Shown in pieces: positions 1-64,000 of a stretch of DNA of 64,000 bases. This DNA comes from Bispira polyomma (Eukaryota). Location: assembly GCA_965649765.1 (NCBI GenBank), contig OZ287753.1, positions 69,254,001 to 69,318,000 on the forward strand, written 5' to 3'. A model generated the notes under the pieces. That model was not told the origin of the DNA. It did not search any database and was given only the letters and a program-made list of their open reading frames with translations. Position numbers and translations under genes: made by a program. Every line of letters starts with the position of its first letter. The first letter of the stretch is position 1.

Positions 1-2733
1 TTAAACTCAATTTATGGAGACCGTACCCTTAGTCTAAGGTGGCTTCACTTCTATACTCATGGGGTACTTAGGTCTACCATAAGGTGCAAAGACCCCTCAT
101 GCAAAAGTAACCTTATGCCCTCACCAATCTTAAAGAAGTAGTTGCTCAATGTGTACATCTCAAGGTATATCCCAGAGAAACACAAACAAATTTCAGTACA
201 CAGCAGTAAACAACTCCCACTTCTGTGGTCAGAGAGATATTCCCCTTTTTCTGGGAAATCTGACCTTCTGTACACAACAAGTAGCCCCCATTGTTGCTCT
301 TGTACTTAACATCATTGGTGGTATGGGTTTTGTGTGTGGAGGACTCTTTGTGTGTTTAACTCCATAAATTAATACATATATGTGTGTTTTTTTGCCATGT
401 TGAAAATTTGTTAATCTTTTTGTCAATGTTACTTGTTACTTGTTTGGACAAACTCACATATTTTTAGGAAGTTAGGAATATGGTAGCTTTCCCAAACTTT
501 ACCAATCATTAACTCACACAATAGACTAGACAAATTCAAATATCTAATAAAAAATATGGAATTTTAAAATTTGTTGGGACTTCAATATTTGGACTTAGTC
601 TCTGGATGGAACCCGGATGGAGGACAAACTTATTAATTTTTAAATCTGAAGTTTTTTTATTTACTGTGACCTTTAACTTGGTCTCTTGATGAACAATATG
701 GCCGATACTCGCCTATATTTTTTTCAACCTAGGAATATTCTTTTGTAAAACCATTTAAACACACCTTACACTAAAACAGTATAAATATCAAGGAAAAAAT
801 CTTAGTTTTGAATTCCATATTGACACAAAACACATTTTATAAAGTTCATAAGGTTCAAACCCAGCACCCAAACATATAATATTACTGATGATCACATTTG
901 TGAAAGAAACTTATTAACTTTATTGAAACAGATTCGAACCCAAGGCCTTACACTGACTTTATAAATTCCTACTGTGGGCAGGGGGTGTATAAAACCTTAA
1001 GATTCCCCTGCAATAAATAGGCTATGGGCCATTAGGTTTCAGGGATCATTTATTCAAATTTTGTCATTTGTGTGACCACTTTTTTGGGAACAAAACTGGG
1101 TTCGAACCCTAAAAGTGGTGTAACCACTTGTTTTGAGAAGGAATATCTCAGGAAATAATTCATTTTTGTACATATTTGACCCAGTAGATCTGTATACGGC
1201 TGTATGTGTTTATACCTTTAGTGTTAAGTGCAGAATCAACACTAATCAAAGAACTTTATTTGCTATCACAGGGACCAAAAGACCACAATCTTAATATTTA
1301 AGGCCAAAATCAAGGACCAATTCTTAAGCTTAACACTTTTTTATGACTAAGACCTTTTGTGAATAAGGCCTGTGTGTTGGCTGTACACTGAGTCTATATG
1401 TTTATTACTGAGGTAATAATACTGGAAAGTTTGTACACTGATTCATAGTGGTAATAAAATAGTAAAACAGTTTGCTGAAATTAATCAAGTGATTTTATTG
1501 GGACAAGGCTGTACATATTAATTTGTTAAATTCACCACTCTGTATTCTGTTGTCTTCTGATATTATGTGTAACACCGTCATTTGAAACAGAAGGGACAGT
1601 ATGAGATTCAAAGTTATAAGGCTTATTAATCCACCATTGTTTTGATCTGTACTATTTTCATCATGATCACTCTTACTGCTTGTTATCGTAATATTATCAT
1701 CAGAATCTAAAGTATGTTGGGTAAACTGTTTTCAACAGACATTTTTACACCTCTGTAGTATAAAATGTATATAAAGGTTTCAAAATCTAATGTATGTGAC
1801 TGTAGAATAAAAGCTTTTTATTCCGCAAAACAGGAGTACACTAACTTATCATACACAGTAAGGTGTAAACAAACCCTAGCAGACTTTCTGTGCACACCTG
1901 ATGACATAGCACACACAGTCTGCACTCACACAGTTTCTGCTGGGGAAGTGGCTAAATTGTGTGAAAAAACTAGGGGTTTGCAGCTGTTAGATTTATCTCT
2001 TCTTTTTTGTGTATGCAGATTATTAAACAGGATATGATCCATTTTATGTTAAAACTAGTAAAATGGCTTGTCATCCCATGCAATACTACACCTTTAACTG
2101 TATACACTAATGTCAGCTTTAACCTATTAACTAATACAAATTAAACCGCATTCTTTATTGTCCCTGTTGTTATAAAGCATATGAGCCTCTGAACGCCGGG
2201 TCAGTGTGATAGTTAAAGTCACGGGCGATAGCAGCCTCAGTGGTAGCTTGCAAAACTAAATTCATTAAGAGGGACCTTGGGTAACCATAAAGTCTATTTT
2301 CCTCCAAATTCTCCCGCCATTTGTGTCGGGAGTTTACGGAAAAAGGAGCCGCCCTCTGCTACCAATGTTTCCACTGTTTTCTTAGTTTCCGATAGAGATA
2401 ATTATTAACTCATAAACCACCTGTGTGGATCAGTCAATGTGGTTTCTAACTCAGTGTCAAAACACAACACCCTAGCTGCTCCTGGCTGATTGACAGGCTG
2501 GCCGAAACGTAATAATAGCGAGGCTGGTGATTCTCAGGGATGATGAACATTAGTGCTTGGGCCAGGGGCTGTGAGTGGTGCTGCGGAGAACAAATATCTG
2601 AATTGTTTTGTATTTCATATAAATCTGTCGATCTGCATTGGCATCAGGATTCTCTGATAAGCCTGGGATCCTGCACAAAGATAACAAATACTTACCATTG
2701 TACTTAACAGCTGTACTTGTTCTTTTTCATTAG

Positions 2734-3523
2734 GTGACCAGATTAACACCTGCTTCAAGTCCATGAGGACCATCCAAGGCAAACTGAAAAAGAAAACAAA
2801 GTCCGGCCAGGCAACCAAGGCTCCAACTGCTCGCCAGAGATGGACACTAGCATCATTCCAATCTCTAGAGGCGCCCAGTCTGAGAGTAGAAGGTTGAGGG
2901 TTGCGCCTCCCATGATGACTTGTGGAACGATGACAAGATCTCCAATCTGGCTACAGCTCCTTCTTTTGATGTCAGAGCGGAGTCAAGTCCCACGCAACCC
3001 AACCTTTCCGATTCCAGCCATGCTGGTCAGGCCGGCCCCAGCAGCGACCAAGACCAAGACCACCAAACGCTACTGGCTGGAGGGTGGTCAATGCCATAAT
3101 TCAGCTTGCATACCATATCGCCACCTCTGAACGCAACGACCAGGTGCAGGTGTCTGCAGCCAACAAACACAGACTGTCCTTCTGCACTGGATTGGGCTGG
3201 AGTCGGAAGGTCTCACTAACAAACAGTGGAATACTTCTATGCAGAATACTTTCCAGGCCATGATGTGGCAGGAGACAGCCAACCGGCCACCTATACAGCG
3301 GCCGTCACCCCAACATGTCTTCTCGCAGCCATTGGTGTGGCCTGCCTTTGCACCACCTGGCCAACAGAGTACATCGAGTACATTTACACCACCAAATATC
3401 TGGTCCCCACCCACACCACAGAACCAACAGCACAACCTATCACAGAGCAGTTTTGGGACACTGAACATGTCTGGCATATTGAATATGCTGGACAGCTACC
3501 AAGGTCCCAAAAGAACACCTTAA
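2734..3523 (+). pseudogene. Harbinger Myb/SANT (MADF-like) gene, exon 2 only (left-arm copy)
   Basis: ttcattag|GDQINTCFKSMRTIQGKLKKKTKSGQATKAPTARQRW..., MADF C-terminal signature followed by P/Q/S-rich tail; frameshifted; exon 1 absent because the arm begins inside the intron. Confidence 0.7.
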
Positions 3524-3929
3524 ACTCAGCCCACTCAAACGACTGGGGCTGGCACTGGAGGTTTGGCGACATACATGTATGCGTGTGACCAAAGTAGTGG
3601 TAGCCAGGCACAGCAGTAGACGGGGGATATCGGTGGTGGCATGATTGTTAAGGGGGTGGGGTGGGGAGTTTAGTCGGAAATGTGCTCTTTGGGCATTTGT
3701 AACAATTTTGACTGTGACCTATGCATGTATATTATATTTAAGTGGATGTTATTTTGTTAAATAAATTAATATAAAACCAAATTGAACATTTAAAAATTGA
3801 ACTCGACTTTTGGTGTGTAACTTAAACATTTTGAACTTGACCTTTGGTGTAAAACGATTTTGTGGCTGTGCCAAGCTTATAGATAGCCCTGGCCTCACAG
3901 ACTTGTTCCACATTAAATTTATTGTTTAG

Positions 3930-4142
3930 AAACCAGACAAGGTCAAGCTCATAATCTTTAGGTCATCACAAATCCCAAATTCAAATGATAAATATTGTGA
4001 AGTGTCACGCTTAAGGTTTGCAACAACATTTATTATTTGGAAATCAGACAAGGTCAGGCTCATACTTTTAAGGTCATCACAAATCCCAAATTCAAAAAGT
4101 AAATATCGTAAAGTGTCATGCTTAAGTTTTACCACAACATTA
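3930..4142. repeat. ~111-bp imperfect tandem duplication between the convergent Harbinger genes (mirrored at ~18310-18530)
   Basis: AGACAAGGTCA[A/G]GCTCATA...GGTCATCACAAATCCCAAATTCAAA at 3935 and 4046. Confidence 0.85.
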
Positions 4143-4361
4143 ATTTCATGAAATTAACATAAGGTCAAACTAAGAGTCTCCTGTGGTCTCCTGTGGTTCA
4201 CTTGCTAGCTAAAGATTATTCCCTACTAGTTTTAAGAAACACAATGCCAACACTGAAATAACCTTCTGTGCACAGGCACTTTTATTTTACAAATAATTAA
4301 CCTGGAATGATTGATTTTAAATAAATAATGTAATAAGAAAACACAATCACATTCACAGTCA

Positions 4362-4725
4362 CTTAAATCATTTCTCTCTGCCATGATACAGCACCAATGT
4401 TATTGCAATAGTGTTTTAAGTATATCCTCTGTCTCACCTACCTGAAAACTGACATTCTGGCACTCTGCGGAGACAACTTCATCTCTCCAGACTCCAGGAA
4501 CAACTTGGTGCATTCTGCAAAGCCGGATACCCGTTGCACATTAGACTGTGTACACATGCAACCCAACATTATTGACACTTAACAGTTTCTGGCATTTGTT
4601 GATGAGTAGTCAGCAGGGCGCAAAAGCTATTGGCAAGGATACCAAAGGCATTCTCAACAATCCTTCGAGCACGAGATAACCTGTAGTTAAATATTCTCTC
4701 TTCATCCACAGCATAAGGAAAGTTT
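4362..4725 (-). pseudogene. PIF/Harbinger DDE transposase C-terminal fragment (left-arm copy)
   Basis: Minus strand reads DEERIFNYRLSRARRIVENAFGILANSF...YLKHY...GAV-WQ (HARBI1/DDE_Tnp_4 motif). Confidence 0.85.
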
Positions 4726-4747
4726 CATTTGGTTGCAAATCTGTCAA

Positions 4748-7700
4748 CTTTTTTTATATTTTATTTATTTATAACCAAAAAAACAAAATAAAAAAAAAAG
4801 GTACAATAGCACATTACAATATTAAAGTTACAAGTGTACTAGCATCTCACATCACACACAGTTACAAGTGTACTAACATCTCACATCACACACAAGTAAT
4901 TTACTAAAAGGCTTCACAATGCAGAGAAGATTAACAGTGATTTTAATCTAAAACTATAGAGAGGCTCTAACATTAGAAATAACCTTACAATGATGCACAA
5001 TGATTCACAATGCAGAGAAGGTTAACAGTGATTTTAATTTAAAACTATAGAGAAGCTCTAACATTAGAAATAACCTTACAATGATGCACACAATAACCCA
5101 AATCTTTCTGTAACTAATATAGATCTACTTTGATTATTATATACTTTTCCTTCCAATTTGAGTTTCCACTTCAAGGTTCTTAGAAAGAGTCGAAAAACTA
5201 AATTTTCATTATTCGTTTTGAGTTATGTATACAATATTTTCCAATGAGTAATACATAATTGATCATAAAATAATATTTAGGGTCAAAATTGATAACGCCA
5301 AACATTACTTGCAAAACTGTAAAGTCTAATTTGCAAGGAATACAATTTAACAGACATGAACAGATTTGGTTCCAAAAAGATTTTGTGTCTAAACAATAAT
5401 AGAAAAAAATGTTCTAAATTTTCAATTTTTATTCAAATATTACATTCAGGAGATCCTTTGATCTTCCAAACAAAATTACATGCAAAAACTCTGTGCAAAA
5501 TTTTGTATTGAAGTGTGATCAAATATGTGTCTAAAACAACCCTAAATGGCAAGAGATAAATGTGTTTCCAGTCGATAACCTTTAAAAAGGGATAGTGTTC
5601 TATCCACTTATTTTGACATGTTGGAACTGAATAATTTGTGACAACAAAAGATGTGTAAACTTGTGAGTTTTTTATCTTGATAATATCATTTAAACATTGA
5701 TTGGGTTTATTTATGTATTTGTTTTCAACATTTTCAGTTTTGAATTTTGAGAGCATCTTAATCCTGCCAGATAGAGCACTAGTTATCTGACTATATATCA
5801 TATCAAAAATTACGACACTGTGTTTTTTTTCTAGTTCAGATTTTAAAATGAATGTTTTACAATTGCTTTGCAAAATATCAGAGACTTTAATTATACCGGA
5901 ATCTTTCCATTTGTTATAATTTTCACTTATTGTTTTTCTATAAGAAGAAATAAGAAATAAAGGATTTTCATCAAGAAGATCATGTACACTTCTGACCTTA
6001 GTAACCAGAAAGTCCAAATAGACAACAAGTCGATATAAAAGCTAGATTTCACATTATGTCTGACATTTTGAAACAATTGTTTTTTTAATATTTTACTTTT
6101 ATTGATACCCATCAAATTTATGGCCAAGACTTTTCACTTTGCATTAATAATATTACACAATCTTTTTATCCACATAACTTTAGCAGACTCCACTATAAAC
6201 TTGATAGCTATCATTTTTAACCCACCCAATTCTAGAGCTTGCACCAGAACATTTTTTGAAATTAAGTGCTTCTTGTTACTTCATATGAAATTTAAAAAAA
6301 CATTGAGTCTAGTTCTGAAAGTACATTACGACTGAAAGGTAAAACTGAAGCTAACTACAGGATATAAGGAACAACTAAGGACTTGAGAACAGTTATTTTA
6401 CCTTTCGAGGTGAGGCATCGCAGTTGCCAAAATTTTAGAATAGCCTGAGTTGTGTTTATTTTTTCAGTAAAGTTTAAACGAGACGCTACATTCAGATCTG
6501 TGAAAAACCAGGTTCCTGATGTTTTAAAAGGTTTCATTGTCCAGGTGATACTGGGTATCTCTGAACAAAGATGGGTTCTCACCATCAATAAGGAATGTTT
6601 CAGTCTTTCCTTTATTTAACTTTAAACCTGCATATCGGTAGAACTCTTCAAATAGTTAATTTGTAACTTTTATTGGTTCTATACTTAAAATAAGGTCATA
6701 TCATCTGCTAATTGGCAAAGTTTTATAGGAGTTTCATTTATACATATACCTTTTAACTCTATTTGACTCTCTTAGTATAATTGCAATAATTTCAGCCACT
6801 AAAAAAACAACAAAGCACTAATTGGACAAGCCTGTCTAATTCCTCTAGATAACTTAAAATGTGACGATAAATAACCATTATAAGTGACACAACTTTCTGA
6901 ATTTTTGTATAAGATTGACAACCATTTTTCAAAATTAACTGAAAAACTATAGTGTTTCACTATTTTACTCAAAAATGTCCATTTAACTGTGTCGAAGCTT
7001 TATCAAAGTCAGCAAGAAGAATTACACAAGAGGTTTTGTGATAAAGGCAATAATCTATTATATCAGAAATCAGTCTTATATTTTTACCACAATACCTATT
7101 CTCCTTATATCCCACCTGATCTGGGCTAATAATTTATTTTAATGTTATTGCTTAGTACCTTAGCTAAATTTTTATAGTCAGTATTTAAAATTGAAAGAGG
7201 GCGCCAGGTTTTTAAATCAGTCAAATCGTTTCTTTTTTTTTGGTATAAGATTAATCACACCTTGTTTTTGGCTATCTGACAGTTCACACTTTTCCAAAGC
7301 CTTTTTAAAACTATCATAGACCTGGCTACCTATTTCAGTCCAGAAAGTCTTATAGAATTCACACGGGATGCCATCAGTTCCAGGCGTTTTATTATTGCCT
7401 AGACAATTAGTGGCTTTTTTGTACTTCTAAACTTATAGCATTTTCACAAATTTCCTTACTATGATCTTTTGGTATATTAATATCTTTTAAGTACTTTTCC
7501 ATATCTTGTTCGAAGGTGGTTGTGTTCGGTTTAGAATATATTTTTGAGAAATAATTTCGTTGAATCTCAAGTATTTCATCTGGCTTGCTAAATCTTTTCC
7601 CATTATGCAATAAAGTAGAAATATGTTTGACCTTATGATTAGCTTTCTCTAAAGTCAAAAAATATTTAGTGGCTTTTCAAATTCTTCTGACAGTTTACAC

Positions 7701-8330
7701 CTGGACCTGATTAAAGAGCCATATGCTTTTTCAGTGTATAAATCCCCTAACTGTTTTTTAATATTATTATGTTCTTCAATGCAATCTGCAGTGGGATTGC
7801 AACAAATATGTTCTTCTAAATTAGACAATCTGTTATTTAATCTTTAACATTTGAGTTTGTTTTTTTTCTTGCTTTTATTAATTGAAAAGGTTATTGATTC
7901 TGTTCTAATTTTACATTTGATAAAGTCCCAGGTTTTATATTTATCCATCAAGTTTGTAGCATCTAATATAGCATCTTTTATTGCTGCTTTTATATGTGTG
8001 ACATAGTCTTTATCATCTAATAAGCTAACATTTAATTTCTATAAAGCTCTCTCTTATTTTGGTCCTTTTCTAATACAAAAGTAATTGTCAGTAAACTATG
8101 ATCTGATCTAACGCTGGGTAGAATATCTACTGTTTTTGTACCATATTCCATACCATGTGATATTAAAAAATAGTCAATTCTTGACTGTTTTAATCTAAAT
8201 CGTGTTTTTCTCTATGAGTGAATCGATTAGTATTGGGATGTTTTACTCTCCAAACATCAATAACATCTAATAACTCCATTATTTGACTTATTTTTTGTGC
8301 AGCCTGGATTTTTAAACCTAAATTAGTATT
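4748..8330 (-). mobile_element. L1/Tx1-clade LINE (L1-A), 5'-truncated, degraded ORF2 (left-arm copy)
   Basis: Mirror of 14120-17713; ORF fragments 7407..7658, 6355..6588, 5433..6017; A-rich tail at ~4748-4780. Confidence 0.92.
4828..5091. repeat. Tandem duplications in the L1-A 3' UTR (~34 bp x2 and ~92 bp x2); mirrored at ~17370-17632
   Basis: GTTACAAGTGTACTA[G/A]CATCTCACATCACACACA x2; TTCACAATGCAGAGAAG...AATGATGCACA x2. Confidence 0.85.
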
Positions 8331-9741
8331 ATTTTGTAGTACTATCACTATCACTTCTCACCCAAAACCTTTTAAATATATTAAGAACTTCACACATTCT
8401 TGTGTCATACAAACTAGTGATTTAGAGCCTTGTAGTTTTAATAAGGAGTAGAAACTGACATGTAACCATACACTTGCAACATTCACTATGCAACTTATAT
8501 CTTCAACACATATTTTAAAAAAAAACAAGTAAAAAATACACAATATTGATAACAAAATAAATGGATTGGAATGGATTTCTCACTCAGATATTCCCTGAGT
8601 CTGATGCACTGTTCATTACAGAAACACTGTCTGTTTCTATTCTAAACACATTTTTTGTTTATAGACTTTTGATGGTTTTCACCATATGCCTCTCAATCAG
8701 ATGTTTTTCTCAGCACCATGTCTATAAAATATATAATTTTGATAACTTCGCATATTGAGTCAGAGATTCGAAAACAAAAAACACCAGATAACGGTGTGAA
8801 AACTGTATCAAAATGCCCCAACATATTGAAGCTAATAATTGCAAGTCCCAAAACAGAGTTATTATAACATAGGAACGCTGTAACCACTAGATCCACTAGC
8901 ACAGTCGACGAAGATCTACATGATTAAAATGAAGAATAAAATGATTAAAATGAAGAATGAAATGACTAAGATCCATGTAAAAGTTAAGCAACATTATTAT
9001 TTAAGATGGCTTCTTGCCACTTAGATTTGGTTTTATTTATAAACTTTTGTATTCTATGTGCCATTCTAGATTACAAATAAAACTGTACTTTTGGTGTATT
9101 TTACCACACATATAAGGGTGTAACAATCATAAAAACGAAAAATGGTGTGCAAAAGATATAAGATTTTGACTAGAAATAGATAAAAAGATACAGCCATCAT
9201 TAATAGTTCAAACAAGCCACATTCATGTCATGAAAAACAGCTATGTGGGAAGTTCATCAATGGAAAGTTCAAACGCAGTGTAATACCACAGTCTCAAAAT
9301 AGTTGCTGTTCATATCCAATACTTCCAAAAAAAGTTTAAGATTAAAAGTTATGTTATTAAAAAGTGGCGCCTTACAAACTTAGGTCAGAAAGGCATGGTT
9401 TGCGAAAAACTTTACCCAGCCAAAGCAGGCTTTAATTTAACAGTCATGTTTACAGTTCATTTCTACACAACATCAAGTGTTTGTTTATTAATTCAAATTA
9501 TGGTAACTGGATGTGCCAGTCTTTTTATATACATATTCTTGTCTTCTATTTTGGGATTTTAAACGAATTTATTAGACATTTCTCTATTAAATTGTGTAGA
9601 AATAAAAGAAAGTTTAAATCTAATTCATTGTCGAAATCTGATGCGATGATATAATCTTTATTGCTGCTAACAACTTGACTAATAACATTATATAAGTACA
9701 GAACAATAGTTCATACAATGTAAATTAAATAATGAATGTAA

Positions 9742-10314
9742 TGCCTTGGTCACACTGAGCTTAAATTTTGCTTACGCACAAAAAATGGCTAACATTAGCT
9801 AAAACATAGTGAACGTACGTAAAATATGGTACCTTAAGTTTTGTTACTTGCCGTTTTTAAAAAAACCTCTAAATTTTTGGACTGCTCGAAATTTTTTACT
9901 TTTTAGCCGTTTGCTGAAAATTTGCCGGAAATGGGTGGTGCATTTGCGGCAAACGTATAACACATATTCAATGGGTATTTGACACAAAGGACAGGAGTAA
10001 TACAAACTATACCTACAAATAATATTAAGGACGAGGAGAACAAGAAAGAGAACAAACGTTAAAAACGAGGAGCAGGGGACTGAAAAGGGTTTAGAAGTGT
10101 GGCTAACGTATTTTTAAAAACATGCTAACGAGGCTAACGTATCATTAAAAAGAAATTGAAATGGCTATTAAAATGTATTAGAAGGTGTTTACAAACGTGT
10201 ACAAAACATTTGATTTTTGCTACGTTTCCAGATTTTCCCACTGTTATTCACATTATTTTCTCTTGTTTACAAAAAAACAACCGTAACGCAAACGTACTCA
10301 GTGTGACCACGGCA
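9742..10314. mobile_element. PIF/Harbinger-type MITE (573 bp)
   Basis: TIRs TGCCTTGGTCACACTGAG / CTCAGTGTGACCACGGCA flanked on both sides by TAA (9739-41, 10315-17); many internal CTAACG/ACGT motifs; non-coding. Confidence 0.85.
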
Positions 10315-10890
10315 TAAATAATAAAATATGTGAACTGTGTGGGACTGGACATGGAGAATTATATACAAACAGTATATTTTATCAGGGGATGCACTACAAG
10401 ACAGTGTATGGGTGTTGCTTTACAACACATAAACCCACATGCTTTTATATCATTTGTGCAATGAAGAAATGTAGCAGTGGTAATGTTGTACTGTTTATAC
10501 AAATAGCCAATAAAACGATTTCGTGACTTAGCAGAGAAGCCCAAAGTGAGAGAACACTGTATTATTGACCTTAACCCAGAGATAGTTGGCAGGTGACAGT
10601 AAAATCACCCCTTGAAATGATTAATTGCAATTTTTAAATAATAATTATTGTGAATCATTTTAAAAAATCATAGTCAATTATTGATAACCATTAGTGGAAT
10701 GGATGCTAGAATATAAGTACATTCTGTTGGTGTCTGTAAAACTGTCATTTAGATCAGGAAACATACTTTTATTTATTATGTTGAAAATCATATATAAAAT
10801 CAATGCTAAAACATAAGTATCTTTTGTTTGTATTTGCAAGAACATCTATTTGGGTCAGCAGACATACTTTCAGTTGTTTTGAAAGTTAGA

Positions 10891-11458
10891 ATGACTATTA
10901 AAGTAATCTTAACATCAATCTGTGTGACTTTGTTGCTAAGTGTAGTATTATACTCCCTATATGTTAGTATGGATTTGGGGATAAAAACACCGCAACCTTT
11001 GGCAGTTGCAAGTGTCACTGAATGCAGGAATTGTGGCAAACATTTAAGGAATGACAGTCTTACAATGTCAATGAGAAATGTGGTATTCAAAACATATAAT
11101 AGACTACATATTGCTATTCTAACTGATGGAAGTATCTTCTAGTCAGTCTGCCAAAATGTTACAGAATGAGGTCAGGACATGGCCACTGGACATCCAAGCC
11201 AGAGTCACGGTGATTCAATTAAAATTGAACTGTAGCAAGTGGACACAACAGATGCAACAGAGTGGCTCTAAAATTGACCACAAGCTATGTGCTTACATAA
11301 CAATGCTAAACTCGAACACTGTTCAGAGAAGCACATCAAAAATTATCTACCTGGACTCAGATGTTCTAGCTTTAGATGATTTAAGCAAAATGTGGAGTTT
11401 GTTTAATGGATTCGGTGTGAACAACACCATATCAACTCCACTTGGTTCCAGATATGCC
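10891..11458 (+). pseudogene. GT8/GXYLT-like glycosyltransferase pseudogene, 5' half
   Basis: Paralogous to 57855..59009; MTIKVILTSICVTLLL...; internal deletion near 11140 (YKYSL...ILTG lost); truncated after YLDSD...LGSRYA at the fold-back junction. Confidence 0.93.
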
Positions 11459-11569
11459 AAAGGTTGCGGTGTTTTTATCCACAAATCCATACTAACATAT
11501 AGGAAGTATAATACTACGCTTAGCAACAAAGTCACACAGATTGATGTTAAGATTACTTTAATAGTCATG
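11455..11569 (-). pseudogene. GT8-like 5' stub (right-arm copy, first ~38 codons)
   Basis: MTIKVILTSICVTLLLSVVLYFLYVSMDLWIKTPQPLA within ORF 11347..11625-. Confidence 0.88.
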
Positions 11570-12144
11570 CTAACTTTCAAAACAACTGAAAGTATGTCTG
11601 CTGACCTAAATAGACGTTCTTGCAAATAAAAACAAAATATGCTTATGTTTTAGCATTGATTTTATATATGATTTTCAACATAATAAATAAAGGTATGTTT
11701 CCTGATCTAAATGACAGTTTTACAGACACCAACAGAATGTACTTATATTCTAGCATCCATTCCACTAATGGTTATCAATAATTGACTATGATTTTTTAAA
11801 ATGATTCACAATAATTATTATTTAAAAATTGCAATTAATCATTTCAAGGGGTGATTTTACTGTCACCTGCCAACTATCTCTGGGTTAAGGTCAATAATAC
11901 AGTGTTCTCTCACTTTGGGCTTCTCTGCTAAGTCACGAAATCATTTTATTGGCTATTTGTATAAACAGTACAACATTACCACTGCTACATTTCTTCATTG
12001 CACAAATGATATAAAAGCATGTGGGTTTATGTGTTGTAAAGCAACACCCATACACTGTCTTGTAGTGCATCCCCTGATAAAATGTACTGTTTGTATATAA
12101 TTCTCCATGTCCAGTCCCACACAGTTCACATATTTTATTATTTA

Positions 12145-12705
12145 TGCCGTGGTCACACTGAGTACGTTTGCGTTACGGTTGTTTTTTTGTAAACAAGAGA
12201 AAATAATGTGAATAACAGTGGGAAAATCTGGAAACGTAGCAAAAATCAAATGTTTTGTACACGTTTGTAAACACCTTCTAATACATTTTAATAGCCATTT
12301 CAATTTCTTTTTAATGATACGTTAGCATGTTTTTAAAAATACGTTAGCCATGCTTCTAAACCCTTTTCAGTCCCCTGCTCCTCGTTTTTAACGTTTGTTC
12401 TCTTTCTTGTTCTCGTCCTTAATATTATTTGTAGGTATAGTTTGTATTACTCCTGTCCTTTATGTCAAATACCCATTGAATATGTGTTATACGTTTGTCC
12501 CAAATGCACCACCCATTTTCGGCAAATTTGCAGCAAACGGCTAAAAAGTAAAAAATTTCGGGCAGTCCAAAAATTTAGAGGTTTTTTTAAAAATGGCAAG
12601 TAACAAAACTTAAGGTACCATATTTTACGTACGTTCATTATGTTTTAGCTAACGTTAGCCATTTTTTGTGCGTAAGCAAAATTTAAGCTCAGTGTGACCA
12701 AGGCA
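12145..12705. mobile_element. PIF/Harbinger-type MITE (right-arm copy)
   Basis: TTA|TGCCGTGGTCACACTGAG ... CTCAGTGTGACCAAGGCA|TTA. Confidence 0.85.
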
Positions 12706-14119
12706 TTACATTCATTATTTAATTTACATTGTATGAACTATTGTTCTGAACTTATATAATGTTATTGGTCAAGTTGTTAGCAGCAATAAAGATTATATCA
12801 CCGCATCAGATTTCGACAGTGAATTAGATTTAAACTTTCTATTATTTCTACACAATTTAATGGAGAAATGTCTAATAAATTCGTTTAAAATCCCAAAATA
12901 GAAGACAAGAATATGTATATAAAAAGACTGGCACATCCAGTTACCATAATGTGAATTAATAAACAAACACTTGATGTTGTGTAGAAATGAACTGTAAACA
13001 TGACTGTTAAATTAAAGCCTGCTTTGGCTGGGTAAAGTTTTTCGCAAACCATGCCTTTCTGACCTAAGTTTGTAAGGCGCCACTTTTTAATAACATAACT
13101 TTTAATCTTAAACTTTTTTTGGAAATATTGGATATGAACAGCAACTATTTTGAGACTGTGGTATTACACTTCGTTTGAACTTTCCATTGATGAACTTCCC
13201 ACATAGCTGTTTTTCATGACATGAATGTTGCTTGTTTGAACTATTAATGACGGCTGTATCTTTTTATCTATTTCTAGTCAAAATCTTATATCTTTTGCAC
13301 ACCATTTTTCGTTTTTATGATTGTTACACCCTTATCTGTGTGGTAAAATACACCAAAAGTACAGTTTTATTTGTAATCTAGAATGGCACATAGAATACAA
13401 AAGTTTATAAATAAAACCAAATCTAAGTGGCAAGAAGCCATCTTAAATAATAATGTTGCTTAACTTTTACATGGATCTTAGTCATTTCATTCTTCATTTT
13501 AATCATTTTATTCTTCATTTTAATCATGTAGATCTTCGTCGACTGTGCTAGTAGATCTAGTGGTTACAGCGTTCCTATGTTATAATAACTCTGTTTTGGG
13601 ACTTGCAATTATTAGCTTCAATATGTTGGGGCATTTTGATACAGTTTTCACACCGTTATCTGGTGTTTTTTGTTTTCGAATCTCTGACTCAATATGCGAA
13701 GTTATCAAAACTTATATATTTTATAGACATGGTGCTGAGAAAAACATCTGATTGAGAGGCATATGGTGAAAACCATCAAAAGTCTATAAACAAAAAATGT
13801 GTTTAGAATAGAAACAGACAGTGTTTCTGTAGTGAACAGTGCATCAGACTCAGGGAATATCTGAGTGAGAAATCCATTCCAATCCATTTATTTTGTTATC
13901 AATATTGTGTATTTTTTACTTGTTTTTTTAAAATATGTGTTGAAGATATAAGTTGCATAGTGAATGTTGCAAGTGTATGGTTACATGTCAGTTTTTACTT
14001 CTTATTAAAACTACAAGGCTCTAAATCACTAGTTTGTATGACACAAGAATGTGTGAAGTTCTTAATATATTTAAGAGGTTTTGGGTGAGAAGCGATAGTG
14101 ATAGTACTACAAAATAATA

Positions 14120-17100
14120 CTAATTTAGGTTTAAAAATCCAGGCTGCACAAAAAATAAGTCAAATAATGGAGTTATTAGATGTTATGGATGTTTGGAGAG
14201 TAAAACATCCCAATACTAATCGATTCACTCATAGAGAAAAACACGATTTAGATTAAAACAGTCAAGAATTGACTGTTTTTTAATATCACATGGTATGGAA
14301 TATGGTACAAAAACAGTAGATATTCTACCCAGCGTTAGATCAGATCATAGTTTACTGACAATTACTTTTGTATTAGAAAAGGACCAAAATGAGGGAGAGC
14401 TTTATAGAAATTAAATGTTAGCTTATTAGATGATAAAGACTATGTCACACATATAAAAGCAGCAATAAAAGATGCTATATTAGATGCTGCAAACTTGATA
14501 GATAAATATAAAACCTGGGACTTTATCAAATGTAAAATTAGAACAGAATCAATAACCTTTTCAATTAATAAAAGCAAGAAAAAAAACAAACTCAAATGTG
14601 AAAGATTAAATAACAGATTGTCTAATTTAGAAGAAAATATTTGTTGCAATCCCACTGCAGATTGCATTGAAGAACATAATAATATTAAAAAACAGTTAGG
14701 GGATTTATACACTGAAAAAGCATATGGCTCTTTAATCAGGTCCAGGTGTAAACTGTTAGAAGAATTTGAAAAGCCACTAAATATTTTTTGACTTTAGAGA
14801 AAGCTAATCATAAGGTCAAACATATTTCTACTTTATTGCATAATGGGAAAAGATTTAGCAAGCCAGATGAGATACTTGAGATTCAACGAAATTATTTCTC
14901 AAAAATATATTCTAAACCGAACACAACCACCTTCGAACAAGATATGGAAAAGTACTTAAAAGATATGAATATACCAAAAGATCATAGTAAGGAAATTTGT
15001 GAAAATGCTATAAGTTTAGAAGTACAAAAAAGCCACTAATTGTCTAGGCAATAATAAAACGCCTGGAACTGATGGCATCCCGTGTGAATTCTATAAGACT
15101 TTCTGGACTGAAATAGGTAGCCAGGTCTATGATAGTTTTAAAAAGGCTTTGGAAAAGTGTGAACTGTCAGATAGCCAAAAACAAGGTGTGATTAATCTTA
15201 TACCAAAAAAAAGAAAAGATTTGACTGATTTAAAAACCTGGCGCCCTCTTTCAATTTTAAATACTGACTATAAAAATTTAGCTAAGGTACTAAGCAATAA
15301 CATTATAAGAAATTATTAGCCCAGATCAGGTGGGATATAAGGAGAATAGGTATTGTGGTAAAAATATAAGACTGATTTCTGATATAATAGATTATTGCCT
15401 TTATCACAAAACCTCTTGTGTAATTCTTCTTGCTGACTTTGATAAAGCTTCGACACAGTTAAATGGGCATTTTTGAGTGAAATAGTGAAACACTATGGTT
15501 TTTCAGTTAATTTTGAAAAATGGTTGTCAATCTTATACAAAAATTCAGAAAGTTGTGTCACTTATAATGGTTATTTATCGTCATATTTTAAGTTATCTAG
15601 AGAAATTAGACAGGCTTGTCTAATTAGTGCTTTGTTGTTTTTTTAGTGGCTGAAATTATTGCAATTATACTAAGAGAGTCAAATAGAGTTAAAAGGTATA
15701 TGTATAAATGAAACTCCTATAAAACTTTGCCAATTAGCAGATGATATGACCTTATTTTAAGTATAGAACCAATAAAAGTTACAAATTAACTATTTGAAGA
15801 GTTCTACCGATATGCAGGTTTACAGTTAAATAAAGGAAAGACTGCAACATTCTTTACTGACTGTGAGAACCCATCTTTGTTCAGAGATACCCAGTATCAC
15901 CTGGACAATAAAACCTTTTAAAACATCAGGAACATGGTTTTTCACAGATCTGAATGTAGCGTCTCGTTTAAACTTTACTGAAAAAATAAACACAATTCAG
16001 GCTATTCTAAAATCTTGGCAACCGCGATGCCTCACCTCGAAAGGTAAAATAACTGTTCTCAAGTCCTTAGTTGTTCCTTATATCCTGTAGTTAGCTTCAG
16101 TTTTTCCTTTCAGTCGTAATGTACTTTCAGAACTAGACTCAATGTTTTTTTTAAATTTCATATGAAGTAACAAGAAGCACTTAATTTCAAAAAATGTTCT
16201 GGTGCAAGCTCCAGAATTGGGTGGGTTAAAAATGATAGCTATCAAGTTTATAGTGGAGTCTGCTAAAGTTATGTGGATAAAAAGATTGTGTAATATTATT
16301 AATGCAAAGTGAAAAGTCTTGGCCATAAATTTGATGGGTATCAATAAAAGTAAAATATTAAAAAAGCAATTGTTTCATAATGTCAGACATAATGTGAAAT
16401 CTAGCTTTTATATCGACTTGTTGTCTATTTGGTTTGACTTTCTGGTTACTAAGGTCAGAAGTGTACATGATCTTCTTGATGAAAATCCTTTATTTCTTAT
16501 TTCTTCTTATAGAAAAACAATAAGTGAAAATTATAACAAATGGAAAGATTCCGGTATAATTAAAGTCTCTGATATTTTGCAAAGCAATTATAAAACATTC
16601 ATTTTAAAATCTGAACTAGAAAAAAAACACAGTGTCGTAATTTTTGATATGATATATAGTCAGATAACTAGTGCTCTATCTGGCAGGATTAAGATGCTCT
16701 CAAAATTCAAAACTGAAAATGTTGAAAACAAATGCATAAATAAACCCAATCAATGTTTAAGTGATATTATGAAGATAAAAAACTCACAAGTTTACACATC
16801 TTTTGTTGTCACAAATTATTCAGTTCCAACATGTCAAAATAAGTGGATAGAACACTATCCCTTTTTAAAGGTTATCAACTGGAAACACATTTATCTCTTG
16901 CCATTTAGGGTTGTTTTAGACACATATTTGATCACACTTCAATACAAAATTTTGCACAGAGTTTTTGCATGTAAGTTTAAACTATTTGTTTGGAAGATCA
17001 AAGGATCTCCTGAATGTAATATTTGAATAAAAATTGAAAATTAAGAACATTTGTTTCTATTATTGTTTAGATACAAAATCTTTTTGGAACCAAATCTGTT

Positions 17101-17713
17101 CATGTCTGTTGAATTGTATTCCTTGCAAATTAGACTTTACAGTTTTGCAAGTAATGTTTGGCGTTATCAATTTTGACCCTAAATATTATTTTATGATCAA
17201 TTATGTATTACTCATTGGAAAATATTGTATACATAACTCAAAACGAATAATAAAAATTTAGTTTTTCGACTCTTTCTAAGAACCTTGAAGTGGAAACTCA
17301 AATTGGAAGGAAAAGTATATAATAATCAAGGTAGATCTATATTAGTTACAGAAAGATTTGGGTTATTGTGTGCATCATTGTAAGGTTATTTCTAATGTTA
17401 GAGCTTCTCTATAGTTTTAAATTAAAATCACTGTTAACCTTCTCTGCATTGTGAATCATTGTGCATCATTGTAAGGTTATTTCTAATGTTAGAGCCTCTC
17501 TATAGTTTTAGATTAAAATCACTGTTAATCTTCTCTGCATTGTGAAGCCTTTTAGTAAATTACTTGTGTGTGATGTGAGATGTTAGTACACTTGTAACTG
17601 TGTGTGATGTGAGATGCTAGTACACTTGTAACTTTAATATTGTAATGTGCTATTGTACCTATTTTTTTTTTTTTGGGGTTTTTTTGATTATAAATAAATA
17701 AAATATAAAAAAA
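14120..17713 (+). mobile_element. L1/Tx1-clade LINE (L1-A), 5'-truncated, degraded ORF2 (APE end, RT, C-terminal Cys-rich region)
   Basis: D-WRVKHP...SRID...SDH (APE); NKTPGTDGIPCEFYK; WRPLSILNTDYK; QLADD; LQYKILHR...CNI; A-rich tail ending ~17713; many stops/frameshifts. Confidence 0.93.
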
Positions 17714-17751
17714 GTTGACAGATTTGCAACCAAATGAAACTTTCCTTATGC

Positions 17752-18098
17752 TGTGGATGAAGAGAGAATATTTAACTACAGGTTATCTCGTGCTCGAAGG
17801 ATTGTTGAGAATGCTTTTGGTATCCTTGCCAATAGCTTTTGCGCCCTGCTGACTACTCATCAACAAATGCCAGAAAGTGTTAAGTGTCAATAATGTTGGG
17901 TTGCATGTGTACACAGTCTAATGTGCAACGGGTATCCGGCTTTGCAGAATGCACCAAGTTATTCCTGGAGTCTGGAGAGATGAAGTTGTCTCCGCAGAGT
18001 GCCAGAATGTCAGTTTTCAGGTAGGGTGACAGAGGATATACTTAAAACACTATTGCAATAACATTGGTGCTGTACCATGGCAGAGAGAAATGATTTAA
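17752..18098 (+). pseudogene. PIF/Harbinger DDE transposase C-terminal fragment
   Basis: DEERIFNYRLSRARRIVENAFGILANSFCALLTTHQQMP...PGVWRDE...YLKHYCNNIGAVPWQREMI*. Confidence 0.87.
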
Positions 18099-18915
18099 GT
18101 GATTGTGATTGTGTTTTCTTATTACATTATTTATTTAAAATCAATCATTCCAGGTTAATTATTTGTAAAATAAAAGTGCCTGTGCACAGAAGGTTACTTC
18201 AGTGTTGGCATTGTGTTTCTTAAAACTAGTAGGGAATAATCTTTAGCTAGCAAGTGAACCACAGGAGACCACAGGAGACTCTTAGTTTGACCTTATGTTA
18301 ATTTCATGAAATTAATGTTGTGGTAAAACTTAAGCGTGACACTTTACAATATTTACTTTTGGAATTTGGGATTTGTGATGACCTTAAAAGTATGAGCCTG
18401 ACCTTGTCTGATTTCCAAATAATAAATGTTGTTGCAAACCTTAAGCATGACACTTCACAATATTTATTATTTGAATTTGGGATTTGTGATGACCTAAAGA
18501 TTATGAGCTTGACCTTGTCTGGTTTCTAAACAATAAACTTAATGTGGAACAAGTCTGTGAGGCCAGGGCTAACTATAAGCTTGGCACAGCCACAAAATCG
18601 TTTTACACCAAAGGTCAAGTTCAAAATGTTTAAGTTACACATCAAAAGTCAAGTTCAATTTGGTTTATATTAATTTATTTAACAAAATAACATCCACTTA
18701 AATATAATATACATGCATAGGTCACAGTCAAAATTGTTACAAATGCCCAAAGAGCACATTTCCGACTAAACTCCCCACCCCACCCCCTTAACAGTCATGC
18801 CACCACCGATATCCCCCGTCTACTGCTGTGCCTGGCTACCACTACTTTGGTCACACGCATACATGTACGTCGCCAAACCTCCAGTGCCAGCCCCAGTCGT
18901 TTGAGTGGGCTGAGT

Positions 18916-20663
18916 TTAAGGTGTTCTTTTGGGACCTTGGTAGCTGTCCAGCATATTCAATATGCCAGACATGTTCAGTGTCCCAAAACTGCTCTGTGAT
19001 AGGTTGTGCTGTTGGTTCTGTGGTGTGGGTGGGGACCAGATATTTGGTGGTGTAAATGTACTTGATGTACTCTGTTGGCCAGGTGGTGCAAAGGCAGGCC
19101 ACACCAATGGCTGCGAGAAGACATGTTGGAGTGACTACCGCTGTATAGGTGGCCGGTTGGCTGTCTCCTGCCACATCATGGCCTGGAAAGTGTTCTGCAT
19201 AGAAGTATTCCACTGTTTGTTAGTGAGACCTTCCGACTCCAGCCCAATCCAGTGCAGAAGGACAGTCTGCGTTTGTTGGCTGCAGACACCTGCACCTGGT
19301 CGTTGCGTTCAGAGGTGGCGATATGGTATGCAAGCTGAATTATGGCATTGACCACCCTCCAGCCAGTAGCGTTTGGTGGTCTTGGTCTTGGTCGCTGCTG
19401 GGGCCGGCCTGACCAGCATGGCTGGAATCGGAAAGGTTGGGTTGCGTGGGACTTGACTCCGCTCTGACATCAAAAGAAGGAGCTGTAGCCAGATTGGAGA
19501 TCTTGTCATCGTTCCACAAGTCATCATGGGAGGCGCAACCCTCAACCTTCTACTCTCAGACTGGGCCACCAGATGCGCCTCTAGAAATTGGAATGATGCT
19601 AGTGTCCATCTCTGGCGAGCAGTTGGAGCCTTGGTTGCCTGGCCGGACTTTGTTTTCTTTTTCAGTTTGCCTTGGATGGTCCTCATGGACTTGAAGCAGG
19701 TGTTAATCTGGTCACCTAATGAAAAAGAACAAGTACAGCTGTTAAGTACAATGGTAAGTATTGGGTAAGTATGTGGGTAAGTACATAATAAACCCACTCA
19801 CAAATGTTATAGTACACAATTACTGGTCAATCCAATAATTCTGTTAAACTAAAACATAAGCAGATACACTTGTAATTAGGTATTAATTATACATTAATGT
19901 AAGTTCTTACTAGCAAGAACCGGAGAATAACATTTGACAACTTTCTTGAAATTAAATACAATCTTAAACCAATGTAAAGCTGAAATAAATGCAGCCACAA
20001 TTTGAATTATACATAATGTAAGTTATTACTAGAAACAAGCTGGCTAAGAAAATTATATGAAAAAAATTTACTGACATTAATTTGATATTTTAAGTGAATT
20101 ACATAATTACACATTTGACTTTTGACAAACTTCTTCAAAACTACAACTATTATAATCTAAGCCCAATATAAACCTGAAATATATGCAGTCACAATTTTAA
20201 TTAGATATAAATGCAACTTACCTTGTTTGGCCAGCACCCACAACTTCTTGGCCCTGTCCTTGAAGTCCTGCAGTGACTGCTCATACATATCTTCAGACAT
20301 TTGGTTGGTGACCTTTGGCTTCTTGGTCGTCCTCCTTGTCCTCCTCTTCGTCATCTCCTGGAGGGGACTGAGGATGCTCCCTCTCCACACTCTCTGAGGT
20401 AAATGTCTCCTCCCCAGAGTGTTTTCAATCTCTGAAGTGATAGTGCTTGCTCCTCCCTCACTTGTAGCTGTGCCTGGTGGAGCCTCTGGTACAATGGTGC
20501 CAGTATCCTCACCCCCAGCTGTGATATTGGCTTCAGGAATATTTAACACAACCCCAGCCAACTCAGTTTCTTCTTGAAACATGGGTTCTTGAGACAGAAG
20601 AAGTTCCTCAATCTATCCCTTCTTCTTCCCCTTCCCCTTTTCAGTAATCACTTTAGGAGGCAT
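18916..20663 (-). pseudogene. Harbinger Myb/SANT (MADF-like) DNA-binding protein gene, 2 exons
   Basis: Exon 1 ATG 20663 (MPPKVITEKGKGKKKG*...), donor GTAAGT at ~20221; acceptor ttcattag, exon 2 from 19715: DQINTCFKSMRTIQGKLKKKTKSGQATKAPTARQRWTLASFQFLEAHL; in-frame stop and frameshifts. Confidence 0.75.
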
Positions 20664-21822
20664 TATTATATCCAAATAAAAGTTTTTAAACAGTTAAACA
20701 ACTCAAAACAACTTAAAATCTATAATATCCAGTAGTAGAAAACGTCCGTGTATACCTAAAGACTTCATGAAACTGATCGCCGATTAGCAAAGACACCCTA
20801 TTTATACCCTGTGAGACCTATCGCTGACCAGTCTTTTTTTTTATCTTAAGTCGCTCTGCGAGAGGTTTCTGATTGGTTGCTTATCGACGGGAAGGGTTTT
20901 TCAAATAATAGAAGAGCATTCTCTGATAATTTGATTGGTTGATGATAAGTGGTGAGTGGTGGCAAGTCCACTCGGGGATTAGTTGCAAACTGGTTAGAGA
21001 GTGAATGGGGATCAATGAATATCCGCCAGGGATTTTCTTTTGGTGCTAGACATGTCGGCGACAGATGGTGAGATTGCTCGGGGATTGTTAACCATAACCG
21101 ATTAAGAATTAGTTGCCGTCTTGCTGAGATCACCAAATATTGGCTTTTTGATCAGCGACTGATTTTTAGACTGGTCGGCGACATATTTTAGATGGGTTAC
21201 AGATTAAAAATATCGAAGACCAGTTAAAGACAACCAAAAACCTGTGAAGACTTGTGGCACGGAAGTGGCACATTCTAAAGAGCCTATTGCAGACCAGTGG
21301 GAGATCAAACAAAGACCTCCAGCAACCATCTGGATCATAAAGAGGAATCACTTGTATTTAGCTCAACCTTCAGCAACCTCCACCGATCGAACGCAAGAGA
21401 GTTTAAAGATAACAAAAGTCCTCCAGCAACCTATCTCAGTTTTCAGCTCACAGCAGCTCTTTAACCGCATGTGAGGTATCCCTCCTGGTACTAACAACTT
21501 CCAACTCTTTTAGTTTAAGCAAAATCTAATATGAATCCCACGTACAGACTCAAAAGTTAGGAGATATTTGCATACAATTCTCACTCGTTTACATTGTCAA
21601 GCTGCAAATATAACCTACCATACCTTCTGGCATCCAGGTGTCACTTATGCATTCAATCGTGTGCCAATTCAGGACATCCAGGATCATGGCACCTGGACGT
21701 CAGACTGTGTCTAAAGATATCCAACAAATCACCACTGACCAGGTAGCTCTGGCCTTCAAATCATCCCCTCTTAGTCATTACTTATTAGTGGGATTTGGGG
21801 CTCCAAAAACAAAACTCTTATA

Positions 21823-21883
21823 TATGCCATATAAGCATTAAACTTTTACATGTATGCCATATAAGCATTAAACTTTTACATGT
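21823..21883. repeat. 30-bp tandem duplication
   Basis: ATGCCATATAAGCATTAAACTTTTACATGT x2. Confidence 0.9.
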
Positions 21884-22399
21884 CTATCTTTAGGGCCACC
21901 GTATATTTATATAACATTTGAGCATTTTAGCATATTACATAATATTGTATACTTAAATATACCTTTCATATTACTTTAAGTTAACTTAACTTAAAAAGGT
22001 TCTAACTTTCTTACACTTTACTTCAGTTAAGGTCACCATAGGATACTATTTATTCTTGGTTAACTTGAAGTTAAGGTTAACCTAAATTACCAAACCTTGT
22101 CGTTACTTAAACTTAAGGTAAACTAAATTGACCAAAATCTGAACTTAAATTAAGTTTGTCTTAGATTAAGGTCACCATAAAGTGACACCAAACCTAATCT
22201 TAAATGCTTTAAACTTAATTTAAGGTCATCTTACGTGATCCACACTTAAACTGTTTAAGGGTGTCCTACTCAGTATGCACATATATGTAAAAATCAAAAT
22301 ATTAATATTTCCCAATTGGGTTATTTTATTTGGTCTTTAATTTGAACGCTCATACTAGGAGGCACTGTATGTAATCTTAGAGATGATGTAGCATATGTG

Positions 22400-25300
22400 T
22401 ACTTCCATTCACATGGACATTGAAAACAAAAGAAAAGACAGAATAGAAATAAATAATAATGTAAGGTTATATGACACCAGAGCACATGGTTTTATACCAT
22501 ATAATAGACAAGATTTTTCTTTCATAGGACCGACCATACACAAAGTAGAGATTAAGACATATAAGCAATTAGTGAAGATACACAAGATAACAGGTACAGC
22601 AACTTATGAGGAAGCAAGGATTCGTACATTGGGCACATTATCTGGTAGATTATGATGACAAGCGAATTGTGCAGTACTTGCAGTATGGGTTTCCAATAGC
22701 CTATTGTAAGATTGCTGACATATGGCAAGTATATTATTGGATATCTACAAATGTTTATATAAAACAAAGAAAACTTACAGAGGTCAAAAATAAAAATAAT
22801 TTTACACACACTCCTTATAAAAGAACAAAAGTTAGTAATGCTTTTATTTCTTAATTATATGGACATCATTGACAAGATATGTAATAACAATTAAGATGCT
22901 ATGATGTCTGGATTTACAAAAAAGAACCAAACGAACAAGAATATAAGAAAAAAGAGAAAGACACACAAACAACCTTAAAAATAATCAAAAGCATACAAAA
23001 AAATGTAAAAACTAAAGAAGAACATGTACATGTGGATGCTGAGAACATCTCACAAAAAAACACATAATAAACACTTATATCAGACACCAGATAAGAATAA
23101 ACACATACAGTCAAAACTGACAGTACTGATAGACAAAATAAGTAAAACAGACAAAAGAAAAGACAAAATTGAAATAAATGGCAATATAAGGTTATATGAC
23201 AACAGAGCATATGGTTCCATACCATATAACAGACAATATTTTTCTTTCACATGATCTGACAGGCAAGAAGTCGAGATTAATACAAATAAGTACATAGTGA
23301 AGTTAAGCAATACCATTAAGATGGCAGGTAAACCAAATGGTGAGGAAGCAAAGATTTCTATTAAATCAGATTTAAATATCATAAATAGGCACGTTATCTG
23401 GTAGATTATGATGACAAGCAGATTGTACAGTACTTGCAGTACTGGTTTCCAATATCGTTGTATGAGAGGAATTGACTTAACACAAAAAAATATGGACCAT
23501 CATTTTCCAGCGATAAACTATTCTATAGGGACTATTTTAGGACCAATAATAGGAGAACTTCATAGTGATTTCCATTGTTCACCATTACTGACAATACTAA
23601 AAGATAAGAATCAAAGACACTCTTTAATCCTACAGGTTTTTCAGGTAATGGTTGTGTCGTGAAAGATAAATTTGACATAATATAACTGGAATAGATACTA
23701 CTACATAGATTTAGCCTGGACATTCAGTTTGACACAAGAAATGGCGGCATTTATGAGAGTTTCCAATTGTATAACTTATATTCTAAAAAATTAAATTATA
23801 TTGACAATTCCGTTATCAGTAAGTCAATAAATAAGGCGAAGGAAGCTTACCAGTTCCTACAAAAACTACTAGGCAAATTAGGTTTACCAATAAATCCAAA
23901 GAAACTGGTATCACGCAGTAAAGCAGTAACATGCATAGGTATAATCATTGATATTGAAAACAGCAGATTGGTATTGATGAAGATGAATTAAAAACAATTT
24001 TGGATGTTTTTCAGGAGCTCAGAACACTGACAAAAAGTTAAGAAAAATATGTACCAGTCATTACTAGAAAAAATACTGTACACCCATCAAACCATCAAGA
24101 ATTTTTACAAATAGGATGCTCCAGTTTTTAAGAGATTCGACTAGTCAGGCAAACATTATACTCAATAATGAATTTCATTTGTTCTGTTTTTTAATTTGTG
24201 CATAAAGTTTTTCTGGAAATTTAAGGTCACATCCTCGTTCGATAAGATAATGAAAAAAGTATATTTCTACAAACAGATACATGTTTATAACGAATCATAA
24301 ATAACGATGTTTTCATGGCAGCACTCGCCATTTTTAATAAACAAAATACAAGTATTGTACATTTTGGAATAATAGGAGTCATGATAGCATTAAAATAATG
24401 GCCAGAAAAATGGAAAAATCAAAGTTGAATCCGACAACTCAACTCTGTCATAAAGTAGTCAAAAATGAAAGAAATAGATATTGACCATATTGAGGAAAGA
24501 AGAAAATTATAGCAGTTTATTGCTGAAAAAAACAATAAAAAGACTGGACAATACAAATAGACCTAGAACTACCAGGCAATACAAAAGTCAATTCAGATTA
24601 TTTCTGGCATTCAAAATTTACTACAATATTGCTATTTTTAGTCTGGGTGCTATTCTGGCTTTTTTAGAATTTCAACAACAGTCCTATTTGTCATAAAGTA
24701 GTAAACAACTATTTGGCTACAATCAAATTTTATTCAATAATATATAGAGCAGATCAGAATCAATTATATGATCCAAGAATTCAGTAGTATCAAAAATCTA
24801 TAACAATAAATTCTGATTTTAAACCAAAAGTTAAAGGCACTTTTTACCTTCATCAGTTGACAACCATTTCGCAGCATTGTCAAGCTTTCTTTCTGCCAGA
24901 ATTCTACAGGATGGTCTTCATATTTTTTTGTCTTGGTTTTCTAAGGTTATTAAACCTTACCGCATCTTTACAAGGTCTGACATCATATTTGAACATCTAG
25001 GTAGACACCTAATCATCAAATGGTCAAAGATCTCAACATGATGTAATACAGCTTCCAGTTTTGAAAAAACTCTGGCTATGTCCAGTTAATGCAGCCAAAA
25101 TGCTTTTTATAAAATATTCATTAGCACAAAACGCACCCTTACTGGCAGAACCACAGTCAGGAGGAAAGTGCATTTCAGAAAAAACAATCAAGATTTGTAC
25201 TTAAAAAGATACTTAACACAAAGTAACCTACCACATATTGGTAATTCCTTCCACTGCTTTAGATGCTCTGGAGCTTCATTAGCTTTCAATAACAACGCTA

Positions 25301-25430
25301 TAAGTTACAAAATAATCAAAAACATGGGTTGGAAATTCGATGCAGTTTAGATATATTTGGAATCCACTTGTCAGGCTGCAACCATCATACCAGATATATT
25401 TCCAACCTTTGTCTCCCACTCTTTTTAGTT
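22400..25430 (+). mobile_element. Tyrosine-recombinase retrotransposon (DIRS/Ngaro-like), degraded RT-RNaseH-YR
   Basis: W..YLVDYDDKRIVQYLQYGFPI; ILGP...FHCSPLLT; NYIDN...LGL-INPKKLVS...CIGIIID (RT); QTDTCL (RNase H-like); RPRTTRQYKSQFRLFLAF, GFLRL, IIKWSK, CPV, SFHCFRCSGASLAF...GWKFDAV (YR). Confidence 0.85.
24481..25370 (+). pseudogene. Tyrosine recombinase (phage-integrase family) of the YR retrotransposon
   Basis: ORFs 24481..24696 and 25168..25350; R...K...H-x-x-R...W...Y catalytic arrangement recognisable despite stops. Confidence 0.82.
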
Positions 25431-26919
25431 TGGCTTTTGCAGTTTTAATTTTTTAAATGCTCCACAGTGATTCCGACTCTGAAATATAAATAACTTCAAC
25501 TAAAACTTATTGACTTCTAAGTATATAACCTTTAAGGTCACAGTTTCAAAATTTTGATGAGACTGTTGAAATCAATGCAAAGAAGGTATGGCTCCTCTTT
25601 CACAAAATTTTGTAGGTTTACTGTATTGCATAAGGTACCAAATGTATTGGCCTCTGTGTCGCTATGGCACAAACCAAACGTGTTAAAACATGTACTAACC
25701 CTCATTCTTTCATTGAAAAGCAGGCCAGTAGCAGCTAAGCAGAAAAGTCCTCATCCTTCGTCTCTAAAAATAGAGAATTTTCTGAATTTTGGGGTTTAAA
25801 CTTATAACTGAGTGCGGGCAGGGTCCAGTATTTTTATTACTCCCTCTTGGTGCTATGAAGGTACCAGAGTAGAATAGGGGCGCTGATGAGCTAGACTCAT
25901 CCTTACTAGGTGGTTCAGTGTCCAAGGTTGTTGGTTCTTAAGCAGTGGAATAAATTTGATAAGTATTGTGTGGACTGCACTAACAGTGCCCTAAATAGCC
26001 TGTCCTGCTAAGCATTGTTTATAAGTGAAAACGATAAACTGTATTGAGCTCAACTAAACTTTGCTGCACTTTAATCTATATCATTCTGTTTTAAGTAAAG
26101 ACCACCTATTTGTCAGTGCTTGAAAGACAACCAGAACTTTAGTCATCAATTATTACTGTGAGAAACATTCAGTGCTTGATGTGGTCGGTCAGTGGCAGTT
26201 CGCTGACTTGCTTGGATTTGTTGAAAGGTAGTTGTGAGGTGTTCACCAGAATCGTTTGGATAAGTAGCCCTTTAAACACGTTCAGTTCTAGGCGATCATA
26301 ATCATTTATTTAAGTATTTCTGAATTACAGGTTTTTATCACATTAAACAGCAAAACTCTCTCAGTAAACATTTAATCATGTATAATGTTGGAGAAGCAGT
26401 CATGTTATGTATACTTACCACTAAACTCACCACCAGTGCCTAAATTTAGAGTTATTATGCCATAGGTCGTGAACTGTGCCAAGACAAGATATTTACTATT
26501 AAACAAAGAGCACTGTATATTTAAACTTTGACTATTATATGACTGTCTCTTTAAATGGTAAATCAAATGTAAAAACACTCTAATCACTGTCACCAAGCTA
26601 AGTGTAATCTGTACTTACAATTTGTGTAAATTACAATTATAGTAAATATTTTTGTACACCTTATTACATTTCACAATTCTTAATAATGCTTCATTTTACA
26701 ATTAATGTCATGATTCAATAAATTTGATCAATGATAAATGTTTTTTACTAAAACCAAATTGCTTAGATGTTGCTGGGTTTTATGTGTTTTCCACTATATT
26801 AGCTCTGCCCTCTCTTATCTGATTTACCTATTTATATAATGACACTGGAGAGTGATTATGTGGGCCAGGATTAATAGGTTTTGGTGTTGGGAAATATGTC
26901 CCTGCCTGAAAGGGGGGAA

Positions 26920-27731
26920 GTGTACACAGACTTGGTAAACTGCCACATCTTCAGACATTTTCTGTGAAAAGTGTAGAGACATTTTATTGCAAGATTTCAA
27001 AATGCATTAGATCATGATCTGATTTGGTAGCTCAGGTTTAATTTGAAAGCTACTCCAAATTTTCTGAGTGAAGACTTTGCCCCCATAACCCAGGATAGAA
27101 GGAAGCAACTCCAACAGATATTCAGTGCTGCTCAAAGACACCCGAAGATCAACAGATGTCATTTAAACAGAGACACCCTTGTCATAAATGGACAGAGGTA
27201 TACAGTTGATGCAGTTCATTCATTTCCATTTGGTCTGAATACTGTTAAACGGTCAGAAAAAAAACTTACAACGAAGGAACGTATGGCCTTTTTTGGTAAG
27301 GACAACTTTCTTAGTAATTTTCACCTAAGCTCGTCTGTTGACAATGATCAAACTTTCGGTAGACTACACTACTACCAGTTCAAAAAAGCGGCATACTTCA
27401 ATGACCACCTAACTGCAATGGCAATCTTGGCATCAAATCTCCAAACCAGGCAAAGGCCCTTAGCTACAAAATGAAAGACTATGATAAGAGACTGTGGAAG
27501 GCCGTGGCAGAACAATCTATGTTTAAAGCTGTTACAAAGAAATTCCAGCAAAATGATGCCCTTAGAGTAAAACTTAAGGAAACTACTGGAGTGTTGATTG
27601 AAGCAAATCCCAGAGATACATACTTCTTATGTGGCTTGTCATTACAAGATTCAAATCTGGAAGTGCAGTCGAATTGGAAAGGCCAGAACATTCTTGGAAA
27701 TATGCTTTGCCAAGTATGTAATTCTCTTTAA
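26920..27731 (+). pseudogene. L1 ORF1p (RRM end + CTD) fused to C-terminal NADAR/YbiA-like domain (L1-B)
   Basis: VHRLGK...IARF...LKATPNFLSEDFAPITQDRRKQL...DTLVINGQRYTV (L1 ORF1p) in the same frame as AFFGKDNFLSNFH...HYYQFKKA; after frameshift W...MFKAVTKKFQQNDALRVKLKETTGVLIEANPRDTYFLCG...WKGQNILGNML (NADAR). Confidence 0.88.
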
Positions 27732-29810
27732 ATAAATGTTGATTACTATCAAGCTGTCCTAAAATTATAGTTATGTACTGTTTCACTATTTGTAACTAAT
27801 TTGCAAAAGAAAGTTTGAAAACAGAGCATGTTTGTAACTTACACTTAAGATGCAGTAGAACAGTCACTATCGAACCCTTTATTATCTCAATACTGAATTT
27901 TATGAACATACTTGTACTCTCCTAAATTGACATCTTCTTTTTATTTATACTAAAGTACTTATTCTATTTTATGAAGTTTCTATTGTCTCAATATGTTCAG
28001 ATGATGGGTTTCTTTTTTACTTTTTATGCATATCTATTTTATAATGTAATGCAAACACCCAATTTAGTTACATAATTAAAGACAGCAATGTCAACAAAAT
28101 AATATATACTATGACATGTTTAAGAAAGAGAAAAAATGCTTAAATTATGTGTTTGGCTATTATTTAAGTTTAATTGGTGTTTATTCAGTTGTACTGTTTT
28201 TATAATCACAAATGTACTTTAGTGTATGTAATACTAATATGATATATATCAGTAGGTGTATGTAATATTAATATGATATATATTAGTAGGATCAACAGTA
28301 TTATCAATACCATGCATTGGAATTATTAAACACATAATTCCTGTTTATACAGTAGAGTTTCAGTGTGGGCTATATGTACAGACAAGGAGTGTTATGACAC
28401 ATTCCCTAACCCCATTTAAAGAAGTCGACAAAAAATACACAATGGGCTTTAATATTTTAAAGTACTGTTTCTTTGGTTATATGTGATATATGTTAAACTG
28501 TAAATACTTACAAATTAGAATCAGCTGTAAACTTGGGCAGCACGGCCAAAATGCAACCCAAGGTGAAACACTAAGTTGCCTGTCATCATGTGATAAGCTA
28601 TATTTACTTAAATGTATTGTTACCTTGCTACATGTACACCATTGAAAATTCAGATATTAACACTGGTTTGTTCAATATGCACTCTTGTAGTGTTATTGCA
28701 GTCAAATTAAACATGATGAAATCTATAGGTGAAACATGGGTTATTTAAAATGCACTATTACAAGGTTATAGCATTCAATATGCACTATTATAAGGTTATA
28801 GCACTTTTAGCTAAAGAGTTGCTAGCCGGTACTAGCACACCACACCAATTCAATTAATGACTGATGAAGGGCTGTTATTTTCTAACCAAAATAACTAGAT
28901 GCCTGTACTGTCACCAGGTGAGAATGGCAATAGCAGCCCCAGTGCTAGATATAATAGGGCCTGTACTGGCCAAAGGATTCAAACCATATATACCACATTA
29001 GACTTTGCATCAAAAGTGTAAATAGGAAATTGTATAACACACCATAATGTCCTATATACTGTTTAACACGAAACCACCTAAATACCTAGACTAGGACTAA
29101 TATAGCTTTTGACATCATAAATAGGTTGATGAATGGTATAAAATACAATACTTTTTATCAAAAAAAACCCTAGAAATATGTGTTTTATGTTGTAGCTAAG
29201 CGATGATTGGCATATCAGTAATGTGCAGTATCATAAAAGTTATGATGTGTGAACTACTAGCTCAAAGGTTTCTTTTTACCGTATTGTAAATGTCATTACA
29301 ATTAATGCTGAGTGCATTTTAATATTAGTTCTATGAAAGTACTAAACACTTTTGTTAAAATAGTAGAAGTATACATGTTTAGCCTCCCTTTTTTAAACTT
29401 AAAAATGGTTTTGTTGTAATTGTTACGAACCATACATGGATGAATTTAGATCTTCTGTTTGTTACTCTCCCTCCACTTTCATGTAAATTTTACTTTTTCA
29501 ACTAATTTGTTATTGTAAATGATTCCAGTATTCAATACAAATGAGTTCAAAAAGTAAATTTTAATATGTGTCTATCAATTATTGTGTCATGGTTTTTTCA
29601 GTTTTATTTTGTTTGAGAAAGTCACTAAGGTGATGTTTGTGGGAATACACTCTACTTGTTAGGTTTTTAATATTTTTAATATGAAATTTTTTAACTAGTT
29701 CATTGTGAGATTTAATACAATTGTTACGCGCCGTTTCGACACCAGGCTCCGATTCGAATCGGCACCCCCTAGAAGGGGTGCCTTTTTGACACCTAACCCC
29801 AATGCATACT

Positions 29811-30203
29811 TGGCGTGGCCATTTTGACACCAAAAAAGTGAATGTTTAAGATTTATTTGAATAAAATCACTATTTTACTTGATTTTAACCAATGAGGTAT
29901 CATTTTAAAGTTTACAACATAGGGATCAAAGTTATTTCTATTTCATAATTGCAACTGACTTATTAAATTTCACAGTAAATCGCTGTGAAAATCAATTTAA
30001 TTAAATTAGATATTTTAGCTGGTTATTAGAATAAGTTAAACAGCGATTTACTAAATAAAGAAGCAATATTTTTTGTAATATTGAAATTTTTGTGTTGTAA
30101 GCTTTAAAATTATATCTTATTTGTCAAAATCAAGCAAGCAATAATAGTTTTATTAAATAAATATTAAAGAATAATTGTTGTTGGTGTCAAAATGGCCTCA
30201 CCA
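29811..30203. mobile_element. Degenerate fold-back/MITE-like element (imperfect ~390-bp hairpin)
   Basis: TGGCGTGGCCATTTTGACACC (29811) vs GGTGTCAAAATGGCCTCACCA (ends 30203); inner sequences also complementary (CTTGATTTT/AAAATCAAG; TTTAAAGTTTACAACA/TGTTGTAAGCTTTAAA). Confidence 0.65.
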
Positions 30204-30251
30204 GATTACATCTTGATGGTTTTATTGTTATTTTTTTAAAAAAGAGAAAAT

Positions 30252-30408
30252 GTATTCATAAAACTATTCATAAATATGAATATATTTGCAATGTATTCGA
30301 ATATGAATGTGAATACTTTGCCAAAAATAGAAATGTATTCGAATCCGAATGCTCAAAAAAATGTATTTGAATGCATTCGAATACAAATGCAGAATACGAA
30401 TACCCCAT
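30252..30408. mobile_element. Non-autonomous DNA transposon end (hAT-like) with GTATTCGAATAC-type repeats
   Basis: Several GTATTC/GAATA[C/T] palindromic motifs ending GAATACGAATACCCCATG. Confidence 0.5.
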
Positions 30409-30409
30409 G

Positions 30410-32735
30410 TGAGTGAAATAAAACTTATTTCCACAAATTGTCAAGGCTTAAGAGATAAGCATAAACTTTAGGATGTAATGAATTACTGTATACAAAATGG
30501 TCAAATATTATCTGTCTCCAGGATACACATTTACTTAAAGATGATACAAATGACCTTTGATCTATGTCGAATTTTGAATGTATTTTAAGCGGCGGCAGCA
30601 CCAATTCCAGAGGTGTTGCTATTTTTCTTAGTGGTAATTTTAAATATAAAATTGTTGATATTAAAATAGATAGAGAGGGTAACTACATATGTGTAGACTT
30701 GAAACTTGAGTCATTTTCACTTTGAATAATTAATATATGTGCTTTAAATTAAGATAAACCTAATTTTTTTGAATATTTGCGACAACTGGTGCAAGATAAT
30801 ACACAGAATTACATTATTATGTGTGGGGACTTTAATCTAGTTCTCGATCAACAGTTAGATAGTTTTAATTACATCAACAGAAATTCTGAAAATGCATAAT
30901 TTAAAAGATGCCTATAGAAACTTACATCCAACTACGCGGAGGTATACTTGGAGATGTAAACATCCAATAAAAAAAGCTCTTCTTGACTGTTTTATTGTAA
31001 CACAAGCTTTTATCGATCTTATTTCCAACTGTAGGATAAATCCAGATTATAGATCTGACCATTTCTTGCTAGAACTTAACATTGTAACAAATTCCTTTCA
31101 TCATGAAAGAGGTTTATGGAAGTTAAATAGTGCACTACTAAAAAGTCCAGAATACATATTTGCCATTAATAAAGCTGTCCAGGAAGTACAGATAAAGTAC
31201 TCTCTTCTTGTATATAAAAAAAAATTTTATCCAAGGAGTAATTATTTGGATTTACACTAAAGAAGACGATCTACTCTTGGAAATGCTATTGTTGGAAATA
31301 AGAAGCATCACTTTAAAATTCAGTGCTTCGCTTAAGCGCACTAAGGATTCCAGAGAAAAGGAATTAATTAAAGCTGTTGTACAATTTGAAAATAATGAAT
31401 TGAATTTCCAATCCAGTAAATTATTATTGGAAGAAATGAAACAAGAGTTACAAACACTTCGAAAAGTAAAATTAAAAGGCCACATGGTAAGGTCTAGAGC
31501 CCAGTGGTTACACTTTGGGGTTTTTTTGTACTCTTGAACAAAGAAATTATGTTGAGAAAACAATAAAGAAAATCAGTCTGACAATGGACAGTTCATCAGT
31601 ACACAATCAGACATTTTGAACCATGTTTGACAATACTATGCTAATTTATTTAAAAATACAGAATACAATCTACCTAATATAGATCTAAACAAAGTTTTCA
31701 AAAAAAAGTTTATTAGTAAATTAAGTCAAATTGAAGCTGTCACATTAGGTGAACTACTATTTACATTTGAATTAAGTACAACATTAAAAAACATGAGAAA
31801 TAATAAAACGCCCGGGATGGATGGGTTTCCTGCTGTATTTTTTAAAGTTTTCTGGTGTAAAATAAAAATCATTGTTACTAGAGCACTCAATCAGAGCTTT
31901 AAGAAGGGAAAGCTATTAATATCACTACGGCAAACAATAATAAATTGCATTCCAAAAGGAGACAAACCAAGAGAATTTTTTAAAAAATGGCGCCTAATCA
32001 CACTGTTGAGTGTACTCTACAAATTGGTCTCAGGAACTATACCGAACAGAACCAAATTAATTTCACATTTTAAAGTGGTTTTGTAAAGGTTAGATATATT
32101 GGTGAGTTAACAAGATTAGTTTATAACATTGTGAACTATACCAAAAATATTAATATAACTGGGTTATTGATGTTGATCGACTTTGAGAAGGCTTTCGACT
32201 CAATTTTTTAAGAATTTATGTACAATGTATTCAATTTTTTAGGATTCCCCATATTATATTTGCTTGGTAAAACTTTAAAATAATTCTATCCTTGCATCAG
32301 TCGTTCAAGCAGGAGTAAAATCAAAATCTATCAATATAGAAAGAGGTTGTAAGCAAGGGAACCCGATTGCCCCACATTTATTAATTATTTGTGGCCAGAT
32401 TCCAAATTATATGATCAAGGTAAACATGGATATAAGAGGAATATTTGGGGCTAAAAAGAGTTTAAATTGACCCAATTTGTAGACAATACCACTCTTTTCT
32501 TGGATGGTTCACATAAAATTACTACAAGCAGCTTTAAATACAATTGAAATATGTAGATCTTTTTCAGGCCTAAAAATGAATCACAGAAACTTTTGAACAC
32601 TTGGAAAAGAAGAGATATCATTCCAATTGGTAAAATTACTGTTATTAAAACTTTTATCTTATCAAAATTCATCAACCTTTTGTCATCTATCTACTCATCC
32701 GGAATCCACTTTGTTAATCAACAAATAACTATATT
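30410..32735 (+). mobile_element. L1-B ORF2 (APE-RT), degraded; interrupted by the Maverick, resumes at 49227
   Basis: SEIKLISTNCQGLRD, ICLQDTH, NSRGVAI, CGDFNLVLD, DAYRNLHP...YTW, RSDH, NKTPGMDGFP, DFEKAFDS, GCKQG, PIGKITVIKTFILSK. Confidence 0.92.
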
Positions 32736-32892
32736 AGTAGTTACCTGTTTCATGCTTTTTTACACCCCAATGATGAAGAGAGTTAACCCCAAGATCTAAT
32801 AATCCCCCCGAAGACTCAATCAGACCACCCTCAATGACTACTGGACCCCTTACGGAGTAATTGATCATTTTACAAAATATATGAAAACTTCA
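32736..32892 (+). repeat. Maverick left TIR (>=157 bp; weaker similarity continues to ~32980)
   Basis: Reverse complement of 49066-49220 (e.g. TCAGACCACCCTCAATGACTACTGGACCCCTTA). Confidence 0.93.
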
Positions 32893-33726
32893 TTTTAGGA
32901 CTTATATGTGTTCATTGTCTAGCAAAATATTAGAGTGGTCATTTAGGAATTATATGAGAGCGTTGTGAAGCAAAACATTTAGATAAAATTTGCTGACACA
33001 GCATTAATTTATTTGAAAGGTAGACTTTACATAAAATTTGATGACTTTTATTTTTGACATTGAATCAGTGCAACAGCAAATAAATTAATTTGTTAATTAA
33101 TGAAGCATACATTATTTCTTTTGATCTTAATACCAATTTTGATTGGGTGGATTTGATCCAATCAACATTACAGCAAATATAACTATTTATAAATTTTCCA
33201 AACAAAAATTCCATTTATTTAATTTACAAGAGAAACATGGAACGAACAGATGCATCAGACTTAGTTGTTGGTGAAGGATTATTTTGAAATTCAGTCAAAG
33301 GTGGTTTTTCACTTTGTACACCAGCTTTTTCAGGAGGTTTTTTAGTTTCTACACCAACTTCTTCTAAATCTTGTTGTTGAAAATCAACCAAAGGAGCTTC
33401 TATATATTTAAGAGGACAAACAGACACAAACCCATGATTTTCCTTCTAGAAAGACGAATACTTTTACAAGTACGACAACAGAATTAAAACGTTTAAGACA
33501 TGGCCTAAATCTCACTCGCTTCAACCTAAACAACCAGCTAAGGTTGGATTTCTTTACACAGGAATAGGAGAAAGTTGTAAATGTGCTTGGTGTAAGGTTG
33601 TTTTACATCATTGGGATTTTTTTGAAGACGTCTTTTTTAACATAAAAGACACACTAAAGGAAATTGTGCATTTGTTCAGTACTTATTTCCATCAGATCCT
33701 CCACATTTTTAACTGAAAGAATAACT

Positions 33727-34161
33727 ATGGCTGACTATGTCATTGATAGCTTTGAAGGAAAGACAGTGGAAATTAGAGGATCATCCATTTGTGACTATAG
33801 TATAGTTTTAAAAAATAAAGACAATAAGGAAATATCTATAAATAATTCTAAATATTTCAAATTGATGAAAAGTAAAGAACAATTATCAAGCAAGCTCATC
33901 AGATTGTGCCATAAAAAAGAACCAATAGAATTTTATGTTTGTTTGGAAAATGATGTTTTTGCCTATTTACAATCGCCGTTTCAATGCATACAATTTCGCA
34001 GATTCTTCAGGTTTGGTGGACAACGTCTCCCCACATTGGATGGAATATCTTTGAAATATGTTCAGTGGTTTAAATCAAATCAAAAAAGAACATCCTCAGA
34101 TTTTCTATACTCATCAGAACCAAGAAGATTTCTTCTCGAGTCCTCCATGCAACCCAAATGA
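33727..34161 (+). CDS. Maverick PC4-like ssDNA-binding protein (possibly frameshifted near the C-terminus)
   Basis: VFAYLQSPFQCIQFRRFF...RLPTLDGISLKYVQW resembles the PC4 motif (IR.Y...PgkkGISL...qW). Confidence 0.6.
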   Translation: MADYVIDSFEGKTVEIRGSSICDYSIVLKNKDNKEISINNSKYFKLMKSKEQLSSKLIRLCHKKEPIEFYVCLENDVFAYLQSPFQCIQFRRFFRFGGQRLPTLDGISLKYVQWFKSNQKRTSSDFLYSSEPRRFLLESSMQPK

Positions 34162-34509
34162 TGAAGTAGACGTAGCCAAAGTTTCAGAAGCAGATCAAAA
34201 TTCAACAGAGAATAGTTTATAAACTTCTTATTTTATTATTCAGATTATCAGTGAATATTTTTTAAATAATTTCAGCGGATTAAGAATTTCTTCTCATACA
34301 TAACTCAGCCCCTTGGTAAAGTAACAGTTTCAGAAGATTCAAAACTTTTTTTAAACTTAAGAAAGACTCTTATAATTTTTTATTTGCATGTAATTTAGTA
34401 AAGACTTGGTAACCTTATTAAATGGAAATATATTAGTTATTTGTGTAATTAAAACAATGTATTGGTTATAATAAAAGTAATTGTCTTCATTAACGTTTTG
34501 ATATTAAAC

Positions 34510-35144
34510 ATGAAAGTTATTCAATTTAAAACTCCTTCTACTTGGATGATATCTGGAATGACTGGTACTGGAAAAACAAGTTGGTTGTATAAATTATTAA
34601 TGGCTAAAGACCTTATGTTTAAAAATCCACCTAAAAAAATTATCTATTGTTATTCCATTTGGCAAACTGTGTTTAACGACATGGAAAAAAAATATTTAAA
34701 TATCAAAATTGTTGAAGGAATGCCAAATTTTGAAAATTTAAAAGCTATATTTAACTCAGATCACAATGTAATATGCTTAGATGACTTCAACACGAGGTAG
34801 CCAACAGTAAAGACGCAGAAAAGCTGTTCACTCAAATAAGTCACCACAACAATATTACAGTAATTTACACAAATCAAAACTTGTTCTATCACAGGAAATA
34901 TTCTAGAACTCTTAATCTTAATACAGCTTATACTGTATTGTTAAAGAACCCAAGAAATCTGCAACAAGTAAATATCTTATCACAACAAATTGGTATGAAA
35001 AGCTTGTTAAAACATGCTTATATTGATGGTCTTGAGAAACCTTATGCTTACTTAATTTTTGATTTATCACCCAAAAGTGTGGAGGCCTACAGAATATGAA
35101 CTAAATTTTTTACAAATGAATTACCAACTATAGTATATCAATGA
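34510..35144 (+). pseudogene. Maverick packaging ATPase (A32/FtsK-like), frameshifted
   Basis: Walker A GMTGTGKT, Walker B VICLDD, LFTQISHH.NITVI...QNLF, SRTLNLN..Y.VLLKNPRN, YAYLIFDL. Confidence 0.92.
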
Positions 35145-35193
35145 AGGTTTTTGAACTTATCCTCAGTTCTAAGGAAGGACATAACGAAGGTCG

Positions 35194-35757
35194 ATGGTAT
35201 CTTATGTTAGAAAACATAAGGAATATATTATTTTGATGTTGACAGCACCTGTTAATCAATCAAAAGCATTGTTAGACACAATTTCTCTTGATCAAGTTAA
35301 TCTTATAAGTGAAATAGCTCATAATTTCTTGAATATTCCCTTGACAAATAAACAAAGACACATTTTATTAAATCCTTACAATTTCATCAATGAAAATGTT
35401 AATTACTTAGAACTAAGTGTGGATGGACAAAGTGTTCTCAGCAAGCTCTCAAACCAAATTTTTCAACAGGAGATTTTGTCTCCTCATACCTTACTTTCAA
35501 ATAAATATCCTCACCACGCTGGAAATTATATTAGTAAATCTGACTATTCAAACGGGTATGGACTTTTTGCATTTGATATTCAAGGAGAGACAAATAATGA
35601 CTTAATGGGAAAGCTTAAAAAAGGGCACACAAGATGGCAGCTTAAGTTTGGTTCAGCAACGTCTAATTCTTTAATGGTTATTGCTTATTCAATTTTCCCT
35701 AGAATGGTTATTGTTGGTAAGCTAGAAATATCAAAATTCAATAATGGATACATTTGA
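35194..35757 (+). pseudogene. Chimeric ORF: small post-ATPase Maverick protein N-terminus joined to major capsid protein C-terminus
   Basis: KALL...QVNLISEIAHNFL.IPL (post-ATPase gene) then NPYNF...LSVDGQ...ISKSDYSNGYGLFAFDI...GHTRWQLKFG...LMVIAY (MCP C-terminus). Confidence 0.75.
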
Positions 35758-36150
35758 ATTAAATCAGTATATACTAAAGGATCCCCATATCTCACAAGTC
35801 TATGGAGGAGTATTACCTAAAGATTTATTACCCTTACAAACAGAAAAACTTTACATTGTTAACCTAGACACAAGTAATCAACCAGGAAGCCACTGGGTTG
35901 TAGTTTACATTCTTAGTGATGAAGTTACAGAATATTTTGATCCACTTGGTAAATTTCCAGACCTCTATTTGAAGTCCTACATGGTATTCAAAGTGCTAAC
36001 TATAAATTCAATGTCAAGAGATGTCAAAGTCGTGTTTCAAATTTGTGTGGTCAATATTGTCTTTTTTTTGTTATTTCAGAGTTAGAGGAGTTTCCATGTC
36101 AGAGATTTTAAATATGATTTCAAAAGATTTATTGTACAATGACCAGTTAG
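35744..36150 (+). pseudogene. Adenain-like cysteine protease of Maverick, frameshifted
   Basis: IVNLDTSNQPGSHWV, EYFDPLG; second frame CQSRVSNLCGQYC (His/Asp/Gln/Cys residues). Confidence 0.9.
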
Positions 36151-36327
36151 TTTATCTGTTTTATAAACACACAGTTTAAAATTGATATATTTTATTATAA
36201 GTTGATGTACATAATTAATACTGTATATACATATGCATACAATAAATAATACTGTGAAATATATATACAAAATAGTTAATAAATACTATACATATTCTAA
36301 TATACAAACAATTAAATAAATATACTA

Positions 36328-36666
36328 CTATCTTATATGTACAAATAAATAAATATATTCAATGCATAGTATCGGTTGTGTTTTTTTCTGTTTTAATACA
36401 CTTAACATCTCCCCTAGAACATTTTGCCCCCGATATTTTTCACTGTGTGTTAATACTGCCACTCTAGCTTCCATTCCACAACCTAGATAGGTGTCTTTGT
36501 CAGCATAAATAGTTTCTTGAAACAAAATATTATCAGAGGATTCTCTAAACACTTTACATTGATCATATTTTTCATTGAGAGTTAATTCTAAAAGCTCTAT
36601 CACACCAAATAAACTGATGTTTATATCTTTCAGTAATTGTACAGTTTTGTTTTTCTCAGAATTCAC
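36328..36666 (-). CDS. NADAR-like C-terminal half-domain abutting/inserted in pPolB
   Basis: EKYDQCKVFRE...DKDTYLGCG...YRGQNVLGEMLSVLK matches NADAR KF.Q...R...D..WG.G...G.N.LG..L. Confidence 0.65.
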   Translation of the reverse strand: MNSEKNKTVQLLKDINISLFGVIELLELTLNEKYDQCKVFRESSDNILFQETIYADKDTYLGCGMEARVAVLTHSEKYRGQNVLGEMLSVLKQKKTQPILCIEYIYLFVHIR

Positions 36667-38450
36667 TTAGAATTCACATATTTTGTAGAGTTGACAAAGC
36701 TGTTAAATTCTAAATCTTGAAGAATCAAGTGTATGTTTTGAGAGTCATACCATTGTAACAAGTCATATTCTAAAACGTTACAAGACTTTAAATCGCTGTA
36801 AAAAGCTTCATTTGGAGGAAGATTTGTTTCTTCAAGTACACTAGGATTTGACAGATATTGATAACAAAAAAACCCTTTTTCTTCTGTTGCATTATAACTT
36901 TTCAAAAAATGGGAGTATGAAAACCCTGGGGCTATATAATGACTTATATCTAAAGATTTCAAAGTTGGTGTAGCTATAGCTAAAAAAGAGTTGTTTCTTT
37001 TCACAGTAAAACATTTTTTCTCAGGATCATCAAGTTTTAAATGTTTGCAAAACAAAGTTTTGATTTACTTAAATCAAGATCATAATTCGAAGAATTGAAA
37101 CCCAAAACAGGGGTGCATTCACAGTAAGTTTGCAAACGCTGTTTTACTGAAGAGACCTTTTTAGACATAGATTTTAAGAAACCACTTCTAGTGGATGGTT
37201 TTTTAGTTGAGTTTTCTACAACTTGTTCAGATTCTTCATGAAACATATTTTCAAGCAACGCTTCTTGTTCTTCACTTTCAGAAATATTGTTTTCATTTTC
37301 ACTGTCATCAGAATAATTATTGTATTCTACTTGAAGATTATTGGTTTTTATTAACTTAATAAAAGCTTAATCAAAACAGTTTGTTGTTTAATCTTTTTTG
37401 AAAAGAAACTGAAGGAATTTCATCTTCTTCAGTTTCAAAACTGTCACTGTTTTGATCATTTTCTATTGAAACCACTTCAAATGATTTTAATTCATTTAAA
37501 AAACTATTTAATTCTTGAAAAGCTGGTTGATATTTCAACATTTGTAACTCTTTAACTTTCCCTGAAATTTCTTCTTTATAGAAAATATTTGAATTAACAA
37601 ATTATCCAGTTTTTCACATTTACTGCACTGATATTTTTTGGCATACAACTTCATATCTTGAACATATGATATATGTTCATTTTGCATGTCCAAGTATATG
37701 GTTTTGTCAAAAGTTTCATAAGAATTATAATGTGTTAGTACACAACCATTTTCTAATCAGTTGAAAAACAAAAATATTCATTTCGAAACAATATTCCAAA
37801 TCTGGAACGTCTTCTAATGTGACTCCTTTAAAATTTTCTTCTTCCTTGATACATTTATATTCCATCCATTCATGAAACTTACTCCTGGTTAAAGCATGTA
37901 TACATTTTTTTTCTTATTATCTTTTAATTCGTGATATGCAAATCAACGAAAAACACACAGATTGTCTGTGTATGACTCTCCTGTTTTGGGTGAATTTAAA
38001 AATGTCAAAACACTCTGGAAAGCTCAAAGGATTTCCTAATATGTAATCCATCAAGCACAAATCAAAATTTATATCAGTTATATATTCTAGTATATATATA
38101 GGCTGTTGGGTCTGTTGTTTAAAATATTCAGTGGGGTTTAATTTCTTGAGTTTGTTTTTCTTAAGATCTCAAATTTGTGTATTTTAAAACAATGAATGGT
38201 TTTGGAAATAGATACAAATTGGCATAAGGAACATAATATCTGTATCGACCTGTTTTCTTGTTCTTCAAAATAAAACCTAAATTGATATTAATTTGGAAAA
38301 CTGTGTCTTGCTTCTGAAATATATTTTCAATGTGATTCATGATTGGTGAGGAGCTAATATATGAGAAACATTTGCTTTGTAAATTTTTCTAATTCAGGAT
38401 TTACATTTTCACCTTGTTCATTTAACCAAGGAGGTGAATCCAAAAGAAAA
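36663..38450 (-). pseudogene. Protein-primed DNA polymerase B (N-terminal/exonuclease part; polymerase domain missing)
   Basis: PVLGFNSSNYDL; KRNNSFLAI...LDISHYIAPGFSYSHFLKSY...EKGFFCYQY...LPP.EAFYSDLK. Confidence 0.88.
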
Positions 38451-38455
38451 CTCTT

Positions 38456-38900
38456 TCAATTATCACTTTCCAGATTTCGATTTCCCCTACCATGTTGTTT
38501 TAATATGTGTAGATATAAATTAACCCTATTATAGAATTTTTCCTCACAAACACTACTATAAATAACTGTTGAGGGATAACTTACTTCAGTACAAATTTTC
38601 AAATGTTTAAATAATTTCTTTTTAATATATACATACACTTACACTTCATGCATTTAAAGAATGACTTTTACCATCTGTACCTAGACATTTTACTTGATGT
38701 CATTTTAGGCTTGACTTATTTGCAAAGAATTTATTACAATTTGTACATTGAAATTTTGTAGGAACACACAATAATCCAACACAGCTCTTTCGATGTTTTA
38801 TCAATTTTTGTAGTTGTTTGAACTTTAATCCACATTTTAAGCATTTCCATTTTTGTTTTAGAAGTTTTTCTGATGGTTTTTTCACTGATATCTTATCCTT
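38456..38900 (-). pseudogene. C2H2 zinc-finger array (probable pPolB N-terminus)
   Basis: WKCLKCGLKFKQLQKLIKH, FQCTNCNKFFANKSSLK*H, CEEKFYNRVNLYLHILKQH. Confidence 0.75.
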
Positions 38901-39188
38901 GTGTGTAGATTAAACAATCTCTGCTCTCTTATGATGATTTATCGGTTGTAAAAAAAAAACAGATATAAGTAATTAATCAAAGTTATGATTGGTTTTCGAG
39001 AAATAATAGTGTTAATTCCTCGTAAAAAATTTATTAATCAGTTGAATTGATGATAGAAAAGTTTTAGGGAAAATAGGTTTTTCGGTTGAAGTAAACAGAG
39101 ATAACTTTGAGAGGGAAACCTATATCAGAAACAGTGAATTTTTATGGAATCATGTGTGACTTTAGAAAAATGAGTTTTACTAAAGCTA

Positions 39189-39707
39189 TTGTTGTTTTTC
39201 TGCTTGAAACAACTAACTCTATTGTTTGTGTGTATAACTGTGGGTTGTGGTTGTGATGTACCCAAAATAAGTTGTGAAAACATAGATACAAGGACTATTT
39301 TCACAATTTCAGTGAGGTATCTCAGTGCTATATTCACTGATAGTATCGTAGATGTGAAGAAGGTGATATACGCATTCCCAAACTTAAAAACAATACATTT
39401 CATAGAATCTGTGACGTTAAATTGTCCCGTCTATAAAAGGATAGAGTTGTTTGGAGAGTGTCATGAAGATGCTGATGTAGAGGAGAAACCCAAACAAACA
39501 GATAATCCAACTGAAGAAAATGAGAACTCAGACATTGAAATCTCAAATGAGATCAATATACCTAACTGGGTTGTTATAGGGTTCGCTATTTTGACATACC
39601 TTAGGTTAATGATAGAGGGGACACGAAGATACCTAAAATATCTGAGAGAGAACAACAAACTATGTTGGAGGAACCATCACACTACAGGGTATGACAAAGA
39701 AAGGTAA
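39189..39707 (+). CDS. Maverick cargo: predicted type I membrane protein with Cys-capped LRR-like ectodomain
   Basis: Hydrophobic N-terminus, C-x-C...ISC, AFPNLKTIHF...LNC, acidic stalk, TM WVVIGFAILTYL, basic tail; start codon uncertain. Confidence 0.55.
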   Translation: MLFFCLKQLTLLFVCITVGCGCDVPKISCENIDTRTIFTISVRYLSAIFTDSIVDVKKVIYAFPNLKTIHFIESVTLNCPVYKRIELFGECHEDADVEEKPKQTDNPTEENENSDIEISNEINIPNWVVIGFAILTYLRLMIEGTRRYLKYLRENNKLCWRNHHTTGYDKER

Positions 39708-41254
39708 ATAAATCCACACATTTAACAATTTATTTTATCTTATATTCTCTAGAATATTTCAGTACTCAATTCTAATTATATAATTTCACGATTTCATACA
39801 AGTACATATTTTGTTTCCTCATTTTATACTTCAAAGAGAGTAGTAGAATTCAATCCAGAATTCAAGCCAGGAGAACAGCAGGATATAATGCTTTTCATCC
39901 AACTACTAGTGTGATGTTTCATCCTGAACTTAGAACTCCTGCTCAGTACAAAAACGAAATCTCATACTGATCATGTTTCACAAAAACCACCTAGAGATGA
40001 TACCAGTCAAAACCAGGTTGAAGCAAAGAACTCAGAAAATGAGATTTCAAACTATGAATTAGGGTCAGTAAATTAGAGTGACAATCACTAAACAACAAAA
40101 GTACATATTTTGACATGTACAGGCAGATAATCTTTAGAGACATAATCTTTTATTTACAATTTGTAATGTAAAATTCAGGGTTGTATCACACTTACACATA
40201 TTGGAATTTATCTAACACTTTATATTTAATACTACATGTAATTTACTGTACTTTTATGGTTATATTTTCAGATTAAAGAACAAACTAACTAAAGACACCA
40301 AATTTTCATCAGAGAGAGTTGCAGCCACCTTAACTGATTATCAAGGACCTATCAGCAGAAACCCTAATTTGAAATATTAGCAAGTAGATGACAATGTTTC
40401 ATTTCGAAATAATAACCCAAGATGGGATTCTTTTGAAAGTTTGTTTCAAAAGTAATACCTTTTGGAACATCATTCAACTGATCAAAACAAACCAGACAAA
40501 ACAGAATTTTAACTATTTTTATACTAGAAGTTCTGTTAATTCACTTTTGCAGGGATAGCACACATTTTAACAAAAGATAAATTTATTGTTTGAATCAAAT
40601 CAACAGATTTAATAAAGTTAATTTTTATACAGATCAAAAGAAAATCATTCCATTACAACAGATGTATAATAGAACTTCTAGTTGAGAGATTGCTTCTATA
40701 ACTCAATTTTGTTCTTCACATATTTAATTGAACTGTAAATTTTACTTTTGAATGACAAATAATTTGTGGTATTGTACATAAATGAGAATGTATTTAAGTC
40801 TGTAATTTGAAGAAGTTTTATTCAAGAAGTTTGAATTTTTTAGCTTTGAAGAAACAAAATTAAATCAAAGAGATTATTTTCTAGAATTTATAAGTTATAA
40901 TTTTGTAAACCAACAATTCACAGTCTGCTGTTATTCAACCAAAATCAGTAATTTTTAACCAGTAATTATGTAAAACAACAATTCAAACTCAGATGTTATT
41001 CAACCCAAACCTTTAAGAATGTTAGAGTTAAAATAAAAACAAAGATTGTTACTTACTTCTTGGTATTTTTAATTATCTTTTCAAGAACTTCAGGGCGATT
41101 GCTGATTAAGCTAATCATACCCCACTGTTGGATCATGTCTCCATGCGGTTGATCTCTGAATTCTTGTCTTTCCACAATAGTTAATGGAGCGTAATTCTCA
41201 GCCATCTGAATGAAAAGTAGATGATTAATGTAACTTTTAAATGAATTGTATATA

Positions 41255-41294
41255 TCAAACTTTACTTTAACACATTTCAAATATTTATTTAGAG

Positions 41295-41362
<68 letters not shown>

Positions 41363-41465
41363 CTCTAAATAAATATTTGAAATGTGTTAGAGTAAAGTTT
41401 GATATATATATATATATATATATAGTTACTCTAAATAAATATTTGAAATGTGTTAGAGTAAAGTT

Positions 41466-41515
<50 letters not shown>
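41255..41515. repeat. (TA)n microsatellites interleaved with a 44-bp unit (1 inverted + 2 direct copies)
   Basis: Units 41255-98 (inverted), 41359-402, 41425-68; (TA)n at 41299-358, 41403-24, 41469-515. Confidence 0.95.
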
Positions 41516-41518
<3 letters not shown>

Positions 41519-42601
41519 GTAGAATCTCTATTACGGAAAATAGACGGTCTGATAACAACAACAAAATTTACATTTGTAAATTGATCTAATATTATTGAAA
41601 TTAAAATTAAACACTTTAACATTAAAATAAACCAATAGCACACTTACTTTTACAACTGTTTGACTATCTTTGAAAATAATCCTATATTCACTGAGATTGT
41701 AATTGCTTTTGTAAAATCACATAATTTAACAATCTGTTTTTATTTTGCCGATATAATAGAATATAAAAAATTCTCATAGTTTTTTCATTAAAAATCACAA
41801 ATCCCGCTATAAGATCAGTAAGTGTATATTCCATTTGCAAGCTTATATTCATCAAGTACTTAGTGAAAATAGACAAGTGCAGACTTGAAGGGAATACTCA
41901 AACACCCATAACCACAACACTGCAGTATAGCCTAATACTGTAGTCAAACAATTATCCACTACCCAAACATAAACACAGAATCACACACACAAACACACAC
42001 ACTCATAGCACACACACACCGAGGGATAGGATTAAGCTATGCAAACAGAGTAGTGTGTAGGAGCAACCTCAACCTGTTATCAGATACAAGGTTAATATCC
42101 CTCCGAAGTTTTATACTAAAACAGGAATGTTACAGTTAACTCAATGAACTCCATTTGAAAACAAAATAAAGTGAACTATCTTTAACCTATCAAATTTAAC
42201 CTACTTTAATATTGTCTAAGTATAAAAGAAATAATACGAACAGTTTCATGAAGTAAAATGTTTCTACATATTAATGTTTATCTAACAAAATCTTGATAAA
42301 TGGTAAGGAGAAAAAAAATGTCAAGTGGATTTCAGATGTGAAGAAACTAGTTATTTCTCTAGCTCCCTTTATTAGATTTATGCGCACAGTTTAGCTGAGA
42401 ATAGTCTTTTCTCTTTTGATTGGCATAGACACATACAAAAACCATCCATTTACATTGTCTATCATTAATTTTCTTCTTACTAATATAATAACACCATCTA
42501 CATCCAACAAAAAAAGAATTTTTCTTAGTCGATCCACTCTTCATTACAAATTCAATGAGAAAGGTCTGGTTATATTCACTCAGAAACAAAAATCTGCTAA
42601 T

Positions 42602-42973
42602 ATGTATGTCTCTGTGGTTTTTCTATTAATTCTGATCAGTAAAGTATACACCAATGACTGCTTCAAAGATGACAAATGTTATTGCTTTGCAAGCCAAATC
42701 AATTGTTTGAATATTTTTGGACAACCCTTGGTCACAGTGGAATTTCCTGAGAATATATTGTACTTCTTCATCACAAATTCGTTTGTAACATCTCTGGATT
42801 TCCTGGATCAATTTAGGAATTTGGAATTGTTTTCAGCGGATCACACAGTTAATATTAACTGTAGTCTGGTGCAACAGAAACTACCCAAAACAACTGTTAA
42901 ATTGGATATAAGTAGATGTCCAGGTAGGTTTTCACAAATCTCGTTTAATAATCAGTTTATCAATAGCTTCTAA
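42602..42973 (+). CDS. Maverick cargo: signal peptide + LRRNT/LRR-like small protein (paralog of 39189..39707)
   Basis: MYVSVVFLLILISKVYT signal; C....KCYC...QINC; FVTSLDFLDQFRNLELF...INC; possible donor CAG|GTAGGT near 42923. Confidence 0.55.
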   Translation: MYVSVVFLLILISKVYTNDCFKDDKCYCFASQINCLNIFGQPLVTVEFPENILYFFITNSFVTSLDFLDQFRNLELFSADHTVNINCSLVQQKLPKTTVKLDISRCPGRFSQISFNNQFINSF

Positions 42974-44881
42974 AAGTAGAAATATTTATAATTTTAATAA
43001 AGTCAAAGATTTTCTTGAACAGCCAATAAAATTTGATAAATAAAATTAATATGCTTATTTGAATGTATTTAATTTTTTTTAAAGTTCTTTCAACCAAAGC
43101 CTTGACAACTGTTGAAATGGAAATTAAGACAAGTGGTATAGAGATCTCCCCCATTCTAATCACACACCCCTTTCCAGGTACTAGGTAATCGCCTCTTTTA
43201 AATAGTTTGTCGAACCTCCTGATTGAGATAAACGGATGATTTGTATCCACAGTTGCCTTGACTCCATCATCTCCTAGAGCTATCTGTAGGAATCCGCACC
43301 TGTCTTCTTTTGCATTAATGACAGCTTCAGTTAGATCATCCATGTGTAGTAGTAACACCTCCAAATGATCCGGGTACAACTTCAGAACTTCGTTCTTGTA
43401 GCGGGTTAGGAGTGAGTAATCTTTTGAGGAAGCAATCTCCACTGAAAAGTGGTCGTTGATGACTTCCACAAACCTAGAGCTGTAATAAAAATGATTATAA
43501 AATTTATTAGTTATGGATTATTGAGAAATGACAATTCGTTATTTCTTTCTACTACTTCTTTTTTGTTTGCATTTTTTCAGAAACATACAATTTCAAACAG
43601 ATTTTTATTTCTCCAAATTATGAAACCCTAGAATTCATATGTTTTTGTTTTGGTTGTGTATTGTTATGTTTTATCCCCGTTTAAAAATTGAGTTTGGTTT
43701 GAGGGCTTTTCCTTTTAACAGGTTTATTATTAGATAAGCTTTGCTACACTACAAAAACGGGTATAAGGCATAAAATAATATTCAAATTACTGATTCTTTA
43801 TGATAAATACATACACATATACATATATACATATTTTGACCTGAGTACAAACTTTTATTACTTCCAACATTATTCTCATTATGATCCGACTACTATGAAT
43901 CATTATGGTTTGCTTGTTTCTATTATTTTTAAAAATTATATCAATGTACTCACTTTGTGGTATTATTATTATCAACTGTGTTGTTGGTTGTAGATTGTTG
44001 AGGAGCTGTCTATTAAATGGTTGTCTGCTGAGGGGTTGTTTGCTGGCTTGCTGTCATTCTGCTGGTTGAAGGACGGGATGTTTTAGCAGTGGGTTTTATA
44101 GAAGCGGCTATTAAAGCAAGGGCTTGAAAACTGGGTGCTAGGCTGCAAGCTACTGAAGTGACAGTACCTGTACTTACAGCGGATTTTGTTTTTTTAGATT
44201 TGGTTGGTTGTTTAGGTTTTTGGGGATAAGGGTAGTTTGGATGGTAGCCTGCTTTAATGGAGTGTAGGGATATACCCATTCTATATCTGAATCGTCTTTA
44301 CAGATGGAGACCTCTTCCTCTGATTGCTCTTCCTCTTCGGACATATTGTCATCGAACAAGGAACTGTTTGAAAGAATAATACAAATAACATAAATTTCCC
44401 ATTTTAAATATAGTACTTTGAACTCAGAAGTAATCCCTAATATGCATCAATATTTTGTTATTTCAAAATTTTAATTAAAATTAAATTGATTTACCACAGA
44501 CCAAATGAACCAATATATATATATATATACTTTCTATTTAAGAATAAAGTTATTACCACAGACCAAATTAACTAATATATATATAATTACTTTCTATTGA
44601 AGAATAAAGTTATCATTGTAACATTCAAAACTAAAAATAATTGAGTTGTAATCTATTTGTTTGAAATTTAGTTAAAACAAAAATAAAAATCTCCTACGAA
44701 TAAAATTGTATTATTTAATAATTAATTAGTTATATTTACACAAGTCTGTGTTGCTACATCCAGGTACATTATTTGTAACAATTCAATAAAATGTGAATAA
44801 TATTATTTACCTTTTCGGTTTTTTCTGTTTCTTGTTGAAATCTTTTTCCTCACCACAACCTTTTCTTTTCATTGAAGCCAT
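42960..44881 (-). CDS. Three-exon Maverick gene: basic/acidic N-terminus + PC4-like domain
   Basis: Exons 44881-44811, 44363-44178, 43473-~42960; GT..AG borders join in frame (AG|T, CT|G); MASMKRK...KKQKKPK, SEEEEQSEEE, ALGDDGVKATVDTNHPFISIRRF...LVPGKG. Confidence 0.6.
44492..44613. repeat. ~60-bp tandem duplication in intron 1
   Basis: TACCACAGACCAAAT...ACTTTCTATT.AAGAATAAAGTTAT x2. Confidence 0.85.
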
Positions 44882-45806
44882 GTCTGGTTTTAAAACCTAA
44901 AATTATCCAAATCACAAAACTATCCAAAATTTGTCGAAATTGTAATTAATTCCTGAATGATGTAAATATAAAATTTTTATGATATTCACCTCTTTTATAA
45001 AGGATGTCTTGATAATAAGCTTCAGAAGAAGAAATTCAACCAATGAAATAATTATCTCAGAATAAAGAAAGTCTAGTAACCAATAAAGTAAAATATTTGT
45101 CCTGTCAAGTGTTTCTTCGTTAGGTTTATTTCGTGGTAGACGGAGTGTGTTTATCCTTTACTAGGTTTAATCTTTTTTAAGTCTTTAGATATTAGTTTGT
45201 ATTGATACAAAATCTTTGTTCTGTATTAACAGATTACTTAGTTATTAGGTGCAAATGTTCTGACATCTGAAATTTTAAGTGAGGTTTTATTTACAGATGC
45301 CGAATTAAATGACATTTATTTATAAAGATTTAATGAGTAATCAGTTCTTTTTACTCTGTCAAGGAACATCAATAAATTTGTATATAATCTTAACTATTTT
45401 ATGCATTTATGACGCACTAATGGATGAATATTTTAACTGATCTTTGATTTTCATGCTAGTTTCTGTGAACTTTTTACACATCATTGTTTTTGCTTTTTTA
45501 TCTACTTCTACAAAAGATCTCAGTTCTTTTCACTCAAAGTTGATCTTTGTTTAGTGGAAATAGTCTAACTGACAGGCTTGGTATATCATGTTTAGACATG
45601 TGTTTATCTTGGAGGGTTTTAGATTATTTAACTAAAGAACTACCATAAGCTAAAATTATACACCCTTATAATCACAAAGTCTAACATAAGAGGATTGACT
45701 TGAATGTTAGGGCTTTGATTTGGGTCTTCATCTTTTACCCCTTAAGCAGTTGTAAAGAATTAAGTTTAACCAGCGAACATGCTTCACTACACACCAAACA
45801 CATATA

Positions 45807-48800
45807 TTTTATTTATTTTTTAACAACAACAAAAAGGAGACATTTACAAGTTATAGTAGATAGAGTTTTTATACTGTATCTATAATTAAACAAAAACAAT
45901 CTCATAGTGATATGTTTGCAATAAAGAATATAGTACATGTTTTACACAAATGTTCAAAAATCCATACTTGCATTAAATACAAAACATTACTAACAATAGT
46001 GTTGTTTACTTTCTATGTTGATCTTTCTGAATTTATTTTTGTTATAAAACATCTTAAAGTACCCCAAAGTTTTTGTTAACTAAATCATTTTGTTTGTATT
46101 GATCATTTACTATTTTTTCTATATATAGCTTATCGTTGAGCATTACTAAAAAATCTAAGAAGAAAGTTGCTCTTTTATTATGCTTGCATTTACTGACAAA
46201 GTATTTACCCATTATTATCACATAATTCAAAACATAAAAAAATTTGGGATCAAACTTGATAAACCCTAGTACAATTTTTAAAACAGTTAAATCAACATTT
46301 ATATCTAATGAAACAGATAACCAACTTTTATCTTGTTCCCAGAAAACACATATGGTCTTGCAATAGTAAAAATAATGCTCAAGATTGTCAATTTCTGAAC
46401 ACCAGTCACAATGTGGTGAATTAACTATACCCCAAAGAAATAATTTATAATTACAATTATAAACCCTGTGCAGAATTTTATATTGTGAAGTCTGAATATA
46501 AGTATCTTTAACAATTTTAAAACTTAAAGGATATATATTCCTCCAGTCAGCATTTTCTAGAAAAGGATAATATTCAATCCATCTATCTTGACTATTTGGA
46601 GGTTTCATATTCTTATGTACAAGGTAATTATATACCTGTTTACTTCTTACTTTAGACAGGTTGTCAAGACAAAGTTTTGGAATGTTGTTAGGCATATTAG
46701 CACTAAAAGTGATTTCTTTTTTAAGTAAATATTTTCAATTTGAGGGTATAGCACTTATTAATTTATTGTATTTCATTACTGGGATACAGATATTATATTT
46801 AGATTCCAGATTTAAGATTGCCTGGTGATCTTGTAATACATCAGCAATATAACAATTACCTGCGTTAAACCAATCTGCATATTCAGCGTTTATTATTTTA
46901 TTTCCAATACAGATTGCAGTATTATTCCACAATTTTTCTTGCTTTACTTCAAATGCATTTTTAGGTGGAGCTGCAATGAAACTGTACCAAGTGTATAATA
47001 AATCAGTATAATAATCAGTTTTTGTTAAGTTTTTAATACTTGAAACAGGTAGTTTGTTATACAGCTGATTTGGCTTAATACCCATCAGATATTCTAATAA
47101 AGACTTCCATTTAGCATTATTATTATTACAGAATCTTTTTATCCACATTATATATGTCGTTTCAACAAGATGCTTTGTGGAAACCATATTTAAACCACCA
47201 TTTTTAACCGATACAATTAGAGCATTTTTTGACACTAGATGTTTACGATTACTCCATATAAAGTTATAAAACATTTTATCAAGTTGAGATAGTAAAGTTT
47301 TATTCAAAGGAAAGACAGAAACAATCTGATAAATGTGTGGTATAATTAAAGATTTTAAAACTGTGATTTACCTTTAATTGTTAAACATCTGGACTGCCAA
47401 CAATTAAGGATTGATTGAATTTGGTGAATCTTATCTCCAATGTTTAACTGAAACATTTCTTTAGAATTAGTGGAAAACCACATTCCTAGTGTCTTAAATG
47501 GTCCAACTTTACAGGCAATACCACATATCTTTTCAGAAACATCCTCTATATTTTCAACTAAGATTGCTTCTGTCTTGACTTTATTTAACTTTAATCCTGC
47601 ATAGCGGTAGAATTCTTCAAATAAAGTGATAGTTTCTTTTATCGAACTTATATCATGCAAAAACATTGTCATATCATCAGCAAACATACATAAACGAATC
47701 TCAGTTAGACCAATATTAATTCCATTTATATTATCTGAATCTCTTAAAACTATAGCTACGACCTCCGCTACCAAAAGAAATAACAATGCACTTATAGGAC
47801 ATCCTTGCCTAATGCCTCGGTGTAACCTAAAAAAAGATGATAGGTTTCCATTGTTTGTAACGCAGCTTTCAATTTTAGACTAAATTACAGAAATCCATTA
47901 TTGAAAATTGCGGCCAAACCCATAAAATTTGACACATATTGTAAAAATTTCCAACTGACAGTATCAAATGCCTTTTCAAAATCGATGAGAAGAATTATAC
48001 ATGGATGTCTTTGCAACTTACAGTACTCAATAATATCAGAGATCAACGAAGGTTTTCACCACAGAATCTACTTTCCATGTATCCAATCTGATCTGGATTG
48101 ATAACTTCCGGTAGAGCAGCTGTTAATCTGTTTGCCAAAACTTTTGACAAAACTTTGTAATCTGTATTTAAAATTGACAGAGGTCTCCAGGATTTCAATT
48201 CAGTCAGATCACTGTCTTTTTTAGGAATAAGACTTGCAGTGAGTTCACCAGTGTGAAAGGCAAATAGAAAACTGTTTAGAACTAATTCTCCTATATCATT
48301 CCAAAATACTTTATAAAATTCACTTCGAATTCCATCTAGACCAGGTGTTTTGTTGATTGCTAAATTTTGCACAGCCTTTTGGACTTCTTCAACTGTGATT
48401 TCTGAATCACACGACATTTTTACTTTTTCAGAGACAGATGGAATGTTGACATCTTTCAGATAGTTTTGATATTGATCAATATGTGGACTATTCTGATCTT
48501 CTGAATACAAGTTATAGTAATATTCCTTCTGTTTATCTAAAATTTGTTTAGAATCAAATATTATAGTTTTTCCAACTTTTAAAGAGCGGATATTTTTAAT
48601 GTTATAATTTGCTTTTTCTAGGTTTAAAAAGAATTTTGAAGGCTTTTCATTCTCTTCTAAGTTTTTACATCTTGATCTGATAATTGATCCTAGGCCTTTC
48701 TGTCTACAAATATCTTCTATTTGTCTTTTCACACTGTTATATTCATCCATAATATCCATGTCTTGTGCATTGTCTAAAGTATATTCAAGGCTGTCTAACC

Positions 48801-48826
48801 TATCATTCAAATTCTGTAGGTCAATG
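45807..48826 (-). mobile_element. L1-C, 5'-truncated L1/Tx1 LINE inserted in the Maverick
   Basis: ORFs 48043..48846, 47355..47786 (MFADD), 46735..47307, 46054..46695 (CDWC...EHYFYYC); A-rich tail at 45807; 10-bp TSD AACACATATA at 45797-806 and 48827-836. Confidence 0.95.
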
Positions 48827-49065
48827 AACACATATAATGGTTTCATCTTTTATCCATTGAAAAGTGTGTAGAGAAGTGTGTTTAGCCTGAGGACATGCTT
48901 TGCTACACAATGAACACATGAGTCCTAAAATGATCACTCTGAAAAACCTTGTTCATTTTACTACAACACACCACTCAATTAGCCTTTAAAGGATTATTAC
49001 AGTATTCACCACACTTTTTCTTGATACAACAGTCAATCCTCTTTCCCTCTTTAAGGGATTGCTCT

Positions 49066-49220
49066 TGAAGCTTTCATATATTTTGCACAATGATCAATTA
49101 CTCCTTAAGGGGTCCAGTAGTCATTGAGGGTGGTCTGATCCAGTCTTCGGGGAATTATTAGATCTTGGGGTTGACTCTCTTCATCAGGGGGTGTACAAAA
49201 GCCTGCAACAGGTAACTACT
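49066..49220 (-). repeat. Maverick right TIR
   Basis: TAAGGGGTCCAGTAGTCATTGAGGGTGGTCTGA...GGTAACTACT followed by TSD. Confidence 0.93.
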
Positions 49221-49639
49221 TATATTTGTTCCAATTCTAGGAACAATAGACAACTTAGATTGTCGGAAATAAAACTAAAGCTAAAGCATATTTATAAGGA
49301 ACAATACTTTTTAGCCAAAATGTAATATATTGATATTGATTGGAGATTCAGGCGTTTGAAAAACCTGACTTTTAGGTCATTTCAAAGAGTTTTTTCATCA
49401 GGAAACTTTATCTCTACAGTGGAGATCGATTTCAGGGTGAGTTCTGATGTTTGGGGTGAAATATTAAAGTACTTTGCTAAAGTTGCAATATTTGTTAAAT
49501 CCTGATACACCTGTGTGAAACTCTTTAGGGTTATTGCATGATATTATTAAAATCAGAAATCATTTGTTGCTGGATATTGCTATTACTGTTGCTTATTTCC
49601 TTGTACATAGCAGACTAGACTAGGGCAATTCCTTCTACA

Positions 49640-49900
49640 ATTCTCACATAAACAAGTACACTCCATTCAAAGTTTTCTATGCAGAGTATTTTCTCTTTAG
49701 GGATCTTTACTGAATAAGTGACTAGCCTTAACAAGGAAAGAGACTATCGCTTTTCTCTGTAAAACCTACCAAGAGGCCTGAATCTAAAGCTTTGTCTATT
49801 ACTGTCTGTATGTTCTGGAATAGTCTCCCAGTTGAGCTTAGATAACTTTAAGCATCTTCTGGCTTAAAACCTATCTCTTCAAACATGCTTACCCTCTTAT
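49640..49900 (+). mobile_element. CR1/L2-type LINE 3' remnant
   Basis: KALS...FWNSLPVELR...LKTYLFKHAY, typical ORF2 C-terminus. Confidence 0.5.
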
Positions 49901-50049
49901 TTCCCCACATCCTTCCTTTTGACCTGGCCATGACTTATTCATTCTGATGTTGCACTTTAGAAGATGCATCTCATCAATAAAAATACAGCACAACACTAGC
50001 TGGTGATCTGCACTATATCTGCAACCAGCATTCTAGTAATTGTATATAA

Positions 50050-50400
50050 AACATGTTTAGGCATATATTGTTATACAATGAGGACAGTTTATGGGTAATT
50101 AAATCTGTGTCAATATTTAACATATAATCTGCTAATATAGCACATCCATTATTTTGATTTTTTTAATGTCAGTACAGCTAATTTTTGCAATAATATGCAC
50201 ACTAAAGATATCTGGCATTCTCATACCACCAGAGTAATAATTTACTATAATTTTCCAATCCAAGAAAGATTAATTGACAAATATACAAAATCATTTCAAT
50301 GGATTCCAAACTGTCAAACTTTAATTTGATTGTTCCGTTTTTATCATTTGCAAACCATACACTTAATTTTGTAAAATCAATATAGGCTGATTGGTTGAAA
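50050..50400 (-). mobile_element. Short L1 ORF2 fragment related to L1-D
   Basis: GGMRMPDIFSVHIIAK, similar to GLRMHDIFSIHICAK at ~51350-51400. Confidence 0.5.
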
Positions 50401-53400
50401 TCTTGTGTAAAGCTTCAATTTCAATTTTTTATACTTTTTTTCTGTTTGTTGATTTTCTTGTATGACATATACATTAGCACAATTCGCAAAAAAACACTGT
50501 TACAATACAATGAAGACAAAAAAAACAAGATACAAATACAAATGCTATATGCACACAAGTAAATATGATGCTCTAGTGTGTCGATACAGGGGCAAAAATT
50601 ACAAAACAGGTTTTGTCTAATACTCCATTTATACAAATTATAGTTACAGTTTAAGGTTCTATTAATGATCCTATACTGGAATATTTGTAAATATGTTTCC
50701 TTTTTGCATTAAAAATACTTTTCCAGGGAGCGAATTCTAAAGATGGGAATAAATCTATCCATGTGTTAATAGAAGTAGGTTCTTTTAATTTTCTATTAAC
50801 TACCTCCCAGTATAGGGCTTTATTGCTCACTTGCTAAACCTACTCATTTTTCATTTTATCCTTATACAAATAGTGGATACTGCTGCATACCCGGAGTAAT
50901 TGTCTTTAACCTTTGTTTCCATGATTTTGGTATAGCGCTACAAAAAAAGTATTATAATTGTATAAACTATTATTCCACTTGACTTTTTAGGTTTTGAAAT
51001 TTTAGAAGATGTCCCTTATCATCTACAATATCTTTTATTGTTATATTCTTTGTATTGCTCTTTCATAATTTAAAAAGGTTGTTTTCTAGAGGTTTGCTGT
51101 CTGAACATATAAATTTGTTGTCATATAAGTAATTATTCAATATTTCCTCTAAGGTCTCTGGAGGTCTGCTGTTAATTACATGCCAGCATTCCAATACCTA
51201 TTAGTGAAAAACATTGTGGCCTTTATAACAGTAAGACAATGGTAATTTATGTGTAATTAAATTTCTATCAATATTTAACATATACCATGTTAATGATGCC
51301 CATTTTGGCATTTGAGTATAATTGAAAGTAATCTTTTAATCCATTTTATTTTAGCACAAATATGAATACTAAAGATATCATGCATTCGAAGCCCTGCTGA
51401 GCTAAAGTTAGATGAAATGGGTTCTTTCTTCTTAGCAGGTTTCTTGTCCCATAAAAAATTGAATAACATTTTATCTATTTTTTCAAGTATATTACTGAGG
51501 TATTACCAGAGTTTTCATAATCAAATATCAAATATTTCTTTCCATGAGAGATTTCTAGACAACCAAATATTCAAGATCTTTTCCATAGATTTCAATCTAC
51601 TGTCAAAATTTAGTCTGGTCATTTCCGCTTGGTCAAAGGAGCTTGGTTAAAAGCATCATGACTGGCGTGAATCTTACCAAGTTCTTTTGGGAGTTTTAAT
51701 TTACATTTCCCTACAGGTACTGTTGCTTTTTCTAAATTTATTTTTAGACCAGAACATTTTTTGAAATTGTTCAATGATGAAACGGAGTCTACTAATGAAG
51801 CAATATTACTTAGAAATAAAGTTGTATCATCTGCCAGTTGGCATATTTTGTATTCCTCTTTACCCACATTAATTCCACTGATAGCCTATAGCCTACTGAA
51901 TGTATATAGCCAAAATCTCTGCTACTAAAAAAAAGTAGTGCTGAGATAGGACACCCTTGGCGTATTCCCCTAGTGAGGTTGAAGTATTGTAAGAAGTAGC
52001 CATTATTGCAAACACAAGACTGGATATTCTTGTAAAGTATATTTGTCCACTTTAAGAATGTTTCACCAAAGTTGCAGGATTATAAGCATTTAGAAAGAAA
52101 AGACCATTCTACATTATCAAATACTTTTTCAAAATCAACAAGTACTAAATAGCCAGGTAAGTTGCTTGTATCAGAGTAAGATATGATATCTTCTATAATT
52201 TGAACATTCTGTCCAATGTATCTATCTTTCATATATCCAACTTGATCATTATTAATCAATTTGGGCAGAACTTTTTGAAGTGCTTTTGTTAATGTTTTGT
52301 AGTCTGTATTCAAAATACTAACAGGCCTCCAGTTACGTAGGTACCTTAAATCTTTACCTTCTTTTGGAATAAGTTTGAGAATATCTCTTCTTTGATCATC
52401 TGTCAGTGTGCCACTTTCAAGAGAGTAGTTGAAGCTATCAAAAAATATATTTTTAATATCAGACCAAAAAAACTTATAGAAATTAGTTGTGAACCCATCA
52501 TTTCCAGGTGTTTTCTCATTAGATAATTGCTTTAATGTTGTTGAAATTTCTTTCATCATTAATACTTCATCACAAAATTGATTCTCTAAATTATCCAATT
52601 TTGGGATATTTTGGTCAGTATGAAAGATTTTTTCAATATGATCTGTCTCCCTAATCTTTGACGAATAAAAATTTTTGTAAAAAAGTTTCTGTCCCATCAA
52701 AATAACATCTGGCTGTGTGAGCTTTTGATTTGAGAATAATACCGTCTGTCTTTATTTTTTCTAATTTTTCCCACTTTGATTTAGTTTCATAATATTCATT
52801 CATTTTATCTGGGTTTTCATTCATCTCTTCTTCTAACATTTCAAAATCGCATTTTCATTCTCCCTTGTTTGCCTTGACTTTTGTTTTGCAAATATAATTG
52901 TTTTTATTTGTAATTGGCATTTCACAAAGTCCCATAAAATATTCTTACTATCCATTACTACATCTGTTTTAATAGTCTCAACCTCTCTCTTGATCATGTC
53001 AATGTAATCCATTTCTTGGAGTAATTTATTATTAAATTTCCAATAACTAGGACCTCTCTGATGTGTATCTAATATTTGGATTTTTAGTTTAATCACACAA
53101 TAATCAGACCTATTACCTGGTTTTATAGTACATTCTATATGACCTGATAAGTAACATATTCTGATATCAACCAGAAGTCTAATTTGGACTGTATAAGTCC
53201 ACCTCTTGACCTTTCTTGTCTTGTAAATTGTAACTCATTTGGATGTCTCAATCTCTATATGTCCACTAAGTTTAATTCCTCCATTAAACTTTCTGTTTTG
53301 TATATCAAGAAGTCACACCACTCATCCCTCCCTTTTTGTCTAAAACACAGTTAACTTGAGTATTAAAGTCGCCCCCTATTATTAGGTTGCCTGAACTATA

Positions 53401-54237
53401 ACCTTGTAATAATTTCTCTCATATCTGACAAAAATTTGATATGGAAATCTAAGTGGTCCTTTGTTGGGGCATAAATAGATATCAGTACAATGGACATATC
53501 TTCAATTTTACAGTTAATAATAAGCATTCTACCTTCGTCATCTTTAACTACTGTAATTATTTTAAAACTGAATCTTAAATTCTCCGGAAAGTTTCCCCTT
53601 TCCATTCTTTCCCCCAATTTATCTCCTCTGCAGTGTGTTTCTTGTACATAAGTAATACCAGCATGTACCTTTTTTAACCACTGAAATATATTTTAACGAT
53701 TTTTTAATTCTCTCAGTCTCCTACAGTTGAAGGAATTGACCACTAATTCATCAGTTTTGATTGGAATTTTGTATTCTTGATCTTGCAGCTTGATGAACTT
53801 TTTTATACTACAATTCCCATATGAAAAATTTTGATATGAGAATAACAAAAATTTATATGTCTTGTAAATTACTTTAGTTATAACTGTGACCACATCAACA
53901 TACATACATGACCATTTCAGTATCAAATATTGTACACCTGAATAATAAAACCATAATATGTATTTTATATATAATCATTTTAGTATTGAATGTTGTCCAC
54001 ATAAAACAAAAAACATAAAAATAACAAATATTACATAAAACAAGTATTCCATACACTCTGTATGTGAGTACATTCTGCCAGCATTAGCTAACATGACAAG
54101 GAAAATGCAGTGTGTCATGTTTTTAGAGTACATCAGTCGGTACAGACATTAAACACAGTACCTGTATAAATACTGTACCTGTTTCCAAATATCTTAGAAC
54201 TATTTGCTTTCGCAACTTTTCTTTTAACTACTACCAC

Positions 54238-54460
54238 TAACTAAACTAATTTTAACTGTCCCATGAGATGAACCATAGCATATGTTGCATTAAAAAAATA
54301 GATAACCCATATTATTTGCTCTATAGAACTTTAAAAATAACTAGAAGCTAACTCTAACTAAAATAATTTTAACTCTCCCATAAGATCAACTATAGCATAT
54401 GTTGCACTAAAAAAATAGATAAATATTTTGTCTATAAAAATTTTAATAATAACTAGAAGC
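54238..54460. repeat. ~111-bp imperfect tandem duplication in the L1-D inter-ORF spacer
   Basis: TTTAACT.TCCCAT.AGAT.AAC.ATAGCATATGTTGCA...ATAACTAGAAGC x2. Confidence 0.85.
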
Positions 54461-55039
54461 AATCAACATATAAGTATAGGTACAATTTGTACATCAACTG
54501 CAGTAAGTGTGCTATTTCAACATTTCAACATGCAACATTGTTTTCAGACTATAAATACATAATGTTTTAAACATTAACTTCAATTCATTCTTAAAGTTGT
54601 CCACTAGAAGTATCAAGTACTGTTTACATTATAGTTAAAAATGGTTACCACAGAGTTACTACAATTACTCTGTGGTTGTTCACTCTTATAGATTTATTAA
54701 TACAAAAACATTATGTACATGTGTACTTTATGGTACTTAATTACATTCTAGCTTTCAACTTTAAAAAATACTTAAATGTTGATGTTTTGGTACTCACAAA
54801 GATTATATTTTTTTTAGAATCAAGCTTTACATAATCTAAAAAGTTTAATAGCTCTTTGGTTACCTAGTATAGTTAATTTAAATATATGATGATACTTGTA
54901 GATGCTTATGTTATTCAGCCTTACAATGTATACCAAAACAAGAAAGTATAGCAATGCTCAGCAATAGTCTTTAGTAAATGTTCTTTTCCCTGATTTATCT
55001 CTAAAGTGTTTCTCATATAGTTCATTTTTTACTCACAGT

Positions 55040-56345
55040 TCAGGACAGTTGTTGGTTTTTCATTCTTTCCCTAATGTCTGTTAGACTGTTACCTAAGACA
55101 TTCTTCCCTAGCCAGCAGTTCTTATCCAGAATATTCGGATCAGATAGGCACAGCCCACAGGAAAAGAACTTGTCACTTTGATTTGCTTCTACCAAGGTTC
55201 CGTGGGACGACATCAGTTTCTCTTTCAGTTTTGTGTTTTGGTTAAACTTCAGTAGACATGCCTTTCTCATTGTTGACTCTGCGAGAGACTGCCACCTCTG
55301 CTCATCCAGACCTTTGATTTGATAAGAAAGACCCTTCATTCTGTTTGGCTCTGTTGCTCTCATGATGGCACTTGCAGTATTTTTGTCATTAAAGTACAAA
55401 TTTTTCTTCTATAGATAGAACTGCTCAGAGCGTGAATAGCTGGTCCCTTCATTAATAAAATGGCTTGCGTGGAAGTTGCTGAGGTAAGACTCACTCCTAA
55501 AGAAGAAAGTGGAATCACATTCCCTTAGTGCTCCACTTTCACGGTCCATCTCAGTTTTTGTGGAAGACTTTCTGTATTTTCCACTGTATACTTCTTGCCT
55601 TCAATAAATAGTTTGTCCCCCTTTAAAGAACACTGCTTAACCCCTAAATCTTTCCTAGCGGCCTTGAAGCATGGAAGCAAGATCCTCCTATTCTCTCTGA
55701 CTGATTTTGGGTAATCTTCTCTCACAAAGTGAATCCTACCTTTCAGTTTCAAGCTAGCTCTCCTTATTTCCTCTCTGTCTGGGTAGTATTGAAAGCGGAC
55801 TATGACTGTTCTTGGTCTCTTGTTACTATAAGAAGCAGGAGGGTGGAACTTACCCAGCCTGTGAACTCTGCCCAGCAACATTTTTCTTTCCTTGGTGACT
55901 TTAAGTGTATTTTTGAAGGAACTTTCAACTTGATATTTTCATCTGGAGATTCAGGTATCCCATCAATTAACAAATTATATAATAGGACTGTAAATTGGTC
56001 ACATTATCTCCTAACTTATGTAGAGTTGCATCCTGTTCTTTACTTTTGTCTTCCAATTTATTTACTTTGAGCTCAAGCTTGTCAATGTCATTTTGCATCT
56101 CTGCTTCAACTTTCTCAACTGCTTTGATTTCCTTTTTTATAATATTCAGTTTATTAATAATGAATGAAAATGCCTCAACAAACCAGTCTGGAGCACTCTT
56201 GTGTACCTTTAACACTGCTTCATTTTTTTTCAATGTCTGTTAAGCCGTCATCCTTGTTTGGTGATAACTTATTATCCATCCTTTTTATCACAGACTGTTC
56301 TGACAGGGGTGATACTAATAGCTCTTTTGCCCCTCTCTTATTCAT
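55040..56345 (-). pseudogene. L1 ORF1p (coiled coil-RRM-CTD) with C-terminal NADAR domain (L1-D)
   Basis: Coiled coil (IKAVEKVEAEMQNDIDKLELKVNKLE), LIDGIPE, RVHRLGK...PRTVIVRF, EDYP...RR.L, GDKLFIEGKKY; then FF.SESYLSNFH...SEQFY..KK...KFNQNTKLKEKLM...LVEANQSDKFFSCG...WLGKNVLGNSLTDIR; several frameshifts and a stop. Confidence 0.9.
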
Positions 56346-57854
56346 TATTTGTTATCAAGATACTTACTAATGTATACTATTGATATCCAGGCGAAGAAAC
56401 AATGAATCAGGGATGGCTATATCTAAACAACACACAGAAGAGTTTAGCCAGTGTTTACAAAATGTCACTCTTCAGTACTTCAGTTCCAACTTTCACCCTT
56501 CTACTTAAGTTCATTTAGTTCAAACAGTATTGCTGTACTTTTCTGCATTCTCTGACACCACACCTATACTTTATTTAGACATGTTCCAAATAAATGCCTC
56601 AGTTAATTAATTTATGTCTTTATGACCATAGGTTTATTCAGTACACTTTTTCCTTGACCCCACTAAGATTTCAACAGGCCTTCAATATTGTTGTCAGTAT
56701 ATGGTCCTTTTCATGCCTCAATGCACACCACTGACACTTTTATGTATTTACCAAAATTATAAAAAATATTTTCAAATATATGTTTCCTTGTTTCTTCTGA
56801 GTTACAAACAATATTTTCCGAAAAGCTGTGCCTCCATGATCCAAAGGATTTGTTCTTTCTGCTGTTATAATTTTCCACATATAAAAATATAAATTTCTAC
56901 TTCAAAATAGCTTAAACTGTAAGTTACAAAATTCCCATGTCTTCTACATCTCACTCACACAAAAAAATCTCTAGAAAGTTTATCACTAGATTGAAATAAA
57001 TTCCAGTAATTAAGCCATAGCCGTAGTACAGACATAGACTAGTGCTTTAGTCAAACAGGTATTCAGTGCAAACTCCTTAATGTTTTACTTTAAAATGGAA
57101 ACTACTTGTAACCTATAGTACAGTTTTTGCTTGTGTCCTGGATTATAAGGGTTAAGAACTTGTTTGAAGTTAATTGCTTAGCCAGGTTTATGTCGATTTT
57201 TTATATTAATTTTACCAATGCTTACAATGATAGCTTTCCCCAAATTTATCTTTATACCTTGATACTCAAATTTTCAAAATTGAAACTGCTGTGAATTTGG
57301 ATTAAATATCATTGGCAAGCTAATCAATGGAGATGTACAAGTGTATTCAGTTTTGCAAACGTAAGCTACATTTTCACTTGTATATACTGAGACATGTTCT
57401 TCAATAAGCATTTGTACAGTTGCAAAAAGTTTGGTTTGTACTTAGAGTACCAGAATTAATGTACATAATGAGATCAATTAGAGACGGGCATCACCAAGTC
57501 GTTGTAATCCCAAAAATAAAGCAAAAAACAAATCCTTGATCTGCCATTTTACCTGGATACACTTCAAAGTTGACTAATATACACATATTTTACCATGGTA
57601 GTCAACCAATACAAGTCAAGACTAGTCAGGTTATAAAACACTGGTACCAACACCTATGGTAAAGGATACTTTTAGTGCTTTAACATTAATTGTTCAGTGC
57701 AAATAAAATGATATCATAGGTTCAGCATGAGAGTTTACATGGAAAGTAGCACAATCTCGAATTTGTTTAAATACCATATAATAATTACTCATACAATCCC
57801 AAAATGTTGTCCCAAGTTTTTTTAAAACTACTTCACATGCAACATTAATTCTCA

Positions 57855-59009
57855 CTAAATATGTTTTGGTAGACCATTGAAATAGTTAACACTAATGTTG
57901 CATTTTTTTTCCTTGTATTCATTGAAAGCAGCAATTTCTTTTTTTAAACAGTCATATGTCTGGAACAGGTTGTGGAAATTGAGTTGTGCCATACACCCAT
58001 AAATTCCATGGTAAGTACCGTATGATGGTTTGAGTCCTGTTGCATGGAGTAATCCAATCCCATTATTTGTGGCTTTCTCACAGTTTATAAACGATGGACC
58101 AATGCAGGAATCCATAGACCTTCTAAAGTTCCATTCACAAGGCAATAGAAAATGTTGTTCTGGATTTAAATTAAAAAATTTTACTAAGAGATCCTGATCA
58201 TCGTTATTTGACAACCTCCCAATTTTCACATTTGCTGTTTCTATTAGCTTCTCTTTAAAGAAGACTTGACGCAGCTTGCCTAAGTCCATCATCATTATTC
58301 CAGCATTAATGCCATAACCATCAAGTAATATAGAGTCCTTATATTTCATGTGTATCCTTAAATGGGCATATCTGGAACCAAGTGAAGTTGATATGGTGTT
58401 GTTCACACCGAATCCATCAAACAAACTCCACATTTTGCCTAAATCATCTAAAGCTACAACATCTGAGTCCAGGTAGATCATTTTTGATGTGCTTCTCTGA
58501 ACAGTGTTCGAGTTTAGCATTGTTATGTAAGCACATAGCTTATGGTCAATTTTAGAGCCACTCTGTTGCATCTGTTGTGCCCACTTGCTACAGTTCAATT
58601 CTAGTTGAATCACCGTGACTTTGGCTTGGATGTCCAGTGGCCATGTCCTGACCTCATTCTGTAACATTTTGGCAGATTGATCGCCTGTGAGAATGTAAAA
58701 TGTTACAGGCCATTTAGTCAAAAACACTATGGATTTCATCAATGTAAGGGAATATTTATAATAGATACTTCCCTCAGTTAGAACAGCAATATGTAGTCTA
58801 TTATATGTTTTGAATGCCACATTTCTCATTGACGTTGTAAGACTGTCATTCTTTAAATGTTTGCCACAATTCCTGCATTCAGTGACACTTGCAACTGCCA
58901 AAGGTTGCGGTGTTTTTATCCACAAATCCATTCTAACATATAATGTGTGTAATACTACGCTCAGCAACAAAGTCACACAGATTAATGTTAAGATTACCTT
59001 AATAGTCAT
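57855..59009 (-). CDS. GT8-family glycosyltransferase, glucoside xylosyltransferase (GXYLT)-like, single coding exon, 384 aa
   Basis: Intact ORF; N-terminal TM anchor; TLMKSIV, YLDSDV (DxD), GINAGIMMMDL, DQDLL, LPCEWNFR, LLH. Confidence 0.9.
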   Translation of the reverse strand: MTIKVILTLICVTLLLSVVLHTLYVRMDLWIKTPQPLAVASVTECRNCGKHLKNDSLTTSMRNVAFKTYNRLHIAVLTEGSIYYKYSLTLMKSIVFLTKWPVTFYILTGDQSAKMLQNEVRTWPLDIQAKVTVIQLELNCSKWAQQMQQSGSKIDHKLCAYITMLNSNTVQRSTSKMIYLDSDVVALDDLGKMWSLFDGFGVNNTISTSLGSRYAHLRIHMKYKDSILLDGYGINAGIMMMDLGKLRQVFFKEKLIETANVKIGRLSNNDDQDLLVKFFNLNPEQHFLLPCEWNFRRSMDSCIGPSFINCEKATNNGIGLLHATGLKPSYGTYHGIYGCMAQLNFHNLFQTYDCLKKEIAAFNEYKEKKCNISVNYFNGLPKHI

Positions 59010-59601
59010 TCTAACTTTTAAAACAACTGAAAGTATGTATGATGATCTAAATAGACGTTCTTACAAATACAAACCAAAGATATTTATGTTTTAGCATTGA
59101 TTTTAAATAATGATTATCAATATAATAAATAAAGGTATGTTTCATGATCTAAATGACAGTTTTACAGACACCAACAGAATGTACTTATATTCTAGCATCC
59201 ATTCCACTAATGGTTATCAATAATCGACTAATCGACTCAATAATGATTTTTTAGAATGATTCACAATAATTATTATGTAAAAATTGCAATTAATCATTTC
59301 AAGGAGTGATTTTACTGTCACCTGCCAACTATCTCTGGGTTAAGGTCAATAATACAGTATTCTCTCACTCTGGGCTTCTCTGCTAAGTCATGAAATTGTT
59401 TTATTGGATATTTGTGTAAACAGTACAACATTACCACTGCTACATTTCTTCATTGCACAAATGATATAAAAGCATGTCGGTTTGTGTGTTGTAAAGCAAA
59501 ACCCACACACTGTCTTGTGGTGCATCCCCTGATGTAAAATTTAATGTATGTGTATATTTCTCCATGTCCAGTCCCACACAGTCCACATATTTTATTATTT
59601 A

Positions 59602-60147
59602 TTCCATGGTCACACTGAGTATGTTTCGGTTGTTTTTTTGTAAATGGAAGAAAACAAAGTGAAAAATGGTGGGAAAATCTTGAAACGTAGCAAAAATCAA
59701 ATGAATAGGCTGTTTCGTACACGTTCAGTATGCATCTGTACACATTTGTACACACCTTTTAATACGTTTTAATAGCCATTTCAATTTTGTTTTAATAATA
59801 CGTTAGCCTCATTAGCCATATTTTTAGAAATATGTTATCCACGCTTCTAAACCCGTTTCAGTCCCCTTCTCATTTTTAATGTTTGTAAACCGTTTTTTTT
59901 CTTGTTCTCCTCGTCCTTAATATTATTTGTAGGTATAGTTTGTTCAAATACTCATTAAATATGTGTTATACGTTTGCCGCAAATGCATCACCCATTTCCG
60001 GCAAATTTTCAGCAAACGGCTAAAAATGTAAAAAATTTCGAGCAGTCTGAAAATTTAGACGTTTTTTTTAAAAACTTCACTCTGTTTAAGCTTACGTTAG
60101 CCATTTTTTGTGCGTAAACTAAACGTAAGCTCTGTGTGACCAAGGCA
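59602..60147. mobile_element. PIF/Harbinger-type MITE (third copy)
   Basis: TTA|TTCCATGGTCACACTGAG ... CTCTGTGTGACCAAGGCA|TTA. Confidence 0.8.
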
Positions 60148-61561
60148 TTACATTCATTCTTTAGTTTACATTGTATGAACTATTGTTCTGTACTTATATA
60201 ATGTTATTGATCAAGTTGTTAGCAGCAATAAAGATTATATTATCGCATCAGATTTCTTCAATGAAGTAGATTTAAATTTTCTTTTATTTCTACACAATTT
60301 AATGGAGAAATGTCTAAAAAATTTGTGTAAAATCTCAAAATAGAAGACACGAATATGTATATAAAAAGACTGGCACATCCAGTTACCATAATGTGAATTA
60401 ATAAACAAACACTTGATGCTGTGTAGAAATGAACTGTAAACATGACTGTTCAATTGAAGCCTGCTTTGGCTGGGTCAAGTTTTTCACGAACCATGCCTTT
60501 CTGACCTAAGTTTGTGAGGCGCCAATTTTTAATCTCATAACTTTTTAATCTTAAAACTTTTCTTTAAAATATTGGATATGAACAGCAACTATTTTGAGAC
60601 TGTGGTATTATACTGCGTTTAAACTTTCCATTGATGAACTTCACACATAGCTGTTTTCATGACATGAATGTTGCCTGTTTGAACTATTGATGACGGCTGT
60701 ATCTTTTTCTTTCTATTTCTAGTCAAAATCTTATATCTTTTGCACACCATTTTACGTTTTTATGATTGTTACACCCTTATCTGTGTGGTAAATACACCAA
60801 AAGTACAGTTTTATTTGTAATCTAGAATGGCACATAGAATACAAATGTTTATAAATAAAACCAAATCTAAGTGGCAAGAAGCCATCTTAAATAATAATGT
60901 TGCTTAACTTTTACATGGATCTTAGTCATTTCATTCTTCATTTTAATCATTTTATTCTTCATTTCAATCAAGTAGATCTTCGTCGACTGTGCCAGTGGAT
61001 CTAGTGGTTACAGCGTTCCTATGTTATAATAACTCTGTTTTGGGACTTGCAATTATTAGCTTCAATATGTTGGGGCATTTTGATACAGTTTTCACACCGT
61101 TATCTGGTGTTTTTTGTTTTCGAATCTCTGACTCAATATGCGAAATTATCAAAACTTATCATATATTTTATAGACATGGTGCTGAGAAAAACATCTGATT
61201 GAGAGGCATATGGTGAAAACCATCAAAAGTCTATAAACGAAAAATGTGTTTAGAATAGAAACAGACAGTGTTTCTGTAGTGAACAGTGCATCAGACTCAG
61301 GGAATATCTGAGTGAGAAATCCATTCCAATCCATTTATTTTGTTAACAATATTGTGTATTTTTTACTTGTTTTTTTAAAATATGTGTTGAAGATACAAGT
61401 TGCATAGTGAATGTTGCAAGTGTATGGTTACATGTCAGTTTCTACTCCTTATTAAAACTACAAGGCTCTAAATCACTAGTTTGTATGACACAATAATGTG
61501 TGAAGTTCTTAATATATTTAAGAGGTTTTGGGTGATAAGCGATAGTGATAGTACTACAAAA

Positions 61562-64000
61562 TAATTTAGGTTTAAAAATCTAGGCTGCACAAAAAAATAA
61601 GTCAAATAATGGAGTTATTAGATGTTATTGATGTTTGGAGAGTAAAACATCCTAATACTAATCGATTCACTCATAGAGAAAAAACACGATTTAGATTAAA
61701 ACAGTCAAGAATTGACTATTTTTTAATATCACATGGTATGGAATATGGTACAAAAACAGTAGATATTCTACCCAGCGTTAGATCAGATCACAGTTTACTG
61801 GCAATTACTTTGCATTAGAAAAGGACCAAAAACAGGGAGAGGTTTATAGAAATTAAATGTTAGCTTATTAGATGATAAAGACTATGTCACACATATAAAA
61901 GCAGCAATAAAAGATGCTATATTAGATGCTACAAACTTGATAGATAAATATAAAACCTGGGACTTTATCAAATGTAAAATTAGAACAGAATCAATAACCT
62001 TTTTAATTAATAAAAGCAAAAAAAAAAAAAAAAAAAAAACTCAAATGTGAAAGATTAAATAACAGATTGTCTAATTTAGAAGAACAAATTTGTTGCAATC
62101 CCACTGCAGATTGCATTGGAGAACATAATAATATTAAAAAACAGTGAGGGGATTTATACACTGAAAAAGCATATGGCTCTTTAATCAGGTCCAGGTGTAA
62201 ACTGTTAGAAGAATTTGAAAAGCCACTAAATATTTTTTGACTTTAGAGAAAGCTAATCATAAGGTCAAACATATTCGTACTTTATTGCATAATGGGAAAA
62301 GATTTAGCAACCCAGATGAAATACTTGAGATTCAACATAATTATTTCTCAAAAATATATTCTAAACCGAACACAACCACCTTCGAACAAGATATGATGTG
62401 AATATACCAAAAGATCATAGTAAGGAAATTTGTGAAAATGCTATAAGTTAGAAGAAGTACAAAAAAAGCCACTAATTGTCTAGGCAATAATAAAACGCCT
62501 GGAACTGATGGCATCCCATGTGAATTCTACAAAACTTTCTGGACTGAAATAGGTAGCCAGGTCTATGATAGTTTCAAAAAGGCTCTGGAAAAGTGTGAAC
62601 TGTCAGATAGCCAAAAACAAGGTGTCATTAATGTTATACCAAAAAAAAGAAAAGATTTGACTGATTTAAAAACCTGGCGCCCTCTTTCAATTTTAAATAC
62701 TGACTATAAAATTTTAGCTAAGGTACTAAGCAATAACATTAAAAGAAATTATTAGCCCAGATCAGGTGGGATATAAGGCGAATAGGTATTGTGGTAAAAA
62801 TATAAGACTGATTTCTGATATAATAGATTATTGCCTTTATCACAAAACCTCTTGTGTAATTCTTCTTGCTGACTTTGATAAAGCTTTGACACAGATAATG
62901 GGCATTGTTGAGTAAAATAGTGAAACACTATGGTTTTTTAGGTTAATTTTGAAAAATGGTTGTCAATCTTATACAAAAATTCAGAAAGTTGTGTCACTTA
63001 TAATGGTTATTTATCATCATATTTTAAGTTATCTAGAGGAATTAGACAGGGTTGTCCAATTAGTGCTTTGCTATTTTTTTAGTGGCTGAAATTATTGCAA
63101 TTATACTAAGAGAGTCAAATAGAGTTAAAGGTATATGTATAAATGAAACTCCTATAAAACTTTGCCAATTAGCAGATGATATGACCTTATATAAGTATAG
63201 AATCAATAAAAGTTACAAATTAACTATTTGAAGAGTTCTACCAATATGCAGGTTTAAAGTTAAATAAAGGAAAGACTGAATCATTCCTTATTGACGGTGA
63301 GAACCCATCTTTGTTCGGAGATACCCAGTATCACCTGGACAATGAAACCTTTTAAAACATCAGGAACATGGTTTTTCACAGATCTGAATGTAGCGTCTCG
63401 TTTAAACTTTACTGAAAAAATAAACACAATTCAGGCTATTCTAAAATCTTGGCAGCCGCGATGCCTCACCTCGAAAGGTAAAGTAACTGTTCCTTAAGTA
63501 CTTAGTTGTTCCTTATATCCTGCAGTTAGCGTCGGTTTTTCCTTTCAGTCGTAATGTACTTTCAGAACTAGACTCAATGTTTTTTTTAAATTTCATATGA
63601 AGTAACAAGAAGCACTAAATTTCAAAAAATGTTCTGGTGCAAGCTCCAGAATTGGGTGGGTTAAAAATGATAGCTATCAAGTTTATAGTGGAGTCTGCTA
63701 AAGTTATGTGGATAAAACGATTGTGTAATATTATTAATGAAAAGTAAAAAGTCTTGGCCATAAATTTGATGGGTATCGATAAAAGTAAAATATTAAAAAA
63801 GCAATTGTTTCAAAATGTCAGACATAATGTGAAATCTAGCTTTTATATCGACTTGTTGTCTATTTGGTTTGACTTTCTGGTTACTAAGGTCAGAAGTGTA
63901 CATGATCTTCTTGATGAAAATCCTATATTTCTTATTTCTTCTTATAGAAAAACAATAAGTGAAAATTATAACAAATGGAAAGATTCCGGTATAATTAAAG
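61562..64000 (+). mobile_element. L1-A third copy (degraded ORF2, runs off window)
   Basis: DVWRVKHP...SRIDYFLIS...SDH; near-identical to 14120-16565 with shared disruptions. Confidence 0.93.

Follow-up and report, generated by a model that had tools for sequence, protein, structure and literature searches.

NADAR domains in described proteins and mobile elements

A NADAR domain has been reported in ORF1 of Tx1 LINEs of Crassostrea gigas and in the Gypsy Pol of Ectocarpus, in a short note accompanied by an alignment figure (PMC12477816). The window analyzed here, a stretch of 64,000 nucleotides of Bispira polyomma DNA, has similar YbiA-family NADARs in ORF1 of L1/Tx1-type LINEs, and the novelty of this fusion, raised in a preliminary description of the window, is therefore withdrawn. 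Relative to that report, the present analysis adds the genome-wide scale, the intact catalytic residues, the selection on the domain, its presence in CR1/L2-like elements, and a fusion in Mavericks. The domains are predicted to have the same fold as the YbiA-subfamily hydrolases represented by a Phytophthora NADAR (8BAU) and Escherichia coli YbiA (2B3W) but differ from these in being fused to element proteins. Residues E43, K50, K75, W89, E125, and D130 of these enzymes are kept in ORF1, whereas R93 and D86 are not. The DarT1-NADAR (DarTG1) systems and the orphan NADARs of phages may share a common logic with the elements described here, that of a mobile element erasing a guanine ADP-ribose mark, but the DarTG1 NADARs belong to a different subfamily. 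The ORF1 domains here have a last-strand Glu instead of Asp or His, and the Z score against 8BAT is only 6.4–7.5; the last-strand Asp of the BC4488 subfamily (DarTG1) does not characterize the ORF1 NADARs, 60 of 61 of which have Glu at this position.

Among viruses of invertebrates, nido-, hepe-, and picorna-like ones also have NADARs in their replicase polyproteins, where they were proposed to counter host ADP-ribosylation (PMC9503650). As here, the domain is in one polypeptide with a replicative polymerase, but the carriers are RNA viruses, and the main text of that paper mentions neither polintons nor transposons. The type II (Tnp22) ORF1 proteins of L1, CR1, and L2 have the same coiled coil-RRM-CTD organization across RT clades as those of this genome, and exchange of ORF1 between clades has been described, but no NADAR module is listed in the domain table and available passages of that paper (PMC4120745). 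According to the available passages on pPolB2 Polintons that contain a VSR, known from molluscs and a marine nematode, these share with the Mavericks here the VSR insertion, integrase, ATPase, protease, AGTAGT ends, and 6-bp duplication; in contrast to the elements here, no C-terminal NADAR-like domain is shown for them in those passages or was found in the supplement (PMC10748475). NADAR does not occur in the main text of a survey of pPolB domains (PMC11161782) and had no matches in the supplements of Polinton papers, and no paper linking NADAR to Mavericks was found among the matches listed in literature searches. The C-terminal NADAR is apparently an undescribed pPolB domain.

Arrangement of the elements in the window

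Three NADAR-like segments had been noted in the window, and all are genuine by comparison with the Pfam NADAR family (PF08719). Segment 1 (27405–27728, plus strand, E 5.6e-20) and segment 3 (55043–55408, minus strand, E 8.9e-26) are above the cut-off, and segment 2 (36331–36666, minus strand, E 8.8e-4) is a partial match to the C-terminal quarter of the model alone. Segments 1 and 3 are identical at 41 of 92 aligned residues, which agrees with the earlier view that none of the segments was recently copied from another. They are sister lineages (SH-aLRT 95) and therefore represent one acquisition.

Element 1 is a broken L1/Tx1-type LINE on the plus strand. Its ORF1 remnant (26920–27731) comprises the CTD and the NADAR, which starts at ~27286, and contains a frameshift near 27445; the first catalytic Glu is missing but is present in a sister copy (L177). 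The ORF2 (30430–32890), which encodes endonuclease and RT, is also broken. Between the two ORFs, a high-copy, MITE-like repeat of ~490 nt with internal inverted similarity (29722–30203) is present as an insertion, recognized from dozens of matches at 85–89% that are confined to positions 2923–3404 of the query. In other copies the segment 1 NADAR is co-linear with the ORF2 that begins near 30430.

The Maverick/Polinton (32955–45118) is internally deleted and is 71–84% identical to a 20.75-kb sister copy on C5, on which the hallmarks of the element ends were scored: AGTAGT termini, ~0.7-kb terminal inverted repeats, and duplication of 6 bp of the target. On the plus strand, the window copy has a remnant of a BIR (inhibitor of apoptosis) gene (33450–33713, E 5e-11), a broken packaging ATPase gene (34453–35096), and a broken region (35363–36176) with an adenovirus-type protease and the end of a putative major capsid gene, which follows a 3.3-kb deletion. 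Sister copies have matches to rve (E 2.9e-7), Pox_A32 (E 7e-4), and Peptidase_C5 (E 4e-3), and a relative, P0069, matches DNA_pol_B_2 (E 1e-3). A conserved ORF of 429 residues at the place expected for the capsid gene in Mavericks has no Pfam match and is a candidate double jelly-roll capsid protein. On the minus strand are the broken N-terminal part of pPolB, from the zinc fingers to the exonuclease region (36670–39000), and the C-terminal two-thirds of a degenerate NADAR-like domain that ends pPolB (36331–36662). Comparison with the sister copies shows that a 2.4-kb deletion, with its junction at 36662–36670, took out the polymerase domain together with ~55 codons at the start of the NADAR. 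The attachment of the segments to core element proteins, as first described, was upheld for ORF1p (segments 1 and 3) and for pPolB, but the adjacency of segment 2 to the exonuclease is a deletion product, and insertion of a NADAR into the PolB exonuclease is ruled out.

Two further minus-strand elements follow. An L1/Tx1-type ORF2 remnant (46054–48849) has no ORF1 here; its peptide, compared by eye, is near-identical to ORF2 of a family with a NADAR-ORF1 (L149). Element 3 is a broken L1/Tx1-type LINE with an ORF1 (55040–56345) that comprises coiled coil, RRM, CTD, and NADAR (~55043–55513) and a broken ORF2 (50400–53970) with endonuclease and RT. Segment 3 and its ORF1 and ORF2 occur together across the entire 3.1-kb query in three other copies at 88–90% identity and across 2.9 kb of it in a fourth copy within the same range; ORF1-NADAR frames of 415–442 residues are unbroken in two of these four sister copies. 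The RTs of elements 1 and 3, which from their motifs would be of the L1/Tx1 clade, group with the majority type in this genome: they are 35–36% identical to that of L131 and have 25% identity or no match to that of L144.

The three NADARs of the window are decayed copies of two designs that are common in this genome. The linkage of NADAR to these elements, first proposed from this locus, extends beyond it, with ORF1p and pPolB fusions present genome-wide and in other genomes.

NADAR domains of ORF1p and pPolB

The anatomy of both fusions is near certain. The LINE ORF1p has the coiled coil, the RRM, and the CTD of the human L1 type, followed by a C-terminal NADAR. NADAR-tailed ORF1 is also found in CR1/L2-like elements of this genome, and this ORF1 is common to two RT clades. 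The predicted model of ORF1 superimposes on human ORF1p (2YKO) with a Z score of 10.7 and an rmsd of 2.6 for 182 aligned residues, and the ORF1 profile matches 2YKP with an E value of 2.4e-14; Pfam Transposase_22 did not match these ORF1s, and a search of the genome with PF02994 found no ORF1. The NADAR scores 115–149 bits as compared with a Pfam cut-off of 35.1, and its predicted model aligns with 8BAU over 161 residues (Z 22.7, rmsd 1.8). The catalytic triad (E43, K50, and E125 in 8BAU numbering) is kept in all 16 LINE families examined from this genome, one with Asp at 125, a set chosen from the top-scoring NADAR matches and therefore favoring intact copies, and in 45 of 45 public ORF1-NADAR fusions, giving 61 of 61 domains. 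K75, on which in-cell rescue depends in DarT1-NADAR, is likewise found in all 16 families and in 44 of 45 public sequences.

Within ORF1, conservation is highest in the NADAR, which has a median identity of 46% as compared with 32% for the RRM and CTD and a higher identity in 109 of 120 pairs, with saturated synonymous sites. Among variants common to copies in three LINE families, 4 are nonsynonymous and 13 synonymous. The ORF1 NADAR is under purifying selection, and so is that of the Maverick pPolB, in which dN/dS is 0.23 as compared with 0.18 in the adjoining end of PolB (20 of 91 pairs unsaturated); the expectation that selection acts on the NADAR part was borne out for both fusions. There is no difference in net charge between the groups.

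The Maverick NADAR resides in a VSR-type pPolB of ~1,800 residues, a class assigned from a profile match of the VSR insertion to E. coli Vsr (E 0.001). In the unbroken copies L066 (1823 residues) and L080 (1821 residues), the NADAR is the in-frame C terminus of pPolB. It has a NADAR profile match with an E value of 3e-8; its Pfam score is 27–33 bits in copies from this genome, as compared with the cut-off of 35.1, and 62 bits in P0067. The predicted model of the domain aligns with 153 residues of 8BAU (Z 14.2, rmsd 3.2) and matches 2B3W with a Z score of 12.5, and the next unrelated match has a Z score of 4.7. E125 is mostly lost, usually with Tyr or Phe in its place, K50 and E43 are often lost, and four loci of this genome lack 15–25 residues of the domain. 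Because the triad is complete in none of 26 loci from this genome (0 of 14 and 0 of 12) and in only 2 of 75 public domains (3 of 75 if a nearby Glu is counted), the Maverick NADAR would, judging from its residues, be mostly a pseudoenzyme.

The public relatives of the Maverick pPolB-NADAR form 74 clusters at 50% identity. They were found by a full profile search; a word-index search with the Maverick tail among long proteins found nothing, and a scan of IMG/VR with the Maverick alignment found no relative. The Maverick NADARs form a single clade, which is old, and the two public members with an intact triad branch outside most of the degenerate ones. An origin of the Maverick domain from LINE ORF1 was considered and not adopted; one LINE row is its sister with a support of 81–83, and monophyly of the LINE domains is not rejected (p-AU 0.24). 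On an unrooted tree of 55 pPolBs, a sample drawn with a NADAR-bearing profile, the distribution of the NADAR tail requires four changes, whether gains or losses.

Possible roles of the two domains

The ORF1p of L1 forms trimers, and these cover the RNA from which the protein is made. In the reading that we prefer, and for which the case is close to balanced, the LINE ORF1 NADAR erases base ADP-ribose and the Maverick NADAR is a noncatalytic binder. The ORF1 NADAR would remove ADP-ribose from guanine (or cytidine) in RNA or cDNA of the element itself. Three active sites would sit on each trimer along the RNP, bulky base adducts may be cleared ahead of reverse transcription, and the writer could be a host CARP-1-like transferase. 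The Maverick domain may have started as the same kind of eraser, because its two intact public members branch outside most degenerate ones, and may now bind an ADP-ribose-like ligand or the DNA template next to the polymerase. Neither the net charge, which is alike in the groups, nor the loss of 15–25 residues of the domain at four loci of this genome speaks for such binding. The preliminary description had proposed an eraser for LINEs and Maverick alike; this is plausible for ORF1p, in which every tested catalytic position is kept, but the idea fits LINEs only because the Maverick triad is mostly incomplete.

YbiA-type NADARs hydrolyze N2-ADP-ribosyl-guanine on DNA and RNA (PMC11543638, PMC11833690). 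A guanine-N1 mark made by a PARP was not removed by NADAR in one test, and NADAR is inactive on phosphate-end ADP-ribose; therefore, none of the usual marks made by animal PARPs is an evident substrate. Models for Scabin-like enzymes, DarT (PF14487), and pertussis S1 matched nothing in the genome, a search in which no positive control rang and in which introns or divergence could conceal CARP-1. Homologues of CARP-1 have been found mainly in bivalves. Descriptions of CARP-1-type enzymes treat them as toxins whose target is DNA, and we know of no description of them as transposon defenses. A broader proposal is that molluscs, annelids, and other invertebrates of the sea ADP-ribosylate the bases of mobile nucleic acids, as an animal counterpart of DarTG1, that LINEs answer with an ORF1p eraser passed between clades, and that a large Maverick lineage keeps a dead reader or decoy that was once an eraser; as a whole, this is doubtful.

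The intact residues of ORF1 also fit other N-glycosidic substrates, such as riboflavin intermediates, or a role of the SNA-3 type. NADARs have ties to riboflavin clean-up and to the processing of RNA, SNA-3, a splicing protein of nematodes, uses NADAR domains in trans-splicing, and RNA processing was suggested for the oyster domain itself (PMC12477816). An active ORF1 NADAR could thus serve in housekeeping of the RNP, acting on RNA intermediates or small N-glycosides derived from NAD or ADP-ribose with no host defense involved, as would suit a genome in which the three writer models had no match. We think this unlikely. The match to human L1 ORF1p is confined to the region before the NADAR, and among 150 related pPolB clusters, 31 stop directly after the polymerase, so the NADAR is optional and lineage-restricted, as expected of a host-specific conflict; it has also been gained repeatedly, in Gypsy, LINE, and Maverick elements and in RNA viruses. 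It is rather improbable that both domains are mainly modules for binding nucleic acids or nucleotides, with catalysis incidental even in ORF1p. The purifying selection on a Maverick domain without the triad shows that the fold has a use apart from catalysis, and domain 1 of SNA-3 also lacks key residues, but the ORF1 triad is invariant even where synonymous sites are saturated in pairs from this genome. Horizontally gained NADARs help ladybirds to resist bacteria, as cited in PMC12945103, and the lack of a matched host writer, from models without a positive control, would also suit an ORF1 NADAR that guards against microbial ADP-ribosylating toxins and not against a host anti-transposon enzyme; we give this little credence, since the domain's attachment to an RNP protein that acts in cis, and to a polymerase that replicates the element, suggests that the substrate would be the element's own nucleic acid. 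A special system at this locus, with NADAR recruited separately by each of three unrelated elements or with the three acting jointly, is rejected as extremely improbable on the genome-wide distribution of candidates: the chance of three in any one 30-kb window is 4e-5 to 1e-4, but because the genome has 2,147 candidates, plus 793, a few clusters are expected by chance (1.3–3.3 windows with at least three, assuming uniform placement and candidate counts that may differ from true copy numbers), and all three copies are broken, ordinary decayed repeats of which the two LINE domains are sisters.

The preferred reading, an eraser in ORF1p and a binder in Mavericks, bears on the role of animal NADARs and on the clam DNA-modifying enzyme CARP-1. 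The invariant NADAR site on the RNA-packaging protein of many LINE families allows a direct test, with existing assays, of a transposon defense based on base ADP-ribosylation in animals. In the Maverick fusion, nature provides a gradation between intact enzyme and pseudoenzyme in which selection continues. Many of the genes annotated as NADAR or YbiA-like in such genomes are probably parts of transposons.

NADAR segments in the window and across the genome

Each of the three NADAR segments read from sequence in the preliminary description matches Pfam NADAR: segment 1 (27405–27728, + strand; E 5.6e-20) in the LINE designated element 1, segment 3 (55043–55408, − strand; E 8.9e-26) in a second LINE, element 3, and segment 2 (36331–36666, − strand; E 8.8e-4), in a Maverick pPolB, at the end of the model only. 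All three are in broken copies. A search of the 1.035-Gb genome gave 2,147 NADAR candidates, and all 150 that were scored had E < 1e-36, many of them within open frames of 400–460 residues. The Maverick polymerase end plus tail as query gave 793 candidates, 142 of which were scored, with full-length matches of 37 to 100% identity. Under uniform placement, 1.3–3.3 windows of 30 kb with at least three NADAR matches are expected genome-wide, a figure based on candidate counts, which are not copy numbers. The cluster therefore does not represent a system, and the proposed local system of three elements is not borne out; the original observation is confirmed and its interpretation partly supported.

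The window also includes a large palindrome (~2670–11140 and 11455–~19775; arms of about 8.4 kb with 97–99% identity, ~450-nt centre) and, about 47.4 kb away, a third, direct copy of the arm (~58365–64000; 90–98% identity). Within the duplication lie fragments of L1 ORF2 and sequence of glycosyltransferase family 8; an uninterrupted 401-residue frame matching this family (57858–59060, − strand; E 1e-14) and repeated in part at the centre of the palindrome is possibly a retrocopy or element cargo. Inverted NADAR-bearing pairs a few kb apart elsewhere in the genome (C11:26194613–26202692, C9:50142771–50145737 and C6:51687985–51694699) have identical scores, suggesting that further palindromic duplications like that of the window exist in the genome. 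A decayed element (~22390–25450, + strand) with RT-like and tyrosine-recombinase-like peptides is DIRS/Ngaro-like by eye.

The NADAR domain of LINE ORF1

Among 20 high-scoring NADAR loci taken from the genome, 18 have an RT downstream of the ORF1-NADAR; of the remaining two, one shows just the endonuclease in the sequence taken, and the other is followed by a different element. A profile of 49 ORF1s matches both human L1 ORF1p (E 2.4e-14) and the Phytophthora NADAR structure 8BAU (E 4.7e-36), and the AlphaFold model of ORF1 (pLDDT 90) gives Z 22.7 to 8BAU and Z 10.7 to the human ORF1p structure 2YKO. In sister copies of element 3, ORF1, spacer and ORF2 form one unit (three full-span, one nearly so); ORF1 is unbroken in two of them, with the catalytic residues retained. 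Element 1, which has a ~490-nt insertion, and its ORF2 are co-linear in sister copies. The claimed attachment of NADAR to L1-type ORF1p holds in intact copies genome-wide and in public proteins, where 58 of sixty related proteins have a NADAR annotation; atlas clusters, with few records, point to annelids. The NADARs of the element 1 and element 3 families are sisters (SH-aLRT 95) and therefore share one acquisition, contrary to the separate recruitments originally proposed.

Two of the 18 RTs, those of L132 and L144, share 60% identity and stand apart as a second type, with about 25% identity to the remaining RTs. L132 and L136, the latter with the majority RT, nevertheless have ORF1s of 59% identity, a whole-ORF1 exchange between LINE types. 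L132 (C7:34799701–34805200), L144 and L016 are CR1/L2-like elements whose ORF1-NADAR shows this 59% identity to that of L136, an L1/Tx1-type element; we take these labels from motifs, and the DIETNPGP motif at the start of their ORF2 is presumably 2A-like. Swapping of ORF1 among LINE clades is already known (PMC4120745).

Catalytic positions (PMC11543638) were mapped onto the ORF1 NADARs through 8BAU alignments. The triad of Glu43, Lys50 and an acidic residue at 125 is complete in 16/16 LINE families of this genome (the 20 loci less two same-family duplicates, L134 and one locus whose domain contains a stop), in 45/45 public fusions (from 59, after 13 truncated and one without a match were dropped) and in 12/12 prokaryotic controls; the set from this genome was drawn from the highest-scoring loci, which favours intact copies, and the public set was found through whole-ORF1 similarity. 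Lys75 is kept in 16/16 and 44/45, respectively, and Arg93 is not retained. NADAR is the best conserved part of ORF1 (46% identity versus 32% and 23%), surpassing RRM/CTD in 109 of 120 pairs, whose synonymous sites are saturated. Variants common to copies within three LINE families are 4 nonsynonymous and 13 synonymous, and private variants are 61 and 44.

The NADAR-like tail of the Maverick polymerase

The window Maverick (~32955–45118) is aligned at 71–84% to a copy of 20.75 kb that has inverted repeats, AGTAGT at its ends and a 6-bp target duplication. Genes for integrase, ATPase and protease are present in sister copies, and the polymerase of these Mavericks has a VSR insertion, as does the mollusc-type pPolB2 (PMC10748475). 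A deletion of 2.4 kb at ~36662/36670 has removed from the window copy the polymerase domain and the initial ~55 codons of its tail. In unbroken frames of 1,799–1,823 residues the NADAR-like domain is the in-frame C-terminal end of pPolB, and the claimed attachment to pPolB holds. Of the 150 top-ranking public clusters (50% identity), 74 match without a break from polymerase end into tail, 31 stop within 45 residues past the polymerase, and the other 45 are partial or of another kind. The tail scores 27–33 bits in Pfam NADAR, under the cut-off. Its predicted model, confident in most blocks (pLDDT about 90), gives Z 14.2 to 8BAU and 4.7 to the next unrelated match; Foldseek on the PDB ranks 8BAU and E. 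coli YbiA (2B3W) at the top, but with no E < 0.001. These Mavericks also have a BIR (inhibitor of apoptosis) gene (window 33450–33713; L180:2567–3055) and several unannotated ORFs, some judged membrane or mucin-like by eye.

The proposal that this tail is an eraser of ADP-ribose fails in this genome: the triad is complete in 0/14 aligned loci and in 0/12 further loci chosen from a genome search with an intact query, and in 2/75 public tails. Most tails have Tyr or Phe at position 125, Tyr being the commonest replacement of the catalytic Glu; Trp89, the GxN motif and the AKF-motif lysine are conserved. In the 20 of 91 pairs that are unsaturated, dN/dS is 0.23 in the tail against 0.18 in the end of the polymerase. 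The tail is for the most part a conserved pseudoenzyme, and selection suggests a non-catalytic binding or structural role. Maverick NADAR domains form a single clade (support 100 and 99); a group of nine degenerate members excludes the intact ones (support 86), which fits, if weakly, decay from an active ancestor. Two public tails that are 68% identical, P0061 and P0211, differ at the catalytic Glu, intact in one and Tyr in the other, suggesting that it has been lost repeatedly. The trees give no clear support for a LINE origin of the tail, monophyly of the LINE domains not being rejected (p-AU 0.24). Four in-frame tails (L190, L191, L192 and L200) have lost 15–25 internal residues, and two public proteins have several NADAR domains, seven in P0062 (4240 residues) and three in P0184 (2914 residues).

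Possible function and earlier reports

ORF1p trimers coat their own RNA. Such a trimer would bring NADAR to element nucleic acid, and it is quite possible, if short of probable, that the domain clears base ADP-ribose adducts from element RNA or cDNA. YbiA-type NADARs strip ADP-ribose off guanine in DNA and RNA (PMC11543638, PMC11833690, PMC11125620) and off cytidine (PMC12945103); they are reported inactive on phosphate-end ADP-ribose (PMC11833690), and in one test NADAR did not remove a PARP-made guanine-N1 mark (bioRxiv 10.64898/2026.03.31.715305). Three ADP-ribosyltransferase family models, run without a positive control, gave no match to a host writer of the mark in the genome; CARP-1 homologues, known chiefly from bivalves, are the ones that diverge most within their family (PMC12945103). 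A housekeeping role in the RNP is rather unlikely, and in its favour an RNA processing role has been put forward for NADAR in transposons (PMC12477816), with SNA-3 as a comparison (PMC9303266). That NADAR domains act by binding only is improbable, and defence against foreign toxins by the ORF1 domain more so.

Both Gypsy Pol of Ectocarpus and the ORF1 of Tx1 LINEs in oyster have been reported to contain NADAR (PMC12477816); the ORF1 fusion, taken in the preliminary description as possibly new, is therefore already known. Invertebrate RNA-virus polyproteins also have NADAR (PMC9503650, whose main text does not mention polintons or transposons). The main text of a survey of pPolB domains (PMC11161782) does not mention NADAR. 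No NADAR-Maverick link was found in the supplements of PMC10748475, PMC11131425 and PMC8502044 or in searches of the open literature, which did not extend to subscription journals, bioRxiv supplements, de Souza & Aravind 2012, Repbase or Dfam. The NADAR-like tail of the Maverick polymerase appears undescribed so far, and the LINE ORF1-NADAR is a known fusion that the present analysis strengthens.
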